DNA of 64,000 bases from the NCBI GenBank assembly GCA_050949565.1, contig JBMNFY010000008.1, positions 320,001-384,000 on the forward strand, given 5' to 3'. The notes beneath the pieces were generated by a model. That model was given only the letters and a program-made list of their open reading frames with translations, was not told the DNA's origin and searched no databases. Each line of letters starts with the position of its first letter. Within the stretch, counting starts at the first letter, position 1. Below are positions 1 to 64,000 of this stretch, in pieces. Both the position numbers and the translations under genes were made by a program. Source of the stretch: Kiritimatiellia bacterium. GTDB lineage: Bacteria > Verrucomicrobiota > Kiritimatiellia > RFP12 > UBA1067.

Positions 1-843
1 CAAGACGCCGATTGAAAACAGGAACCCGAACTCTTCGCCACCGATCGCAAAGATGAAGTCAGTGTGTGCCTCGGGCAGATAGTTGTACTTCTGGATGCTC
101 TGGTTGAACCCGACACCCCAAGGCCCGCCGTTCTCGAAGGCGATGAGCGCCTGCTTCAACTGGTAGGCAGCGGCCGAACCGCTCTCCTCACCATGCAGCC
201 AGGCCCTGATGCGTTCCATGCGGTTGGCATTGGCGAGCACGAAGGTACCGACCACAGCAATCCCCGCCGCACCAAAACCCAGCAGATAGATGATTCGGGT
301 ACCGGCCACAAACATCAGCAGTCCGCCGACCACGCAGACCACCATCGTCGCGCCGAAATCGGGTTCGAGTACAAGCAACGCTGCGATCACTCCGAAGCCG
401 AGCACTGGAATGACCGCACCCTTCCAGAATTGACGTACGCAGCGCCCGATGCGATCCATCCAGACGCTCATCACCACCACCGTCATGAACTTCGCGAATT
501 CGCTCGGCTGCACACGGAACGGCCCAAAGCCTAGCCAGCGGTAACTGCCTTTGACCTTGACACCGATCCCCGGCACGAAAACCAGCATCAGCGCCAGCAC
601 CACAAACAGATAAAGCCCGATGCTCAGCGCCGGAGTCTCTTTCCACCAGTGGTAATCAAACCGGGAGGCAGCCCAAGCCACGCCGAGAGCCAAGACCATC
701 CATATCAACTGACGGTTAACAAAGAAGTGCGGGTCGCCGTAAAGACCCTGCGCCCGCACTGAACTGGCCGTTGCCAGCAAAACAATCCCGAAACCCAGCA
801 GCGACAGGACGACGAGAGCCAACGCCATCAGCGTCGTACGCAT
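1..843 (-). CDS. ftsW: Cell division protein FtsW (SEDS family), 3' end runs off the window
   Basis: Manual translation from ATG at 843: MRTTLMALALVVLSLLGFGIVLLATASS...FVNRQLIW...GSYRWLGFGPFRVQPSEFAK...EPDFG...YLPEAHTDFIFAIGGEEFG; SEDS motifs and dcw context. Absent from the ORF track because it has no stop in the window. Confidence 0.95.
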   Translation of the reverse strand, partial: MRTTLMALALVVLSLLGFGIVLLATASSVRAQGLYGDPHFFVNRQLIWMVLALGVAWAASRFDYHWWKETPALSIGLYLFVVLALMLVFVPGIGVKVKGSYRWLGFGPFRVQPSEFAKFMTVVVMSVWMDRIGRCVRQFWKGAVIPVLGFGVIAALLVLEPDFGATMVVCVVGGLLMFVAGTRIIYLLGFGAAGIAVVGTFVLANANRMERIRAWLHGEESGSAAAYQLKQALIAFENGGPWGVGFNQSIQKYNYLPEAHTDFIFAIGGEEFGFLFSIGVL

Positions 844-860
844 GTCTCAGCCTCTCGCTG

Positions 861-1907
861 TTATCTTACGCCGCCAGGGATCTTCAGGACGGAACCAGCC
901 TTCAGTTCCGAACCGGTCAGGTTGTTCAACGACTTCAGATCGCTCGGGCTGACACCCCAGCGGATCGCGACCGCATACAGATCCTCGCCTTCTTTGACCG
1001 TGTAGGTCTGGACATTCGGATCAGCGGCAACCGGAGATACCGTCGCGGGGGCAGCGGTGGTCTCCACCTTCACAGGCGCGCTCTCAACCGGAGCGGGCGC
1101 AACAGTCTCGGCGGTAGCAGCCGGAGCAGGCGGCGGTGTCGCAACAGTCGCTTGGGGCTTCGTTTCGGTCTTGGGTGTCGAGGCCGTTGCCTTCGGCGCA
1201 GCCATCTTCGGCGCGGCGGCCTTGGGTGCCGCAGCCTTGGCTGATGTCGTTCCGGCAGGCGTCTTGGTCGCGCCCACAATCTTCAGCTTCTGACCGACGA
1301 GGATTTTGTCGCCCTTAATCCCGTTCGCCGCGCGCAGGTCCGCAGTCTTGACACCGTGCCGGTGGGCAATCACGGAGAGCGAATCACCCGGCTTGACCAC
1401 ATAGATGGTGGTGGAGCCCGAAGCAGGCGCAGCCGTCGCCTTCGGAGCGGAGACCTTGGGCGCGCTCGCGCGAGGCGCTTTCGGTGTCGTCGCCGGCACC
1501 GTACGCACCTGCCCCAGATCAATCTGACCCGGAAGCTGAATCACTTGACCGATACGCAGACGGTTCGGCGAGATCCCGGGGTTGACCGCTACCACATCCT
1601 GCCAGCGCAGGTTGTACTTGTAGGCCACCGCAGAAATCGTGTCGCCCTTCTGAATCGTGTAGGGCGTTGTACTCGCCACCGGCGGCAGCGCGACAGGCGC
1701 CGTCTCCACGGTCGCTGGCACCACCTCAACCGGTGATGCCGACGCGGCCGGTTCTATAATCTGTACCTCGACCGGAGGCAGATCACCACCCGGTAACTCG
1801 CTCACGGTGTGATCCTTCGGTTTTCCAAACATTCCGCAACCTTGCAGCAGGAGGCATCCCGCCACCAGATTCGCACCCGCAGCAATACGCATGATTTGAC
1901 GATTCAT
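861..1907 (-). CDS. LysM peptidoglycan-binding lipoprotein (3 LysM domains, Pro/Ala/Lys linkers)
   Basis: Three LysM motifs (YTIQKGDTISAVA, YVVKPGDSLSVIA, YTVKEGEDLYAVA); lipobox-like LQGC; lies between murD and ftsW. Confidence 0.9.
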   Translation of the reverse strand: MNRQIMRIAAGANLVAGCLLLQGCGMFGKPKDHTVSELPGGDLPPVEVQIIEPAASASPVEVVPATVETAPVALPPVASTTPYTIQKGDTISAVAYKYNLRWQDVVAVNPGISPNRLRIGQVIQLPGQIDLGQVRTVPATTPKAPRASAPKVSAPKATAAPASGSTTIYVVKPGDSLSVIAHRHGVKTADLRAANGIKGDKILVGQKLKIVGATKTPAGTTSAKAAAPKAAAPKMAAPKATASTPKTETKPQATVATPPPAPAATAETVAPAPVESAPVKVETTAAPATVSPVAADPNVQTYTVKEGEDLYAVAIRWGVSPSDLKSLNNLTGSELKAGSVLKIPGGVR

Positions 1908-3295
1908 TGTGTCTCCTTATCCTTCTTGCCTTCAGAAAAGAAACGCTCATCAAGATCCGCAACCGCACGGACCCTCTCAGTAAAACGTTCTCCCCTTTCC
2001 CGATAGCTGGTAAATTGATCAAAGCTAGCTGTGCCCGGCGACAACAGTACAATCTCACCCGGCAGTGCCTCGCGCTGGGCGGCGTCAACGGCCCGCTCGA
2101 GCGTGCCGCACTCCTCACAAGGGACGGACGCCGACCACGCCTGAAACATCTGCTCAGCACATCGCCCAATAAGATACACTTTTTCTACGGTTTGTGTCAG
2201 CAACTCTTTTACGCCATCTAGCTCTTTTTCTTTGAGGAGCCCGCCGGCGATTAAGCGCACCCGTCCCCGTGCCATCCGCAACGCGGCGGCAGTCGCCGCC
2301 AGCGTGGTGGCCTTGGAGTCGTTGATGTACCGCACCCCCTGCCGACTGACAGCAACCGTCTGCATGCGGTGCGCCAACGGTTCGAAGCAAGTCAAACCGG
2401 CCTCAATCTGCACATCACTCAATCCCGCATGAATCAACGCAGCCACGCCGGCCGCCGCTGCCGCACTCAGAACGGCATTGTCAAACCAACTCCCCTGCAG
2501 GCTGACCCTGCGGGCATCGCCGCGCAGCACACCCGTCACCGCGTGTTTTTCACAGGCCCAGTCGCAGCCCGCATCCGTCCCGAAGCGTAACAGTTCGACA
2601 CCTTCCGGGATGCGTCCTTCATGCGTCAACCCCGCAGGCAACAGCGCAACACTTCCGGAACGCATGGCGGCAAACAGTGACAACTTGAGCGCCTTGTACT
2701 CGGCCATGTCCGCATGACGGTCAAGATGGTCGACTTGAAGATTCAGCAGGATCGCAATATCTGGACTGAATGTCCGCGTGTGCTCCATCTGAAACGAACT
2801 GACTTCCGTCACCGCCCAGCATAACTCCGGCTGCTCCAACGCCAGCCTGCTGAGTGGAATTCCATAATTGCCGGCTGGCGACGCGGTCACGCCCGCCCTA
2901 TTCAACGTATCCGCGCAGAGCTTGACCAACGAACTCTTGCCCTTGCTGCCGGTCACGGCCAACACGCGCCCCGGCCAGTAACGCGCGCCCAATTCCAGCT
3001 CTGAAATGACCGGTAAACCGCGCGTACGGCACGCCACGATCCACGGATGCTGCATGGTAAATCCCGGACTTGTGACGCACACGTCAAACGGCTCGTCCGG
3101 TAACTCGCCGACGCCAAATCGTACGCTGGCCCCGGCACCGCGCAATCGCTCCGCCACAACGGCGCTGGCCGCGCCGTCGCCTTCATCCAGCACCTGCACA
3201 CGCGCACCGCGCGACACCAACAGCAGCGCTGCCGCCTCGCCGCTGGCCCCGGCACCCAGCACCAGCGCATTCACCTGGTCATACGGTCCATGCAT
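1904..3295 (-). CDS. murD: UDP-N-acetylmuramoyl-L-alanine--D-glutamate ligase
   Basis: VLGAGASG, SPG, TGSKGKSS P-loop, EVSSFQ, DHLDRH, NDSKAT, LLSPGTASFDQF motifs. Confidence 0.95.
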   Translation of the reverse strand: MHGPYDQVNALVLGAGASGEAAALLLVSRGARVQVLDEGDGAASAVVAERLRGAGASVRFGVGELPDEPFDVCVTSPGFTMQHPWIVACRTRGLPVISELELGARYWPGRVLAVTGSKGKSSLVKLCADTLNRAGVTASPAGNYGIPLSRLALEQPELCWAVTEVSSFQMEHTRTFSPDIAILLNLQVDHLDRHADMAEYKALKLSLFAAMRSGSVALLPAGLTHEGRIPEGVELLRFGTDAGCDWACEKHAVTGVLRGDARRVSLQGSWFDNAVLSAAAAAGVAALIHAGLSDVQIEAGLTCFEPLAHRMQTVAVSRQGVRYINDSKATTLAATAAALRMARGRVRLIAGGLLKEKELDGVKELLTQTVEKVYLIGRCAEQMFQAWSASVPCEECGTLERAVDAAQREALPGEIVLLSPGTASFDQFTSYRERGERFTERVRAVADLDERFFSEGKKDKETQ

Positions 3296-4673
3296 CTAAC
3301 ACTCGCTCCAACTCCATCTTGCGTGACGCCTTTAGTAACACGTTATCTCCGGCACGAACCCGCATGCGCAGAATCGCTGCCGCATCCGCCGTGTCCGCGC
3401 AGCACATCATCCGCGCCGCCGGAAAACCGCACTTCACCGCTTCATCCGCCACGTAGCGCGACGTGTTCGGCCCCACGCCGATCATCTCATCCGGTGCCAG
3501 CGCCGCCACCACGCGCCCCACTTCGCGATGCAACGCTTCGGCATGCGCACCTAATTCTCCCATATCACCCAACACCGCGATCCGCCGACCGTCACAAGGC
3601 ATCTGCATGAAGGTGCGCAACACCGCGATCATGCTCTGTGGATTGGCGTTGTAAGCGTCGTTCACCACGGTGATACCTTCCCGCTTGCTCACGGCCCAAC
3701 GCATCTCTGGAAGGGTTAAGCACGCGAGCCCCTCCGCTGCGTCCGCCGCCGATACACCCGCCGTGCGCGCCGCAGCAAAAGCGAGCAGCAAGTTCGAGGC
3801 GTTGTGTTCGCCGGGCAAGCCGCAACACAACTCGATCTCCGCACCCGTCGCGCGCTCTGACACCCGAATCCGGCCCGCCAGCAAATCCAGCGGCTCGCCG
3901 TAAAAATCCGCATCGCGCGTCACCAGCGAGGTCGTCACGAGCGGTGCCGCCGCACAAGCCGCCAAGCGCTCAAAGCAGGCGGTCTCATGACAGAGCACCG
4001 CCGCACCGTCGGACGGCAACGCGCGCAACAGTTCGCCCTTCTCAAACGCAATCGCCTCCTGCGAACCGAAGTGTTCGATGTGAGCGCTTCCGATGCTGGA
4101 GATAAGCGCGATCTCGGGACGCAGCACATCGGCCAACACCGCGATTTCGCCCGGATGGTTCGTGCCAACCTCAAAGATGCCGTACGCCGTCTCCGCACCC
4201 AGCGTCAACAGGCTTAACGGCAACCCGATTTCATTGTTCAAATTGCCGCGCGTGGCACAAACCGAGCCGCCGCCGCTGCAGAGCGCGGCGGTCATCTCTT
4301 TGACTGTGGTTTTCCCAGAACTGCCGGTGATGCCCACGATGCGCGCCGTCTGCCGTAATCGCCAAGCGCGCGCGACATCGGCCAGCGCACGTCGCGCGTC
4401 ATCCACGCGGATCAACGGCCATCCGGCAGCCTCTTCGGGCGCACGCCACGCCCGCTCCACCAACGCTGCGGCCGCCCCCTTCTGGAGCGCCTGCGCAACA
4501 AAATCGTGACCGTCGAAACGTTCGCCGCGCAAAGCGATGTAGAGACAACCCGGCGTCACCTGCCGCGAATCTTGCGTCACGCCGCAAAAGGTCGCCGGCA
4601 ACGCCTGCGCGTCGCCGTGCGCCCACGCGGCAAACTCGGCCGCGTCAAACACCTGTGGTTGACCGTTTGACAT
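3279..4673 (-). CDS. murF: UDP-N-acetylmuramoyl-tripeptide--D-alanyl-D-alanine ligase
   Basis: DSR, GERFDGHDF, ITGSSGKTTVKE, NNEIGLP, NDAYNANP, LGDMGELG, KASR motifs; start moved to ATG at 4673. Confidence 0.95.
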   Translation of the reverse strand: MSNGQPQVFDAAEFAAWAHGDAQALPATFCGVTQDSRQVTPGCLYIALRGERFDGHDFVAQALQKGAAAALVERAWRAPEEAAGWPLIRVDDARRALADVARAWRLRQTARIVGITGSSGKTTVKEMTAALCSGGGSVCATRGNLNNEIGLPLSLLTLGAETAYGIFEVGTNHPGEIAVLADVLRPEIALISSIGSAHIEHFGSQEAIAFEKGELLRALPSDGAAVLCHETACFERLAACAAAPLVTTSLVTRDADFYGEPLDLLAGRIRVSERATGAEIELCCGLPGEHNASNLLLAFAAARTAGVSAADAAEGLACLTLPEMRWAVSKREGITVVNDAYNANPQSMIAVLRTFMQMPCDGRRIAVLGDMGELGAHAEALHREVGRVVAALAPDEMIGVGPNTSRYVADEAVKCGFPAARMMCCADTADAAAILRMRVRAGDNVLLKASRKMELERVLDAWTV

Positions 4674-4705
4674 GTTCAGATTATCCGACTCTGCCGACGT
4701 AGCAA

Positions 4706-5147
4706 CTAATGCGGGCAAAGCCCGCAACCCAATTCAACCTCACACAAAGGCACAAAGGCCACAACGTTTCCCATTTTTGCGCACCACCCAGATGCCACCC
4801 TCCACTCTTGCCATCGGGCTTGCGAAGCGCAGGGAGGGGCAAGCGTCTGCTTGCCCGCGGACGAGCGACGCTCGTCCCTCCCATCCTTCCGCACAGCGGA
4901 AGGCGGCTCGTGGGGACACTCGCCCTCCAACCTTCGCGCCTTCGCGTGAAACAGCAGAGCAGTGCTTTTACTCTCACGATTGCGAGCCACTGCGTGGCCG
5001 CAATAAGGGAAGTTGACTCGCGACCCGCGACTTGCGACTTGCGGCCAGCCCTGCCCCCAAAAAAATCTGCGTAATCTGTGTCCATCTGTGGATAAAAAAA
5101 ACCGAGCAGTGTTCTCAGAAACCCTTAGTGCCCTTCGTGTCTTACCT
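4706..5147. repeat. Mosaic of intergenic repeat modules (REP-like palindromes, triplet motifs, CCGAGCA linker)
   Basis: 4706-4732 matches 37445-37471; 4832-4882 is the reverse complement of 57321-57374; ATCTG triplet at 5065-5093 followed by CCGAGCAGTG at 5102. Confidence 0.8.
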
Positions 5148-6629
5148 TCATGTGAGAACTAACGTGCGCGCCTCCTCCGCCACAACCCGCCGGTCATCGA
5201 ACGGCACGGTGCGATCCGCAAGCTCCTGAAACGGCTCGTGGCCTTTGCCCGCCACCAGCACCACGTCGTCGGGTTCGGCCTCGGTCAACGCCAATCGAAT
5301 AGCCATGCGGCGGTCGGGCTCGACCGCTACCGTCGCGCCGGTCGGCACGCCCGCCAAAATCTCATTGATGATCGCCATCGGCTCTTCGCTGCGCGGATTG
5401 TCCGAGGTCACCACCGCTAAGTCGGCAAGTTCAGCGCAGACACGTCCCATCAACGGACGCTTGGAACGATCACGATCGCCGCCGCATCCAAAAACAACAA
5501 TCAAGCGGCCGCGCGTGATTTCACGCAGCGTGGTGAGCACATTGCACAACGCATCGTCGGTATGCGCGTAATCGACGAACACGGCGGCGGGTAGCGCGGT
5601 GGCCACACGTTCGAGACGTCCCCACTGCGGGCGCACCTGCTCCAGCGTTGCAGCCACAGTATCAAGCGAAACACCCGCGTCAAGGGCGAGTCCCGCCGCG
5701 CACAGCATATTGGCGATGTTGTAACGACCGGCCAGATGCACGTCCAACTCACAGCGATCGCCATCCGGCGTGACCAGCGTGAAGCGACTGCCATCGGGCG
5801 TTACCGACACGTTTTCAGCACGCAGGTCAGCATCCGGCGTGAAGCCGCAGGTGACGCAACGCAGCGGAAGCGTTGCGATATACTCAGCCATGCGCGCGCC
5901 GTAGTCGGAACCGCCATTGAGGCAGCAGACTGCTGCCGCGCCGGGATGGTCTTGTGCAAGTTGCTTGAACAACTGTTGCTTGGTCTGGAAATACGCTTCC
6001 ATCGAGCCGTGATAATCGAGATGGTCTTGCGAGAGGTTGGTAAAGACGGCGGCTTCGAAACGCAGGAATGCGGTGCGCTGCTGTTCCAATGCATGGGAGG
6101 AAACCTCCATCACCGCCGAATCACAACCGGCGCACCGCATCGCAGCCAGCAGACTCTGCAACTCGCAGGCGTCGGGCGTGGTGCGTGTGGCCGGAATCGC
6201 GCGACCGCCATATTCGATCTGCACGGTGGAAAGCAAACCCGGTGTGTTGCCACCGGCACGTAGCAATTCGCGCAACAGCCAAGCGGTGGTGGTCTTGCCG
6301 TTCGTACCGGTAACGCCATACACGCGCAGTGCCTTTGCAGGCCAGCCGTTCAGTGCGGCCGCGAGACAGGCCAGTGCGCCGCGAGCATCATTGACCAAAA
6401 TCGTCTGCTTAGACGCATCCGGCACCGGTTTCTCCGCCAGTACCGCGACAGCGCCCTTGGCCAACGCAGCGGCCGCATAGCGCGCGCCGTCATCGCGCCT
6501 CCCGACCAGCGCCACAAAAAGATCGCCCGGCCTGACCCGCCGCGAATCGCTTTGTACACCACTGAAGTCAAGCGCAGGCGGCTTATCTTTCAAGAACGGG
6601 ATGATCTCTGGAATGTCTGTAAATTTCAT
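5148..6629 (-). CDS. murE: UDP-N-acetylmuramoyl-L-alanyl-D-glutamate--2,6-diaminopimelate ligase
   Basis: GVTGTNGKTT, TTPD, MEVSSH, DHLDYH, DYAHT, GCGGDRDRSKR, DNPR (meso-DAP type), AGKGHE; start ATG 6629 or 6668. Confidence 0.96.
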   Translation of the reverse strand: MKFTDIPEIIPFLKDKPPALDFSGVQSDSRRVRPGDLFVALVGRRDDGARYAAAALAKGAVAVLAEKPVPDASKQTILVNDARGALACLAAALNGWPAKALRVYGVTGTNGKTTTAWLLRELLRAGGNTPGLLSTVQIEYGGRAIPATRTTPDACELQSLLAAMRCAGCDSAVMEVSSHALEQQRTAFLRFEAAVFTNLSQDHLDYHGSMEAYFQTKQQLFKQLAQDHPGAAAVCCLNGGSDYGARMAEYIATLPLRCVTCGFTPDADLRAENVSVTPDGSRFTLVTPDGDRCELDVHLAGRYNIANMLCAAGLALDAGVSLDTVAATLEQVRPQWGRLERVATALPAAVFVDYAHTDDALCNVLTTLREITRGRLIVVFGCGGDRDRSKRPLMGRVCAELADLAVVTSDNPRSEEPMAIINEILAGVPTGATVAVEPDRRMAIRLALTEAEPDDVVLVAGKGHEPFQELADRTVPFDDRRVVAEEARTLVLT

Positions 6630-6671
6630 CAAAGTCTTTCTCTCTGTCCGCAAAGGGGTTTGTCGCACAGG

Positions 6672-8393
6672 CTACGGTTGCGCCAATCTCAGGTCGTCAT
6701 CGTCAAGGGGCAGGTCCGGGTCAAGCGCAAGATACCGCGCGGTAGCCGTGGCGATCCGAGCGAAGACCGGGGCCGCCACAAAACCGCCCGTGTGCTGAGG
6801 ACGTGGCCGCTCAACCGAAACCAACACGCTGAAGACCGGTTTGCTGGCCGGTACGAAACCCACAAAAGAGGCGTAGTAATCGGTGCTCGAATATCCTCCG
6901 GGCACCGCCTTCTGCGCCGTGCCGGTTTTACCCGCGATGGAGAAGCCCTTGACTGAAGCGCGCTTGCCGGTGCCCCCCTCTTCGGTGACCCCCGTCAGCA
7001 TCTCGCGCACGGCGCGCGCCACCTCGGGACGCACCGGACAGCCAATAACCTCGGGCTTGGCGCGCATGATGACCTCGCCGCTGGGTGATACGATCCGGTC
7101 AACCACATACGGCCGCATCATACGTCCGTCGTTGGCCAGCGTGGAATACGCATTGATCATCTGGAGGCCGGTCACCGCGATACCCTGTCCGATCGGGATA
7201 CGTGTGGGCTTAAGCTTGTCCCACTGCTTCGCCCGCGCCAGAATGCCGTTCTCCTCGCCGGGCAGTTCAATGCCCAGCTTACTGCCGAAGTTGAATGCGC
7301 GCAGATAAGCTTCCAGCTTTTGCGGGCCGAGCCGGAGGCCCATTTTCGCGCAAGCGATGTTGCTGGATTTTTTGAGCGCCGTACTCACGCTGACGCGGCC
7401 GTAAACATGATCGCGGAGCGGCTTGCCGGCATAGAACCACACCCCTTCGCCCACCTCATACTCCGTCTCGGGAGTGGCCAGCCGCTCATTCAGCAGCGCC
7501 GCCACCGTCACCGCCTTCATGATCGAACCCGGCTCATAGACAATTGCCAACGCGTTGTTGCGCCAGACGTCCAAGGTGGTTTCCGTGTATCTTTCCGGCT
7601 CGAAATCTGGAAAGGAGGCCATCGCCAATATCTTTCCAGTGCTGATGTGCTGCACGATGGCCCATGCCGAGAGCGCGTCAAATTTTTCAACCACCTCTTG
7701 GATTGCGCGCTCCACTTCATATTGGATGCGATGATCGAGTGTCAAATAGATGTCCGAGCCCGCGATGGGCGGCACATGGATTTTACGGCGGCTGAAAATC
7801 TCACGGCGCCCGGCATCCTTCTCGCCCTCGATCAAGCCGGGCGTGCCCGTTAGATAGCTGTTGAATTGCTGCTCAATGCCCGCTCCGCCGACGCCCATGT
7901 TGTTCACAAAGCCCAGCACATGCGACATGCGTCGGCCTTGCGGGTAACGGCGGATGACAATATCCTCAGAGGCCACACCACTGATCGTCTTAGGATCGGA
8001 CAACGCCTCGAACACCTCATCATCCAGACTGATCCCGAGCTTGATGTAGCGCGAGTCGGTACGCTTGAACTGGGCCAGTACTGACTCCTCGGACAGGTCG
8101 AGTCGCTGAGCCACCTTCTGCGCGATCTGACGCACGTCATGCTCTTTTTTGACCGCCTTCGGATCAAGGTAGAAGAGCCGCGCAGGCAGACTAACCGCCA
8201 TGGGATACTGCTTACCGTTACAGTCGTAAATCCCACCGCGCAACCCCAGCAGGACACGCTTGTATTCGCGCCCCGTTACCTTAGAATGGTCCGAGAGGTG
8301 GAGATAGCAGAGCTTGGCACCCAGTCCGCAAAACGCCAAGAGTAACGACAGCGCAACCAACCAGATGCGAATCTGTATACCACGGTCATACAT
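6672..8393 (-). CDS. ftsI: Class B penicillin-binding protein (FtsI/PBP3-like)
   Basis: N-terminal TM, RGGIYD, RRYPQG, EPGSIMK (SxxK), SSN (SxN), KTGTAQ. Confidence 0.93.
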   Translation of the reverse strand: MYDRGIQIRIWLVALSLLLAFCGLGAKLCYLHLSDHSKVTGREYKRVLLGLRGGIYDCNGKQYPMAVSLPARLFYLDPKAVKKEHDVRQIAQKVAQRLDLSEESVLAQFKRTDSRYIKLGISLDDEVFEALSDPKTISGVASEDIVIRRYPQGRRMSHVLGFVNNMGVGGAGIEQQFNSYLTGTPGLIEGEKDAGRREIFSRRKIHVPPIAGSDIYLTLDHRIQYEVERAIQEVVEKFDALSAWAIVQHISTGKILAMASFPDFEPERYTETTLDVWRNNALAIVYEPGSIMKAVTVAALLNERLATPETEYEVGEGVWFYAGKPLRDHVYGRVSVSTALKKSSNIACAKMGLRLGPQKLEAYLRAFNFGSKLGIELPGEENGILARAKQWDKLKPTRIPIGQGIAVTGLQMINAYSTLANDGRMMRPYVVDRIVSPSGEVIMRAKPEVIGCPVRPEVARAVREMLTGVTEEGGTGKRASVKGFSIAGKTGTAQKAVPGGYSSTDYYASFVGFVPASKPVFSVLVSVERPRPQHTGGFVAAPVFARIATATARYLALDPDLPLDDDDLRLAQP

Positions 8394-8416
8394 GGCGCGC
8401 TGTCACCCTCGCCACG

Positions 8417-8812
8417 TCATTTTTTAGGCTGCGTTCTGACCACACGTTCCGTCGCACTTTGACTGCGCCTGAAACGGGCGATAGAAAGTTGTCCCTCGAT
8501 CGGCACTCCCGATGCGTCCATGCGCACGACTTGTTCGGCGGACGGGTACGACATGGCGATCCCGTGCTGCAACATCGCCTCTTCCAACTTCTCCGGCGTG
8601 TTCTTCTCGTTCCAGCGCATCTCTTCACGGGCATACTCAGCTTCGAGCGCCTGAAGCTTCTGCTCGTATTTACGGATCTCCTGACCATCCACATCGCACT
8701 TGGAATCCATCATCCAGTACAGCAGCACCAGTCCGATCATCAACAAAAAAACGCCGGCCACCGAGCGAGGCACCACTTTCGCGTGTACATTTCTTTTCCG
8801 ATTTCGTCTCAT
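8417..8812 (-). CDS. ftsL: FtsL-like cell division protein
   Basis: Basic N-terminus, single TM, coiled coil; position between rsmH and ftsI. Confidence 0.7.
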   Translation of the reverse strand: MRRNRKRNVHAKVVPRSVAGVFLLMIGLVLLYWMMDSKCDVDGQEIRKYEQKLQALEAEYAREEMRWNEKNTPEKLEEAMLQHGIAMSYPSAEQVVRMDASGVPIEGQLSIARFRRSQSATERVVRTQPKK

Positions 8813-8868
8813 CGCACATCCTCCTATAAACTGTCGTTCATTCCATCAAACCGCTTCACAACATCCAT

Positions 8869-9807
8869 TCAATCTCGCACCGGCGTCTCACAACGCTGCA
8901 CGACCCTCAACTTCGCCGAGCGCGCCCTCGGGTTGGCCGCCAACTCCTCCGGTCCCGCCTCCAACGGACGCCGTGTCACCCGCATCACAGCGGGCAATTC
9001 GCCTTCCCAGCGTTCGCCGCCCTGCTGCAGGGAGACCCAACGCCCCGCATGCGCCGCGAAACGCCGCTTGACCAGCCGGTCGGTGATGCTCTCAAACGTG
9101 ATCACCGCCATCCGTCCGCCCGGCTTGAGGAGTTGCAACCCCTCCTCCAACGCCCGTTCCAAATCCTCCAGTTCCTGGTTCACCGCCATGCGCAACGCCT
9201 GAAACACGCGTGTCGCCGGGTGCCGCGGCCCGCTGCGTCCGCCCGCGGCCTCCGCCACCACCTCCGCCAGACGACCGGTTGTGACGATCGGCGCCTGACG
9301 CCGCGCACGAACGACCGCCTGAGCGATCTGCCGCGCGCGAGGCTCCTCACCGAGCCTCCGAAAAATGTCTGAGAGGGACTGCACGTCCAGCCTTGCCAGC
9401 AGGTCGGCCGCCGACTCCCCCCGAGTCGTATCCATGCGCATGTCCAGGGATCCGTCAAATCGGAAGCTGAACCCCCGTCCAGGCGTGTCGAGCTGATCGG
9501 ATGACACGCCCAGATCCAGCAGCACACCGTCCACTGCCGCAAACCCGTTCGCTTCGGCCAGGCACCGCAGCTCACCATGAGCGCCGTGCACCAGCACCTT
9601 CTCGCCAGACAACACCGCCAGCCGCTCCGCCGAGCGTTCCAGGGCCGTCACGTCCCTGTCGATCCCCAGCAGCCGGCCGGCCGGCCCCGCGCGCCTCAAG
9701 ATCTCCGCCGCGTGGCCCGCACCGCCGAGTGTTCCGTCGATGTAGCTGCCGCCGGGGACCACCGCCAGGGCGTCCACCGTCTCCTGCAGCAACACCGGCA
9801 GGTGCAT
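8869..9807 (-). CDS. rsmH: 16S rRNA m4C1402 methyltransferase RsmH/MraW
   Basis: MHLPVLLQE, DGTLGGAGHA, DLGVSSDQLD, LDMRMD, FQALRMAVN, NPRARSAKLR; start moved to ATG at 9807. Confidence 0.97.
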   Translation of the reverse strand: MHLPVLLQETVDALAVVPGGSYIDGTLGGAGHAAEILRRAGPAGRLLGIDRDVTALERSAERLAVLSGEKVLVHGAHGELRCLAEANGFAAVDGVLLDLGVSSDQLDTPGRGFSFRFDGSLDMRMDTTRGESAADLLARLDVQSLSDIFRRLGEEPRARQIAQAVVRARRQAPIVTTGRLAEVVAEAAGGRSGPRHPATRVFQALRMAVNQELEDLERALEEGLQLLKPGGRMAVITFESITDRLVKRRFAAHAGRWVSLQQGGERWEGELPAVMRVTRRPLEAGPEELAANPRARSAKLRVVQRCETPVRD

Positions 9808-9955
9808 CGTCCCTCCAGACTGAATCCGTTCCAAATAACGATCGCGCAGCAAAACGGTCCCTTCCAGAACACGCGTCCGCCTTCCAGACGGGGACGCCCT
9901 GCCCGCGATCCAAATCCTCTTGTCAAACTGCACCGGCATCCCGCCGGGCAGCACG

Positions 9956-10435
9956 TTAGAACTCCAGCACCTCGCACGCCGCCGCCAGCGCCGCCTGATC
10001 CACCGTCTCGGTCTCCGGCCGCATTTCGGGCGACCAGAGCTGGATGCGGTTCATCGCGCCGATCATCACCACCTTGCTGCTCAGGCCGGCGAAGGCCAGC
10101 AACCGATCCTTGATGCGGATCCGTCCCTGTACGTCCAACACCGCCTGCTCGGCGTTCTCACCGAACACCCTCAGTGCCTCGTGCGCGCGCTTGTCGAAGA
10201 GCGGCCGCTGCCGCAACTTCTCAAGCCGCCCCTCCATCTCCGCCGGAGGGATCAGGTTCAGACACCGCTCGTTCGGGTCGGGAAACACATACACATGCGC
10301 CGGTGATCCCATCAGGTCGCGCCAGCCCGCAGGCACGGTCAGCCGTTTCTTGGGGTCCAAAGCATGGTCAAACCGCCCGACCAGCAAGCCCGGTCCGGCA
10401 GTCGCCGCCATACTCTGTCCATCATTAGAAACCAT
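9956..10435 (-). CDS. mraZ: Transcriptional regulator MraZ
   Basis: Two DxxxR motifs (LDPKKRLTVP, LDVQGRIRI), IQLWS; first gene of the dcw cluster; start 10435 or 10411. Confidence 0.93.
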   Translation of the reverse strand: MVSNDGQSMAATAGPGLLVGRFDHALDPKKRLTVPAGWRDLMGSPAHVYVFPDPNERCLNLIPPAEMEGRLEKLRQRPLFDKRAHEALRVFGENAEQAVLDVQGRIRIKDRLLAFAGLSSKVVMIGAMNRIQLWSPEMRPETETVDQAALAAACEVLEF

Positions 10436-10446
10436 ACCTTGACCTT

Positions 10447-10485
10447 TTGTGACACCATTCAACACTTTCCCCCACCACAAGTCAA
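10447..10485 (-). promoter_or_regulatory. dcw promoter region with putative MraZ-binding direct repeats
   Basis: Minus strand reads TTGACT TGTG GTGGGGGAAA GTGTTGAATG GTGTCACAAA: a -35-like hexamer then GTG repeats at 10-bp period. Confidence 0.6.
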
Positions 10486-10690
10486 TACCAAATCTAGCTT
10501 TCACATGTTTTGGTTATTCTTCGCAACCCCTTGGAAATCAATATATTACATAAATTCTGGCGAGCCACCAGCAGAAAAAATAACCCCAAAAAGCCCCTAA
10601 CCGGCGTTTTTGTCCCCGCCGTACGGGACGGCGGAGGCACCAGTTCGTTAGTGCATTAGTTGAGAGTTGAACGTTGAGAGTTCAAATTTT

Positions 10691-13597
10691 TTACTTCGCG
10701 CTTGTGGGCGAGTCTACAGGCTTGAACTGGTAGATGTTGCGGAGGATGAGGTCAGCGGCGGGTTCGCCGCCGGAGAGATCAAGCCTGAGGGTGTTGAGGA
10801 CAATCCATCCCTTGCCGACGCGATAAGCTCCGAGTTGCACCCCGATTTCACATTCGGTGTGGTCGCGCCCGCCGCAACCGACGAAAGCGCTCAGGACAGC
10901 CGTCACATCAGGCTTGGCGCCGTCAAGGTAGACATGACACCCCCAAGCATGCTGGTAGAAGTCCGTGTCCATTAGCCCGCCCCGCGGCAAATCCGCCGTG
11001 AGCGGCGAATCGAGCACGATCGAATCGGTGTGGTAGAGCCAGTTGCTCGCGCGCTTGAGCCGTCCCGCCACAAATGGCATCCTTCGCGGCTGCCCCGTGC
11101 CCATCTTCGTCGAAATCGCTTCCGGCTGCAGAAGGACCACTTTGACACCCTGATGCGCCGCCGCCACGAGCCGGTCGATCTTCTCGTCCGGCAGGTTCAC
11201 CCAGCCAACGAACAGTACGCCTTCGGACGGGAGATGGTCGAAATCGACATCAATGACCCGCATGCCGACGCGCCTGAAGAAACCGATGATATTCGGATGT
11301 ACGCCGCTCACGGTGTAAGCGACCTTGTCTTTCAACGCGCCGAACGCGTCGGGGTCGGTCAGGGTGAAGGCCAGCGTTCCGCAATCGGCGTGTGCGCCTT
11401 CGAGAATCTCCGCCCCGACGCGGTAGCTACCGGGACGCCAGCCGGCCGTGTCGACCTCGCCCGCAAAGAGCGTCTTCACCGGCAACCGCTGTCCGTCCGC
11501 CGCGAGTTCGACGCGATGCGTCATCTCCCGGTGCCAAACAACACCATCCGTGCCCGTGATGCGCAACACGACCGGATAATCGACGCCCTCTTTCAACACA
11601 CCGAAATCAGAAATTGCGACATCGAGCGGAAACTTCGCGCCCGCGTAGAGCGACAGGTTTGTGGACGATACGCAAAAACGCAAATCAGCGAGCTGTTCCT
11701 CGAGCATGTCCGCCATGCCGCGCTTCAGCCCCCCGCCCGTCTCCAGAAGCCCCTCGCCGTAATAGTTGAGATCCTGTGCCATGGTGATCGAGTAGCCGTT
11801 CACCTTCGGGCAGCGCCGGATCATCGTCGTGAGCGCCGCGCGTTTGCCGGCGCTCAGCGCCTCTGAATCTTTGATCATCTCCTCCGGCGTCGGCCAGATC
11901 CGGTAGAGCCCGTACTTGTCGAAGGCGCTACGGAGCGCTTTCACCTGACGCTCAATTATCGGATAGGTGAACAGCTTGCGACCGTGACCGGTCTGCGCCA
12001 CCCGAAGGTACCCCTCAAGCACGTTCGCCATCGATCCATAGCCCGACTCGGAGATGAACGCCGCCCGCCGGTTGGTCTTTGTGAGATGATCGAAAAGCCG
12101 CCACTCGACTTCGTTCAACGGCAGGTCGGGATAGAGGTGGATGTCGCCACGACCAGGGCGGTTGCTGATGCCCTCCTGTGGTGTCTTGATCGGCTCTGGC
12201 GGCGCGTCCGGCGCTTCATCGCCCATCCACGCGTCCCAGTGCACCGAGCCCGGATTCGAGGCCGATGCAATATCGCGCTTCGCGTCCCAACGCCCCGAAT
12301 GGTACATGAAAAGGAGGCCGGGCGCGAGCTGGCGGAGTTCCGGTAGCATGTCGCGAGCGGTTTCATTAAAGACGATCTTGTTCGTCACGTTCTCCGTCTC
12401 GTTCAAGAGTCCGAACATCGTCAGCGATGGATGGTTGCGGTCGCGGCGCACGAGTTCCTTCACCGACTCGCGGAAGAGACGCGCCGTGTCCCGGCCCTCC
12501 ACCTTGAGCCAAGCCATCGGATGCTCCTGGTACATCATGAGGCCGATCTCGTCGCACATGTCAAGCACTTCGGGATATGCCGGACAGTTGATGAAGCGGA
12601 TCGCGTTGAGTCCGCTAACCTTGAGGAAGAGAAGCGTCCGATACATCGCGGCAAGGTTCACGGGGATATCGATCGCACTGGGATGCTCCGACGCCATGTG
12701 CGTACATTTGAGGAAGATGCGGCGGCCGTTGAGTACGAAGTATCCCGAGTCGTCCACCCGCAGGTCACGGAAGGCGCTGCGCACTCCGAGTTCCTCGCCG
12801 CCGGTGCGGACCGTCACGTCATAGAACGAGGGGGCGTCCGGCGACCACAACTTGAATCCGGGCACTTTCACCGTTTCCGGCAGATTTACCGTTCCCCGGC
12901 CTGCCGGAACCGTCACCCGCTGGCGGGACGCCGCGACGACGGCGTCTTGCTTGTGCTCACGCACCTCGACCGTCACGTCGACATCTCGTGCCCGAACCGC
13001 ATCAAACTCGAGCTCACCCGCAATCGCACCGCTCTTCCAGTCCGGGCGCAGGAACACGCAGACAAGGGCAACGTCGTCATGGCGTCGCAACGTGGGCACA
13101 CGCTGAATGCGCGGGAACGTCTTCCAAACCGGCATCTGATGGGAGTCGTTCCCATCAATGCGGAAATTGTGGTCCGGGCAGAGCACATTGAGTACGAGCA
13201 GGTTCTTCGCGCCGCTTCTGAGCGCGCCCGAGACGTCGAAAAAGAAATCACCGTAGGAACCGCGATGTTCGCCGAGCTTCTCGCCGTTGAGCCAGGCCCT
13301 GCAGAGATAGGTGACACCGCCAAGTTCGAGAAACACGCGCTCTCCTGCGGTGAAGTTGGAAACGAACTCACGGTAAAGCCAAACCTCTCGGCAATCGGGA
13401 GCGACATCCGCCGTACAATAGGGCACGGTTGCCTCGACAGCCCCGTCCGGCACACTGCGCTCCCAACCATTGGTCGCGCCGACATGTTCGTAGTCGTACG
13501 CAAGCCGCCAGCCATCGGCAAACCGTAACGCGGGGCTCCCGAAAGCGAAGGCTGCGGCAAGACCTGCCGCCCAAACGACAATCGCCATCCTTGTCAT
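10691..13597 (-). CDS. Secreted glycoside hydrolase family 2 protein
   Basis: Signal peptide, sugar-binding domain (WLNGEKLGEHRG), LWSPDAPSFY, LNGRRIFLK, CDEIGLM, RDRNHPS..LNE, FISESG. Confidence 0.85.
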   Translation of the reverse strand: MTRMAIVVWAAGLAAAFAFGSPALRFADGWRLAYDYEHVGATNGWERSVPDGAVEATVPYCTADVAPDCREVWLYREFVSNFTAGERVFLELGGVTYLCRAWLNGEKLGEHRGSYGDFFFDVSGALRSGAKNLLVLNVLCPDHNFRIDGNDSHQMPVWKTFPRIQRVPTLRRHDDVALVCVFLRPDWKSGAIAGELEFDAVRARDVDVTVEVREHKQDAVVAASRQRVTVPAGRGTVNLPETVKVPGFKLWSPDAPSFYDVTVRTGGEELGVRSAFRDLRVDDSGYFVLNGRRIFLKCTHMASEHPSAIDIPVNLAAMYRTLLFLKVSGLNAIRFINCPAYPEVLDMCDEIGLMMYQEHPMAWLKVEGRDTARLFRESVKELVRRDRNHPSLTMFGLLNETENVTNKIVFNETARDMLPELRQLAPGLLFMYHSGRWDAKRDIASASNPGSVHWDAWMGDEAPDAPPEPIKTPQEGISNRPGRGDIHLYPDLPLNEVEWRLFDHLTKTNRRAAFISESGYGSMANVLEGYLRVAQTGHGRKLFTYPIIERQVKALRSAFDKYGLYRIWPTPEEMIKDSEALSAGKRAALTTMIRRCPKVNGYSITMAQDLNYYGEGLLETGGGLKRGMADMLEEQLADLRFCVSSTNLSLYAGAKFPLDVAISDFGVLKEGVDYPVVLRITGTDGVVWHREMTHRVELAADGQRLPVKTLFAGEVDTAGWRPGSYRVGAEILEGAHADCGTLAFTLTDPDAFGALKDKVAYTVSGVHPNIIGFFRRVGMRVIDVDFDHLPSEGVLFVGWVNLPDEKIDRLVAAAHQGVKVVLLQPEAISTKMGTGQPRRMPFVAGRLKRASNWLYHTDSIVLDSPLTADLPRGGLMDTDFYQHAWGCHVYLDGAKPDVTAVLSAFVGCGGRDHTECEIGVQLGAYRVGKGWIVLNTLRLDLSGGEPAADLILRNIYQFKPVDSPTSAK

Positions 13598-13607
13598 CGT
13601 TGTCCCC

Positions 13608-16403
13608 CTATCTTTTCCGTGCGTTGGCCAGCAGAATGGCACCTGCGGGGGATGTCTTTTCGATCGGCAGCGTCGAAACAATCAACAGACCCTTGCCATG
13701 CTTGAACGTAGCCAGATTGAACGACCGGTTGTAGACAGGCGGACCACCTACGTTGAAGTTGACCGACGCAAAGGAGACGGGCTCCGTATCCGTCGTGAAA
13801 CCGTAAAACGGAAAACAGTCCGTGTAAAAATCCCAGTCGAGGAACCCCGTCTTCAATCCCTGCGTGAGCGGATCGGGCACCATGATCGTGTCATCATGGT
13901 AGAGCCAGTGATTCCGGGGCGTGACCACGAGGTTGGCAAGCGGAAGGAATGCAGGAGGCTTGCTGCCCCACTTCTCGAGATGGACAAGTCCCGTCGCGCC
14001 TGCCTCGATGCGTGCCATCGCGGCCTTGCCCTGCTCCTCGTCGACGCGGCCGAGTTCAAAGAAATCGCCTCGCGGCTTCTCTTCGACCGGACGCGCCGTC
14101 ACGTAGAACCCCTTCTCGAAGGCCGCAGCATAACCGCCATGGTTAAGGTAAGCCCTCAGCATGTACGCGCCTTGGGGGAGATCAACCTCGGCCCGGAACC
14201 GCGCGACAGGGTATGCGACGGCGCGCAGACCATCCTTGTCCTTCTGCGGCACGGTAAAGGGCGCAACCGGTGACCGCCACTTTACCTCGCCGTTCGTGTC
14301 CACGAGCGCAAACGTTGCCTCGTACGTCCCGTCGCGCAGCGCCTCAAAGTCGGCCAGCACAGCCTCAAACTCCACCGCGTCCCCCGCGAAATAGTTCCCC
14401 TTGGACAAGAACAGACACCAGCGCAGATCGCTCCAGCCATCGCGGAACACATCAAAGTTTTCGTCCTTGATGCGACGGAAGAGCGACATGGGGCCCTCGC
14501 CGCAGAGCGCATGGTCGAGCGCGCCTGTGAGATTAAAGCCCACGAAGCGTGGATTCGAACGCACGAGATCGAATCCTTCACGGCGGCTGCGCGCGTTCAT
14601 GCGCTCGGACGCCCTCAAGAAATCAACGGGGTCGGCGAAGAACCGCCCGAGCCCCAGCTTCTCCCAGTCTTCGAGATACCTCCTGCGGATCTCAGCCATC
14701 AGCGCGTGGTCGGGCGCGGTTGCGGGAATGCCGCGACGTTCGAACTCATGACAGTGGTCGATCACGTCCAGCAGCGAACCGACACCGTATTCAGAGAAGA
14801 AGGCCGGCTTCGCGTGGGCGCTCCATGTGCGGATCTTGCGCACCTGATCCGGGTTGTGCGGATAGCCGGGGTAGAAGTGGAGGTCGCCGCAGGCGGGCTT
14901 GAGCCCGATGTCGCCGGGGGACGGCGCGTCGTTGTTGGCGCGATTGCCGTCTTCGCCCCACACGCACTCCCATTCCATGCTGCCGGGATTGGACGCGGAA
15001 CCCACACCCCAGTCCGGCCCCGGTTGCCCTTCGAACTGGTATTGCCAGCTTGCTTTCTGGCCCTTCGGCAGCTTCGGCCAGAGATCCCAGCGCCCGGAGC
15101 TGAAGATCCAGAGGCGCGTGGGATCGAGTGCCCGCATTTCAGGGAGCATCGTGCGCGCGGCTTCGATCGAGTCGCCCTGTCGCATCTCGTTGATCGCACC
15201 CCAGATGGTGATCGACGGATGGTTGCGGTCACGCTTCAATTCGCAACGCATGGACTCGAGGAAGCGTTGCTTCGCGTGAGGCGAATCGGCGAGACACCAC
15301 GAGGCATAAGTTTCCTGATAGACCATCAGGCCGAGCCGGTCGCAGTAATCAAGTTGGCGCGGCGTGGCTTGTGTGGCAATGAAACGCACGCAGTTGTACC
15401 CCATCGCCTTCATGTTCTGGAAGTCGCGATACTCAAGCTCGGGCGTGGCGGCATCCACCACAGAAAGACCGCCCGGCATGTGGTTCCCGGTATGAGCGCT
15501 TTTGAGGAAGATCCGTTTCCCGTTGAGTGTGAACCACCCATTCACGAGGCGGAAATCACGGAATCCGAAACGCGTCGCGTAGCCATTGACCGCAAGCGTG
15601 TAGACGTTCGGCGTATCGATACTCCAGAGCTTGAAGCCCGGCACATCAAACGTCTCTTCAAACAGGGTGTCTCCAGACGGCAGCTCGCGCGGGCGCATCA
15701 CAGTGCAGACAGGGTTCGGCGCGTCGTCAGTGTATACGACGAAGGTAATATCTCTCTTGCATGGCGCGCCTGAGTCATTGCGCACCGTCGTTTCAACCGT
15801 GACGCGACCGGTTTTCCAATCCGCTTTCACGAAGGCATCGGTCACGCGCACCGCAGGAACAACCTCAAGCGAAACGGGAAGCATAATGCCACCCGTGTTG
15901 TAACACCAGCCGGGCCTAAACTCCATCTTGTCGTGCTTGTTGCGGTGAGGAATCGTCTTGCACGTAAAGCCCTCGATCATCTCCTCGCCGGGATTGATCA
16001 CACGCACGGCGAGCAGGGTGTCTTCTTTGAGCGTATCCGTCACATCAAATGCGAACGGGCTTTCCGCGCCTTCGTGACTTCCGATCTTCTGTCCGTCCAG
16101 ATAGACATCGCAGAAATAGTCGACCGCGCCAAAGCGGAGCATCACGCGCTCCTGCGCTCCGGCTTTCGGACGCGCGACACGCCGGTAGTACCATGCCACG
16201 CCGCAGTCGTACGGATAAACCTGCTGGATGACGCCCGGAACCGGCACCGGCTTCGCGTTGTCCCGCACGGCCGCCGCCCAGCCGTTCGTCTTGCCGCAGT
16301 TGCCTGGATCAAGCGCGAGCATCCACCCGCCGTCCAACTCGATCGCATTCACGGCTCCCGCAGCCAACAAGGCCGCGACGCAAACCATTGTCTTCCGTCG
16401 CAT
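13608..16403 (-). CDS. Secreted glycoside hydrolase family 2 protein
   Basis: Signal peptide from ATG 16403; FGAVDY, FGFRDF, LNGKRIFLK, CDRLGLMV, RDRNHPSITIWGAINE, FFSEYG. Confidence 0.87.
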   Translation of the reverse strand: MRRKTMVCVAALLAAGAVNAIELDGGWMLALDPGNCGKTNGWAAAVRDNAKPVPVPGVIQQVYPYDCGVAWYYRRVARPKAGAQERVMLRFGAVDYFCDVYLDGQKIGSHEGAESPFAFDVTDTLKEDTLLAVRVINPGEEMIEGFTCKTIPHRNKHDKMEFRPGWCYNTGGIMLPVSLEVVPAVRVTDAFVKADWKTGRVTVETTVRNDSGAPCKRDITFVVYTDDAPNPVCTVMRPRELPSGDTLFEETFDVPGFKLWSIDTPNVYTLAVNGYATRFGFRDFRLVNGWFTLNGKRIFLKSAHTGNHMPGGLSVVDAATPELEYRDFQNMKAMGYNCVRFIATQATPRQLDYCDRLGLMVYQETYASWCLADSPHAKQRFLESMRCELKRDRNHPSITIWGAINEMRQGDSIEAARTMLPEMRALDPTRLWIFSSGRWDLWPKLPKGQKASWQYQFEGQPGPDWGVGSASNPGSMEWECVWGEDGNRANNDAPSPGDIGLKPACGDLHFYPGYPHNPDQVRKIRTWSAHAKPAFFSEYGVGSLLDVIDHCHEFERRGIPATAPDHALMAEIRRRYLEDWEKLGLGRFFADPVDFLRASERMNARSRREGFDLVRSNPRFVGFNLTGALDHALCGEGPMSLFRRIKDENFDVFRDGWSDLRWCLFLSKGNYFAGDAVEFEAVLADFEALRDGTYEATFALVDTNGEVKWRSPVAPFTVPQKDKDGLRAVAYPVARFRAEVDLPQGAYMLRAYLNHGGYAAAFEKGFYVTARPVEEKPRGDFFELGRVDEEQGKAAMARIEAGATGLVHLEKWGSKPPAFLPLANLVVTPRNHWLYHDDTIMVPDPLTQGLKTGFLDWDFYTDCFPFYGFTTDTEPVSFASVNFNVGGPPVYNRSFNLATFKHGKGLLIVSTLPIEKTSPAGAILLANARKR

Positions 16404-16414
16404 TCTTTTCTCCT

Positions 16415-17767
16415 TTATTTCCCGAAAGCGCGATCGGCGAAGTCGAGCATCCACTGCCAGTCGTACCCGGCAATGCCGTGGTCTTCGCTGCGGCGCACAT
16501 AGCCAAAAGAGTCGCCGATTGCGGAAAGGTCGTAATTGTCCGGATACGGGACATCGGGCATCGTGCCTTTGCCGAGGAACTTCCAGACTGGCGCGGCGGC
16601 CTTGCACGCGAGGTACTCGCCCTCTGTGTCCATCCACCTCGACGTGTCGAACCCCTCGATTAAAAGCGCCCGCGGTGCCACACAGGCCAGCAGCATGTGC
16701 TGGTCGAAGGTCAACAGCTTCGCGGGATCGGGCGCGTACTTGTCATAGGCGCGGCAATACCAGTGGGTAAAGGCATGGATTTCAGTGTTGACGTTCTCGC
16801 CGTAGTTGCGCTTGGCAAGAGGTGCGCCGCCGCCACCGGTCTGGTTGGGCACGCAAACAGCAAAGCGCTCGTCACGAGCGGCCGCAAGCAACGCAGCCTT
16901 ACCGAGCCGCGAGCAACCGGTGACGACACTCCGCTTCGCGTCGATTTCCGGGACGCGCTCGGCGAGATCGAGCCCGCGCGAAAGCGCCCAAGCCCACGCC
17001 CCGAGCGCGGTGATATTGTCCGTACGGCTCTCGTCGCGCTTGCCCCAAAGATCGAAGACGCCGGTATAGGCAAACGTCTTCTGCTCGTAGGGGGGCTTTT
17101 GGTTGTAGCCCGGATCAGGCGAAACTTCGCAGTAGCACGCGCTCATCGCCGCGTAGCCGCGCGCGAGGATCATCGCAAGCGGGAAGATGCTGTCGGAGTT
17201 CGCGTCCTGCATCATGCCGCGCGTGCGTTCTGAAGAGCGGTTTCCGTCGGTGTGTTTTCCAGCGCGGGTCCAGCCCGTCTGCACCGGAATGTCGTTGTCG
17301 CAGACAAGCTCGTGGTTGCCGCGATAGTTGAGAAAACTGACGACCGGCACCGGCTTCTTGGCCCAGCGCGGGATCCAGAGGATCCAGTTGATGCAAGGCC
17401 CCGTGCGGTCCGCCTTGAAATACATCTTGTACTGACGGCGTATCGCAAATCCCGCCGCCGTGACCTTTTCGTTGACGAGATCGGTGATGAGCGCCTCGGG
17501 CTTTGGCGGCTCAACGCCGTACATCTCCTTCGCGAAAATCTCCAGTATCTCCTCGCGGCGCACGCGCCAGTCGGCCTGGCTTTTGACCTTGCGTCCATCG
17601 ACGAACGTCAAAGGGTCCTCAAGCGTGTACGGAGCGATGCGGCTCTCGTCGTAATTGACGAGCACCTTGACGCCGTTGTAATCGTTGGTCACCACCAACT
17701 TCGCTGCATGGACGGTAAACGCCGCAAGCACCGCACAAACCGCCGCAGTCACTCGAATCACCTTCAT
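16415..17767 (-). CDS. CE15 family (glucuronoyl esterase-like) carbohydrate esterase
   Basis: AWAWALSR, TGCSRLGKAAL nucleophile motif, DQHMLLACVAPR; signal peptide. Confidence 0.85.
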   Translation of the reverse strand: MKVIRVTAAVCAVLAAFTVHAAKLVVTNDYNGVKVLVNYDESRIAPYTLEDPLTFVDGRKVKSQADWRVRREEILEIFAKEMYGVEPPKPEALITDLVNEKVTAAGFAIRRQYKMYFKADRTGPCINWILWIPRWAKKPVPVVSFLNYRGNHELVCDNDIPVQTGWTRAGKHTDGNRSSERTRGMMQDANSDSIFPLAMILARGYAAMSACYCEVSPDPGYNQKPPYEQKTFAYTGVFDLWGKRDESRTDNITALGAWAWALSRGLDLAERVPEIDAKRSVVTGCSRLGKAALLAAARDERFAVCVPNQTGGGGAPLAKRNYGENVNTEIHAFTHWYCRAYDKYAPDPAKLLTFDQHMLLACVAPRALLIEGFDTSRWMDTEGEYLACKAAAPVWKFLGKGTMPDVPYPDNYDLSAIGDSFGYVRRSEDHGIAGYDWQWMLDFADRAFGK

Positions 17768-17876
17768 AGCATCTCTCCTTTACTCGTTTGGTGCCAATTG
17801 TATCAAATACCACCCTAAACTCATAGTCCGTGAGGCTATGCACTCATAAGCGCACTAACCGGTTGCCAAAGCGGCC

Positions 17877-17925
17877 TTGACCTTGCACCGAGCGGGTGTT
17901 ACCATTTCGACAAATGGGTAATACC
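17877..17925 (+). promoter_or_regulatory. sigma70-type promoter with overlapping palindromic operator for vapBC
   Basis: TTGACC(17877)-N17-TACCAT(17900) with TGn extension; imperfect inverted repeat GGTGTTACCATTT-CGAC-AAATGGGTAATACC at 17895-17925. Confidence 0.65.
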
Positions 17926-17939
17926 GTTCGGAGGAGACC

Positions 17940-18182
17940 ATGATTACTGTCACACTTAAGATGCCTCAGTCGCTCGTGAGCAAGCTGAATGTCATCGCTG
18001 AGAAGCACCAGACGTCACGCTCGGAACTGATCCGAACAGCCGTGCTCAAGTACATCGATGCAGACCAGTCAAAGGCCGCTGAACCGTCAGCCTACGATTG
18101 TATTAGGGAGTTTTCCGGCACAGTGGAGGGGCCGTGCGATCTGTCGTCTCATGCCCGCCACATGGAGGGATACGGGAGATGA
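17940..18182 (+). CDS. Ribbon-helix-helix (CopG-like) antitoxin
   Basis: MITVTLKMP...SRSELIRTAV RHH pattern; GGAGGAG RBS; ATGA overlap with the PIN gene. Confidence 0.85.
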   Translation: MITVTLKMPQSLVSKLNVIAEKHQTSRSELIRTAVLKYIDADQSKAAEPSAYDCIREFSGTVEGPCDLSSHARHMEGYGR

Positions 18183-18595
18183 AGCCGCCGATCATCATCG
18201 ATGCCGGCCCCCTCGTGGCGCTCATCAATGCCCGCGACACCTATCATGCGTGGACAGTGGAACAGCTCAAGCAGGCGTCGGGACCCCTGCTCACCTGCGA
18301 GGCCGCGCTTTCCGAAGCCATCTTTCTTCTGCGTACAACATCCGGGGGTGTCTCGCAAATAGGAGGGATGCTGAGATCCGGCGGACTCAAGTGTAACTTC
18401 TGCCTGAGCGACGAAATCGTGCCCGTGTGTGACCTCCTTCGGAAGTATGCCGATGTCCCCATGTCGCTGGCGGATGCCTGCCTCGTTAGGATGTCTGAGC
18501 TTTTCCCGAAGCACCGGGTTATGTCCCTTGACAGCGATTTCCACGTCTACCGCCGCAACCGGCAGCAGGCGGTTCCGCTTCTGACGCCGCTTTGA
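18179..18595 (+). CDS. vapC: PIN-domain toxin (VapC family)
   Basis: IIIDAGPLVAL, SEA, MSLADACLV, SLDSDFHVYR acidic PIN residues; start at the ATGA overlap. Confidence 0.88.
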   Translation: MKPPIIIDAGPLVALINARDTYHAWTVEQLKQASGPLLTCEAALSEAIFLLRTTSGGVSQIGGMLRSGGLKCNFCLSDEIVPVCDLLRKYADVPMSLADACLVRMSELFPKHRVMSLDSDFHVYRRNRQQAVPLLTPL

Positions 18596-18609
18596 TGCGG
18601 ATGGGGCGG

Positions 18610-18718
18610 AAAGCGGTGCCGCGACCCGCGCACAGCACGGCTCTTGTCACCGCACTGATTTTTGAGCGTGAAAATTGGAGTGCGGCGGCAAGCGGTATCC
18701 CGCGCGACGCCGCTTTTT
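18610..18718. repeat. Pair of GGAGTGCGG...CCGCTTT REP-like elements
   Basis: Related copies at 25094-25215, 52229-52277, 54008-54055 and 62331-62375. Confidence 0.8.
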
Positions 18719-18756
18719 CGGCGTTCGGCGTTCAGCGTTCGGCGTTCGGCGTTCAG
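18717..18756. repeat. Heptamer tandem repeat (TTCGGCG) x about 5.7
   Basis: ttcggcg ttcggcg ttcagcg ttcggcg ttcggcg ttcag; contains the minus-strand TGA at 18753-18755. Confidence 0.9.
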
Positions 18757-19391
18757 TCGTCTTGTCCCTTCGTTGCTCTCAACTCGACCAACCGTAGAAG
18801 CACCAAATCGTCTGCGCGTTTTTCGGCGGCCTTGATTGCCGTGTTTATTGATGCCGCATCGAGTTTTTCCCCATTCCGGTCGTTGAGCAAAAACCAGACA
18901 ACACGTCTGCGCCCCAGTAATATCGCCACATCCAAAGCTGTGTCTCCCGTTTTAGGGTTGCGGGCGTTTATGTCCGCCCCCTCCGTCAGCAAACGCTTGA
19001 TCGCTGAGATACAGTCATCGTCTGAAAACACCACCTCATGACGTATCGGCGGGTATCCCGACTTACCGTGTCTTTGAATATGGCCAGTGGTGACGACAAC
19101 ACGCCAGATTCTCAAATCACTTCCCTTGTTGTCTTCTTGCGAGAGCGTGTACAACAATTCGGCCTTGCGTTCCAGCGTGAAAAGGGAACTGTCGTATCGC
19201 TCCACCTTAGATTTGTCTACGGCATCCGCACTTTCGTCAGCGTCTTTTCCCGGTGTTGTCGCATGATGCCTATGGTTTTCAGATACGGTTGGGACGTCCT
19301 GTTTCTTTTGGCATGACGCGCAACCGCTACCATAGACGATTACCGACAACACCAGGAAAAGAGACTTCTTGGCCGTCAGCGATAATAACAT
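18753..19391 (-). CDS. Ankyrin-repeat putative lipoprotein (in frame with the upstream gene as sequenced)
   Basis: Own ATG at 19391, hydrophobic leader ending GSGC, ankyrin motif LLTEGADINARNPKTGDTALDVAI; visibly more AT-rich than the upstream ORF. Confidence 0.7.
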   Translation of the reverse strand: MLLSLTAKKSLFLVLSVIVYGSGCASCQKKQDVPTVSENHRHHATTPGKDADESADAVDKSKVERYDSSLFTLERKAELLYTLSQEDNKGSDLRIWRVVVTTGHIQRHGKSGYPPIRHEVVFSDDDCISAIKRLLTEGADINARNPKTGDTALDVAILLGRRRVVWFLLNDRNGEKLDAASINTAIKAAEKRADDLVLLRLVELRATKGQDD

Positions 19392-19414
19392 TGCATAAAC
19401 CCTGTTCCGCACGG

Positions 19415-22400
19415 TCAGCGGACTTATGACCACGAGACCAGTACTGCGGAAGCGCGCCGTCACGACGCCGTTCGCGTCACACACGAACTCCGCCGTCCGA
19501 CTGGCGCCGAGGTTCTCCGCCTTCCACGCCATCCCCGTGAAGGAGGAACCCGCGCCGATCTTCGCGACGACGGCGCTGCCGCCCGACGGGACGGGATCAT
19601 CGCTCGCGCGTCCGAAGTCGGCGACCACCTGCGTAGCCGTGAGATCCGCGAACGTGAGGCCGTCCGTCGCTTCCGCATCGACATCGAGCGTCAAGATGCC
19701 GAACGACCCTGCGAGCGTACCCACGCCGGAGAAACGGCTGGCAGCGTCCGTCGTGCCCGCAACACACTTGACCGTACCTTCAGCGATCTCGAAGCCGCCA
19801 CCGTTCGCGACCTTCACCGTGGATGACGTCAACTCCGAGTAGACGGGTAAATCTTTCACCATCGCCACGTTCAGGTCGTTCGTGAAGACGAGCGTGCCCG
19901 CCCCGGTTTTCGTGAAGCGTCCCGTGCCGCGCAACGGAATCGCAAGGGTATGGGTGACACCCGCCGCTGTGATAAGCTCGCCGCCGCCCGCATCGGCGCG
20001 GAAGCAGGTCGTCGCGGGGTTCACCACCGTCGAGATGCCGTCGTTCAGCGTGAACTGCGCGTAACCGCCGTCAAACGCGACCGCCGCCGCAGTGCTGCCG
20101 TTCTGCGCGAGGAAGCGATGCACCTTCACGCCACCGCCGCTTGCAAGGACCAGATCGCCCGCAGCGTTACCACCCAGATAGAGATTCTGCGGAGTGCCCA
20201 CCTCGATGCGCCCGCCGTCCTCCACGCGCACGTCAAGGTTGCGATCGAAATACACGCCGCCCGCCTGCGTGCTGGTAACGCGGCGCATCAGGCCGCCCTG
20301 ACCGATGCGGATCACCGGCGCCATGCCGCTGGCATTCGGAGCCCTGAACTGCCAAGTGATATCCAGCGTGCTGTTCGTGATCGCGAGCGTTGTCTGCGGC
20401 GTGTCGGTGTTGCCGCTCTGCTTGCTGTAGCCGATGTCGAGTCCATTCGCCGTAAGATGCGCGTTATCGAGGATCAGTTTCGCGGCGGGACACCCCTGCT
20501 TGATCTGCACATCCACCAGCATGTGGTAGCCGCTGCCGCTGCCCACGACATAGGCGACATCTTTCAGATAAAGTTCCGGTGCGACCGTAGTGTTCCAGCC
20601 GCTGCCGCCGAGGGAGCAGTGATGTTCCTGCTTCACGGTGGAGACGTCCTTGCCTTGCCCCTGGACAAGCACCTTGCCGTCCAGCATCGAGAACTGTCCC
20701 ACGCCATCCCAGCTTGTAACCTCACCGTTCGACGGCGCGAACGTGCCGTTCACATCTTGGTTAACACTGCGCCCCTCCGCGCCACGCACGGAGAGGGTGG
20801 TAGTGCCGCTGGGCACATTGAGCGTGAGTGTACCCGCCCCCGTCTTCACGATACCGCCGCCGGCCGTATTTGCGTAACTGACTTTCAGGTCGTCAAACGT
20901 GAGGTCGCCCACGATGTCCAGCACCGCGCAGTATTCTCCCGCGATGCGTAGCGGACGCGTAAGGGACGTCGCCTCGCCCGTATAGCGGAAGGTGCAGTTG
21001 CTGATCGTGATCGCGGACGCGCTGGCGGAGTGCGCGCCGAGCGCCGCCGCCGAGGTAAACGCCGTCACGCCGCGGTTGAACTTCCAGTCGCCGGACATCG
21101 TGACTTTGTTCGTACCGGCCAGCGTGAGCGTGCCGGAACCGTCCTTCACCAGAGTCGAGGAGTTGCGCACGGGCGCGGATACCGTGAGCGAACTGCCCGC
21201 GACCACGGAGACGCCGTCCGCCACATAGAGCGCATCGTCGCCCGAGAGCGTGACGGGAACCGCCGCCTGCACGGCGAGCGAGCCCACTGCACCCACAGCG
21301 TCCATCGTGATCGCGGCGTCCGAAACCACCGTTGCTACGTCGTTGTGCGTAGGCACGCCTGTGGGCGTCCAGTTGCCGGAGAGGCCCCAAACGCCCGTAC
21401 CGGCATTCCAGGTGTACGCGCCGGAGGTCGCCGACGCCACCGTCACGAACAGGGTCCGGCCGTCCCCGCTCTGCGTGAACGTATAGCTTTTGCCCTTCTC
21501 GGGATTGCCCACCACAATCTGCGCGAGCTGATCCGCAGTGAGTGCCGTATCGAGCGCAAGGACCGTGTGCGCATCGTCGAGCGTGTAGTCCGACGGCAGA
21601 TCGATTATCAGAGATCCTGTGAAGGCAATCGAGTCAGCCGTAATGGACGCCGAGGCGTCCAAAAGCACAAGACGTGCGCCCTCGGCGATCTCAAGCGCAT
21701 TACCAAAGCGCGAAGTGCCGTTCGTGAATGCGAGCGCGCCCTGCGCGACGACGGTCCGTGGATGGGAGGAGTTGCGCATCACTGTGAGCGTGCCGAGACC
21801 GGTCTGCGTGAAGGTTGCGGAAGTGGCGCCACTCGCCGCTGTGAAGTCTTGGTCGAGCGTCACATCGAAGTGCTTTGAGTCGAGCGTGAAGCCACGCGCG
21901 CCGAGTGTCGCCACACAACCGCTCATGAACGGGACCGGCGGCTTAGAGATGCCGGAGACGGAGAGCGTGCCGCCATCCGCCGTAAACGTCATCGTCTGCG
22001 AACCGTCCGCAGGCGAGCCGCCGTACACGGCACGCACGGCGAGCAATGCGTTGGAAGAGAGCGAGACGGCAGTGTTGCCCACCACCGCGCTCTTGTTCGT
22101 GAGGGCCGATCCCGTGCCGCCGCGTAACTGCGCGTTGCCGGCGAGGATCAGTTCCGCGCGCGAGGTACCGCCCATCGTCATTTCGATCGACGACTGATTG
22201 CTGAGCGTGACCACGGCGTCGTCCGTTGCCTCAAAGCGGCCGTAGGCGTCATCCGTGTTGGGTGCCAGGCACATCCAGTTGCCGACAACGGGACTGACGG
22301 AAAGCGTGGCGCGGTCCTTGAGCGTCACGTAGGCGCGCGCCTGTTTCGCGTCCCCCATGTACAGCACACCACCGCAGACAACCGCGGCGTCGTCCTGCGC

Positions 22401-23471
22401 CAAAAGATGCCCCACGGCATTCGAGGACGAACCCATATAGAAGCTAGACGCGCCGTCGAAAAGACCGTGGTCCGTCACCGTCACAATACCGGTGGAACAC
22501 TGCGTGTTACCGAAATAGACGCTATTATGCGAATAGAAGGATGCGTTCTCACGAACGTCGATGCGCCCCTCGTTGCGCAGGTTCACAGCGCTCATATTGC
22601 CCGCACCGAGCCTAACGCCGTTCGTAACCTCCATGCGCGCCGTGCATGTGAGGTCCAGCAGTCCGATCGACTGCCCCAACCCGATGGCGGACCGGTTCCC
22701 AAGGAAAAGTCCGCCCCACGAAACGACCACCGCGTCATTCGTGACATGCACCCAAGTGGGGCCGGCGTTTGCATTCTGATCTTTGAGGTAGATGCCATTG
22801 AGCGAGTGGCGTCCACCCAGAAACGTGGTGTGCGTAACGGCATTACCACGCTGCTGGATTTCGGCGGAGCCGTTGAGCGTCGCCTCTGGATGGATGTTAA
22901 AATATACCTCGCCGCCGTTCGAACCGAGGTAGAGCGGCCTGGCCATGTCGAGCGTTCCGCTCCAGAGGTCGAACTTCTGCTTCGATATGCCCGTCGATTC
23001 CCAGGTAAAAAGGGCGTCGTCAAAACGCCAGACGCGGACTGTGTTTGACACCGTAGAGAGACCTTCGAAATTAAAGATGTGCGTACCCGTGAGGTTCTGA
23101 CAGAACGGCACGCCCCACCACTCGGTGACGGATTTCAAGCCCTTCTTCTCCCAATAGGTGCCGCGCGTGTCGAGTGTGAGCGTGTGCGTACCATTGCCCG
23201 TGCCGAGAAAGATCGTGCCGGAGTTCTCGACGAGACCCTCCGGCGGCGCCTTGATCGTCACGTCGTTCGCTTGGAAGTTGATATAGCCGTATTTCCCGTC
23301 GATGCCGTTTGCCGGCACCTCGCCGCCCGTCCAGTTTGCGGCATCATTGTAAAAGCCCTCCGTCACGGAGGAAAGCCACTGCACGCGGTGCGCCGCATCG
23401 ACCCTCTCTACTTGCGCAAGAACCGCAGAACACACCATGCACACGCATGCGAAAATCATCGTCTTTTTCAT
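19415..23471 (-). CDS. Large secreted beta-helix protein with passenger-associated (PATR-like) repeats and no beta-barrel; the +1 base at 19424 removes its stop
   Basis: Signal peptide; repeats LVKDGSGTLTL, IVKTGAGTLTL, FTKTGAGTLVF; WxxxxNW motifs; deleting one base gives ...STGLVVIVR-TGA at 19415. Confidence 0.8.
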
Positions 23472-23539
23472 ATTCGACCCCTTTCTTGTCCCGTCCCCAG
23501 TTCAGATACCTGCATATTGTACGCATCTCTGTACCTACC

Positions 23540-24981
23540 AAGGAGTTTCCCCAAAAAATCTGGTCATTCCAGAAAGACCAGTCCGAGCGGGTTTGATTCG
23601 GGGTCTGGCGGCTTGTAGCCGTACCATTTCCCGTGGCGCGTGAAGAGCCTCCCGAGGCCGTCGGCGACGGCGTAGTGGAGGAACTCGGCCACGCCGTAGA
23701 TGCGCTTGGCGGCGTGGGTGATGTTGGTCGTCAGGATCTCGCAGCGCAGCCGTCCGGCCAGCCAGACGCAGTTGAAGTAGATGACGGCCAGCAGCAGAGC
23801 GACCATGTTTTTCAGGCGCCGGTACGTCAGGACCCGGACGTCCTCGAGGTTGTAGCTCTGCTTGACGAAGCGGATCGCGTCCTCGACGCGCCACCGCGTC
23901 AGATAGCCCTCGACGACCTGCCACAGGGACTTGCGCGACGTCGTCCCGGCCAGCGTGGTCAGCAGGAGCATCGGCCGCTCGCCGAACCCCTTCACCACGA
24001 CCATGCGCAGGGGCTTGTCGGGCCTCTGCGGCAGGGCGACGGTCATGGCGCCGAACTCCAGCTTATAGCTTTTCACCCCGTCCCCCGTCTCCCTCGTGAC
24101 GATCTCGATGTGCTTCATGGGGCAGGATGCCGCCAGTTCTTCGGCCAGCGCGGTCCGCCGGCCGTGGAGCAGGTTGCGGTTGCCCACGAGGCGCACGATG
24201 TAGTCCAGTTTGCGCCGGTCCAGGCCGTCGAACAGCCAGTCTCCGTCGCCTCCGCGGTCGATGACGTAGATGCCGCGCTTCTTCGCGCGGGAGCTGATCT
24301 GGTCGATGACGCCGAGCACCTCGTCGTTCTGGCTGATGAAGCCCTCCGCCTCGCTCGACCACAGCCGCATGTGCAACGGCGTGATCCGGCGGCCGCCGCT
24401 CTCGCAGGCGACCGCCAGGCAGGCGCTGTATCCGTTGCCGATCTCCCCCGTGCTCCCGTCCCGGACGCGGGCGAGATATTCCATCTTCTTCGCGTACAGC
24501 TTACGGATGTCGGTCGGGTCGATGACGATCAGCGTGTCCTGATGGACGTGACGCGAGCCCAGACGGGCGACAGCGTCGGAAATCCCCTGCTCGATGCCCT
24601 CGCTCCCGAGCATCCGGCTCAGCCTGTCCTCCAGTTTCTTCATCGATATCGGCTCGTCGAGCGCGCGGGCGATCCGGCTGAGCTTCACGTCCTGCGACGC
24701 CTGTATCCCGTAGACCATGTCGCCCACGAACTTGCCGAGCGGCTTGGAAAACCGGGGGGAAAGTTCCCCCAAAAAATTCTTGAGTTGCTCTCGCGCTTTG
24801 AACGCCGTTGCGCTATGATTCATGTCGGTTTTCCTTTCCGGTTTTTGGTTGAACCGCCATTTTGGCAGAACCGGCGGAGGAAAACCACTTTTTCACTTTC
24901 AGGCACGCCCGTCAGAGACGCATCCCCTTTGTTTTCAAGGACTTAGATATAATTGCCCCCGATTTTTTGGGGAAAGTCCTT
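23540..24981 (-). mobile_element. IS4-like insertion sequence, 1442 bp
   Basis: 21-bp terminal inverted repeats AAGGAGTTTCCCCAAAAAATC / AAGGACTTTCCCCAAAAAATC (20/21); 10-bp direct duplication TGTACCTACC at 23530-23539 and 24982-24991. Confidence 0.93.
23564..24823 (-). CDS. DDE transposase (IS4-like)
   Basis: IVIDPTD, VIDRGGD and YLTRWRVEDAIRFVK (YREK signature). Confidence 0.93.
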   Translation of the reverse strand: MNHSATAFKAREQLKNFLGELSPRFSKPLGKFVGDMVYGIQASQDVKLSRIARALDEPISMKKLEDRLSRMLGSEGIEQGISDAVARLGSRHVHQDTLIVIDPTDIRKLYAKKMEYLARVRDGSTGEIGNGYSACLAVACESGGRRITPLHMRLWSSEAEGFISQNDEVLGVIDQISSRAKKRGIYVIDRGGDGDWLFDGLDRRKLDYIVRLVGNRNLLHGRRTALAEELAASCPMKHIEIVTRETGDGVKSYKLEFGAMTVALPQRPDKPLRMVVVKGFGERPMLLLTTLAGTTSRKSLWQVVEGYLTRWRVEDAIRFVKQSYNLEDVRVLTYRRLKNMVALLLAVIYFNCVWLAGRLRCEILTTNITHAAKRIYGVAEFLHYAVADGLGRLFTRHGKWYGYKPPDPESNPLGLVFLE

Positions 24982-25012
24982 TGTACCTACCGTCAACGCC
25001 GCTTTTTCAGCG

Positions 25013-25300
25013 TAATCGGTTAGTGACAGGGGCATGCGAGTTGAGTGCGTGGTTTGTGCCCATTTTGGTACTCACGAGTCAGGCGAAAATACCAGTGCGG
25101 CGGCAAGCGGTATTCCGCGCGACGCCGCTTTTTAAGCACAAGTGCGGTGGCAGGGTGGCGCGCAAAAGCGGTGCAGCGACCCGCGCGCAGCGCGGCTCTT
25201 GTCATCGCACTCCAAATTTTCCGCCGCGCCACGCGCGGCACAACCTTTATGCGCCCGCGCAGCGGGAAATCACGTCAATCTTGTCAATCATGTCTAAAAA
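25013..25300. repeat. Composite repeat region (boundary motif, two REP-like elements, GACATGATT module)
   Basis: TAATCGGTTAGTGACAGGG identical to 57148-57166; 25165-25300 is an inverted and rearranged copy of 53911-54055. Confidence 0.8.
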
Positions 25301-25517
25301 CGCACCCCCTTTTCGTCAGGAACGCATGGTCTTCGCACTCCCCCGTCACCAACCAAACACTGAAGGGGTGACTCCGTCCCTGTTAATCTTGTATAATGCG
25401 GGCAACAACAGAAAACGAAGGAAGCTGCCGCGATGAATGTCGGCTGATGCGCACTGACGACTCACCAGCGATCGGCGCGGCGATGGCAGGTGTTTGAGGG
25501 TGTGACTGCTAAGAGGT

Positions 25518-26888
25518 ATGAGTGTATCCATGCGTAGAATGATTTTGGCCATAATGGTGTCCGTCTGCGCGGCGGCAGCAGCGCGGTCGGAAGTTGTGGA
25601 CCTAGGCGAGGTTTTCAGCAAGGCAGAGAGCTGGACGCTCGGCGCTGAAACTTTTTTGGGTGACTACCAGAAGTTCGGATTCCGTTTCCTTGACGACAAA
25701 GGCAGCGCGATGTCGTCCGACAAAGAATCGTTACAATTCTTAGGCCAACCGGTTTTCGAAGCGCGCGTCTACTTCACGGCATCATCGCTGCGCCGGATTG
25801 AGCTTTCAGTCTACAACAAGGGTGATGCTGGCGTAAGAGACCGCGAGGCTTTTGACGCACTGGCGGAGAAGACTAAGGCGGACATAAGCGGCCACTTGCA
25901 GGACAACGGGATGGCCGGCAAGACGACCAGCGAGCGCGCTAATTACGTGGTCAAGCGTCACCAATGGGTCAAACGCACGCCGGGCGTGCAACTGGAGTGG
26001 GCTTATGTCGAGCCGCACCGTTCGCGCGGTGAAAGCGTAGCGTACAATGCCGAGTACATCAAGGTGGTGATGGTGCCGCTCAAAAAAGGCGGAAGTCCGA
26101 TGACCGCGATCACGGGGGGAATGCAGGCGAACCGTGCGAAGAGCGGCAGAGTCATAAAGGAAAATGTGCAACGCAATGAAGATGGGGATGTCTGGATCGA
26201 AAACGTACCGATGGTCGACCAAGGCCAGAAGGGTTACTGCGCGGCGGCTGCATCGGAACGTATACTGCGCTATTACGGGTTGGCGGTAGACCAGCACCAG
26301 ATCGCCCAACTCGCAGAGACTGCGGCGGAGGGTGGCACCACGATCGAGGGCATGGCCGTAGCCGTGGGCAAGATCGGCCGACAATTCCAGTTGGACAAAC
26401 GTGATCTGATCTTGATCGATTCAAAGGGCAGTTTCGAACGCAGCGAACACATGAAACAGCTTGATCGGTATAACGCTACGGCAAAGAAAAAAAAGGCGAC
26501 CGTGATAGACTGGAAGGAGTTTACGACCGACAATGTGGTGGACCTGCAGGCGATTTGGCAAGCGATGGACCCCGAGATCCTTCTGACGGCCAAGAGCACG
26601 GAGCGGCAGGACATGAACAAGTTTATGCGAAACATCAAGACCTATACCGAACAGGGGGTACCGTTGTTGTGGTCGTGCCTGGTGGGTATGTATCCGGAAG
26701 AGCCGGAACTAGGTCAGCCCGGTATTTTCGGTCATGTACGCCTAATCATCGGCTATAACGAAAAAAACAACACGTTGCTTTATTCGGATTCATGGGGGCC
26801 GCGCCATGCCTTGAAGCGTCTGCCTTTTGATCAGGCGTGGGCAATGACCAAGGGGCTGATCGTTCTAAAACCAAGAGATGTGAGGTAA
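25518..26888 (+). CDS. Secreted C39-like (papain-fold) cysteine peptidase
   Basis: Signal peptide; VPMVDQGQKGYCAAA (Q...C), GHVRLIIGYN (H), YSDSWG (D). Confidence 0.75.
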   Translation: MSVSMRRMILAIMVSVCAAAAARSEVVDLGEVFSKAESWTLGAETFLGDYQKFGFRFLDDKGSAMSSDKESLQFLGQPVFEARVYFTASSLRRIELSVYNKGDAGVRDREAFDALAEKTKADISGHLQDNGMAGKTTSERANYVVKRHQWVKRTPGVQLEWAYVEPHRSRGESVAYNAEYIKVVMVPLKKGGSPMTAITGGMQANRAKSGRVIKENVQRNEDGDVWIENVPMVDQGQKGYCAAAASERILRYYGLAVDQHQIAQLAETAAEGGTTIEGMAVAVGKIGRQFQLDKRDLILIDSKGSFERSEHMKQLDRYNATAKKKKATVIDWKEFTTDNVVDLQAIWQAMDPEILLTAKSTERQDMNKFMRNIKTYTEQGVPLLWSCLVGMYPEEPELGQPGIFGHVRLIIGYNEKNNTLLYSDSWGPRHALKRLPFDQAWAMTKGLIVLKPRDVR

Positions 26889-26898
26889 CGCAAAAGAA

Positions 26899-28578
26899 AT
26901 GAACGCAAAACAAGCCACACCGCATACCCTTACGGGAATTTTGGTTGACCCTGTCCAGAAAACCAGTTTCGGTGCCCGTCTGACCCTTTCGAAGCAAGGT
27001 ACGATCGCCGCAATCGAGCACGAGCCTGATCCCGATCCCGGCTATATCTTGCCCGGCTTTGTCGACGCGCATGTCCACATCGAAAGCTCGATGCTCACCC
27101 CCGCCGCCTTTGCACGCGCGGCCGTAACGCACGGCACGCTCGCCGCCGTGGCCGATCCCCACGAAATCGCCAACGTGCTAGGCGAGCGCGGTGTGATGCT
27201 GATGCTCGAACTCGCCAGCCAAACACCGTTCGTCTTCGGCTTTGGTGTCCCCTCCTGTGTACCGGCCACTCCCTTCGAAAGTGCTGGCGCGGAACTGGGG
27301 CCCGAGGCGGTTGCGCGCCTGCTCGATCTGCCCGGCATCACGCACCTTGCCGAGATGATGGACGTGCCCGGTGTGCTCAAAAATGATCCCGCCGTCCGCG
27401 CCAAACTTGATGCTGCGCACCAGCGCGGCCTGCCCGTCGACGGGCACGCACCCGGTCTCCGCGATAACGCCATGCGCGCCTATGCTGCAGCCGGCATCAC
27501 GACCGATCACGAGAGCCTCTCCTTCGAAGAGGCGCGTGAGAAACTCAAGGCCGGTATCAAGCTTCTGGTTCGCTACGGTTCGGCCGCGCGCCGCTTCGAG
27601 TCCTTCCTGCCGCTGTTGCCGCGCTTCCCGGACCTCTGCATGCTGTGCAGCGATGACAAGCATCCGGACGACCTGTTGCGCGACCATATCAACTTTATCG
27701 CGGCCACCGCCTTCCGGCAGGGGCTCGCCCTTCAGACCATCCTGCAGGCGGCTTGCGTCAACCCCGTGCGCCACTACCGTCTCCCGCTCGGTCTGCTTCA
27801 ACTCGGCGACAGCGCGGACTTTCAAATCGTCGACGACCTGCGCACCTTCCAACCGCGCGAAGTTTGGTTGCGTGGGCAATGTGTCGCCCGCGATGGCGTC
27901 TCGTTCCTGCCCGCTGGTGAGCCGCGCGTCGAAAACAATTTCGCGGCACGCCCTATCAATGTCGACGCACTGCGCATCCCGGATCAGCCCGGGTGCCGTG
28001 TGCGGGTCATTGGCGTTCGCGACGGCGAAGTCACCACCGCCCACCTGCTGGAGACGCCCAGCGTGGATCAGGGCGCAGTCGTCGCCGATCCCGGACGCGA
28101 CCTTGCAAAGCTCGTTGTCTGCAACCGTTACGTCCCCGCCGCTCCTGCGATCGGCTTGGTCAAGGGGTTCGGTTTGCGGCGTGGTGCGCTCGCCACCAGT
28201 GTCGCGCACGACTCGCACCATGTGATTGCGATCGGTGCCTCGGACGATGCCTTGGCAGCCGCGATCAACGAGGTGGTTCACCACAGCGGCGGCCTGGCTG
28301 TGGCCGACAGCAACCGTAAAATCCTCACCTCCCTGCCGCTGCCGCTGGCTGGCCTGATCTCCACCGAGCCTGCCGAACAGGTGGCCAGGGCGTATTCGGA
28401 TTGTGACCGCCTCGCGAAGATTTTAGGTTCGCCACTCGCGGCGCCTTTCATGACGCTCTCCTTCCTCTCGCTCTCGGTCATCCCCAGCCTGAAGCTCACG
28501 GACAAAGGACTTTTCGACGGAGAAGCCTTCCGTCATGTTTCTCTTTTCGAGGAGAAACATGACGAATTTAGGAGTTAG
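26899..28578 (+). CDS. ade: Adenine deaminase
   Basis: PGFVDAHVHIESSM, DPHEIANV, DGHAP, TDHE, SDDKHP, SVAHDSHH, PFMTLSFLSLSVIPSLKLTDKGLFD. Confidence 0.95.
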   Translation: MNAKQATPHTLTGILVDPVQKTSFGARLTLSKQGTIAAIEHEPDPDPGYILPGFVDAHVHIESSMLTPAAFARAAVTHGTLAAVADPHEIANVLGERGVMLMLELASQTPFVFGFGVPSCVPATPFESAGAELGPEAVARLLDLPGITHLAEMMDVPGVLKNDPAVRAKLDAAHQRGLPVDGHAPGLRDNAMRAYAAAGITTDHESLSFEEAREKLKAGIKLLVRYGSAARRFESFLPLLPRFPDLCMLCSDDKHPDDLLRDHINFIAATAFRQGLALQTILQAACVNPVRHYRLPLGLLQLGDSADFQIVDDLRTFQPREVWLRGQCVARDGVSFLPAGEPRVENNFAARPINVDALRIPDQPGCRVRVIGVRDGEVTTAHLLETPSVDQGAVVADPGRDLAKLVVCNRYVPAAPAIGLVKGFGLRRGALATSVAHDSHHVIAIGASDDALAAAINEVVHHSGGLAVADSNRKILTSLPLPLAGLISTEPAEQVARAYSDCDRLAKILGSPLAAPFMTLSFLSLSVIPSLKLTDKGLFDGEAFRHVSLFEEKHDEFRS

Positions 28579-28595
28579 GATTTAGGAATTAGGAG
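28568..28595. repeat. Heptamer tandem repeat TTAGGA(G/T/A) x4
   Basis: ttaggag ttaggat ttaggaa ttaggag; supplies the ade stop codon. Confidence 0.9.
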
Positions 28596-28664
28596 TTTTT
28601 TATCCCAATCGGGATCGCTATCGGTATCGAAACTCGTAACAAAGCCTATAAGAAAGGTTCAAGC

Positions 28665-30323
28665 ATGAGACAGATAGACCCTTATGAACCCTGCATGTGC
28701 GGCAGCGGCAAAAAATATAAATTTTGCTGCTACCAAAAAAAGAACGATGCGGCCGCCCCTTCAACGGCGGGTCTTAGCAGTTCCGCGCACACCAAAGACG
28801 TTTTCGCTGATTTGTTTGCCGCAGATGAGGACAAATGCCTTGAGAGCTTTGATCTGAACCAAAAAGGGCTGCAACTGATGCGCAGCGGGGATCTGGAAGA
28901 GGGCCTGCCTTATTTTCGCAAAGCGATAGCTACAATGCCGCAGATCTATACCGCCTCAAACAATCTCGCACTGTGCCTTCTGGTATTGGGCAGGCTGGAT
29001 GAAGCCATACAGGTACAAAAAGAGGGCCTGATGGCCTCGCCCTTCCCCAACCCTTTCGGTCTGGCTAACATGGCCACTTTCCTGTATATCAGCGGCGACG
29101 AGATCGGTTGCCAACGCAATATCGATGAAGCGGTGAAGCTCAAGATGCCGAGCAGCGATGCCTGTGTCAAGGTCTGCGAAGTCCTCGCACGCTTGCGCCG
29201 CCACCAAGACATCATCGACTTGGTTGACCGGTGCGAGTTTGACGATAATCCGAACATGTTCTTCTATTCGGGTGTGGCCGCCGCCAACCTTGGTGCTTTC
29301 GAACGTGCCCAAAGGGATTTACGCCGTGTGGGTATCGGCTTCCCTAAATCTGGCGTCGTGCGCCGCTACCTGCAGCATATCAAAGAAAAGACACCGCCGC
29401 ACACCGTTCGCGGCGATTGGCCTTATGTGTCTTCCATTCATGAAGTATGCCCGGCATCCCTTTTTTCTGCCGGCATGCGTACAGACCCCGACAGTTGGGT
29501 GGATCGCCGTGTGGCCGTGGATTTCTGCGAAACGTTTCTGAACGAATCAGTAGCGGATTGGGAGGAGATCGTCGCGCTAATATCCACCATCAAACATCCT
29601 GAGGCCGTCAATCTGCTCTGGCTGATCGCCAAGGGACGTTTCGGCCCGGACGAATTGCGCATCAGAGCGGCGACAGAATTGTCAACCCGCGATGAGTTGG
29701 CTAAAGATCAGAAAATTGAAATGTTTCTTAAGGGCAGGACTACGGAAGTTGCGCTAGGCGGCATACAGATCAACCCCGACTTCCGGTTCGGAAACCCATT
29801 GCCTGAGAAGTTGGACAAAAAATACGAAAAGGCCGTCCTCGCAAGCGAAAAGGGCAACGCTGATTGGGAAAAGATCGAGCAAGTTTTTTTGGAGATTTTA
29901 AATGAGGAGCCCGATTATTATCCGGCGCGTTACAATTATGTGATCGCTCTGCTGAGGCAAAATAAAAACAATGAAGCGTTGCCAATTTTGCGTGACCTTG
30001 TCGCAAAATATCCCGATTACCTTTTTGCGCGCGCCACGCTCCTGCAACTGTTGTTGCTGTTAAATCTTGATGATGAAGCCGACGAGCTGGCCCAATCGAC
30101 GACGTTGCCGCAAGAAACGCACCCCGCCGCCTTTGCCACATGGATGGTCGCGCAAACCGTTTACCATGAGGACGCCGAGCGTTATGACGAGGCCTACTCA
30201 TGTATACGTGCCGCGCATGAGTGCGCGCCGCAACTGACGTCTGTCAAACGCTTGTGGGAAGCCTACAAGGACTGGGACGAGGACGAAGACGAGGACTGGG
30301 AAGAAGACGAGGATGAGTTGTAA
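28665..30323 (+). CDS. SEC-C motif and TPR-repeat protein
   Basis: N-terminal PYEPCMCGSGKKYKFCC; TPR-like helices; acidic tail. Confidence 0.85.
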   Translation: MRQIDPYEPCMCGSGKKYKFCCYQKKNDAAAPSTAGLSSSAHTKDVFADLFAADEDKCLESFDLNQKGLQLMRSGDLEEGLPYFRKAIATMPQIYTASNNLALCLLVLGRLDEAIQVQKEGLMASPFPNPFGLANMATFLYISGDEIGCQRNIDEAVKLKMPSSDACVKVCEVLARLRRHQDIIDLVDRCEFDDNPNMFFYSGVAAANLGAFERAQRDLRRVGIGFPKSGVVRRYLQHIKEKTPPHTVRGDWPYVSSIHEVCPASLFSAGMRTDPDSWVDRRVAVDFCETFLNESVADWEEIVALISTIKHPEAVNLLWLIAKGRFGPDELRIRAATELSTRDELAKDQKIEMFLKGRTTEVALGGIQINPDFRFGNPLPEKLDKKYEKAVLASEKGNADWEKIEQVFLEILNEEPDYYPARYNYVIALLRQNKNNEALPILRDLVAKYPDYLFARATLLQLLLLLNLDDEADELAQSTTLPQETHPAAFATWMVAQTVYHEDAERYDEAYSCIRAAHECAPQLTSVKRLWEAYKDWDEDEDEDWEEDEDEL

Positions 30324-30426
30324 GAGCGATAGAATCGACTGAATCGACAGAATCGAATGATTCGAATCTTTCGGTTCCATCGATTCCCTCGACCACTTCT
30401 CACCTCTCACCTATTACCTATTACCT

Positions 30427-30471
30427 AAAAAAAACGGGCGCCGGCGACTCCTCGCCGGCGCCCGCTTTTTT
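30427..30471. terminator. Bidirectional intrinsic terminator
   Basis: A8-CGGGCGCCGGCGA-ctcc-TCGCCGGCGCCCG-cT6 between convergent genes. Confidence 0.88.
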
Positions 30472-30482
30472 AGATGTGACGC

Positions 30483-34061
<3,579 letters not shown>

Positions 34062-34129
34062 AGTGTGTGTTTCTCCTTAAAAGCGATGCGGGCGCGTCCG
34101 CTTGCCGAACGCGCCACACGGGGGGGGGG

Positions 34130-35074
34130 TTATTTTTTCAGCGCAGCGCGGCAGGCGTCGAGCTGGCCAGCCGAGCCAAGCAACACGTTCTTCTCCGCAA
34201 TGAACTTCGCATACTCCGGCATGAAGATCTTGCCGGGGCCACGCAGGTCGAACTGCTCGGGATGGTCACGGAAGAACTCGCGGTGTACGCGGCACCAGAC
34301 CAGACGCCCGTCGGTATCGATGTTGATCTTGGTCACGCCGAGCTTGGCCGCGCCGAGGAACTGCGAGGCGTCCACGCCGCTCGCGCCCTTGATCGCGCCG
34401 CCGGCCGCGTTGATACGGGCGACCTCGTCCTGCGGCACCGAGGAGGAGCCGTGCAACACCAGCGGGAAGCCGGGCAGACGCTTCTGAATCTCCTCCAGAA
34501 TGTCAAAGCGCAGCTTCTGATCGCCCTTGAACTTGAAAGCGCCGTGCGAGGTACCGATCGCAGCGGCCAGCGAGTCGCAGCCGGTCTGCTTGACGAAATA
34601 CTCGGCCTCTTCGGGCTTCGTGTAGACGTGCTCAGCGGACGAGACATCCTCTTCCACGCCCTTGAGTTGGCCCAACTCGGCCTCGACCACAATGCCCTTG
34701 GCGTGGGCGGCGTCCACGACGCGCTTGGTGATCTCGATATTCTTCTCGAGCGGATAGTGCGAGGCATCGATCATTACCGAGCTGTAGACGCCGGAGGCGA
34801 TACAGTCCATGCAGGTCTCCTCGTCGCCGTGGTCCAGATGCACCGCGAAAACGGCGTCGGGGAAGATCTTGTCGGCCGTGGTCATCAGCGCCTCAAGCAT
34901 CAGCTTGTGCGTATACCCGCGCGCGCCCTTGGAAAGCTGCACGATGAAGGGGGCTTTGCTGTCGACATTGCCTTGGAACAGGCCCATGGTCTGCTCAAGA
35001 TTGTTGATATTGTACGCGCCGATCGCATACTTGCCGTAAGCGTGCTGGAAAAGTTCTTTTGTGGTGACGATCAT
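34130..35074 (-). CDS. fba: Fructose-1,6-bisphosphate aldolase class II
   Basis: HLDHG, SSVMIDAS, EAELG, GTSHGAFKF, LVLHGSS, KINIDTD. Confidence 0.96.
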   Translation of the reverse strand: MIVTTKELFQHAYGKYAIGAYNINNLEQTMGLFQGNVDSKAPFIVQLSKGARGYTHKLMLEALMTTADKIFPDAVFAVHLDHGDEETCMDCIASGVYSSVMIDASHYPLEKNIEITKRVVDAAHAKGIVVEAELGQLKGVEEDVSSAEHVYTKPEEAEYFVKQTGCDSLAAAIGTSHGAFKFKGDQKLRFDILEEIQKRLPGFPLVLHGSSSVPQDEVARINAAGGAIKGASGVDASQFLGAAKLGVTKINIDTDGRLVWCRVHREFFRDHPEQFDLRGPGKIFMPEYAKFIAEKNVLLGSAGQLDACRAALKK

Positions 35075-35152
35075 GGCTGACTCCTTAGTTAAATCCGGCC
35101 GGTCCGGCCTGCGACACGCAGACGCGCCGATACCGCGAAAAGATGGCTCTAT

Positions 35153-35181
35153 ACTATACGGTTTGCGGGGCCGGGCGGCAA
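35153..35181 (-). promoter_or_regulatory. Putative sigma70 promoter of fba-nifJ
   Basis: Minus strand TTGCCG-N17-TATAGT. Confidence 0.55.
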
Positions 35182-35213
35182 GTCCAAACCCTCCGTGCGC
35201 GCGTCGCGCGGAT

Positions 35214-35276
35214 TTAGGATTTAGGAATTAGGAGTTAGGAATTAGGAGTTAGGAATTAGGAGTTAGGATTGAGGAG
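35214..35276. repeat. Heptamer tandem repeat TTAGGA(A/G/T) x8 plus one degenerate unit
   Basis: Read directly; alternating ttaggaa/ttaggag units. Confidence 0.95.
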
Positions 35277-35340
35277 TTCTGCGAATATGTGTAGAATTAA
35301 TGCCAAACACAAATGAGAAGTCCTCATTGGAAGAAATCGA

Positions 35341-36309
35341 ATGAAGAAGTCGGTTGTATACTGTCTGGCCGCATGGGCGGTTGTTGGTCTTGTCTCGGGC
35401 GCGCGGGCGGAGACGGTCTTTGCGGACTTTACGGTGCCGGGGCTCGTGCGGCCGGTTCATTATTTCGCGCCTCATGCCGTCGCGCAGGGGGATGTCTGCC
35501 AGACGGCGGTCATCATCGTTCATGGCTGGGGCGACGGCGTGGAGCTGCCGGCTGAGGCGCCGTCCTTCGTAGCGGCGGCTGAACGGCTGACGGGAGCCGT
35601 CCCCTATGTGGTCGCGCCAGTCTTCCCGACAAAGCAAACAATGGCGAATTTCAAGCTGACGGACGACGGACGCGCACGTTGGTGCGACTCGATGTCCAAG
35701 GCGACGGGCGACTGGTGCTCGCCGACAGATGACTGGCGTGGCGGCGGCGATGCGGTCGGCACGCAAATGAGTTCGTTCGATGTAATCGACCGGCTTTTCG
35801 CGGTGCTCGGAGACAAGGCGAAATATCCAAATCTGCGCCGCGTTGTCCTAACGGGATTTTCGGCAGGCGGGCAGTTTTCCGGCCGTTATGCGGCAGTCGG
35901 CAAGGGCGTCGTAAACGCAGATGTCCGCATCGACTATGCGCCGATGGCACCATCGACCTGGCTGCGGCTTGACGAAGACGTTTCGTGGCTCTACGGACTG
36001 AAGGATCGGCCGCGGTATGCGGCCGGGCTGACGCGGGCGGACATTCTAAAGAATCTGGCGTCCCGTCGGCAGTGGAACGCCTGTGGCAAAAAGGATCTCC
36101 TCAAGCGTCCGTATACGTCACTGGATGCGACGCCCATGGCCTGCGCGCAGGGCGACAACCGCTACGACCGCTTCCTCAACTTCCGTGCCTACGTGAAGGG
36201 CTTTCCAGATTGGGGTCGTCAGTCGTCCTTCCACACCTTTGAGGCGCTCGGCCACGAATACAAGCGGGCTTTCGCCGATCCAGCACTTGTCGCGTTCTGC
36301 TGTAACTGA
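35341..36309 (+). CDS. Secreted alpha/beta hydrolase
   Basis: Signal peptide, IIVHG, GFSAGGQF nucleophile elbow, C-terminal GH. Confidence 0.8.
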   Translation: MKKSVVYCLAAWAVVGLVSGARAETVFADFTVPGLVRPVHYFAPHAVAQGDVCQTAVIIVHGWGDGVELPAEAPSFVAAAERLTGAVPYVVAPVFPTKQTMANFKLTDDGRARWCDSMSKATGDWCSPTDDWRGGGDAVGTQMSSFDVIDRLFAVLGDKAKYPNLRRVVLTGFSAGGQFSGRYAAVGKGVVNADVRIDYAPMAPSTWLRLDEDVSWLYGLKDRPRYAAGLTRADILKNLASRRQWNACGKKDLLKRPYTSLDATPMACAQGDNRYDRFLNFRAYVKGFPDWGRQSSFHTFEALGHEYKRAFADPALVAFCCN

Positions 36310-36317
36310 GAAAAATC

Positions 36318-37439
36318 ATGCAAACCACATCGAACAAACCTAACCGTCTCCTCTCGCTCGACATTTTGCGCGGTATCGACATCTTTATGCTCGCGGGGGG
36401 GCACTTCATCCTGCGCGGGCTCACGAACCTCGGTGCGTTCGGCAAAGGCGAATTTGCTGACGCTATGCGCCGTCAACTCGCGCATGTGCCGTGGGAAGGG
36501 TTTGTCGCATGGGATCTCGTGATGCCGCTCTTTCTGTTTATGGCGGGCATCGCCCTGCCGTTTTCGCTCGCAAAATACCAAACCTCTACCAAGACCTATC
36601 TCCGCATCTTGAGACGGGTCGTTTTGTTATGGATTCTCGGCATGGTGGTTCAGGGACGGCTGTTATCGCTTGACCCGAAAAAAATCTCTCTCTATTCCAA
36701 CACGCTCCAGGCGATCGCGGCGGGCTATCTCGTGACCGCGCTCATTTTCATCAACATCAAGAACAACCGCTGGCGCGTTTTCGTTGCTGTGCTGTTGTTC
36801 GTGGTGTATTGGGCAGGCTTTACGTTTTTTGGCGATTTCACCCCCACGGGGAACTTTGCCGAAGCCATCGACCGTGCGGTCCTGGGACGCTGGCGGGATG
36901 GCGTGACGTGGAAGGACGGCGTGTGGAGTTTTTCCCCTAAATATCACTACACATGGATCTGGAGTTCGATCGGCTTCGCGCTGACCACGCTCGCCGGAGC
37001 GTTTTCGGGCTTGATGTTAAAGGGCGAAGCGTGCGCCAAAAAGGCTTTGCACCTCTTCCTTTTCGGTGACGCGCTGGTTGTTGCCGGCCTTCTGCTTTCG
37101 TTGCAGACGCCGATCATCAAGCCGATTTGGTCGGCTTCGATGGTGCTGTATTCTGGCGGGATTTGCGCCGTGCTGATGACCCTCACCTATTGGTATATCG
37201 ATGTCAAAGGCAAGGGCAAATGGCTTTACTGGTTCAAAATCTACGGCATGAACTCAATCTTCGCCTACGTGGTCTCACACGTCATCTCGTTCCGCTCGGT
37301 TTCGGAGTCACTCTTTTTCGGTTTCGCGCGTTTCCTCGAAAAGCCCGGTTATGATTTCTTGCTGGGGGTTTCCAACGCCGCGATTCTGTTTGTAATGCTC
37401 GTGATGCTGTATCGGAAGAAGATTTTTATCCGCGTGTGA
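36318..37439 (+). CDS. HGSNAT-like (DUF5009) membrane acyltransferase
   Basis: RLLSLDILRG, WDLVMPLFLFMAG, PIIKPIWS, GMNSIFAY; multiple TM segments. Confidence 0.85.
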   Translation: MQTTSNKPNRLLSLDILRGIDIFMLAGGHFILRGLTNLGAFGKGEFADAMRRQLAHVPWEGFVAWDLVMPLFLFMAGIALPFSLAKYQTSTKTYLRILRRVVLLWILGMVVQGRLLSLDPKKISLYSNTLQAIAAGYLVTALIFINIKNNRWRVFVAVLLFVVYWAGFTFFGDFTPTGNFAEAIDRAVLGRWRDGVTWKDGVWSFSPKYHYTWIWSSIGFALTTLAGAFSGLMLKGEACAKKALHLFLFGDALVVAGLLLSLQTPIIKPIWSASMVLYSGGICAVLMTLTYWYIDVKGKGKWLYWFKIYGMNSIFAYVVSHVISFRSVSESLFFGFARFLEKPGYDFLLGVSNAAILFVMLVMLYRKKIFIRV

Positions 37440-37444
37440 GATTA

Positions 37445-37698
37445 CTAACGCGGGCGGAGCCCGCAACCCAAGCTAATTAGTGCGTTAGTGCATTAGTTTG
37501 TCCGGGGGGTGCTACCCTCAAAAAACCTTCGTGCCTCTGTGAGAGAAAAACAGAACCATGAAACACATGAAACTTCATGAAAACTGAAGCCTTTCCTTTG
37601 CGTTCTCTGCGTTCTTTGCGGCCATTTATGTAGCCATGCCTATTCGATTCGCGACAATTCGCATCATTCGCGGTTAAAACTCCGTCGCCAACCGATTA
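37445..37698. repeat. Composite intergenic repeat element with several triplet modules
   Basis: GCATTAGTTTGTC and GTGCCTCTGTGAGAGAAAAA shared with 52390-52460; triplets CATGAAA, CT(T/C)TGCG, ATTCGC; ends ACCGATTA. Confidence 0.8.
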
Positions 37699-37719
37699 CG
37701 GGCTTTTTCAACAGCGTTC

Positions 37720-37749
37720 TTGACCCCTATCGTCCCAATTCAGTATAGT
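37720..37749 (+). promoter_or_regulatory. Putative promoter of tRNA-Ser
   Basis: TTGACC-N18-TATAGT, 16 nt upstream of the tRNA. Confidence 0.55.
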
Positions 37750-37765
37750 GAGGCCACTTTTTCTC

Positions 37766-37855
37766 GGAGAGGTGGCAGAGCCTGGTTGAATGCACATGAC
37801 TCGAAATCATGCGTGCCGCAAGGTACCGGGGGTTCGAATCCCTCCCTCTCCGCCA
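37766..37855 (+). tRNA. tRNA-Ser (anticodon CGA)
   Basis: GGAGAGG acceptor stem pairs with CCTCTCC-GCCA; anticodon arm CATGA-CTCGAAA-TCATG; long variable arm; GGTTCGAATCC T arm; encoded CCA. Confidence 0.97.
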
Positions 37856-37898
37856 TCTAACCAAACTTGCGGGCGAAAGTCTGCAAGCATGAGAACAC

Positions 37899-39710
37899 AT
37901 GCAACACTCTGATTCCCGTGAGCGGCGCAACCGCAGCCCCCGTCCTCCTTTCCGTCGTCGTAAGCGCCATCCCGGCCTTGCCGAACGCGAACTGCCGCGC
38001 CAGCCCCCCAAACCCAAGGGCGAACTGCCCGACGAATTCGCGACGAGTGTCTTCGGCCTGGTCAACCCCCTTTTGCAGCACGCTGTCGCCGAGGAAGGTT
38101 ACCTCACCCCGACGCCGATCCAGGAGAAGGCCATCCCCCATCTGCTCGAAGGACGCGACTTGATGGGCTGCGCGCAGACCGGAACCGGCAAGACGGCGGC
38201 GTTCCTGCTGCCGATCCTGCACCGTCTGGCTGCCAATCCGAAAAAGGTTGAAAACGGTCGCCCGCGTGTGCTGATCCTCGCGCCGACACGCGAACTCGCG
38301 GCGCAGATCGCGGACAGCACCGCGACCTACGGCAGGTTCCTCGGCATCCCGTTCGCCGTGGTCTTCGGCGGCGTCAGCCAATACCCCCAGGTCAAAGCGC
38401 TCGGTCGCGGCGCCGTGCTCGTCGTAGCCACGCCCGGCCGTTTGCTGGACCTTATGGAGCAGGGCCACCTCACGCTTGATGCGGTCGAAGAGTTTGTGCT
38501 GGACGAGGCAGATCGTATGCTGGACATGGGCTTCCTGCCCGACATCAAGCGTATTCTCGCCAAACTGCCCGAACAGCGGCACACGCAATTTTTCTCGGCG
38601 ACGCTCTCGCCCGATGTCCTGCGCCTGGCGATGTCCATGGTCAAAGACCCGGTCCACGTCACCATCTCGCCCGACCAGCCGACCGTCGATAAGATCAACC
38701 AGAAAATACTCTTTGTCGACAAGCCCAATAAAGTCAGCCTGCTGATCAGCCTGCTGGCCACACGCCCCGAGATGGAGAAGGTCATTGTCTTCGCGCGTAC
38801 CCGCCACGGCTCTGACAAGATCGTGCGCAAGCTGGATGACGCCGACATTCGCGCCGAAGCCATTCACAGCGACAAGACGCAGCGCGCCCGCACCAATACG
38901 CTGGAGGCGTTCCGCAAGGGGCGCGTGCGCGTGCTGGTGGCGACCGACATCGCTTCGCGCGGTATCGATGTGGACGGCATCACGCATGTCGTAAACTTTG
39001 ATCTTCCCGAGGAAACGGAATCCTATATCCATCGCATCGGCCGTACAGCGCGCGCCGGTGCCGAGGGTGTCGCCTACTCTTTCGTAAGCGCAGAAGAACG
39101 CGGCCTGTTGCGCGCGATCGAACGCATGATCCGCAAAGAGATTCCGATCGACACCGCGCATGAATTTCATTCCGAGCGTGCGGAACGCGCCGCCGGCAAG
39201 GGCGGAGCAGACAGCCTGCCGCAGCCCTCTTGGATGAAATCGAAAAAGGATCGTCCTGATGCGTCGCGCCGTCCGGATCGCCGCGGGCGACCGCCGCGCT
39301 TCCAAGGACGCGCGCAACCCGACTTCCGGCGCAGGCCCGATGACGTGCCGCACACCAGCGAGCGTGATGCGGCATCCCGTCCGGACAAAGCGCGCAAACC
39401 CGCGCCTGCTCCGCATCGGGAAAACGCCGTGCAAGCCGACGATGCGCCGCGCTGGTACGACAAACCCCTCCAGAAGCGTTCGAAACGCCATGAACAAAAA
39501 GGCGAACGTCGGCCCGCCGACACCAGGCCCGCTGACCGCGAGCGTCCGCCGCGTGATGACGACATGCGTGGCGACCGCCCCGCGCGGCCTTTCCGACCGC
39601 ACCTTGGTGACAAACGCAAGCCGCGGAGCGGTGGTTTCAAGGGTGGTCGTTTCAAGAGCAGCGGCGGTCCCAAGGGAAACACTGGCTTCAAACCTAGAAA
39701 GAGCAATTGA
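37899..39710 (+). CDS. DEAD-box RNA helicase (RhlE-like) with a long basic C-terminal tail
   Basis: PTPIQ, AQTGTGKT, PTRELA, TPGRLLD, DEAD, SAT, RGIDV, HRIGRTAR. Confidence 0.95.
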   Translation: MQHSDSRERRNRSPRPPFRRRKRHPGLAERELPRQPPKPKGELPDEFATSVFGLVNPLLQHAVAEEGYLTPTPIQEKAIPHLLEGRDLMGCAQTGTGKTAAFLLPILHRLAANPKKVENGRPRVLILAPTRELAAQIADSTATYGRFLGIPFAVVFGGVSQYPQVKALGRGAVLVVATPGRLLDLMEQGHLTLDAVEEFVLDEADRMLDMGFLPDIKRILAKLPEQRHTQFFSATLSPDVLRLAMSMVKDPVHVTISPDQPTVDKINQKILFVDKPNKVSLLISLLATRPEMEKVIVFARTRHGSDKIVRKLDDADIRAEAIHSDKTQRARTNTLEAFRKGRVRVLVATDIASRGIDVDGITHVVNFDLPEETESYIHRIGRTARAGAEGVAYSFVSAEERGLLRAIERMIRKEIPIDTAHEFHSERAERAAGKGGADSLPQPSWMKSKKDRPDASRRPDRRGRPPRFQGRAQPDFRRRPDDVPHTSERDAASRPDKARKPAPAPHRENAVQADDAPRWYDKPLQKRSKRHEQKGERRPADTRPADRERPPRDDDMRGDRPARPFRPHLGDKRKPRSGGFKGGRFKSSGGPKGNTGFKPRKSN

Positions 39711-39823
39711 ACTTGCAAAGCGCTCTTTGGTTTTCAGACGAGCCGCTTGAGCAAACCGCCCAGCGATAGCCCCTGATTTTCATGAAGTTTCAGGTGTTTC
39801 ATGGTTAAAAGTCATCGTGCTAT

Positions 39824-41017
39824 TCAGCGCTGCGCCCGGTACTGCGTCATCGTCATGCCGAAGGTGCGTCGGAACACCTTGCCAAGATAACTCGCGCTGG
39901 TAAAACCGCAGGCGTGTGCGATGGCCCGCACCGAGTGGTTTGTCTCGGCCAACAGCGCGCGTACCCGCTTTAGGCGCGTTCGTTGCAGTTCGTCTTGCAA
40001 CGTAACGCCGACACACGCCCGGAACCGCATCTCCAGCGACCGGCGCGACACGCCTGAGTGTTGCACGATCTCGGGAACTCCCACCGGGTTCTGCGCATTC
40101 AGCCAGATGTACTCCAGCGCGCGCGCCACTACCGGGTCAGCGATCGGGATCGTTTCGGTCGAACGTCGCGTCACCACCTTGAGAGGCGGAAACACGCGCT
40201 CCACGCGACGCGGACGTCTCCCCCGCGCACGCCGCATCAACTGGTCCAGCAATCGCGCCGCCTCAAACCCCATACGGTCGGTATCCAGCGCGATACTTGA
40301 AAGCGGCGGCATCGTGGACCCGCAGATCAATTCATCGTTATCTACCGCCAATACTGCCACCTCGTGCGGCACGCGCAGACCGGCCATACGACAGGCGTCC
40401 AATACCTGACGCCCACGCACATCCATCGCCACGAACACGGCGGCCGGCTTGGGCAATGCGGTCAGCCAAGTACAGAGGCGTTGACGCTCGCGGCTCCAGT
40501 CCTGACGCTCATGCGCCGTCAGCGGACCGTACATCTCACACTGATGGCCGACGGCATGCACACGCGCGGCAAACGCCGCACCACGCTCGCGCGACCAGTT
40601 GATATCGTGAATCTCGCCGACAAACCCGAAGTACGTAAAGCCACGTTCCAAGTAGTAGTCGGCAGCCAACTCTCCGATCGCGCGCAGGTCCGAAGCGAAC
40701 ACGCTGTGACGCTGCAACAGGCCATCGGGCAATTGCACCGCATCCAGCGGATCAATCAACACAGCCGGCACGTCGGCGGCCAGCACGGCCTCAGCGTATG
40801 CGCGGTTTTGGATCACGCCGATCATGCCGGAGCCGTTCCAGCCTTTCAGCGCCGGCAGTCGCTGCTCGCCCGCGCGTCCCTCGGCCACATGCAGGCTCCA
40901 TGGACCGTGGATCTGCTCATACCGCAACACTCCGCGCAAAATATCGCGGTGTGCCTGCTCGTTGGTCTCGAACAGTAAAGCGACCTGTGGTGGTGCCGAT
41001 AGATACTGGCGTGTCAT
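39824..41017 (-). CDS. XylR-type regulator (periplasmic-binding-like domain plus AraC HTH)
   Basis: WSRERG, LPKPAAVF, VPHEVAVLAVDND, PPLSSI, RRSTE, C-terminal AraC HTH. Confidence 0.92.
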   Translation of the reverse strand: MTRQYLSAPPQVALLFETNEQAHRDILRGVLRYEQIHGPWSLHVAEGRAGEQRLPALKGWNGSGMIGVIQNRAYAEAVLAADVPAVLIDPLDAVQLPDGLLQRHSVFASDLRAIGELAADYYLERGFTYFGFVGEIHDINWSRERGAAFAARVHAVGHQCEMYGPLTAHERQDWSRERQRLCTWLTALPKPAAVFVAMDVRGRQVLDACRMAGLRVPHEVAVLAVDNDELICGSTMPPLSSIALDTDRMGFEAARLLDQLMRRARGRRPRRVERVFPPLKVVTRRSTETIPIADPVVARALEYIWLNAQNPVGVPEIVQHSGVSRRSLEMRFRACVGVTLQDELQRTRLKRVRALLAETNHSVRAIAHACGFTSASYLGKVFRRTFGMTMTQYRAQR

Positions 41018-41168
41018 GGATTACGCAAAATTACCATAAAAGGGACGCGGTGTCATGTCCTGAAGGCTATTGGCAGTCTTGGACATATCGGCTACAATTC
41101 TATCGCCATTGAGACAGGAGAATCTTGAACGTTAAACTCAGGAATACGCAGACAGGAGAGCCACGGCT

Positions 41169-44100
41169 ATGAAAAAGACCGTTCTGTGTGGAAGATCGGA
41201 AGCAGGAAAAATGTGCGTCGCGCGAAACGTGAAACGGATGCGGGACATCATAGCCTGCGGTGTCCTCTGGTCGCTGTGCACGGGGTTGAGTATCGGCACG
41301 GCGCGAGCTCAGGATGTACCGGTGACGGAAGTCGTCACAAACGGCACCGTGATTACATTCAACGTGAAAGGTGGTGACACGCTTCAGTATGACGAACTTC
41401 TCACCGACTCCACCACCGCCCTCCACAAGTACGGCTACGGCACGCTTGTCATCACGAACAACAACCAGTCTTATACCGGCCCTACCACCATCCACGCCGG
41501 CATTCTCAAGATGTGCCACCAGTGTGCGCTCGGATTGCCCGAGGGCGGTTCCGACCAGGCCGCCACAGGGCACCCGATCACGGTGGAAGACGGCGCGCAG
41601 CTCTACACCGAGCAGCCGTGCGTAAATCAATCTTTCCGACATATCCCGCGTCGGGCCGTCTTGTCGGGCAGTGGTCCGGGGGGGGACGGGTGCGCTTGTG
41701 TGTAACGGCATATCGTCGGCCTCTTGGGCAAACAACGACTCCTGGATGTATTACATCGAACTTGCCGCTGACGCAACCGTACGAACAGTCAAGTTTCGTT
41801 ACGGTCTCAATAACACGGATCTAAAAGGGCACACACTCATGATCGACGGCGACGGAACCATCGCGTTCACCGGCCTTCAGAACAAAAGCGCCGGCACGCT
41901 ACATCTAAAGAGATGGACGACTGTTCAAAATCCAATGACGTGTGCCGGGGGAGCGGATGGACGGTTTCTGGTTGACGGAAACCAACTGAACTTCTGGAGC
42001 GGCGATCACCAGCTTGTCTGGACAACCGTGTTCACGAACAATGCATCGGCGAGCGCAAATGGAACATGGACCAGCGGGGGACGAAACACGCTGCAGGGAC
42101 CGGTCGTTTTCGCGGGGCCGACAGCGTTCTATCAGCAAAACGCCACGGCCGACCACTCCTTCAAGATCACGGGGCCCATTTCTGGTCCGGGCAAGATGAC
42201 CGTGAGCGGGACGCGCCTTGAGGTCGTGTTGAATAATACAGCGAACACGTTCACCGGGCAGGTGGCGATTGCAAGCGGCGTCTTGAGGGCCGAAACGCCG
42301 CAGACGCTGCCCGATTACGACCAGACGTCGAAGGTCACCCTGAGCTCGGGATCGGCCACGCTGCGTTTGCCTGTGGGTGAGGGCGGCTGGGACGCGGCGA
42401 GCTACAATGCAGCCGTTTCGGCTGTGACGTACGCAAGCGACGGCGGCGGACGCGTTCTGGCCTGGACGGATGCGGGCGTGACGACCGAATGGGACGCGGC
42501 GACAGCGTTCTCCGGTCCCTTCCTCGCGCACGGTGGCGCGGGGAGCCTGTCGTTCGCCGGAACCGTGCCGAATGATGCCTCTACAAAGATCCAGAACTGG
42601 GGCGGCACGTTGACATTGACGGGCAACCGTACACGCTACATGAAAAATCTTCGGGCCATTGCCGGCACACTGATTCTCGACGATGCCGGCACCCTTTATT
42701 CGTGGGACGTGAACGAGAACGCTGCAGGCGCATGGCACCGGGTGGGCGGATTGGGGTCGTCAACCATCGACGGTTTGGTGCTCACGGCACCGACGCGCCT
42801 TGTCATGAAAAGTGGATCGACGATCATCGGCCCCATGGCGTATTCAGGGAAGGTGGGCGTGTCCCTCTTCATCGGCGAACGCGGGAAGCAAGGCGCCATT
42901 TTCGAGATCCAGAAGGGCGCGGTGTTCACGAACAAGGTCACTGTAGGCTATGACGTTTCCGAAAAAGGTGCCGTCCATCAGTTCGGCGGCGAGGTCTACA
43001 ACACCACCGACGGCGGTCATGACACCTATCTGGGGCGGGCGCAGGATTCGTACGGCTACTACGGACTCTATGGCGGGCACTACGCACTCCGCAACTGGTT
43101 CGGGCTGGGACACGACATCGCCTCGACAGGCGTCTTCGAGCAGCGGGGCGGTGTCTGTGAATTCGCAAGCATGTGCGTCGGGCGTGGCGGCTGGTCGTCC
43201 TTCCTGATGGCGGGTGGCGAGGTGCGCGGTAGTGTGCTCACTGTCGGCAACCAGTTCTACGGCAATCCAGGAGGAGGAGGCATGGCCACCTTCACGATGG
43301 CGGGCGGCGATGCGTACATGACACTCAGCGGGAGCCTAGCGTTGAACGAGCGCACGAATGATTTCACGTCCGTCGCGAATCTCAACGCGGGCGTGATCGA
43401 GACACCGAAGATTGAGTGGAGCACCCGTTACCTCACCAACCGCAAGGACAAGAACAATACGCATACCTATCTGAACTTCAACGGCGGCACGTGGAAGGCC
43501 ACGCAAGACACCACCGCCCCATTCGGCGTAGGCGACTCGCTGGTGGAGCGCGTGACCGTGTTCCCAGGCGGCATCGGCGTGGACACGGCCGGAAAGAACG
43601 TCACGCTCAACTCGGGACTGCTGCGACCGGAAGGGCGCGGCGTCGCCTCAATCACATTGCCGTCAGACATGGACAAGACCGGCTATGTCGGTTCGCCCGA
43701 CGTGCGCATCACGGGCGGCGGCGGTACAGGCGCGACGGCATTCGCGCTCTACAACCCGCAAACGCTCTCCGTCACGGGCGTTGTCGTGACCTGCGCGGGT
43801 TGGGGCTATACGAGTGCACCTACGGTGATGATCCCCTCGGGCGACCGCACCACCAATACCACGTTCACGGCCGTCCTCACAGCGGCGGACCAGACTGCGG
43901 GTGGCATCACGAAGAAAGGCGCGGGCACGCTCACGCTCGCGTGTACCAACCAACTCGACGGCCCCACCGTAGTGCAGGCGGGCACGCTGGCCGTGGCAGA
44001 TGCGAAGGCGCTGCCGCTGGCGGCCGACCTGACGCTGGGCGCCGGCGCGGTCTTGGACAACACCTGCGGCACCCTGCTCACATTCACTCCTGCCACGCTG

Positions 44101-44421
44101 ACGGGACTGGGCGGCGAACTGAAGGGTGCGAACCTCACGGTGGGTTCGACTTGGATGCTGCCTGCGGACGACCTCGCTACCAACGCGGTCATGACGCTGA
44201 ATGGCGCACTGTCATTCGCGGACGGCGCGGTTGTGAGCGTGTCGGGCGAGGCATCGCTCGCGACCAAGACGCACGTCTTGGTGAGGACGACAGGCGGTAT
44301 CACGGGAATGCCCGACCTCGACCTTACGACACTGAATAACGACAAGTATTGGCAACTCGCCCGCGACGGCAACAACCTAGCGCTGATCTATGCGGCAGGT
44401 ACACTGATAATGCTACGGTAG
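41169..44421 (+). pseudogene. Secreted passenger-repeat beta-helix protein split by a +1 frameshift in a G8 tract (ORFs 41169-41705 and 41671-44421)
   Basis: PATR-like repeats in both parts (LHKYGYGTLVI, ITKKGAGTLTL); G8 at 41678-41685; G7 restores SGSGPGGTGALV; ends AAGTLIMLR. Confidence 0.8.
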
Positions 44422-44426
44422 AGGCC

Positions 44427-45257
44427 ATGGCCGACTTTTCACCAGAAACCTCGATCTGGAGGGCTGTGGCTTGCGCTTTGCTTGCCGGCGCGGCGTTGCT
44501 CGGATTCGCCGCCGATACCACTATCGTATCGCGTCAGGCGGATCTCGTCGCGAATCGTACACCCGGCATCTGGCCTGTTGTCAGTCACGCGACGGACCGT
44601 CTCCCGCGCCGCGTTGTGGTCGGCCTCTTCAACTGGGAGAACACGGAGAAGCGCTTCGACGTGCCTCTTGTTGCGTTGGGACTGCCTGAAGCGGGCACCT
44701 ACATCGCGTTCGACCTCTGGCGCAACGCGCTCACCCCGCCCTTTCAAGGCCGCCTCGTCCACACACTTCAGCCGCAGGGCAGTACCGTGCTGACCGTGCG
44801 TCCGGTGCTCGACCGCCCGCAACTCATCGCCACCTCGCGCCACATCAAACAAGGACTGCTTGATGTCACTACCGAGCGTTGGGATGCCACCACACGCACC
44901 CTCTCAGGGGTCAGCGAAACAGTCGCTGGCGACCGTTATGAGCTATGCATCCTCACCTACACAAACGATGCCGCCGCGCCGGGGCATCCCGCGCGCGGCT
45001 TCGTAGTAGAATCCGCCGGCATCACCGGTGCCAACGGTTATGAGCTGGTCATCGCGCCCGGCGATGGCGTTGCGATGCGCCCGGATGACGCCTACGCCAA
45101 CCCCAACACGCCGGACGCCCCGATGACAACACTGTACGAGCCGGTGGCTGAAAAAGGGCTCGTACGCTTTGCCTTTATCAGTGGAAGCGGCGGCTCGGTC
45201 TCGTGGCGCGTCACTTTCTCTGACCGCCCCGCACCGGCCGCCGCCGATCTCCGTTGA
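44427..45257 (+). CDS. Secreted protein resembling the C-terminal beta-sandwich region of alpha-galactosidases, without a catalytic domain
   Basis: Signal peptide then VVGLFNW...LGL...YIAFDLW...RPQLIATSRHIKQG; recognised by eye only. Confidence 0.55.
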   Translation: MADFSPETSIWRAVACALLAGAALLGFAADTTIVSRQADLVANRTPGIWPVVSHATDRLPRRVVVGLFNWENTEKRFDVPLVALGLPEAGTYIAFDLWRNALTPPFQGRLVHTLQPQGSTVLTVRPVLDRPQLIATSRHIKQGLLDVTTERWDATTRTLSGVSETVAGDRYELCILTYTNDAAAPGHPARGFVVESAGITGANGYELVIAPGDGVAMRPDDAYANPNTPDAPMTTLYEPVAEKGLVRFAFISGSGGSVSWRVTFSDRPAPAAADLR

Positions 45258-45259
45258 AC

Positions 45260-46555
45260 TTAGAGTTCGCGGATGTAGATGTTCTTGAACTCAATCGGAT
45301 CGCCGTGGCACTGCAACTCGATCTGCTCCTTGGGGAAGATCGGCTGATTGCGATCCCAGTAGTTCTCCAAGACCGTGTTGTCCACGACCAGCACATCGTT
45401 CAACTTGACCGTCACCTTGTCGCCGACCATCTTGATGTAGAAGGTGTTCCAGTCGCCGATCTGACGGTCGGCAATCGCGAGCGCCTTGCTCGGATTATTC
45501 TTGTTGTTGTACAGACCGCCGGAGCCGATGTTCCACTGGTTGTGCGGATCCCAGATTTGCACTTGCGGCGAACCGCGCAGGTAGAGTCCGCTGTCGCCGC
45601 GCACGGTCAACAGCCGCCAGTCAACCCACATCTCGAAATCGCCGTAGTCCTTGGCCGTGGCCAGGCTATACCCTTTGCCGTCAAAGTAGAGCGTGCCGCC
45701 ATCGCGCACATGCCAGCTCTTGCGCATCTCCTCGTCGGCCTTCACCTGCATCTCGGCGCGCTTCTCGGGCGAAGCCTTCTGACGGACGATCGGATTGTCA
45801 AACTTCTCAGCGCGGGTCACGCCCTTCCAGTTCGTCAGGTCCTTGCCATTGAACAGTGCGGTGAATCCGGGCGGCGGCGTATTGTCGGTCGGCTTCACCA
45901 CCTTGTAATCAGCCGGGACCTCTTTGATACGGATATTGCGCCAGTCCACGCGTGTACCGTGTCCCAGCCAGCCGATATGCCCCTTGGCATTGTGCAGGCC
46001 GGGATGCGGCCTCTTGTCCATCGTCTCTGTGATGGTGGAGAGATCGGCATCCACAATCACCTCGCCGTTCAGGATCACCGTGATTCTTGATCCAATCGCG
46101 CGGACCTCCTGAACATTCCACTGGCCGACCTTTTTCTGGAAACCGCGTTTGGCTGGCACCACGCCATAGATCGAGCCGTGGTACTGATACGGTTGCAGCT
46201 TGGTGTACTGCGGTCCCGAATCATCAAGAATCTGCAATTCCATCGCGTTGTAGGCCGCATCCCCCCCCAACGGCGCACGAACGGCCAGCCCGTTATTGGA
46301 GTTGGTGTACAGCAGAAATTCGAAACGCAGAATGAAGTTGTCGTACTCCTTGGCGGACATCAGCTTGCCACCCTTTTTCGGATTACAGTAGAGAATTCCG
46401 TTCTCCACATTGTACCCGTCGGTCGCGCCGACCCATCCGGTCAAATCCTTGCCGTTGAACAGCGAGACGAAACCTTCCTCGAGAGCCGGTCCGTCCGCGT
46501 GCATCGTCCAGACGCCCGCCAACGTAACCGCGCATGCTACGAACAGATGCTTCAT
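45260..46555 (-). CDS. Tandem DUF1080 (3-keto-disaccharide hydrolase-like) secreted protein
   Basis: Two domains starting LFNGKDLTGW / LFNGKDLTNW, ELQILD, GHIGWLGHG, IELQCHG, FKNIYIREL. Confidence 0.9.
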   Translation of the reverse strand: MKHLFVACAVTLAGVWTMHADGPALEEGFVSLFNGKDLTGWVGATDGYNVENGILYCNPKKGGKLMSAKEYDNFILRFEFLLYTNSNNGLAVRAPLGGDAAYNAMELQILDDSGPQYTKLQPYQYHGSIYGVVPAKRGFQKKVGQWNVQEVRAIGSRITVILNGEVIVDADLSTITETMDKRPHPGLHNAKGHIGWLGHGTRVDWRNIRIKEVPADYKVVKPTDNTPPPGFTALFNGKDLTNWKGVTRAEKFDNPIVRQKASPEKRAEMQVKADEEMRKSWHVRDGGTLYFDGKGYSLATAKDYGDFEMWVDWRLLTVRGDSGLYLRGSPQVQIWDPHNQWNIGSGGLYNNKNNPSKALAIADRQIGDWNTFYIKMVGDKVTVKLNDVLVVDNTVLENYWDRNQPIFPKEQIELQCHGDPIEFKNIYIREL

Positions 46556-46717
46556 GTGTTTGTGCCCCTTTTCTCGTTTTACTGGCAGGAGCTCCTGCCA
46601 TCACTTTTACCTACCCATTAAAATCGAATACCCGCCGAAAAGCAATACACGTTTTTTACCGTCGCCTTTCCCGAATTGCAATCAGCGCTTTCATGATGTC
46701 GTCCATGCCGTCGCTGC

Positions 46718-49219
46718 TCACTCTGTCCCCTGCCCTGCCTTGATCCTGAGAATCGTGAACGAATACGCGGGAAGTGTCACCTGCGAACCTGCACCCGGAA
46801 TGTCAAGCGTGTCCTCTTGCGGCGCGATCTTGCGCGGCTCCTCCATCGTATTGACATCGTCCGGCCGACCGGCCAGCGTGATGCGCCGCGCCTTCTGCGC
46901 CTGCACATTCGCGCCTGCCAAATTGAGCGCGAGCGTCACCGGCGCGTTGTGCGGATTGACGCCCTTCACCACGATCTCGCCCGCCGTCCTGTCATAGCCG
47001 GCCACGAGATAAGCGCGCGCCGTCTGTCCGTTCGGCAGCAGCCGGTCAAAGAGCGGCTGGCCGTCAAGCCAAGCGCGAACACGTTCGCCCTCAAGCTGGA
47101 TCTTGATCGCATACCAGCGTCCGGTCTCAATCGATCCGGGCTGGCAGATAATCCGATTCTGTCCGTTCTGTTCGATGCCGTGTTCCTTGTTGTCCCAACC
47201 ACCGAGGTTCAGATGAATCATCTTATCGCGTTGGTCGCGGACGCGGATGATAAAACCCTCCTTGCCCGATAATTTGCGGGCGTTGAGTTCGAGCGTGTAG
47301 TTCTCCCACGACGCGCCCGCGATGAAACTGATAACGGTCTCCCGTACCGTCGCATCGGATTGACGCAACACACCATCCTTGACCGACCACACGCCCTCCT
47401 TGGGCTTCGACCAGCCCCTCGTGCCCGCCTTCGGATCAAAGGTGTAGAGGGTCTCGCCGCCGCGCGTGACGCGGATGTCCTTAAATTCGGCAGCCGTCTC
47501 CCATGTGTGCAGCCCGATCGTCCCCGTCGGCGGTAGCGGCGCGAGATTGTCCGGCACTTCTACAGGCAGCAGCACATCCGGCAGGTTGTTCATAAACAAT
47601 TTCTGCACGTAATATGAAGGCGTGCCAAAGACGCGCGTGTTGTCGAACCAAATGAGATCGATGCCCCACTGCTTGCTACCGATCTTGTTGAAGAGCGGCG
47701 CATAGGCCGCCATACACACCACATCCGAGTTACGCTCAAATCCGGTCATCGCGGCCGCTTCACACAGCGCGGCGAGCAGGTTGTTCTTGCGGTCACGCGT
47801 ATGGCAGGCGTATTCGCCGACATAGACCTTCGGGCCGTTACGGTCATAGCGGTCGTAGCGCGTTGCCTGAGCCAGAAACCACTCCGGCGGCTTGTAGTAG
47901 TGCTCGTCCACCAGTTCGGCCTTCATCTCCGTCAACCGGTTCCACGCCAACTCGAATGTCGGTCCCTCGGGGGCTGCACCGGCAGAGGAGATAAGCGTGA
48001 TCTCGGGGTGTTTGGCCTTGAGCGCCTTGGCGATGATCTCGTAGCGATCGAGGAACGGATGATCCCAGTTCTCATTGCCGATCCCCAGATACTTGAGATT
48101 GAAGGGCGCGGGATGGCCCATCTCGGCGCGTACGCGACCCCACGGTGTGTCCGGTGCGCCGTTGGCAAACTCGATCAGGTCGAGAGCGTCGCGGATCACC
48201 AGATCAAGGCTGTCGAGCGGCAGATACTCCGTCGGCTTGCGGAACTGACAGGTCAAGCCCGCGGCCAAGATCGGTAGTGGCTCGGCGCCGAGATCCTCGG
48301 CCATTTGAAAGTATTCGTAATAGCCCAGTCCGTGGCTCTGCCAGTACCCCCAGAGGTTGTGGTTCACCGCGCGGCGTTCCAGCGGTCCGACCGTGCGTTT
48401 CCAGTGATACTGTGTCTCAAAGCTACGTCCTTCCACTAGACAGCCGCCAGGGAAGCGCAGGGTCGCGGGTTTCAACTCTGCCAGCATCTCCATCAGGTCT
48501 TTGCGGAGTCCGTTCTTGCGGCCCTTGTAGGTGTCTTGCGGGAAAAGCGAAACCAGATCGAGATCCACGGTACCGCGCGCATCGAGCAACACCACGAGCC
48601 GCGCGTTCGTCACCGTCGCGGTCGGCGTGAAGAGCGCCTCGTAACGCGCCCAAGGCGCAGGCGGCGGCGAGTCCAGCGGCGAAGCGATCCGCCCATCTGG
48701 ACACGTCGTCTTCCAAGCCTCCTTCGCGATACGGAACGCAGCCAGCGACTGCCGCTGCGCATCTTCCAGTTGCACGGTGAGCCCGCCCGCATAGTCGGCG
48801 TGCCGACGCGCGTAGAAGGAGAGCGCATACGTTTTGCCCTGCTGCACCGCGATGCCGCCGAAGCCGTCATTGGCGACGCCCGCGCCTTGGCCTGGCGCGT
48901 AACACTCGATACGCAGATACTGGAAGGTGTTGGGATGCACCGGATCGGCCCCCTGCAGCGACACCCTCCCCATCGCCCCGTCGCGCCATTCACGCGACCA
49001 TCCTTCAGGTCCCTGCGTACGCCAGTCGAATCCCCGGTTCGCGATCAACTCAGGATAGAGGCCACCATCAGCCGCATAATTGATGTCCTCAAAAAAGATG
49101 CCGTAGAGCGTTCGCGGAATCGCATGCCCCGGCCTATCTGCCCGCACCGTGACGGACAGAGGCTCCTGAGCGTATCCCACCAACACCGCCATCGCACAAC
49201 CGACCAACACTTTTTTCAT
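46718..49219 (-). CDS. Alpha-L-arabinofuranosidase (GH51)
   Basis: YGIFFEDINYAADGGLYPELI, LRFPGGC, YLGIGNEN, VDEHYY, YVGEYA, YAPLF, TPSYYVQ. Confidence 0.93.
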   Translation of the reverse strand: MKKVLVGCAMAVLVGYAQEPLSVTVRADRPGHAIPRTLYGIFFEDINYAADGGLYPELIANRGFDWRTQGPEGWSREWRDGAMGRVSLQGADPVHPNTFQYLRIECYAPGQGAGVANDGFGGIAVQQGKTYALSFYARRHADYAGGLTVQLEDAQRQSLAAFRIAKEAWKTTCPDGRIASPLDSPPPAPWARYEALFTPTATVTNARLVVLLDARGTVDLDLVSLFPQDTYKGRKNGLRKDLMEMLAELKPATLRFPGGCLVEGRSFETQYHWKRTVGPLERRAVNHNLWGYWQSHGLGYYEYFQMAEDLGAEPLPILAAGLTCQFRKPTEYLPLDSLDLVIRDALDLIEFANGAPDTPWGRVRAEMGHPAPFNLKYLGIGNENWDHPFLDRYEIIAKALKAKHPEITLISSAGAAPEGPTFELAWNRLTEMKAELVDEHYYKPPEWFLAQATRYDRYDRNGPKVYVGEYACHTRDRKNNLLAALCEAAAMTGFERNSDVVCMAAYAPLFNKIGSKQWGIDLIWFDNTRVFGTPSYYVQKLFMNNLPDVLLPVEVPDNLAPLPPTGTIGLHTWETAAEFKDIRVTRGGETLYTFDPKAGTRGWSKPKEGVWSVKDGVLRQSDATVRETVISFIAGASWENYTLELNARKLSGKEGFIIRVRDQRDKMIHLNLGGWDNKEHGIEQNGQNRIICQPGSIETGRWYAIKIQLEGERVRAWLDGQPLFDRLLPNGQTARAYLVAGYDRTAGEIVVKGVNPHNAPVTLALNLAGANVQAQKARRITLAGRPDDVNTMEEPRKIAPQEDTLDIPGAGSQVTLPAYSFTILRIKAGQGTE

Positions 49220-49334
49220 CAGTCACCCCTTTTCCGGCATCATACCAATTCCAAAGACGGACCGACAAGGGCGGCATTTGCGGTTTCTGTTTCCTAGTTG
49301 TGCGGGAATTCGCTAACATGTGGACGTTTTTGAA

Positions 49335-49352
49335 TCGTGAAGAACCGCACAA
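49335..49352. promoter_or_regulatory. Putative Rex operator
   Basis: TCGTGAA-GAAC-CGCACAA matches 11/14 positions of TTGTGAA-N4-TTCACAA, 14 nt upstream of the rex ATG. Confidence 0.55.
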
Positions 49353-49366
49353 CACAAGGATGCTCC

Positions 49367-50011
49367 ATGAGCAGGGCGCAAAAAAATGAGATCGGCGACC
49401 GGATGGTCAAGCGGCTCCCCCTGTATCTGCGCGTGCTGCGCGAGATGGCAGACCGTGGCGACATCTATGCGTCAGGCGCGGTCGTCGCCAAGACGCTGTC
49501 GCTGGATCCGATCGTGGTCCGCAAAGACCTGTCGCAAACCGGCGTGCGCGGCAAACCGCGCCTCGGCTTCCCGTTGATCGAGATTATCGACGCCATCGAG
49601 AATTATCTCGGATGGGACGCGCCCACTGAAGCGGTGCTGGCTGGCGCGGGTCGCTTGGGTTCGGCGCTGCTGGGCTATCCGGGATTCCGCGAACACGGCT
49701 TCAAGATCCTCGCCGCGTTTGATGTCGCCCCAAAACGGCGTAACCTGATCGCCGGCATCCCGGTCTATCCTGCTTCGCAGATCACCGAAACCGTGCGCCG
49801 CCTGAAGGTCGAGTTGGGCATCCTCACGGTTCCGGCCGACCAAGCGCAAAGCGTAGCCGACGCCTTGATCGCGGGCGGCGTGCGCGGCATCTGGAATTTC
49901 ACGCCGGTGCAAATCATCGTGCCCCCAGAGGTCACGGTCAAACGTGAGGACCTTGCAGCCAGCCTCGCCGTGCTCTCGCGCCGCCTGCGCCAAGGAGACA
50001 AAGAACGATGA
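49367..50011 (+). CDS. rex: Redox-sensing transcriptional repressor Rex
   Basis: RLPLYLRVL, VRKDLS, GAGRLGSAL Rossmann motif, ILTVP, GIWNFTP. Confidence 0.95.
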   Translation: MSRAQKNEIGDRMVKRLPLYLRVLREMADRGDIYASGAVVAKTLSLDPIVVRKDLSQTGVRGKPRLGFPLIEIIDAIENYLGWDAPTEAVLAGAGRLGSALLGYPGFREHGFKILAAFDVAPKRRNLIAGIPVYPASQITETVRRLKVELGILTVPADQAQSVADALIAGGVRGIWNFTPVQIIVPPEVTVKREDLAASLAVLSRRLRQGDKER

Positions 50012-51180
50012 TCACAGGTATCGATGTCCTGAGCGCCAAACGCTTCGATCTGCTGCGCAACCGCCGCGTGGGCCTGCTCAGCCACCAGGCCGCGCTGACG
50101 GCGAACGGTGCGACTTCAGCCCAACTCCTGCACCGTGCCCTCGGCTCGCGCCTGACAGCCCTCTACGGACCGGAACACGGTTTCTTCGGACAGGCCAGCG
50201 CGGGTGAACACACCTTTTCCCGACGTCACCCAGACTGGGACATCCCGGTTTACGCGCTCTACGGCGAACGCAGCGCGCCCACACCCGAGATGCTGGAGGG
50301 CATCGATGTGATGGTCTGCGATTTGCAGGACTTGGGCGTGCGCTGCTACACCTATCTCGCCACACTGCGCAACATGCTGGAGGCATGCGCAGCCGCGCAG
50401 GTGGAGGTGGTCGTGACCGATCGTCCGATCCCGCTGCCGCACGCGGTGGACGGACCGATGCTCGACCCGCGCTTCGCCAGTTTCGTCGCTCCCTGCCCCC
50501 TGCCGCTGGTCTACGGTATGACGCCGGCCGAAACCGCGCTCTGGCTGCGCCAAACGCTTAAGCTGGACCTAAACCTGCAAGTAGTGCCGATGGCGGAGTG
50601 GCAACGCGACGACGCCGCGTGGGACGGCTCGCGTCCCGCCTTCCTCCCTCCCTCGCCGGGCATCAAGACGTGGGAGAGCGCGATGACCTACGCAGCCACG
50701 GTTTTCACGGAAGCCCTGCCGGGTATCGACTGCGGCCGGAATACCAACCTCGCCTTCCGCGTGCTGGGCGCACCTTGGTTGCGGGCCGAAGCCTTTTGCC
50801 AACGCATGGCGCGTCGGCCACTGCCCGGCATGACGCTCCACCCTCACCGTTATACCGCAGGCACAGGCACCCACGCCGGCCGGGAGTTCGACGGCGTACG
50901 CCTGACCGTCACCGACCCCGTGCGCGCACGACCTGCCGAGGTTTCCCTGCTTTTGCTGCACGCGCTCGCAGAGGAGTACGGCAAGGCGCGCGTGTGGCGT
51001 CACAAAGGCGTGCGCCCCAACTGGTTTGACAAGCTCTACGGCACCGACCGCACGCGCCAACAACTGCTAGCAGATACGCCGCCGTCCGCGATCTTCAGCG
51101 AGTGGCGCAAGTCCCGGCGTGCGTTTGAACGCGCGCGTTCCAACTGTCTGCTCTACAAGGACAAGACCGAATGCGTCTAA
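50008..51180 (+). CDS. DUF1343 / NamZ exo-beta-N-acetylmuramidase family protein
   Basis: GIDVL, YGPEHGFFG, DLQDLGVRCYTY, DRP, YGMT, PPSP motifs. Confidence 0.88.
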   Translation: MITGIDVLSAKRFDLLRNRRVGLLSHQAALTANGATSAQLLHRALGSRLTALYGPEHGFFGQASAGEHTFSRRHPDWDIPVYALYGERSAPTPEMLEGIDVMVCDLQDLGVRCYTYLATLRNMLEACAAAQVEVVVTDRPIPLPHAVDGPMLDPRFASFVAPCPLPLVYGMTPAETALWLRQTLKLDLNLQVVPMAEWQRDDAAWDGSRPAFLPPSPGIKTWESAMTYAATVFTEALPGIDCGRNTNLAFRVLGAPWLRAEAFCQRMARRPLPGMTLHPHRYTAGTGTHAGREFDGVRLTVTDPVRARPAEVSLLLLHALAEEYGKARVWRHKGVRPNWFDKLYGTDRTRQQLLADTPPSAIFSEWRKSRRAFERARSNCLLYKDKTECV

Positions 51181-52151
51181 TCACCGTGAGCCTGCTTGCC
51201 TGTCTAACCTCTACGCGGGTGAATACCGCACCGATCCACTTCACGCACATGGCCGATGCCTCAGCAGGTGAAAGCGTGGGCCATGACTTGATCGTCGTAG
51301 CCAATGACGAGGACAACCTGCTGCGCGTCTACCGCCTGCCGGACGGCGGCGCACCGATCACGGCGTGGGACCTCAGTCCGTATATGGCATTGGAAAAGAA
51401 ATCGCCAGAGATGGACATCGAAGGTTCGGCCCGTATCGCTGACACGATCTACTGGATCACCTCGCATGCCCCCAACAAGCAAGGCAAGGCGCGGCCCAAT
51501 CGCAAGCGCTTCTTCGCAACGCGCATTCGCCTAGAAAAAGGCCAGCCGCGCTTCGAGCCGGTCGGCAACCCCGTAACCACACTGCTGGAGGCGCTTGACC
51601 GCGATCCTCGCTACGCAGCCTTCGGCCTGACCGCCGCCGCGCTCAAACCGCCCAAAACTCCGGGCAGCCTCAATATCGAAGCGCTCTGCGCAACCGAAAG
51701 CGGCGGACTGCTGATCGGCTTCCGCTCGCCCGTGCCCGGCGGTGCCGCATTGCTCGCCCCGCTCGAAAATCCGGCCGAGACGGTCAACGGCCAGCCGCCA
51801 CGTTTCGGCGCACCGATACTGCTGAATCTCGGCGGCAACGGCATCCGCGCCATGATCCGCACGGCGGACGGCTTCCTCATCATGTCGGGTTCGGCGCTGA
51901 GTGGCGGCGAAGCGCGCCTTTACACGTGGAACGGGCGGAGCGACACGCCGCCCGTCCTGCGCCCCATCCGCTTTCCGTCCGACACCACGCCCGAAGGCTT
52001 GATCGCGATCGAGCATAACGGCGTCGCCGACATCCTGATACTCAGCGACGACGGCACGCAACTGGTAGACGGACAACCGGCCAAGGGCCATCCCGACCCT
52101 GCCCGCCGCACCTTCCGCGGCTTTCTGTTGAGTGGCCTCAAAACCCAATAG
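51171..52151 (+). CDS. DUF3616-like beta-propeller protein
   Basis: ANDEDN, DIEG, YWITSH, LNIEAL, IGFRSP, PEG, LSDDG motifs. Confidence 0.7.
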   Translation: MRLITVSLLACLTSTRVNTAPIHFTHMADASAGESVGHDLIVVANDEDNLLRVYRLPDGGAPITAWDLSPYMALEKKSPEMDIEGSARIADTIYWITSHAPNKQGKARPNRKRFFATRIRLEKGQPRFEPVGNPVTTLLEALDRDPRYAAFGLTAAALKPPKTPGSLNIEALCATESGGLLIGFRSPVPGGAALLAPLENPAETVNGQPPRFGAPILLNLGGNGIRAMIRTADGFLIMSGSALSGGEARLYTWNGRSDTPPVLRPIRFPSDTTPEGLIAIEHNGVADILILSDDGTQLVDGQPAKGHPDPARRTFRGFLLSGLKTQ

Positions 52152-52178
52152 TCCTGCAAAAAATCCCAAATCCTATTT

Positions 52179-52549
52179 GACATGATTAACATGATTATTG
52201 TGCCGTGCGCGGCGTGGCGGCGAAATCTGGAGTGCGGTGACAAGAGCCGCGCTGTGCGCGGGTCGCGGCACCGCTTTCTCTCCGCGCCGTGCGCGGGCAC
52301 ACTGTCGAATACACTTAGTCGCCACACCTAGTGCTTTGTTTCATTTGTACAGCGACACTAAAGGGCATGGCTACGGTAATAATTGATTCGCATTAGTTTG
52401 TCTGGGAGCACGCTGTTCCCAAAAAACCTCCGTGTTCTCTGTGCCTCTGTGAGAGAAAAAAGCCGAGCCATGCTCCCAAAAATCCTTCGTGCCCTTCGTG
52501 CCTTTGTGTGAGAAAAAACAGAGCAGTACCCCCTGTCACTGACCGATTA
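52179..52549. repeat. Composite repeat region between convergent genes
   Basis: GACATGATT module plus GGAGTGCGG REP (52179-52277); triplet-linker array at 52390-52549 ending in the inverted boundary motif. Confidence 0.8.
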
Positions 52550-52561
52550 AGTTTCAACCGC

Positions 52562-53848
52562 TCAACGTTCGCCGATCCGGTAGAGGTGCGTCTTGGAACG
52601 CAGAATGAGATCGTTGGCAACCACAGCCGGTGAGGCCATGAATCCGGTTTTCAATCGGTTGTCGGCCAGCATCTCAAAGGTCCGGCGCCCCGCTCGCAGG
52701 ACCGTGGTCTTGCCGGAAACACCGAAACAATAAATGCGGTCGCCACTGCACAACAGCGAAGCCTGATAGTTGCCGCCGACCATCTGCCGCCAGACGGCCT
52801 TGCCGGATGCGATTTCGAAACAGGTCAGGGCACCATAGTCCGAAACCATGTAGCCCAGTCCGCCGTATGCCACCGGCGAGGCCGTAAGCGGCACATCTTT
52901 GCCGCTGACACGCCAAGCGACATGACTGGCAGTCACGTCGCCGCGACCGTCTGGACGTACTCCGATCATCTCGGGTACCCCGAGCCCGGTAGCCACCACC
53001 ACCAGACCGTTGGCATAGATCGGACTCACCACCGACGTATGCGATGTGTGCGTCACACGCCAAAGCTCCCGTCCATCCTCTGGCGCATAGGCAAAGAGCG
53101 CGGTGGAGGCCGGGCTGATCATCTGCTGGCGTCCGTTCACCTCGATGACGATGGGCGTGGCGAACCCTTTGCGGAAATCCCCCTCGCGCTTGGGCTTGCC
53201 GTTCGCGTCGAGATCCTTCCACTCGATCACGCGATCAGTGCGCCAGACCGTCTTGCCGGTACGTGTGTCCAGCGCGATGAGGTACTGCTGATCGACGCCG
53301 TCAAAAGTGAGGATAAGCAGATTACGGTAAAGTAGCATTGACGAACCCGGTCCGCGGTAGTGGCGGCAGGTCAGGTCTTCGCGTTTCCAAAGCACCTCCC
53401 CGCTCGCGGCATCCAGACACGCCGTACCGTAGCTACCGAAATTGACATAGACCCGACCGGATTCAATCGCCGGCGAGGGCGAAGCGTAACCATTGACGTT
53501 ATTGCCAAGCGGTTCCGGCGCATCGCAGCGGAAAAGCGGCAACGTGTGCAGAATGCGTCCGGTTTCAGCCTCCACGCAATAGGCGGAAAACAGATGCCCG
53601 TCGTGCGTGGCGCTGGTCAGCCAGATGCGTCCCTCCATCACGACAGGCGTCGACCAGCCGGAGTCCGGAATCGCCGTCTTCCAGCGGACGTTATTGGTCT
53701 CGCTCCAGTGCAAAGGCAACTCGCGGCTAACAACTGAACCATCGCCGCGCGGCCCGCGAAACATCGTCCACGCCTCTTCAGCGGCCAAACAGCTCCCCGC
53801 CAACACCCCCACCAATCCTATGACGATTGCTTTCACACCGCCAAGCAT
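52562..53848 (-). CDS. PQQ-like (BamB-type) beta-propeller protein
   Basis: WTMFRGPRGDG, WSETNNVRWK, GWSTPV, repeated GxxxW blades; start at ATG 53848 or GTG 53836. Confidence 0.88.
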   Translation of the reverse strand: MLGGVKAIVIGLVGVLAGSCLAAEEAWTMFRGPRGDGSVVSRELPLHWSETNNVRWKTAIPDSGWSTPVVMEGRIWLTSATHDGHLFSAYCVEAETGRILHTLPLFRCDAPEPLGNNVNGYASPSPAIESGRVYVNFGSYGTACLDAASGEVLWKREDLTCRHYRGPGSSMLLYRNLLILTFDGVDQQYLIALDTRTGKTVWRTDRVIEWKDLDANGKPKREGDFRKGFATPIVIEVNGRQQMISPASTALFAYAPEDGRELWRVTHTSHTSVVSPIYANGLVVVATGLGVPEMIGVRPDGRGDVTASHVAWRVSGKDVPLTASPVAYGGLGYMVSDYGALTCFEIASGKAVWRQMVGGNYQASLLCSGDRIYCFGVSGKTTVLRAGRRTFEMLADNRLKTGFMASPAVVANDLILRSKTHLYRIGER

Positions 53849-53910
53849 GCCCAAACCGCCCTGCATAGTCAAGCGAGTCTTGAGCCCCTGAAGGTGAAGA
53901 TGGGATACCG

Positions 53911-54055
53911 TTTTTTTAGACATGATTTCCCGCTGCGCGGGCGCATAAACGACATGATTGACATGATTGATGAACGTTGTGCCGTGCGTGGCGCGGCAGA
54001 AAAATTTGGAGTGCGGTGACAAGAGTCGCGCTGTGCGCGGGCGCGGCACCGCTTT
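53911..54055. repeat. MITE-like composite repeat
   Basis: Direct copy of 52179-52277 and inverted copy of 25165-25300. Confidence 0.8.
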
Positions 54056-54117
54056 ACACCCACGCCCACCCAGTCCTCATTTTACTCCCGCAATGGGATC
54101 TACATTCCACTTCCGAC

Positions 54118-54909
54118 TCACTCTTGATCCCACACCTTCATGAGCATTCGCGTTGCGAGATACGTAATCAGCGCATAGACGAGGCCGAAGGCTATCGCCC
54201 TGCCGGTCTCAATCATGAGTGGCGTTCTGTTTTCGACCCGAATTCTGACCCAGCGCAAGTACCAAAGCCCGAAGGATGGGATAAAACCGATCACCCAAGC
54301 ACCGAAGAGATGAAAGCCGATAGAGATGCGTGTGGACATCGAAACAACCATTTCCACAAGAAAGACAAGGAGGAAAACGGCGAAACCAAGCATTGGAATG
54401 GAAAGCAGACTTCTCAGGGCGTGTGAGTACTCTGCGTATATGGGCAGTTGTCCGAACATAACGCGAATCACCGAATTCCACTGGGGAGATGTGAAGTGAT
54501 TGACGAGGAAGATGGCCATCACAGGAATGAGCGAACACATAGGAATCACGTACAGGGTAAGCCATGAGAAGAGCCCTCGAAATCTCTTCGGTAAAGCACA
54601 CGGTCTTTCACTATCCGACGGCAGGAGCACGTCCTGAGGTTTTTCGACGCTTTGCTTGTTCTGACCAAGCTTGATAACCGCCACGATGACGATCACGATT
54701 CCAATAGGGCAGGCGACCCAACCGGCCATTGTCGCGTACAGCACAAAGCGAATGTTATCGGCAAGCCCTTCAGGTTGCGGCTGGGACTGGGCAAGATTTA
54801 CGAACGCCAGAACCATGCCGATGACAGTCCCGATCACGCCCCAGACCGGACCTGCAGCGAGAACGATGCCCGCGCCCAACCAACAGATCAATTTCTCTTT
54901 TCTGTTCAT
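54118..54909 (-). CDS. Membrane protein with an N-terminal MotA/TolQ/ExbB-like helical pair
   Basis: GPVWGVIGTVIGMVLAF resembles the GLLGTVxGMIxAF motif; followed by a second multi-TM region. Confidence 0.55.
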   Translation of the reverse strand: MNRKEKLICWLGAGIVLAAGPVWGVIGTVIGMVLAFVNLAQSQPQPEGLADNIRFVLYATMAGWVACPIGIVIVIVAVIKLGQNKQSVEKPQDVLLPSDSERPCALPKRFRGLFSWLTLYVIPMCSLIPVMAIFLVNHFTSPQWNSVIRVMFGQLPIYAEYSHALRSLLSIPMLGFAVFLLVFLVEMVVSMSTRISIGFHLFGAWVIGFIPSFGLWYLRWVRIRVENRTPLMIETGRAIAFGLVYALITYLATRMLMKVWDQE

Positions 54910-55033
54910 CCCTGATCCCAACGACACATACCATACAAAACCGGCCTTGCCCTGTCGAACGCAGTTTCGGGCACGAGGATACAAGTAAACTTGCACGGTT
55001 GCATTTCTCTGCCGCACTCCGTACACTAGTTGC

Positions 55034-56329
55034 GTGATGACGACCTTTTACCTTCAAAACGTGCGGATTCTGGATCACGCGCGCAACCGCGATGAAATCG
55101 CCGATCTTTACGTGCGCGACGGGATGATCGTCGCCTGCTCCGCTCCCCCCGCAGACGTGCCGCGCATCAATGCCGACGGCCTGCTGGTCGCGCCGGGCTT
55201 CTGGGATGTCCATGTCCATTTCCGCGATCCGGGTGCCCCCGCCGCCGAAACGCGCCGCACCGGTGCGGCCGCAGCTGCGGCCGGCGGATTCACGCGGGTC
55301 GTGACCATGCCCAATACCATGCCCGCTGGCGACACGCCCGCCTGGGTACGTGAGCAGATTGAGGACGACCTGCCGGTCCGGATTCTGCCTTCCGCCTGTA
55401 TTACTCAGGGTCGGCAGGGACGTGAAATCGCCGACCTCGATGCCCTCGCCGCCGCCGGTGCCGCCGCCTTTACCGATGACGGCGCAATGGTCGCCGACGA
55501 TGCGGTCATGCGCGAAGCGATGACGCGCGCCAAGCGGCTCGGCAAGCCGATCATGGATCATGCGGTCGTACCGGCGATTGCCAAAAACGGCGTGATCCGT
55601 GACAGTACGATTGCGCGTCAATTGGGGCTGCCGCTCTTCCCGCCCGAAGCCGAGGTCGAGGCCGTGCTGCGCGATATCCGGCTCTGCCGCGAAACCCGTT
55701 GCGCCACGCACATCCAGCACGTCTCGTGCGCCGATTCGGTGGCGGCCATCCGCGCCGCGCGTGCTGAGGGCTTGCCGGTCACCGGTGAAGCCTCGCCCCA
55801 CCACCTTGCAATCGCCGCCGACGATATCCCTGGCGATGACGGCAACTACCGCATGAATCCGCCGCTCGGTAACCATGAGGACGTACGCGCTCTCCGCGAC
55901 GGCGTGCTGGACGGCACGCTCAGCCTCTTCGCCACCGACCACGCGCCGCACACCGCCGCGACCAAAACCCGCGGCTTCCTCAAAGCCGCGTTCGGTGTCA
56001 TCGGCCTCGAAACTGCGATTGGCGTCACGTGGGAAATCATGGTTCTCCAAGAGAGCCTCTCCCCACTGACGTGGGTTGCCCGCTGGACTACCGGCCCCGC
56101 CGCGTTGCTAGGTTGCCCCGCGCCTTCCCTCGCGCCCGGCGTGCTCGCGGATCTCGTGGTGATCGACCCGCGAACGCCATGGCGCGTGACGCCCGACACC
56201 TTCCGCTCGCTCTCGCGTAACACACCGTTCGGCGGCTGGACGCTACACGCCCGACCGGTGCTGACGGTCTGCGAGGGCCGCATCACGTTCACGGACCCGA
56301 AAACCATCACTCTGGAGGAACCCGCATGA
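55034..56329 (+). CDS. pyrC: Dihydroorotase (type I)
   Basis: PGFWDVHVHFRDPG, MPNT, FTDDG, HIQHVS, EASPHH, MNPPL, ATDHAPH, SRNTPF. Confidence 0.93.
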   Translation: MMTTFYLQNVRILDHARNRDEIADLYVRDGMIVACSAPPADVPRINADGLLVAPGFWDVHVHFRDPGAPAAETRRTGAAAAAAGGFTRVVTMPNTMPAGDTPAWVREQIEDDLPVRILPSACITQGRQGREIADLDALAAAGAAAFTDDGAMVADDAVMREAMTRAKRLGKPIMDHAVVPAIAKNGVIRDSTIARQLGLPLFPPEAEVEAVLRDIRLCRETRCATHIQHVSCADSVAAIRAARAEGLPVTGEASPHHLAIAADDIPGDDGNYRMNPPLGNHEDVRALRDGVLDGTLSLFATDHAPHTAATKTRGFLKAAFGVIGLETAIGVTWEIMVLQESLSPLTWVARWTTGPAALLGCPAPSLAPGVLADLVVIDPRTPWRVTPDTFRSLSRNTPFGGWTLHARPVLTVCEGRITFTDPKTITLEEPA

Positions 56330-57150
56330 CCCCTGACTTTTTCGAAACCGCCGCCGCCGCGCTGCCTGATATCTGCCGCGAACCGCCGCCGGATTGCGGC
56401 ATGATCCTCGGCTCCGGTTGGAGCAAAGCACTGGCCGTTGACGCGCCGCTGTTGCGCCTGCCCTACAGTGAGATTCCGGGGCTCGGTGCCAGCACGGTCG
56501 TCGGCCACGCCGGCGAGTTCCTGCTTTTCGACCGCCACGGATTGCGCATCGCGGCCTTTATGGGCCGCCGTCACTGGTATGAGGGCGCGGGTTGGGGACC
56601 GGTCGTGATGCCCGTTGAACTGTTGCGCCGCTTGGGCACCCGCAACCTGCTAATCACCAACGCCGCAGGCAGCATCACGCCCTCGTTCACCCCCGGCGAC
56701 CTGATGATCATCCGTGACCACATCAATACGGTCGGCATTTCGCCGCTCATCGGACCGGTCATGCCCGGCTGGGGACCGCGCTTTCCGGATCAATCGCAAA
56801 TCTACTCACCCGCGCTCATCGACCTGCTGCGCAAAGCCGCGCACGATGCCGGCACGGCTCTTCGCGAGGGCGTCTATGCCTTCACCTCTGGTCCCGTCTA
56901 TGAAACCCCGGCCGAGATCCGCGCTTATGCCGGCATGGGCGCCGATGCCGTCGGTATGTCCACCGTGCCCGAAGCCACGGTCGCGAACGCCGCTGGCCTG
57001 CGTACCGCCGGCCTGAGTTGCATCACCAACATGGCGGCCGGCATCAGCGGCCCGAACCTGTCGCATGAAGGGGTGATCGAACAGACCCGCAAGACATTGC
57101 CGCTCATGGCGGCGCTGCTCGACGCATTTTTGATGCATCTCGCTCAGTAA
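56326..57150 (+). CDS. punA: Purine nucleoside phosphorylase (trimeric type)
   Basis: ILGSG, GHAG, GRRHWYEG, TNAAG, DHIN, GPVYETPAE, VGMSTVPE, SCITN. Confidence 0.93.
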   Translation: MTPDFFETAAAALPDICREPPPDCGMILGSGWSKALAVDAPLLRLPYSEIPGLGASTVVGHAGEFLLFDRHGLRIAAFMGRRHWYEGAGWGPVVMPVELLRRLGTRNLLITNAAGSITPSFTPGDLMIIRDHINTVGISPLIGPVMPGWGPRFPDQSQIYSPALIDLLRKAAHDAGTALREGVYAFTSGPVYETPAEIRAYAGMGADAVGMSTVPEATVANAAGLRTAGLSCITNMAAGISGPNLSHEGVIEQTRKTLPLMAALLDAFLMHLAQ

Positions 57151-57701
57151 TCGGTTAGTGACAGGGATGTGCGAAGATCATGCGTTTTTGGAGAAAAGGA
57201 GAGCCGAGAGTCGGGAGCGCGGGCGTCCTCGCCCGCAACAACGTGTCTTGCGATTTCTGTTTTATCCGCAGATTTGCGCAGATTGCGCAGATTTTCTCTT
57301 TTTTGTTTTTGACCGTAGGAGGGGAGAGACGAGCGTCTGCTCGTCCGCGGGCAAGCAGACGCTTGCCCCTCCCCGCCGAAGCGACCTCTTCGAAATCATG
57401 TCAAAAATGAAACCAGTTCTTAACCATGAAACAAACCCGAGCAATGCCATCTCCAAAAAAAATCTGTGTCCATCTGCGTCCATCTGTGGTTAAAAAACCG
57501 AGCACGGTCTTTTCGTGTATTCCGTGTGTTTCGTGGTTAAACAAACCCGAGCAATGCCCCCAAAAAACCTTGGCGATCTTAGCGTCTTGGCGGTTCCAAA
57601 AACCGAGCAATGCGCCCCCAAAAACCTCTGTGCTCTCTGTGTCCTCTGTGGTTAAACGAATCCGAGCAATGCCAACTCCTAAATCCTAACTTCTAACTCC
57701 T
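57148..57701. repeat. Composite repeat region containing a linker-triplet array (five CCGAGCA linkers)
   Basis: Boundary motif 57148-57166; palindromes at 57213 and 57321-57374; CCGAGCA at 57437, 57498, 57547, 57603, 57662; heptamer tract 57674-57701. Confidence 0.9.
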
Positions 57702-58880
57702 ATGTTCCCTCATCCTACCCCAGCTTTCGTCGTTGATGCCGCCGCCCTCGAACGCAACCTCGCCATCTTGGGCGAAGTCAAACGCCGTACCGGCTGCCGC
57801 ATCCTGCTTGCGCTGAAAGCCTTTTCGATGTTCAGCGTCTTTCCCCGTATGCGGCGCGTGTTGGACGGCTGTTGCGCCAGCTCGGTGTATGAAGCGCGCC
57901 TCGCCCGCGAGACCTTCGGCGGCGAGGTCCACGCTTTCGCCGCCGCTTTCTCTGAAACCGAAATGCGCGAGATCGTGACGCTGGCCGACCATGTGACGCT
58001 CAACTCCTTCGCGCAGTTCCGCCTGTTCCAGCGTGTCGTAGCCGAAAGCGGACGCGATGTCGTCTGCGGTCTGCGCATCAATCCGGAACACTCCGAAGGC
58101 GCGGCCGAAATCTATGACCCCTGTGCGCCGCGTTCGCGTTTAGGCGTGCGCCGCGCGGCCTTTGACGGCGAAACGTTGCACGGCGTGACCGGGTTGCACT
58201 CGCACACCCTGTGCGAACAGAATGCCGCGCCGTTCGTACGCACGTTGGCCGCGATCGAAAAACGCTTCGGCGACCTGTTGCCGCGTCTCTCCTGGATCAA
58301 TTTCGGCGGCGGTCACCACATCACGCGGTCTGACTACGATCTTGATCTGCTGTGCGACACACTCAACGCATTCCGTACGCGCCATCCGAATATCGAAACC
58401 ATCTACCTCGAACCCGGCGAGGCCTGCGCCCTCAACGCCGGCACGCTCGTGGCGACCGTGCTGGATGTGGTGGACAACGACATGTCCATCGCCATTCTCG
58501 ACGCCTCGTGTGCCTGTCACATGCCGGACGTGCTGGAGATGCCGTACCGTCCCCGTGTCTTCCGCGACGCCGCCTGGAGCGGTCAGGCCAGCCCCGGCCC
58601 GGAAGCCGACATCGGCTGTGACCCCGGTGTCAAGGCCCACACCGTACGGCTTGCGGGCGCCACCTGCCTCGCAGGCGACATCATCGGCGATTGGTCGTTC
58701 GACACGCCGCTTCAGACTGGCGACCGCGTGATCTTCGAAGACATGGCGCACTACACAATGGTCAAGACCAACACCTTCAACGGCATCCGCCTTCCCTCGA
58801 TCATGTTACGCGAGCCTGACGGCACCCTGCACACCGTACGCACCTTCGGTTACGAAGACTTCAAAAACCGTCTGTCGTAA
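57702..58880 (+). CDS. nspC: Carboxynorspermidine/carboxyspermidine decarboxylase
   Basis: TPAFVVD, LLALKAFS, ASSVYEA, LRINP, YDPCAPRSRLG, HTLCEQ, NFGGGHHIT, EPGE, HMPDVLEMPY, CLAGD, YTMVKTNTFNG. Confidence 0.95.
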   Translation: MFPHPTPAFVVDAAALERNLAILGEVKRRTGCRILLALKAFSMFSVFPRMRRVLDGCCASSVYEARLARETFGGEVHAFAAAFSETEMREIVTLADHVTLNSFAQFRLFQRVVAESGRDVVCGLRINPEHSEGAAEIYDPCAPRSRLGVRRAAFDGETLHGVTGLHSHTLCEQNAAPFVRTLAAIEKRFGDLLPRLSWINFGGGHHITRSDYDLDLLCDTLNAFRTRHPNIETIYLEPGEACALNAGTLVATVLDVVDNDMSIAILDASCACHMPDVLEMPYRPRVFRDAAWSGQASPGPEADIGCDPGVKAHTVRLAGATCLAGDIIGDWSFDTPLQTGDRVIFEDMAHYTMVKTNTFNGIRLPSIMLREPDGTLHTVRTFGYEDFKNRLS

Positions 58881-59000
58881 TCCAAGATTGATTGTTCCGA
58901 TGCTAAGGTTTTTGTTACACTCTGATTCGCAATCTGTTGGTGGTTTGGTTACGCGGCAGATGTGAACGAGACGCATCGCCTATAAGCAGAGGAGAAACGC

Positions 59001-60737
59001 ATGACAGCAAAACCTCATTCTCTGATCTTTCTGATCGCGTGGGGAACCTTGGCCGCCGCTTTTGCGCGGGGAGGCGTCTACGACGACTGTGCCGCATGGT
59101 GGCACTTCGATTACGATCCCAATGCTGACTACAAGGCTGATGTCGATGAAATCCGCGACCAGCGCGACTGGGGCACCGCAGCGAACAAAGGTGTAACCGG
59201 CAAGCACGCGACCTCCGTTCACGGTCCGTCCGGCGGGCCGCAATGGATCGACACGCCGGAACTCGTGACGCCGGCAGGCGGCCAGAACTACGGCCGCAAA
59301 TCGATCCTATTCCAACCTGCCGTCGACAGCAAGACCAACTGTTGGCCGAACACGTTTCGAGTGTCGAATCTCTATCTCGCGGGTGATGTCACCCTCGTCA
59401 CGCGTTTCCGCTGGGATGGGTATGTCACAGAAATTCAAAAAACGGCCTGGCTTTTTAACATCGGCATGGCGTGGAACCAATATACTGGATGGCTCTTCGG
59501 TATAGACGGCCCCTCTTCAAACCTGACGTTTTACAGCCAAAAAAGCAGCGGCCTCCAAATGACTACGACGTCCGTCACACCCGGCATTTGGTATGACGTG
59601 GCACTGGTCGTAAAGGACAACAGTACGACCGAACCTACCGATACCGTGGAATTTTACCTGTGGCCGCAAGACGGGGCGCTCAGGTACCAGAAGCGTACCA
59701 CCTCCGTCATCACGAACGCCATCGGTACGTTGGGCTGCACCATCGGATGCGAGGCTACCACAGCCACTTACGAGGGCGGCAACGCACGCAAGGCCTTTGC
59801 CGGCGCGCTCAATCATCTGGCCATCTGGAATCGCGCGCTCTCAACAGATGAGATCAACGAGGCGTTTGGCTCGCCACAACCGCTCTTCCACATCGGCCTC
59901 AAGAACGACCGCGCAGGAGATCTGCGGACCGAGTGGGAAGCCGACGCCGAATACCAGCCCGGCGCCCCCTGGCACACCATGCGGCGCGCGGTCTCGGGCA
60001 CCCACCCTGAGGCCACAATCAAGCTGCTTGTGAACGCGCAGCAGGCGGCTCTCGGTTACTTTTTCCATCTGCGGACCCAAGAGGTGGAAAACGAAAAGTC
60101 AGCGGATCTCCGGCTGATCGTCAACACCGTGACCAATGCCGTACGGACCGTAACATCCGGCCAGGATCTCTTCTGGTACGTCGCCCCCGGCACTCTGGTG
60201 GCGGGGACAAACAGTGTGACGCTTCAATACGCCTCGGGACCGGCGAGCTACGCCATCTTCGACTGGCTCGAACTCGCTGGTTCCTGGCAGGTCGGCTATG
60301 ACGACGGCTCTCAGGCCGAGTTCGCATTAGAAAGCTCCGCGCCAGATGATTTTTATGTAACCAACCCGAACTGGCAACACCTAGAGCGAGCCATCACCCG
60401 CGATGACACGAACGTCAACGTGCATTTCAGCCTCTCCCGCGAACTGGCCGAAAAATACGCCTTTGAGTACACCACGCGCATTATTGGGCAAGGAGGCGCC
60501 AGCGCACCCCATGCGTTCAGCGTGGATATTAACCAGACGACATTCGCCAGTTTCGCTCCGGTCCAGAACGGCACCCTCAGCACCCTCCCCCTCAACCGTG
60601 GGCTGCTGCAGGCAGGCGACAACATGGTCAGGTTCCGCTACGACGGTGATCCTACAGTAAGCGGATACCTCCAGTTTGACTTCCACCGGCTGGAGATACT
60701 CCTCTTCCCCCGAGGGTCGCTACTCATGTTGAAGTAA
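59001..60737 (+). CDS. Secreted LamG-like domain protein with two C-terminal beta-sandwich (CBM-like) repeats
   Basis: Signal peptide, AAWWHFD, PGIWYDVAL, FAGALNHLAIWNRALSTDEI; repeats ending FDWLEL / FDFHRL; C-terminus PRGSLLMLK. Confidence 0.7.
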   Translation: MTAKPHSLIFLIAWGTLAAAFARGGVYDDCAAWWHFDYDPNADYKADVDEIRDQRDWGTAANKGVTGKHATSVHGPSGGPQWIDTPELVTPAGGQNYGRKSILFQPAVDSKTNCWPNTFRVSNLYLAGDVTLVTRFRWDGYVTEIQKTAWLFNIGMAWNQYTGWLFGIDGPSSNLTFYSQKSSGLQMTTTSVTPGIWYDVALVVKDNSTTEPTDTVEFYLWPQDGALRYQKRTTSVITNAIGTLGCTIGCEATTATYEGGNARKAFAGALNHLAIWNRALSTDEINEAFGSPQPLFHIGLKNDRAGDLRTEWEADAEYQPGAPWHTMRRAVSGTHPEATIKLLVNAQQAALGYFFHLRTQEVENEKSADLRLIVNTVTNAVRTVTSGQDLFWYVAPGTLVAGTNSVTLQYASGPASYAIFDWLELAGSWQVGYDDGSQAEFALESSAPDDFYVTNPNWQHLERAITRDDTNVNVHFSLSRELAEKYAFEYTTRIIGQGGASAPHAFSVDINQTTFASFAPVQNGTLSTLPLNRGLLQAGDNMVRFRYDGDPTVSGYLQFDFHRLEILLFPRGSLLMLK

Positions 60738-60777
60738 ATGTCCCGGTCTTGCCGTGTCACCGGCAGGCCCAGTATGC

Positions 60778-62127
60778 ATGGCTATTCTCCTCTACACGCT
60801 TCTTGTTCTTTTGCTCCTGACGCTCGCGCTGCTCGCTTGGCTGGTAGTACGGACCGGTCGTGACGCGCCGGACCGCGACGCGCTGATCCGTCTGCAAACA
60901 CGCGAGGCCGATTTCCAAGAGACGGCCCGCCTCCTGCAGGAACGGTCAAAACGGATAGAGGCACTGCAGGTCGAAAACGCCCGACTTACCGCCGAACTCG
61001 ACCATGAACGGCGTACCGCCGCCGAGAAGATGCAACTGCTTCAGGATGCCGAGGCGCAGCTCAAAACCGAATTTGAAAATCTGGCCAACCGCATCTTTGA
61101 GGACAAGGGGCGCGCGCTCACCGAACAAAACCGTGAACGCATCTCCAGCCTGCTGCAACCATTGCGGGAACAGCTCGACGGCTTCCGCAAACGGGTCGAC
61201 GAGGTACATAAAGACGGTACCGAGCAATCCGCCCGCCTGCTGGAGCAGGTGCGTCAACTCCAAACGCTAAGCAACAAGGTCAGCGATGAAGCCAACCACT
61301 TGGCGCGTGCTATCAAAGGCGACGCCAAACGCCAAGGCGATTGGGGTGAACTGATCGTTGAGCGCTTATTGGAAGCCTCCGGACTGGAGAGCGGCCGCGA
61401 GTATGAAACTCAGCCCATGCTGCGCACCGAAAGCGGCGCGGTACAGCGTCCAGACTTTGTGGTCCATCTGCCGGGCAACAAATCGGTGATCGTGGATGCG
61501 AAAGTTTCGCTTACCGCCTACGAACGTTCGTGCAATGCCGCAAACGACGACGAACGGCGTGCCGCGCTCACGGCGCATGTGCAATCGGTGCGCCGCCACA
61601 TCAACGAGTTGCGCGACAAAAACTACGCCACGCTGCTCGGCAACCGCACGCTCGATTTCGTGCTGATGTGCATCCCGCTTGAGCCCGCCTACCAGGCCGC
61701 GTTACAGATGGAGCCCGGCCTGCTCTATGAGTTGGCCAAAACCAACGTGGTGATCACCGGACCATCCACCCTGATGATCACGCTCAAGTTGATCGCCCAG
61801 ATCTGGCGGCGCGAGAACGAGAATCGGCACGCCGAACAGATTGCTGACCGCGCGGGCCGTCTCTACGATCAAGTTACGCTGATCGTCGAAGCGATGGCTG
61901 CCGCTAAGAAAAACCTAGGGGATGTCGCGCAGTGCTTTGACTTGGCTCTCGCCCGTCTGCAGAACGGTCGGGGGAACTTGGTCGGCCGTGTTGAGGCACT
62001 GCGTAAACTCGGCGCCAAAGTCAACAAGCCCCTGCCGCCTGCCGTTGTCGAGCGCGCTCTGGCGACAGACGGAAGCGCTGACGACGATGACGAGCCCCCG
62101 GTGCCTCCGCCCGCGCTTGACTTATAG
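60778..62127 (+). CDS. rmuC: DNA recombination protein RmuC
   Basis: N-terminal TM, coiled coil, QGDWGE, RPDFVVHLP, VDAKVSLTAY, LDFVLMCIP, GPSTL. Confidence 0.95.
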   Translation: MAILLYTLLVLLLLTLALLAWLVVRTGRDAPDRDALIRLQTREADFQETARLLQERSKRIEALQVENARLTAELDHERRTAAEKMQLLQDAEAQLKTEFENLANRIFEDKGRALTEQNRERISSLLQPLREQLDGFRKRVDEVHKDGTEQSARLLEQVRQLQTLSNKVSDEANHLARAIKGDAKRQGDWGELIVERLLEASGLESGREYETQPMLRTESGAVQRPDFVVHLPGNKSVIVDAKVSLTAYERSCNAANDDERRAALTAHVQSVRRHINELRDKNYATLLGNRTLDFVLMCIPLEPAYQAALQMEPGLLYELAKTNVVITGPSTLMITLKLIAQIWRRENENRHAEQIADRAGRLYDQVTLIVEAMAAAKKNLGDVAQCFDLALARLQNGRGNLVGRVEALRKLGAKVNKPLPPAVVERALATDGSADDDDEPPVPPPALDL

Positions 62128-62186
62128 AACGCTGGGCGTCGAACGCAGAAGATTGAGAGGTTCTTGCAAAAACCCGTACCTGCAGA

Positions 62187-62460
62187 TGTGGCACGGGCAT
62201 CTTGCCCGTGTTAGTTAAAGGCCAAACTCCAGGCACGGGCATCTTGCCCGTGTTTCATGGGCGGGACGCCCATGCCACGAGGGGAGGCAAGAACCCACTG
62301 AGTTTAAAAAGGTTTCGAGCGCACCGCTCAAAAAGCGGCGTCGCGCGGAATACCGCTTGCCGCACGCACTCCAAATCTGCTCGCCAGACTTGCGGAACCC
62401 AACAAAAAAGAGAGGGATGAGCGTCTGCTCGTCCCTCCCCTTTTGGCGCTCTTGGCGTCT
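62187..62460. repeat. Cluster of REP-like palindromes between convergent genes
   Basis: GGCACGGGCATCTTGCCCGTG x2, CATGGGCGGGACGCCCATGCCAC, inverted GGAGTGCG REP at 62331-62375, GAGCGTCTGCTCGTCCCTCCCC, TTGGCG module. Confidence 0.85.
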
Positions 62461-62471
62461 TTAAAAAACGC

Positions 62472-63523
62472 TCAGTTGGCAATCCGCCCGGGCCACGGGA
62501 GTTCCGGACCGCTGATCGACGCCACAGCATTCTTGCCGGCATCGGGGCCGACGGCGTGCGCGCCCAGACAGAAGGTCAGGAGCACAAGCACCACGGCGGC
62601 AGCAACCGCGCAAACCGCGGCAATCGTCGTAAAGACCGACGACTCTTCTTTCTGCGCCGGGAAGTCCAGCGGGCTGATGGGCGTCATCTGCACGCCTTCC
62701 GGGAATCCTTCGCCTTCCGCCCCTGCTTCACCCGCAGCGTCGGGCTTACCACCCGGACGCTTGATCTTCAGCGTCTTCTTTTGGGTGACACCCGCGCTAC
62801 CGTCGCCTTCAGCCGGCAGAGCCGAATCCGGAATGCGGGAGGTCTTACGGGCTGAAGCTGGCGCCAACGGTGTTGATGCTACCGTGGGAGCTGCGGGCGG
62901 AGCCATCAAATCAGACGGACGCTTCAGACGAATCGTCTTGGGGCCTACACTTTCGGCAGGCGCAACACCGATGGCCGCATCCAGCGAGATGCGCGATGTC
63001 TTCGATTTAGAAGCCTGTACTTGAGCCGCAGAGAGCGGCTTGGGGCCGTCCGGCAACGGGGACGCACCGGGGGTCGGCGGCGGCTGCGGCTGCGGCTGCA
63101 CGGGAACGACCGGCGCGATCGGAGCCGTGGACGACAACTCAACCTGAGTGATCGCCTGAGTGGCTCCGGGCACGGTCCGCGGCAGCGGCTCTCGGTTGCC
63201 GCGCCAGGCGCGGCAACCGGACGCAGACGCACAGTCACGGGGCGGATCGCCGCAGGCGCCGCAGCGGCCACCTCTTCGGGCACCGGTATGCGCGATGTCG
63301 CTTTAGGGTCGACAGGCCGTAACGGTTGCGGCGCGGCTGCCGCCGCAGGAGCTGCGGGCGCGGCTGCCACCGCAGGGGCCGCAGGCTTCAAGCGGACGGT
63401 AATCGGACGCGGCGCGTTGGCCGCCGCACCGGCGGGGGTCACCGCCGCCTGACCCTCCGGCTTGCCAAGTGGTGACACCTTCGGGGGAATTGCTCCTTGG
63501 TTAACTTGATCCTGTTCTGCCAT
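62472..63523 (-). pseudogene. Pro/Ala-rich low-complexity protein with a C-terminal TM helix, split by a frameshift near 63190
   Basis: GGAGG RBS and ATG at 63523; the same TxRLKP and KTSRI motifs occur in ORFs 62945-63547 and 62472-63173; frames join at GAGAG. Confidence 0.7.
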
Positions 63524-63554
63524 GACTTGTGCCTCCGTAACAGGCAACAGCCGT

Positions 63555-64000
63555 TTATACGGCCATTACCTCCGCTTCTTTGTTTTTCAGTTCTTCGTCA
63601 ATCTTTGCGATGTGGTTGTCCGTGGCCTTCTGCACCTCGTCCAAGCCCCGGTCGCGCTCGTCTTCCGTGATTTTCCCATCCTTCTGCAACGCCTTGACCG
63701 CATCGTTACCGTCGCGGCGCACGTTGCGGACCGCAATACGGGCCTCTTCAGCTTGGCGCTTGGCCACCTTGACGATCTCTTTGCGGCGCTCCTCGTTGAG
63801 TTCGGGGATCGGGACACGGATCACGCGACCGTCGTTGCGCGGGGTCACGCCGAGATTGGCCGCGAGAATCGCTCGCTCGATATCCCCCAGCGCCGTGGGG
63901 TCAAACGGGCTGATCACGATCAGGCGCGGCTCCGGCGTTGAGATGTTCGCGAGATCGCGCAGGCGGGTCGGGGTGCCGTAGTAAGTGACCTGCACGCCAT
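63555..64000 (-). CDS. frr: Ribosome recycling factor (5' end outside the window)
   Basis: YYGTPT, NLGVTPRNDG, PELNEERRKE, AEEARIAVRNVRRD, KEAEVMAV. Confidence 0.96.
   Translation of the reverse strand, partial: GVQVTYYGTPTRLRDLANISTPEPRLIVISPFDPTALGDIERAILAANLGVTPRNDGRVIRVPIPELNEERRKEIVKVAKRQAEEARIAVRNVRRDGNDAVKALQKDGKITEDERDRGLDEVQKATDNHIAKIDEELKNKEAEVMAV

Follow-up and report, generated by a model that had tools for sequence, protein, structure and literature searches.

A short C-terminal tail on exported proteins of some Kiritimatiellia: a candidate sorting tag at the position of PEP-CTERM

To our knowledge, all small C-terminal sorting signals described in prokaryotes contain a membrane-spanning segment that is read by an intramembrane enzyme. 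In the part of a preprint that was available to us, the tripartite signals (LPXTG, GlyGly-CTERM, PGF-CTERM, MYXO-CTERM, and CGP-CTERM) are C-terminal, occur several times per genome, and consist of a short signature, a hydrophobic stretch of transmembrane-helix length, and basic residues; CGP-CTERM, with 20 residues, is the shortest of the four described there (bioRxiv 10.1101/2023.06.07.544157). PEP-CTERM (PF07589, TIGR02595), according to the accessible part of its description, is found at the extreme C-terminus of Sec-exported and otherwise unrelated proteins, in many copies per genome (PMC1569441). The tail described here resembles both. It ends apparently Sec-exported proteins that are otherwise unrelated, is present many times in one genome, and runs from a short signature through hydrophobic to basic residues.

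The tail was noticed in a 64-kb window (the whole stretch of DNA that was analysed) of a Kiritimatiellia bacterium, where the original prediction listed three proteins with a common seven-residue end. All three tails are present, one of them after correction of a 1-nt frameshift. The features concerned are:

19415..23471, minus strand: large secreted beta-helix protein, about 1352 aa if corrected
18753..19391, minus strand: lipoprotein-type ORF with ankyrin repeats (lipobox-like ...VYGSGC; weak Ank matches)
41169..41705, plus strand: N-terminal fragment of the 41671..44421 gene, with signal peptide and PATR repeat
41671..44421, plus strand: PATR-repeat beta-helix protein, main ORF, 916 aa (Pfam/NCBIfam scans)
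59001..60737, plus strand: secreted LamG-type protein, 578 aa, with N-terminal signal peptide (Laminin_G_3 match)

The LamG-type protein, unrelated to the other two as predicted, ends in PRGSLLMLK (last seven codons 60714-60734, stop 60735-60737). The PATR protein ends in AAGTLIMLR (GTLIMLR-stop, last seven codons 44398-44418), and the G8 run at 41678-41685 holds a frameshift that separates its main ORF from the upstream fragment. N-terminal signal peptides had been ascribed to all three carriers; this held overall, with that of the PATR protein lying on the separate frameshifted fragment. On the minus strand, the uncorrected ORF (18753-23471) reads ...STGLVVISPLTV... and continues into the lipoprotein/ankyrin ORF. 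Without one A at about 19424, the frame reads GLVVIVR-TGA, with tail and stop at 19439-19415 and the stop codon itself at 19417-19415. This correction is backed by orthologues, as all four relatives with an aligned C-terminus end at the corrected stop (SSGLAIFIR, SSGLAIYVR, GTGLVFYIR, and GGTLILMR). The lipoprotein-type ORF is joined in frame to the beta-helix gene only via the frameshift and lies outside the tail protein. Passenger repeats had been claimed for two carriers; PATR was recovered in the 41671..44421 protein, but the 19415..23471 protein reached only 17.3 bits for PATR, below the Pfam cut-off. The secreted enzymes of the window (two GH2, CE15, GH51, and DUF1080) were confirmed to lack the tail. 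Homopolymer slippage was rejected as a general cause of split tail genes, a run of at least 6 being present at only 1 of 14 listed junctions.

Further analysis of the genome revealed that the motif occurs far above chance. The regex originally proposed as a check, G.[LIVMF]{4}[RK]$, matches 37 of 3022 ORFs (the output of a crude in-house gene caller), with 0.17 expected from its internal rate of 75 in 1,322,008 positions. A nine-residue profile for this genome, with the consensus P-[SR]-G-[TS]-[LV]-[LIF]-[LFIM]-L-[RKQ] at the free C-terminus, scores at least 10 bits in 68 of the 3022 ORFs versus 0.2 in the null, and about 2% of the proteins of this bacterium carry the tail. Shifting the regex inward leaves 2 matches at +1 residue and none at +2, which places the motif at the terminus only. 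Its hydrophobic stretch comprises 4-5 residues, too short for a transmembrane helix as had been argued, and is followed by a single terminal R, K, or Q. Conservation is at the protein level, without conservation of the DNA: codon positions 1-2 are conserved and position 3 holds 0.2-0.5 bits, the 40 nt 3' of the tail genes hold 0.04 bits, and 66 of the 68 final 24-mers are distinct. The tail has no match among NCBIfam and Pfam models, as was found on checking for an existing model, and the literature outside subscription journals yielded no description of it and no paper that ties Kiritimatiellia to a C-terminal sorting signal.

When the tail was removed, blastp placed the 68 carriers in 18 clusters, of which the largest holds 47 and 14 are singletons; much of the count of 68 is therefore paralogue expansion. 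The size of this cluster, together with a TAA stop codon that is somewhat over-represented (29/68 tail genes versus 901/3022 ORFs), would fit a tail with no function of its own, either passed on with a few expanded families or arising from the DNA or termination context. Such an origin was already disfavoured and is highly improbable, because the 14 singletons also bear the tail, conservation of the DNA is absent, and in orthologues the tail, which sits outside the fold, is kept down to about 40% identity while the preceding linker varies.

Pfam domains among the 68 carriers are PATR (24), LamG_3 (19, 4 of them with both), and PA14 (4). No hydrolase, sulfatase, or peptidase domain was found in these scans, nor a beta-barrel, whose absence had been predicted. 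Judged by its domains, the cargo appears lectin-like or adhesin-like and non-enzymatic. The carriers are often very large. Enrichment of signal peptides, another of the checks initially suggested, was seen in a second, well-assembled genome (G269), where 9 of 14 tail genes have one versus 27 of 118 neighbours (Fisher p=0.0024); of the five tail genes without a predicted signal peptide, two are cut by the locus end and three have visible ones. Support from the window genome was weak. A permissive predictor, which flags 41% of ORFs, gave no enrichment (28/68 tail genes versus 1217/2954 others) and a stricter one gave 20/68 versus 563/2954, in a test that is weak since many tail genes are frameshift-split and the predictors are crude.

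Comparison of homologues connected the tail with PEP-CTERM. Among 91 matches of the LamG family, 63 end in the strict tail, 11 in a variant, 12 in PEP-CTERM, and 1 in a cut PEP-CTERM, while 4 are truncated; tails and PEP-CTERM all follow after the same FD[FY]HRL motif. The last residue of the tail is not always basic in this family, being R (38), Q (8), K (6), N (3), H (3), F (2), L (1), E (1), or Y (1). In species-representative genomes, the family has the tail in 27 of 27 PVC-labelled loci and PEP-CTERM in 3 of 3 readable Planctomycete loci. A second family, of beta-helix proteins ending in VDMGAYE, shows the same pair of endings: among its best 150 matches, 11 carry the tail at their end, and in 2 PEP-CTERM directly follows the same motif. 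In 2 of the 3 G269 tails, the match to the 'choice-of-anchor Q' model (NF041518) stops about 11 residues short of the C-terminus. These alignments indicate that the tail occupies the slot of PEP-CTERM in Planctomycete and other homologues, in two unrelated families.

The common position in both families could also mean that the tail is a shortened derivative of PEP-CTERM, still handled by the exosortase of the genome. Its layout is loosely tripartite, with Pro two positions ahead of the Gly in 21 of 63 tails, and a 602-aa exosortase (EpsH+EpsI) is encoded although the genome has only 3 canonical PEP-CTERM matches (small ORFs matched by PF07589, none a tail gene). This derivation is nevertheless improbable, as 4-5 hydrophobic residues are too few to keep a substrate in the membrane beside an intramembrane active site, the tail has no PEP motif, and PF07589 matches none of the tails. 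Moreover, 48 of 49 class genomes encode an exosortase (PF09721), among them all 15 tail-poor genomes of one family (f3), so that it does not co-vary with the tail.

The signal had been predicted to be lineage-specific, and in 301 Verrucomicrobiota genomes it was indeed restricted to some Kiritimatiellia families, with high counts only in four families of the class (f1, f2, f5, and f25). In 200 genomes of other classes the tail is at background, and a variant ending in K/N/Q/H likewise stays at background in other classes of the phylum. PEP-CTERM proteins have a median of 2 per genome in 17 tail-rich genomes versus 10 in 33 others, an inverse relation whose significance is overstated, these genomes being related and not independent. 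None of 32 tail-poor genomes yielded the LamG cargo family, in a search without a positive control, and the distributions of tag and cargo are therefore inseparable. As read from the sequences, the tail appears to be modular, lineage-restricted, strictly terminal, and borne by exported proteins that are otherwise unrelated.

Structure models placed the tail outside the fold. In the AlphaFold2 model of the 59001..60737 protein, the last strand spans residues 556-567, and coil follows from 568 to 578 (last block pLDDT 65); in that of the last 200 aa of 41671..44421, the last strands are 178-183 and 186-191, and 192-200 is coil. The models of these two unrelated carriers thus predict a flexible extension, and the terminal beta-strand originally proposed did not appear in either monomer. 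A flexible, strand-prone extension on adhesin-like or lectin-like, often very large proteins might serve assembly, its hydrophobic C-terminus inserting into a neighbouring subunit or surface lattice in a donor-strand-like manner and so building a coat. We regard this as unlikely. The last domains of the carriers (LamG jelly roll, PATR C-terminal module, and choice-of-anchor Q) are unrelated, which makes a common acceptor groove less than obvious, and homologues bear PEP-CTERM at this point, which acts in sorting and is no assembly strand. A complex prediction for three LamG C-terminal domains, each with its tail (residues 436-578), lent no support and is neutral either way.

Candidate partners were profiled across the 49 class genomes, divided by tail counts into 17 tail-rich and 32 tail-poor. 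Besides exosortase, a 984-aa secretin is present in 48 of 49 and a second large secretin in 49 of 49 (in a stricter first look). A tricorn-like S41 peptidase occurs in 2/17 tail-rich versus 17/32 tail-poor genomes, and the secreted C39-like peptidase of the window in 11/17 versus 4/32, being missing from the tail-rich G074, G197, G206, G152, G269, and G140. None of the five tracks the tail, and all were rejected as partners. The neighbourhoods of the 68 tail genes hold no recurrent translocon, peptidase, or machinery-like gene; the commonest neighbours are proteins of about 450 aa with RRxFL-type (Tat-like) N-termini (23), transposases, and AraC-type regulators. Thus, of the export or anchoring system first envisaged, the modular terminal tag on exported, unrelated proteins stood, but neither the five candidates nor the gene neighbourhoods supplied the co-occurring translocon or peptidase of a dedicated machinery.

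PDZ domains bind free hydrophobic C-termini, and the genome encodes a DegS-like protein (TM, trypsin, and PDZ), a CtpA-type S41+PDZ peptidase, other PDZ-domain matches, and the tricorn-like S41. The tail might then be a proteolysis or quality-control tag, the ligand of a PDZ protease of CtpA-type S41 or DegS/HtrA type, that steers maturation or turnover and not location. This too is doubtful: the terminal residue is hydrophobic in classical PDZ ligands but R or K in most tails, the tricorn-like S41 is the rarer in tail-rich genomes, and a pure degron would leave the exchange with PEP-CTERM unexplained.

From its position and the analogy with PEP-CTERM, the tail is probably a genuine short sorting or retention tag, borne in some Kiritimatiellia by non-enzymatic proteins that are exported via Sec and are glycan-binding or adhesin-like. 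It would take the role that PEP-CTERM has in Planctomycetes and tail-poor Kiritimatiellia, keeping proteins at the cell surface. Since 4-5 hydrophobic residues cannot span the inner membrane, the tag would probably be read after Sec export, and its reader, not an intramembrane sortase, may lie in the periplasm or outer membrane and bind the free hydrophobic C-terminus in a groove or by beta-augmentation. The route across the outer membrane would likely be the type II secretion machinery, which this genome encodes. For the cultured relative Kiritimatiella glycovorans, Sec, Tat, and type II secretion are mentioned, and a term search of the available part of the paper returned no PEP-CTERM, exosortase, or C-terminal mention (PMC5148204). 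A bolder reading, which we put forward tentatively and at less than even confidence, is that the tail directs proteins into a hitherto undescribed envelope pathway, in which a periplasmic or outer-membrane receptor reads the 7-9-residue free C-terminus and delivers folded lectin-like or adhesin-like proteins surfaceward, possibly via a type II-like secretin. If true, proteins would here be displayed on the surface after Sec export by means of a linear C-terminal signal, with neither a membrane anchor nor a folded signal domain. A tag of about nine residues that lacks a membrane-spanning segment would need a different reader, and so suggests that envelope biogenesis in the PVC group includes a step not yet described. 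The tail would flag surface glycan-binding proteins of uncultured polysaccharide degraders from gut, rumen, digester, and marine habitats, now annotated as 'hypothetical' or 'LamG-like', and would thereby give annotation pipelines a new rule; it could also serve as a very small surface-display tag.

Compared with known systems, the tail is closest in placement to PEP-CTERM, with which it shares the junction after the last domain in two families and the position behind a 'choice-of-anchor' domain. PEP-CTERM, however, has about 24 residues, the PEP motif, and a TM helix with an Arg cluster, whereas the tail has about 9 residues, P-x-G-[TS], and 4-5 hydrophobic residues with one basic residue or Q/N/H; exosortase, present in 48 of the 49 class genomes whether tail-rich or tail-poor, does not track the tail. 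Having no segment of TM length, the tail is unlikely to be read by an intramembrane protease. It agrees with criteria 1 and 2 of Haft for small C-terminal sorting signals, as given in the available part of the text (bioRxiv 10.1101/2023.06.07.544157). A co-occurring cognate processing enzyme, a further criterion of that type, was not found among the five candidates in the 49 class genomes. Sortase (PF04203) has no match in the genome (controls were positive in 3 Gram-positive genomes), and the tails contain no LPXTG. The T9SS CTD (PF18962, TIGR04183), like the tail as proposed here, marks the C-terminus of Sec-exported surface proteins and is recognised after export, and Bacteroidota-type homologues of the beta-helix family end in hydrophobic residues and K (e.g., ...KLVIK), much like the tail. 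The CTD is, however, a folded domain (75-position Pfam model) and the tail about nine residues modelled as coil; PF18962 has 0 matches in the genome, and SprA (PF14349) has none, a model that was also silent in all 14 control genomes. Type V secretion, whether autotransporter or two-partner, would call for a C-terminal beta-barrel domain or a TpsB partner; the Pfam scans show no barrel on the 68 carriers, and the one Omp85-family gene of the genome is BamA. BAM beta-signals and PDZ-ligand tails, such as the OMP C-termini sensed by DegS, are short free hydrophobic C-termini bound by beta-augmentation or in a groove. The distinction from BAM beta-signals that had been drawn for the tail was borne out, as the beta-signals of this genome alternate and close with an aromatic residue on barrels (4/4 TonB-dependent receptors end in F/W: ...ASF, ...FTF, ...CDW, and ...YAW), whereas in the tail the hydrophobic residues are consecutive, the last residue is mostly R or K, and the carriers are soluble beta-helix or jelly-roll proteins.

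The window's genome (4.66 Mb, 60% GC, 21 contigs) carries three genes in the window whose products end in the tail, a C-terminal tag of about nine residues (P-x-G-[T/S], four hydrophobic residues, [R/K]) on predicted secreted proteins. Database homologues of window proteins bear Kiritimatiellia names. The three ORFs are as follows.

41671-44421, + strand: PATR-protein ORF with a PATR repeat; C-terminus ...LIYAAGTLIMLR
59001-60737, + strand: LamG-protein ORF encoding a Laminin_G_3 domain, its signal peptide unambiguous; C-terminus ...FPRGSLLMLK
18753-23471, - strand: large ORF with an N-terminal signal peptide; reads ...RFRSTGLVVISPLTV..., running on without a frame change through a lipoprotein-like ankyrin ORF

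The original prediction ended the last of these at 19415 by correcting an indel. Once a single A near position 19424 is deleted, the DNA reads GLVVIVR and then TGA at 19417-19415. When the last 350 residues were searched against 21 genomes of the family, all four orthologues with an aligned C-terminus (SSGLAIFIR, SSGLAIYVR, GTGLVFYIR and GGTLILMR) were found to end at the corrected stop, and the correction is therefore right. The three proteins were also said to share signal peptides. All three tails are present, as are the signal peptides of the 59001 and 18753-23471 proteins; the 41671 ORF, however, is the distal piece of a split gene, broken within a G8 run at 41678-41685, and its signal peptide lies with another PATR repeat on the upstream ORF 41169-41705. 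As claimed, the window's GH2 (two), CE15, GH51 and DUF1080 enzymes have C-termini without the tail.

Several neighbouring features were recorded. A low-scoring ORF (44349-45257, +) with a Melibiase_C match (E 1.3e-5) overlaps the end of the PATR gene and may be a remnant or mis-framed piece of an alpha-galactosidase. The GH2-type genes 10691-13681 and 13608-16637, both on the minus strand, share 74 nt; with starts chosen as the longest ORF, the downstream gene (10691-13681) has probably been called too long. A DDE transposase (23564-24823, -) adjoins the large tail gene, and five transposase copies or relatives ending ...PESNPLGLVFLE adjoin other tail genes on contig C17 of this genome (818569, 840399, 1767984, 1883127 and 1886097).

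ORFs were scored by codon log-odds and overlaps were resolved greedily, which left 3022 ORFs over 86% of the genome. The pattern G.[LIVMF]{4}[RK]$ matched 37 of these and 4 of 14,487 rejected ORFs. Internally it occurs 75 times in 1,322,008 positions, from which 0.17 terminal matches are expected; one residue from the C-terminus there were 2 matches, two residues from it 0, and without the Gly 6. An iterated 9-residue profile seeded by the matches recovered 68 ORFs at at least 10 bits, against 0.2 for the internal-window null, and 63 at at least 12 bits. The consensus is P-[SR]-G-[TS]-[LV]-[LIF]-[LFIM]-L-[RKQ], in which the invariance of Gly is partly by construction since it was fixed in the seed. 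The tail seen in the original prediction is real and strong. In the tail DNA, codon positions 1 and 2 hold information while third positions hold 0.2-0.5 bits and the 40 nt downstream of the stop codons 0.04 bits; moreover, 66 of the 68 final 24-mers are distinct. Therefore selection acts at the peptide level and not on a DNA element. Separately, one ORF ending GSVLLLK is present in three copies (C1:51920-52903, C7:253568-254551 and C17:1064204-1064485), two of 327 aa, identical over the compared stretches, and one a 93-aa piece. It has no Pfam family, and the copies resemble a repeated element whose match to the pattern is due to chance.

Signal-peptide enrichment was not borne out in the window's genome, where a permissive heuristic accepted 28/68 tail ORFs versus 1217/2954 others and a stricter one 20/68 versus 563/2954. 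Of the remaining tail ORFs, 16 represent the distal part of a split gene, and for 8 of these the upstream part has a signal peptide. As this genome provides a poor test, 13 regions around tail sites were examined in G269, a better-assembled genome from another family of the class. Here enrichment was found: the heuristic scored 9 of 14 tail genes positive for a signal peptide, versus 27 of 118 for the other genes (Fisher p=0.0024); two of the five misses are cut at the locus end, and three have a signal peptide visible by eye that the heuristic rejected. Tail genes are often broken, with an adjacent upstream same-strand fragment in 16/68. The break sites in the window are the G8 run of the 41671 gene and the extra A of the 18753-23471 gene, and a homopolymer of at least 6 was found at 1 of 14 split-gene junctions among those listed. 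Broken tail genes may reflect assembly indels, pseudogenes or phase variation.

Without their last 12 residues, the 68 carriers fall into 18 single-linkage blastp clusters (47, 3, 2, 2 and 14 singletons). Pfam searches (E<=1e-5) assigned PATR to 24 and Laminin_G_3 to 19, 4 proteins counting in both groups, in addition to PA14 (4), legume-lectin-like (2), F5/8 type C (1) and a few each of Big_5, PKD, PD40 and HpiC1-like domains. One PATR carrier also has an FAD-oxidoreductase domain, 23 of the 68 have no Pfam domain, and glycoside hydrolase, sulfatase and peptidase domains were absent at this threshold. A phage minor-capsid-type protein among the 68 scores weakly for the tail and is probably a false positive. 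Median length is 841 aa, versus 366 aa for the remaining ORFs. AlphaFold2 modelled the LamG protein (56 homologues, pLDDT 91.7) with its last strand stopping at residue 567 (...FDFHRLEIL) and no secondary structure at residues 568-578 (last-block pLDDT 65). For the PATR protein, a model of the C-terminal 200 residues (19 paralogues, pLDDT 84.1) has final strands stopping at 183 and 191 and coil at 192-200. The tail is thus predicted to be a free extension in both modelled carrier types.

Of the 91 relatives of the LamG protein in the database, 63 have the strict tail, 11 variants (e.g., GTQISLR), 12 a full and 1 a cut PEP-CTERM, and 4 are truncated. Tail and PEP-CTERM alike start a few residues past an FD[FY]HRL motif; from this motif to the protein end there are 13-19 residues with the tail, whereas there are 27-37 with PEP-CTERM. 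Among species-representative genomes, the tail was found at 27/27 readable loci labelled Kiritimatiellia, Verrucomicrobia, Lentisphaeraceae, Victivallales or Akkermansia, all from MAGs with submitters' taxon labels. Planctomycete loci have PEP-CTERM (3/3 readable; one more is unreadable in frame). A second family was searched with the last 160 residues of a G269 beta-helix protein against 1.84 billion representatives. Among the best 150 matches, 11 end in ...VDMGAYE-x(3-8)-P..GT-hhhh-R and 4 in PEP-CTERM, 2 of these straight after VDMGAYE, while the majority of the remainder have other C-terminal modules. This family, unrelated to LamG, repeats the LamG picture. In other lineages, many giant beta-helix homologues (proteins P0097-P0245) share the end module ...[FY]YR[IVL].V..P, and Bacteroidota-type homologues end in a CTD-like ...KLVIK; together with PEP-CTERM, these make up several alternative end modules behind one repeat family. 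'Choice-of-anchor' domains, by NCBI naming, precede alternative anchors. The NCBIfam 'choice-of-anchor Q' model (NF041518) precedes the tail; in 2 of the 3 tails tested from G269 its match stops about 11 residues short of the protein end. In its behaviour the tail resembles a modular C-terminal tag, taking the place of PEP-CTERM in some Kiritimatiellia.

The DNA pattern G-[TS]-h4-[RK]-stop has 45 sites in the window's genome, of which 34 coincide with the end of a tail ORF, and 3 in a reversed control. Across 301 genomes of the phylum (matches/control), examples from the genome's own family (f1) gave 40/1, 33/1, 29/5, 24/2, 21/0 and 19/0; other families of the class gave 51/2 (f2), 20/3 and 19/5 (f5) and 34/2 (f25). 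Family f3, 15 small genomes of the same order, gave zero to three, and all 200 genomes of other classes were at background. The distribution was the same when a variant pattern with K/N/Q/H as last residue was used. The trend is reversed for PEP-CTERM (PF07589, E<=0.001), with a median of 2 (range 0-8) in the 17 tail-rich genomes versus 10 (range 1-35) in 33 other genomes (Spearman -0.66, over related genomes that are not independent). PEP-CTERM frames in f3 are mostly of 170-300 aa and therefore represent other cargo. A search of 32 tail-poor genomes, which had no positive control, detected the LamG cargo family in none of them; therefore tag and cargo are inseparable phyletically.

No protein recognizing the tail was identified among the candidates examined in this and the class genomes, and tail-gene neighbourhoods gave no lead. 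The original prediction suggested profiling for a co-occurring translocon or peptidase, and none of the five candidates followed over the class genomes tracks the tail. The genome has an exosortase (EpsH+EpsI), and exosortases occur in 48/49 class genomes, including 15/15 of f3, whether PEP-CTERM proteins are few (tail-rich) or many (tail-poor). There are five secretin loci, and the two largest secretins occur throughout the class. Among the PDZ proteins are a DegS-like protease, a CtpA-type S41 and a tricorn-like S41, the last being commoner in tail-poor genomes. A secreted Peptidase_C39-like cysteine peptidase in the window (25518-26888, +; 456 aa, signal peptide) has relatives in 11/17 tail-rich versus 4/32 tail-poor genomes, a partial, kinship-confounded link, and is missing from six tail-rich genomes. 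The genome encodes one Omp85 protein, and no sortase or T9SS-type CTD was found in it; the SprA model (PF14349) matched neither this genome nor any of 14 control genomes. The DegS-like protein (C17:174691-175806; 371 aa), which combines an N-terminal TM segment with a trypsin-like and a single PDZ domain, could act as a periplasmic sensor of free C-termini.

No NCBIfam or Pfam model covers the tail, either with whole proteins (E<=1) or with 40-residue C-termini (E<=10, 5/5). Homologues with the tail are named 'hypothetical' or 'LamG-like', whereas those with PEP-CTERM are named as such. A full-text literature search found no link between Kiritimatiellia and any C-terminal sorting signal. Position, cargo type and analogy suggest that the tail may direct surface retention; that it marks a new pathway is a more tentative proposal. 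Known signals are defined as tripartite, with a signature motif, a hydrophobic segment of TM-helix length and an Arg cluster, and the shortest of the four described in the 2023 myxosortase preprint has 20 residues (bioRxiv 10.1101/2023.06.07.544157). The tail is too short to use the membrane-embedded mechanism common to the small sorting signals described so far. It also differs from the BAM beta-signal, as predicted, since the four TonB-dependent receptors of this genome end in canonical aromatic beta-signals. By analogy, the tail is rated as a candidate member of the C-terminal sorting signals.

What the first reader, a model, noticed from the sequence alone, without database searches (positions are those of the whole stretch)
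57437..57701. CRISPR-like array of constant linkers separating different internally triplicated motifs
Seen: CCGAGCA(ATGC) linkers at 57437, 57498, 57547, 57603 and 57662 (spacing 61, 49, 56, 59), mostly flanked by A-runs. Each spacer is a different motif repeated three times and ending in GGTT: ATCTGTGTCC/ATCTGCGTCC/ATCTGTGGTT; TTTCGTGTA/TTCCGTGTG/TTTCGTGGTT; CTTGGCGAT/CTTAGCGT/CTTGGCGGTT; CTCTGTGCT/CTCTGTGTC/CTCTGTGGTT. A heptamer tract follows the fifth linker, and an inverted CGCAGATT triplet lies at 57266-57293. Shorter versions occur at 5065-5140 and 52417-52530. No cas or integrase gene is in the window. Inference: an ordered store of interchangeable recombination or protein-binding sites (near one helical turn per unit), possibly scars of an integron-like cassette system. 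From memory, similar triplets flank GxxExxY and four-helix-bundle genes in other bacteria; this is unverified.
Basis: partly seen in the sequence, partly recalled or inferred. Interest (0 to 1): 0.85.

Follow-up and report, generated by a model that had tools for sequence, protein, structure and literature searches.

The report
Mosaic intergenic repeat array, not CRISPR
This stretch is one locus of a genome-wide family of short, modular, non-coding repeats in a Lentisphaerota bacterium; it resembles the mosaic repeat arrays of Neisseria more than a CRISPR or integron store, and its function is still unknown.

Summary
There are five CCGAGCA junctions at 57437, 57498, 57547, 57603 and 57662. Between them lie four units, each holding a different 8-10-bp word repeated three times.

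It is not a private array. A profile built from such units finds 481 units (E<=1e-3) in 193 of 3011 intergenic regions of the 4.66-Mb genome. The words fall into a few recurring classes. One exact 30-mer occurs in 32 different intergenic regions. Each window unit is closer to copies elsewhere (88-93%) than to its neighbours (56-71%).

Relatives with about 96% identical flanks carry one unit here instead of four, and more distant relatives carry none. Other orthologous sites show gain, loss or replacement of units.

Neither strand of the array folds better than shuffled sequence. The genome's true CRISPR arrays use other, palindromic repeats beside Cas1. An integron integrase exists, but it is unlinked and does not track the junction.

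Verdict: this is a dispersed mosaic repeat family with NIME-like architecture. Its three-fold words co-vary within a unit, which is unusual. Function and spreading mechanism are inferred, not shown.

The parts
56326..57150 (+). punA (purine-nucleoside phosphorylase), the upstream flank
   Evidence: NCBIfam NF006054 scores 293 bits (cut-off 218) and Pfam PF01048 matches. In G000 the stop codon lies at the start of the inserted repeat; in G002 and G004 the frame runs on for about 10 more codons.
57147..57251 (+). Left part of a composite dispersed element of about 230 bp, with the hairpin GCGGGCG-TCCT-CGCCCGC
   Evidence: There are many BLAST copies in G000 and in same-genus genomes (query 822-926). 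Seven G000 copies were aligned.
57260..57296 (-). Junction-less ATCTGCG-class triplet module in inverted orientation, lying inside the composite element
   Evidence: TRF row 57267-57294. Complete in 5 of the 7 aligned copies of the composite, partial in one and missing in one. It is 79% complementary to unit 1 over 24 nt (I2).
57318..57377 (+). Nested-hairpin element forming the right part of the composite
   Evidence: Inverted repeat I1, 30-nt arms, 80% complementary. Dispersed copies at 92-96% identity occur in several genera (query 997-1048).
57395..57436 (-). Degenerate CATGAAAC-type module (reverse complement of the TTTCATG/TTTCGTG class) preceding junction 1
   Evidence: Read from the sequence. 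It is 88% complementary to unit 2 over 17 nt (I3). The same word class is seen at other loci.
57437..57508 (+). Junction 1 (CCGAGCAATGC), then unit 1: C/A runs, 3x ATCTG(T/C)G word at 57462-57491, A run, and junction 2 (variant CCGAGCACGGT, 57498-57508)
   Evidence: The best copy elsewhere is 89.6% identical over 48 nt at C8:235414-235460.
57509..57557 (+). Unit 2: 3x TT(T/C)CGTG word at 57511-57538, A-rich tail, and junction 3 (57547-57557)
   Evidence: It has 110 short-BLAST hits in the genome, the best 92.3% identical over 39 nt.
57558..57613 (+). Unit 3: C run, A run, 3x CTT(G/A)GCG word at 57569-57595, and junction 4 (57603-57613)
   Evidence: It has 26 hits, the best 93.5% identical over 46 nt at C8:20196-20241.
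57614..57672 (+). Unit 4: C run, A run, 3x CTCTGTG word at 57626-57653, and junction 5 (57662-57672). This is the only unit shared with G002 and G004.
   Evidence: It has 58 hits, the best 91-93% identical over 54-58 nt.
57673..57701 (+). Heptamer tract (AACTCCT-like, 4 copies) abutting the nspC start codon
   Evidence: TRF row 57674-57702. G002 and G004 have a longer tract, about 6 copies by my reading. There are 108 such tracts genome-wide, and only 9 end within 10 nt of a predicted start codon.
57702..58880 (+). nspC (carboxynorspermidine decarboxylase), the downstream flank
   Evidence: NCBIfam TIGR01047 scores 482.9 bits (cut-off 409). Pfam PF00278 matches.
5056..5146 (+). Second locus of the family in the window: an ATCTG(C/T)G unit, a junction (CCGAGCAGTG) and a CTT(A/C)GTG unit
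   Evidence: The locus is conserved in G004 at 92.4% identity, while an adjacent 337-bp composite repeat (window 4677-5013) is absent there (L114).
52417..52530 (+). Third locus in the window: a CTC(C/T)GTG unit, a variant junction (CCGAGCCATGC), a CCTTCGTG unit and a degenerate junction
   Evidence: TRF row 52484-52502.

Best explanation
The segment 57437-57701 is one locus of a dispersed, non-coding, modular repeat family that fills the intergenic DNA of this Lentisphaerota genome.

Anatomy of a unit (about 50-60 bp): a C run, an A run, three tandem 8-10-bp copies of a pyrimidine-rich word ending in G-Y-G, an A-rich tail and, in this lineage, an 11-bp junction CCGAGCA(A/G)TGC. The words belong to about eight discrete classes, and each class recurs at many loci. 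Arrays are same-orientation mosaics of classes.

What is shown:
- The family is genome-wide.
- Units are copied as whole modules.
- Arrays are gained, lost and replaced between genomes that are 92-98% identical in the flanks.
- Large arrays are tandem amplifications of unit pairs.
- Neither strand of the array forms structure.

What is inferred: units spread and are shuffled by recombination or template switching at the shared junction and the A/C runs, with unequal crossing-over enlarging arrays. The three words stay alike because a unit is inherited as a block and is homogenised over short range. At this locus the array is spacer DNA, probably inside the nspC leader, and not an information store.

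In architecture it works like the intergenic mosaic elements of Neisseria (a constant short repeat separating many families of variable repeats). It is not a CRISPR array or an integron cassette array.
For: Genome-wide family:
- nhmmer with a profile of 29 seed units gives 481 hits at E<=1e-3 (319 at 1e-5). Of these, 35 lie in predicted coding sequence.
- The hits form 339 clusters, and none mixes strands.
- 193 of 3011 intergenic regions hold at least one unit.

Discrete recurring classes: CTCTGCG 203, CTCTGTG 71, CTTCGTG 35, CTTCGCG 33, ATCTGTG 26, CTTGGCG 18, minor classes 20, unclassed 75, out of 481.

Copy-paste signature:
- One exact 30-mer occurs in 32 intergenic regions.
- 150 of 209 regions share an exact 30-mer with another region. 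Contigs C14, C16 and C18, which look like duplicates, were dropped before this count.

Window units: the nearest copies elsewhere are 88-93% identical, against 56-71% between neighbours.

Fixed three-fold design:
- Among intergenic period-9 arrays, 441 of 574 have 2.5-3.4 copies and only 20 of 574 have 4 or more. Heptamer arrays spread from 2 to 7 or more copies.
- All three words agree in their four class-defining bases in 263 of 400 units, against a mean of 86 (maximum 108) in 1000 shuffles. For units whose first word does not begin with CTCT the figures are 81 of 161 against 7.7.

Turnover:
- In the punA-nspC interval, G002 and G004 (flanks 96% identical) hold only unit 4. G001, G006, G018, G009 and G007 hold none.
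- Of 20 junction-bearing G004 loci, 10 have the junction inside one long alignment to G000. One of these is a chance coding match, one is a non-orthologous repeat hit, and one (L115) has the junction conserved with a 393-bp block of extra units beside it in G000. Five lie between collinear alignments whose gaps differ by 112-412 bp. Three map to split places and two were left unplaced. The alignments show units swapped on either side of a shared junction.

Large arrays are higher-order repeats of unit pairs.

No structure: the RNA fold z-score is +0.65 on the + strand and +1.36 on the - strand. Rfam gives nothing above 26 bits.

The same four-unit array stands unchanged in contigs of two independent DNA metagenomes: pieces 57347-57538 and 57531-58880 have 0 other letters.
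Against: - No enzyme, target-site duplication or donor locus was found, so the spreading mechanism is inference only.
- The strong co-variation of the three words and the fixed copy number could instead reflect selection for a function, such as binding of an oligomeric protein. My reading does not explain that possibility away.
- Orientation is not random. In co-directional intergenic regions 73 are antisense and 37 sense to the genes (p=8e-4). Ninety-three of 146 have the C-rich strand on the lagging-strand side by GC skew (p=0.001). Convergent regions are enriched (48 of 404, against 26 of 423 divergent). This hints at some constraint.
- The counts rest on my own crude ORF-based gene map (3032 genes, 84.5% coding).
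- The profile is biased towards the CTCTGCG class, so it under-detects TTCCGTG, TTTCATG and junction-less units.
- Several contigs look like near-duplicates (C12/C16, C14/C15, C5/C18), which inflates the unit counts somewhat.
Confidence: 0.8

Rival explanations
1. CRISPR-like or integron-like store. The junctions would be repeats or attachment sites of a dedicated acquisition system, and the units would be stored cassettes or spacers.
For: - Constant junctions separate different inserts at regular spacing of 49-61 bp.
- Array content differs between close relatives.
- Several unit tails read GTTAAAC. From recall, this fits the integron core-site consensus GTTRRRY.
- The genome does encode an IntI-type integrase (358.6 bits against a cut-off of 265) and Cas1.
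Against: - The inserts are not unique. Each window unit has 10-110 hits elsewhere, counting its own place, and exact 30-mers are shared by up to 32 regions.
- Only 7-11 bp are constant, and there is no hairpin.
- The genuine CRISPR arrays of this genome have other repeats of 33 and 29 nt. One of them (C8:398837-403345) lies next to a Cas1 hit.
- The integrase is on another contig, and no unit lies between C17:743278 and C17:754633 around it.
- IntI is present both in junction-positive genomes (G004, G092) and in junction-negative ones (G001, G007, G014; partial in G006).
- Units of about 55 bp carry no ORF.
Confidence: 0.03
2. Protein-binding arrays on DNA. Each unit would be a three-site array for an oligomeric or cooperative DNA-binding protein, with the word classes served by different paralogues. 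The dispersed copies would form a regulon or a nucleoid-organising set.
For: - Copy number is fixed near three.
- The three words co-vary strongly (263 of 400 against 86 expected).
- The word classes are discrete.
- CTCTG(C/T)G triplets followed by an A run also occur without the junction in other genomes of the genus and family (G001, G003, G007, G092), so the triplet is older than the junction.
- ATCTGTG-class units end in a word that is the reverse complement of the recalled DnaA-box 9-mer. Eleven of 53 genomic TTATCCACA words lie next to units.
Against: - No cognate protein was identified.
- Units occur in every intergenic context and in both orientations.
- They are gained and lost between genomes with about 96% identical flanks.
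- Arrays amplify to 19-43 units with no obvious relation to the neighbouring genes.
- A 9-bp spacing is off the helical repeat.
Confidence: 0.12
3. RNA-level element. The C-rich, G-poor, unstructured units would act in transcripts, for example as Rho-loading (rut-like) tracts or as leader or trailer spacers that affect termination or stability.
For: - Units are 32.6% C against 18.8% G on the sense strand.
- They fold no better than shuffles.
- The unit length of about 55-60 nt is close to the recalled footprint of a Rho hexamer.
- Units are modestly enriched near gene 3' ends and in convergent regions.
- An 811-nt contig from an RNA library spans 57512-58322, that is array plus nspC.
Against: - The C-rich strand is antisense to the flanking genes twice as often as sense (73 against 37).
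- Contigs from an RNA library do not prove transcription, as the tool itself warns.
- No transcript ends could be mapped because only contigs were available.
- No promoter-like site was found, and the two terminator-like sites do not exceed the shuffle expectation.
Confidence: 0.1
4. An ordinary local tandem repeat of about 57 bp that has decayed, or a small repetitive ORF (57426-57689, 87 aa).
For: - TRF reports a period-57 row with 72% matches.
- An ATG-started ORF spans the array.
Against: - Neighbouring units are 56-71% identical, while each has copies 88-93% identical elsewhere.
- The unit lengths of 61, 49, 56 and 59 are not multiples of three, so no peptide repeat is kept.
- My codon-usage gene map did not select the ORF.
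- G002 and G004 lack three of the four units.
Confidence: 0.02

Closest known systems
Neisserial intergenic mosaic elements (NIMEs: dRS3 repeats flanking RS elements)
   Same: In both, a short constant repeat separates many families of variable repeat units of 50-150 bp. Units cluster into long intergenic arrays, sometimes with other repeats and IS elements inserted. Array positions are broadly syntenic but content varies. (Passages read in PMC1797815.) Here an 11-bp junction separates about eight word classes in same-orientation arrays, content varies between relatives, and an IS110-family transposase gene abuts one large array.
   Different: - dRS3 is a 20-bp repeat with 6-bp terminal inverted repeats. 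Here the junction has at most a GCA-N-TGC mini-palindrome and nothing folds.
- RS elements are not described as internally triplicated. Here every unit is a triple of one word.
- The phylum is different.
- For Neisseria a cognate ssDNA nuclease of the GIY-YIG family is now known (passages read in PMC11893778). The only GIY-YIG hit here lies in a 507-aa open frame, much longer than the 94-aa single-domain Ssn.
- The 2007 paper states that NIME arrays had not been observed outside Neisseria.
REP / BIME elements of enterobacteria and pseudomonads
   Same: Both are abundant intergenic repeats arranged in composite mosaic structures. Both are found preferentially after genes, and neither encodes a protein. 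(Abstract of PMC2817692 seen in the listing.)
   Different: - REPs are imperfect palindromes, and in BIMEs they alternate in orientation (same abstract). Here units are non-palindromic and all point the same way within a cluster (0 of 339 clusters mixed).
- Y1-transposase-like genes exist here (7 hits to PF01797, 5 above the Pfam cut-off). Of the four places checked, the best-scoring one and one other have no unit within 2.5 kb, and two lower-scoring hits do have units nearby.
- A separate hairpin element in this genome (...TTGCGAGCCACTGCGTGGTCGCAA...), often attached to CTTCGCG units, is the more REP-like component.
Cyanobacterial short tandemly repeated repetitive (STRR) sequences
   Same: Both are short-period, usually 7-bp, tandem repeats scattered through intergenic DNA with unknown function (passage read in PMC2670836). 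This genome has 637, 509 and 574 intergenic arrays of period 7, 8 and 9, including the heptamer tract at 57673-57701.
   Different: The phylum and the motifs differ. The 8-9-bp triplets here are embedded in a larger conserved unit with a junction and are fixed at about three copies.
CRISPR arrays
   Same: Both show a regular alternation of constant and variable segments with a period near 60 bp.
   Different: The variable segments here are multi-copy. The constant part is only 7-11 bp and is not palindromic. No cas genes are adjacent. The genome's real CRISPR arrays look entirely different.

Membership tests
CRISPR array | Near-identical direct repeats of about 23-50 bp separated by unique spacers | tested here: not met
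   Only 7-11 bp are constant. Each 'spacer' has 10-110 hits in the genome, counting its own place, and exact 30-mers occur in up to 32 regions.
CRISPR array | Adjacent cas genes, or at least repeats shared with a cas-linked array | tested here: not met
   Cas1 hits lie at C8:396817-397683 and C6:210034-210645, outside the window. The array next to the C8 hit uses a 33-nt palindromic repeat, and a second array on C10 uses a 29-nt repeat.
Integron cassette array (attC sites) | Integron integrase with attI next to the array | tested here: not met
   The only hit above the cut-off to TIGR02249 is at C17:750483-751412, on another contig. No unit lies between C17:743278 and C17:754633. Its presence in relatives does not follow the junction.
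Integron cassette array (attC sites) | attC: an imperfect inverted repeat that folds as a single-strand hairpin, bounding a promoterless ORF | tested here: not met
   Fold z-scores are +0.65 and +1.36, that is no better than shuffles. Units of about 55 bp hold no ORF. A GTTAAAC tail fits the recalled core-site consensus in some units only.
NIME (Neisseria) | dRS3 repeat ATTCCC-N8-GGGAAT flanking RS elements | tested here: not met
   The junction is CCGAGCA(A/G)TGC, so there is no dRS3 sequence. The architecture is analogous, but this is not membership.
NIME (Neisseria) | Arrays of a constant repeat separating many families of variable units, intergenic, with content variable between strains | tested here: met
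REP/BIME | Palindromic 20-40-bp REP units in alternating orientation | tested here: not met
   No hairpin forms, and 0 of 339 clusters mix strands.
REP/BIME | Cognate RAYT (Y1 transposase) flanked by the repeats | tested here: inconclusive
   There are seven PF01797 hits, five above the Pfam cut-off. Four places were checked: the best one (C8:242526-243581) and one other have no unit within 2.5 kb, and two lower-scoring hits do have units nearby. No systematic test was done.
Ssn nuclease / NTS-type repeat pair | Small single-domain GIY-YIG nuclease gene in the genome | tested here: not met
   There is one GIY-YIG hit only, in a 507-aa open frame. Ssn proteins are described as single-domain and about 94 aa (passage).
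MITE | Terminal inverted repeats and target-site duplication | tested here: not met
   Units have no inverted termini. No duplication is visible at the variable junctions aligned.
STRR-type short tandem repeats | Tandem repeats of about 7 bp scattered through intergenic DNA | tested here: met
   Arrays of period 7/8/9 number 902/690/1075, against 126/164/140 in an order-3 Markov shuffle. Of these, 1720 of 2667 lie in the 15.6% of the genome that is intergenic. The motif sequences are not those of the cyanobacterial STRRs.

The most novel reading that the evidence does not exclude
These arrays could be the visible product of a dedicated, still unidentified recombination system in Lentisphaerota, a NIME-like system outside Neisseria. 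In that reading the GCA(A/G)TG-containing junction is the nicking or crossover site. Whole units of three co-varying 9-mers are exchanged between loci. The word classes are arrays read by distinct oligomeric DNA- or RNA-binding proteins, so that shuffling units rewires what sits next to a gene.

Three observations leave room for this. The distribution of the junction is patchy: G000 has 51 matches, G092 (another genus) 30, G004 22 and G002 7, with 0-1 in the other 119 genomes of the order sample, in G001, G003 and G006, and in the congener of G092. The copy number is fixed at three. The three words co-vary.
Probability: 0.1. Interest if true: 0.8.

Novelty: new variant of a known kind. Interest (0 to 1): 0.45.

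Why it matters
Mosaic arrays built from a constant short junction and interchangeable repeat families have been treated as a peculiarity of Neisseria; the 2007 comparison states they had not been seen elsewhere. Finding the same architecture in an uncultured anaerobic-digester Lentisphaerota lineage suggests that it arises repeatedly. It also offers a second system in which to ask how such arrays spread and whether they matter to neighbouring genes.

The design here is different, with no palindromes and with units made of three co-varying words. The near-fixed three-fold design is not explained by simple slippage, and it is a concrete handle for finding a binding protein or an enzyme.

There is also a practical consequence. 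About 1,700 short tandem arrays in 0.73 Mb of intergenic DNA break short-read assemblies of these organisms: contigs end at the repeats. They can also mislead CRISPR-like pattern searches, as happened here.

Tried and rejected
- Rfam scan of 56900-57900: only weak chance matches to miRNA and Cyano-2 models over the hairpin element, none over the array.
- Promoter and terminator scan: 0 promoter-like sites and 2 terminator-like sites, which is not above the shuffle expectation.
- Replication- or gene-linked orientation: modest biases only. An earlier per-cluster count was inflated by large tandem arrays and was replaced by the per-region count.
Among neighbouring same-class TRF arrays, 87 are direct and 23 inverted. 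Twenty genes have units on both sides against about 12.5 expected, and the ten I annotated have no common function: oxidoreductases, a BNR protein, an O-antigen ligase, a PD-(D/E)XK protein, an AAA protein, IS110 and rve transposases.
- IS110 transposase as mobiliser or as a clue to the target site: only two identical copies exist, on two contigs that look like duplicates, so no target rule could be drawn.
- Restriction-site idea: GCAATG and GCAGTG (recalled as BsrDI and BtsI sites) are neither avoided nor enriched genome-wide (1150 and 1283 against 1037 and 1219 in the shuffle).
- DnaA-box idea: only 11 of 53 TTATCCACA words lie at units.
- Heptamer tract as a general pre-start-codon signal: only 9 of 108 tracts end within 10 nt of a predicted start.
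- Read laying: a joint that skips 57553-57615 (one unit) appears in two DNA runs but with only 21 letters on the short side. The tool flags such joints as unreliable, and it may come from another locus. Parts without cover and depth peaks over the repeats are not used as evidence. Only contigs were available, so transcript ends, strand and level could not be read.
- Literature: searches for Victivallis + intergenic + tandem repeats and Lentisphaerae + repetitive elements + intergenic listed no paper describing these repeats. I saw listings only for those. This does not show that the repeats are unpublished. Supplementary files were not opened.
- TRF density control on loci of relatives: the same-genus loci had been chosen for their repeats, so only the comparison with 74 loci of other phyla is usable (0.23 arrays per kb against 0.57 in G000).
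Full report
**What is there.** The word CCGAGCA starts at 57437, 57498, 57547, 57603 and 57662. Four copies extend to CCGAGCAATGC; the second is CCGAGCACGGT. Between the junctions lie four units. Three of them begin with a C run and an A run, while unit 2 starts directly after its junction. All four hold three tandem copies of an 8-10-bp word, followed by an A-rich tail. The words are ATCTG(T/C)G (57462-57491), TT(T/C)CGTG (57511-57538), CTT(G/A)GCG (57569-57595) and CTCTGTG (57626-57653). Tandem Repeats Finder lists three of the four triplets (not the CTTGGCG one). It also lists a weak period-57 row (72% matches), a heptamer tract at 57674-57702 that runs into the next gene's ATG, and the inverted CGCAGATT triplet at 57267-57294. 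The flanking genes are a purine-nucleoside phosphorylase (56326-57150; NF006054, 293 bits) and carboxynorspermidine decarboxylase (57702-58880; TIGR01047, 483 bits). The shorter versions at 5065-5140 and 52417-52530 are real.

**The organism.** The window is C8:320001-384000 of a 4.66-Mb, 21-contig, 60% G+C genome. The closest named relatives of its nspC are uncultured Lentisphaeraceae MAGs at 81% identity. Near-identical DNA occurs in contigs of sludge, landfill, bioreactor and biogas-fermenter metagenomes.

**It is a genome-wide family, not a private array.** CCGAGCAATGC occurs 40 times against about 2 expected. Listing the contexts of CGAGCA[AG]TG (159 hits) shows the same architecture at dozens of intergenic sites, with the same few word classes in different orders. 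A profile HMM built from 29 seed units finds 481 units at E<=1e-3, of which 35 lie in predicted coding sequence. The units fall into 339 clusters, none of which mixes strands. On my own crude gene map (3032 genes, 84.5% coding), 193 of 3011 intergenic regions carry at least one unit. Most units fall into six classes: CTCTGCG 203, CTCTGTG 71, CTTCGTG 35, CTTCGCG 33, ATCTGTG 26 and CTTGGCG 18. Seventy-five are unclassed. The profile favours the CTCTGCG class and under-detects TTCCGTG, TTTCATG and junction-less units. Some contigs look like near-duplicates (C12/C16, C14/C15, C5/C18), so the counts are approximate.

**The wider background.** This genome's intergenic DNA is saturated with short tandem repeats. 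TRF at a low threshold gives 902, 690 and 1075 arrays of period 7, 8 and 9, against 126, 164 and 140 in an order-3 Markov shuffle, with no excess at period 10. Of these 2667 arrays, 1720 lie in the 729 kb (15.6%) that is intergenic. Loci from 74 genomes of other phyla give 0.23 such arrays per kb, against 0.57 for this genome as a whole.

**Units are copied as whole modules.** Each window unit has closer relatives elsewhere in the genome (88-93% over 39-58 nt) than among its neighbours (56-71%). So the array is not a decayed local tandem repeat. With the duplicate-looking contigs dropped, one exact 30-mer of the CTCTGCG unit occurs in 32 different intergenic regions, and 150 of 209 regions share an exact 30-mer with another region. 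The largest arrays (12-43 units) are higher-order tandem repeats of unit pairs, for example [CTTGGCG + CTCTGCG] x 6. The window array, with four different classes, is a mosaic and not an amplification.

**The three-fold word is a fixed design and its copies co-vary.** Intergenic period-9 arrays sit at 2.5-3.4 copies in 441 of 574 cases, and only 20 have four or more. Heptamer arrays spread from 2 to more than 7 copies, like ordinary microsatellites. In 263 of 400 units with three recognisable words, all three agree in the four class-defining bases. When the words are dealt out among units, the mean is 86 and the maximum 108 in 1000 shuffles. For units whose first word does not begin with CTCT the figures are 81 of 161 against 7.7. 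This is the most unusual feature. Block inheritance plus short-range homogenisation can produce it, and so can selection for three like sites. I cannot tell these apart.

**Comparison across relatives.** punA and nspC are adjacent in several genomes of the genus and family. G002 and G004, whose flanks are 96% identical to the window, have a short interval. It holds a different 9-mer repeat (GGCTGTGAG x about 4), a degenerate junction, only the last unit (CTCTGTG class) with its junction, and a longer heptamer tract. G001, G006, G018, G009 and G007 have no unit there. G003's locus is cut by a contig end, and in G016 the two genes lie on different contigs. The roughly 450 bp that are extra in the window consist of two parts. 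The first is a composite dispersed element of about 230 bp (57147-57376). It has at least seven G000 copies and itself contains an inverted, junction-less ATCTGCG module, complete in 5 of the 7 aligned copies. The second part is a degenerate CATGAAAC-type module followed by units 1-3. The insertion also supplies punA's stop codon in this genome.

**A broader sample of orthologous sites.** I fetched 20 junction-bearing loci of G004 and mapped them on G000.
- In 10 the junction lies inside one long alignment. One of these is a chance match in coding sequence and one a non-orthologous repeat hit. In another (L115) the junction is conserved but a 393-bp block of extra units lies beside it in G000.
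- 5 lie between collinear alignments whose gaps differ by 112-412 bp.
- 3 have flanks that map to separate places.
- 2 were left unplaced.

The alignments show units added, removed or replaced by units of another class, with the junction as the only shared island. The four-unit array itself is stable within the population. Contigs from two independent DNA metagenomes match 57347-57538 and 57531-58880 without a difference.

**Distribution.** The pattern AAMCCGAGCARTGC occurs 51 times in G000, 22 in G004, 7 in G002 (56% complete) and 30 in G092, which belongs to another genus of the family. It occurs 0-1 times in the other 119 genomes of the order sample and not at all in G001, G003 and G006; the order sample includes G007, the congener of G092. 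CTCTG(C/T)G triplets followed by an A run do occur without the junction in G001, G003, G007 and G092. G003 even has an array of period about 43 built from them. So the triplet module is older and wider than the junction, which is a patchy, lineage-specific addition. MAG fragmentation may hide repeats, so the absences are 'not found'.

**Tests of the CRISPR and integron readings.** Neither strand of the array folds better than shuffles (z +0.65 and +1.36), and Rfam finds nothing on it. The genome has Cas1 genes and genuine CRISPR arrays with 33-nt and 29-nt palindromic repeats and non-repeated spacers, at C8:398837-403345 and C10:242-3081. These are quite unlike the units. An integron-type integrase is present (C17:750483-751412, 358.6 bits, cut-off 265). 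However, no unit lies between C17:743278 and C17:754633, and the sequence upstream looks AT-richer and unrelated. The integrase also occurs both in junction-positive (G004, G092) and in junction-negative genomes (G001, G007, G014; partial in G006). The only GIY-YIG hit lies in a 507-aa open frame, much longer than an Ssn-type nuclease. Y1-transposase-like genes exist (7 hits, 5 above the Pfam cut-off). Of the four places checked, the best-scoring one and one other have no unit within 2.5 kb.

**Position and orientation.** Units occur in all intergenic contexts. In co-directional regions they are antisense to the genes in 73 cases and sense in 37 (p=8e-4). Forty-eight lie in convergent and 26 in divergent regions, and 9 regions mix orientations. 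By GC skew the C-rich strand is on the lagging side in 93 of 146 regions (p=0.001). Units are C-rich and G-poor (32.6% against 18.8%). These are modest biases. They may reflect compositional skew, a preference for gene 3' ends as in REP elements, or a function in RNA. The window array is in the minority sense orientation. One contig from an RNA library runs from 57512 into nspC (to 58322), a weak hint that the 3' part of the array belongs to the nspC leader. Only contigs were available, so no transcript ends could be read.

**Comparison with known systems.**
- *NIMEs.* The closest architecture is the neisserial intergenic mosaic element: 20-bp dRS3 repeats flanking over 100 families of 50-150-bp RS elements, clustered into arrays that may also hold other repeats and IS elements. 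They are proposed to promote recombination, and in 2007 were said not to be known outside Neisseria (passages of PMC1797815). A subset of dRS3 is now known to be the target of a small GIY-YIG single-strand nuclease (passages of PMC11893778). The present family shares the architecture and the turnover. It does not share the sequence, the palindromic junction, the nuclease or the phylum, and it adds the internally triplicated unit.
- *REP/BIME.* These elements share abundance and mosaicism but are palindromic and alternate in orientation (abstract of PMC2817692).
- *STRRs.* The cyanobacterial STRR heptamers (passage of PMC2670836) resemble the background of 7-9-bp arrays.
- *Literature.* My two searches for a description of such repeats in Lentisphaerae or Victivallis listed nothing relevant. 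That is not proof of absence, and supplements were closed.

**Verdict.** The CRISPR/integron interpretation is rejected, and the 'interchangeable modules' part is upheld. The array is one locus of a dispersed mosaic repeat family, a new variant of a known kind. How the units spread, why each holds three co-varying words and whether they do anything for the cell remain inferred or open.

Noticed in passing
G000:C8:396817-403345 (outside the window, from 12.8 kb beyond its end): A Cas1 gene (347 bits) is followed by a genuine CRISPR array with a 33-nt palindromic repeat and a period of about 66-67 bp. A second array with a 29-nt repeat lies at G000:C10:242-3081.
   Followed up: partly
G000:C17:749934-751415: An integron-type integrase (TIGR02249, 358.6 bits against a cut-off of 265). 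The upstream sequence looks AT-richer and foreign. Homologues occur in G001, G004, G007, G014 and G092. No cassette array or attC sites were defined.
   Followed up: partly
window 57147-57376: A composite dispersed element of about 230 bp with two hairpin parts (GCGGGCG-TCCT-CGCCCGC and a nested 30-nt inverted repeat at 57318-57377). At least seven G000 copies were aligned. Its parts occur at 80-96% identity in several genera of the family.
   Followed up: partly
window 57141-57150 compared with L082/L083: The repeat insertion supplies punA's stop codon in this genome. In G002 and G004 the reading frame continues for about 10 more codons into a GGCTGTGAG repeat, so the protein's C-terminus differs between close relatives.
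   Followed up: no
window 4950-5010; also G000:C17:124633, C17:1315777, C10:154008 and L005:463-620: A REP-like hairpin element (...CTTTTAC...TTGCGAGCCACTGCGTGGTCGCAATAAG) regularly follows the junction after CTTCGCG-class units. It also occurs in a Lentisphaerae MAG whose nspC is only 68% identical.
   Followed up: no
window 57673-57701; L082, L083: The heptamer tract directly before the nspC ATG has 4 copies here and about 6 in G002 and G004 by my reading. No purine-rich Shine-Dalgarno-type word is visible before the start codon. Genome-wide there are 108 such tracts, and only 9 abut a predicted start codon.
   Followed up: partly
G000:C5:10920-12251 and C18:22259-23590: An IS110-family transposase gene (PF02371, PF01548) directly abuts a large [ATCTGTG + CTTCGTG] array, with an rve-type transposase gene nearby. 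The two copies are 100% identical on contigs that look like duplicates.
   Followed up: partly
G000:C17:389610-389690, C17:1113644-1113690, C17:960271: Tandem copies of another repeat of about 39 bp (GGAGGGCGAGTGTCC(C/T)CACGAGCCGCC...CGAGCAATG) that shares the CGAGCAATG word with the junction. Its reverse complement precedes many CTTCGCG units.
   Followed up: no
G000:C17:1380456-1382762: A 20-copy array of period 114 in which two TTCCGTG-class triplets face each other as an inverted pair. This is an exception to the same-orientation rule and could form a long hairpin.
   Followed up: no
G000 contigs C12/C16, C14/C15, C5/C18: Stretches of these contig pairs are identical or nearly so: the same contexts, double hits, and 100% identity over 2.3 kb. 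This suggests assembly duplicates or haplotypes, and the repeat counts are slightly inflated by it.
   Followed up: no
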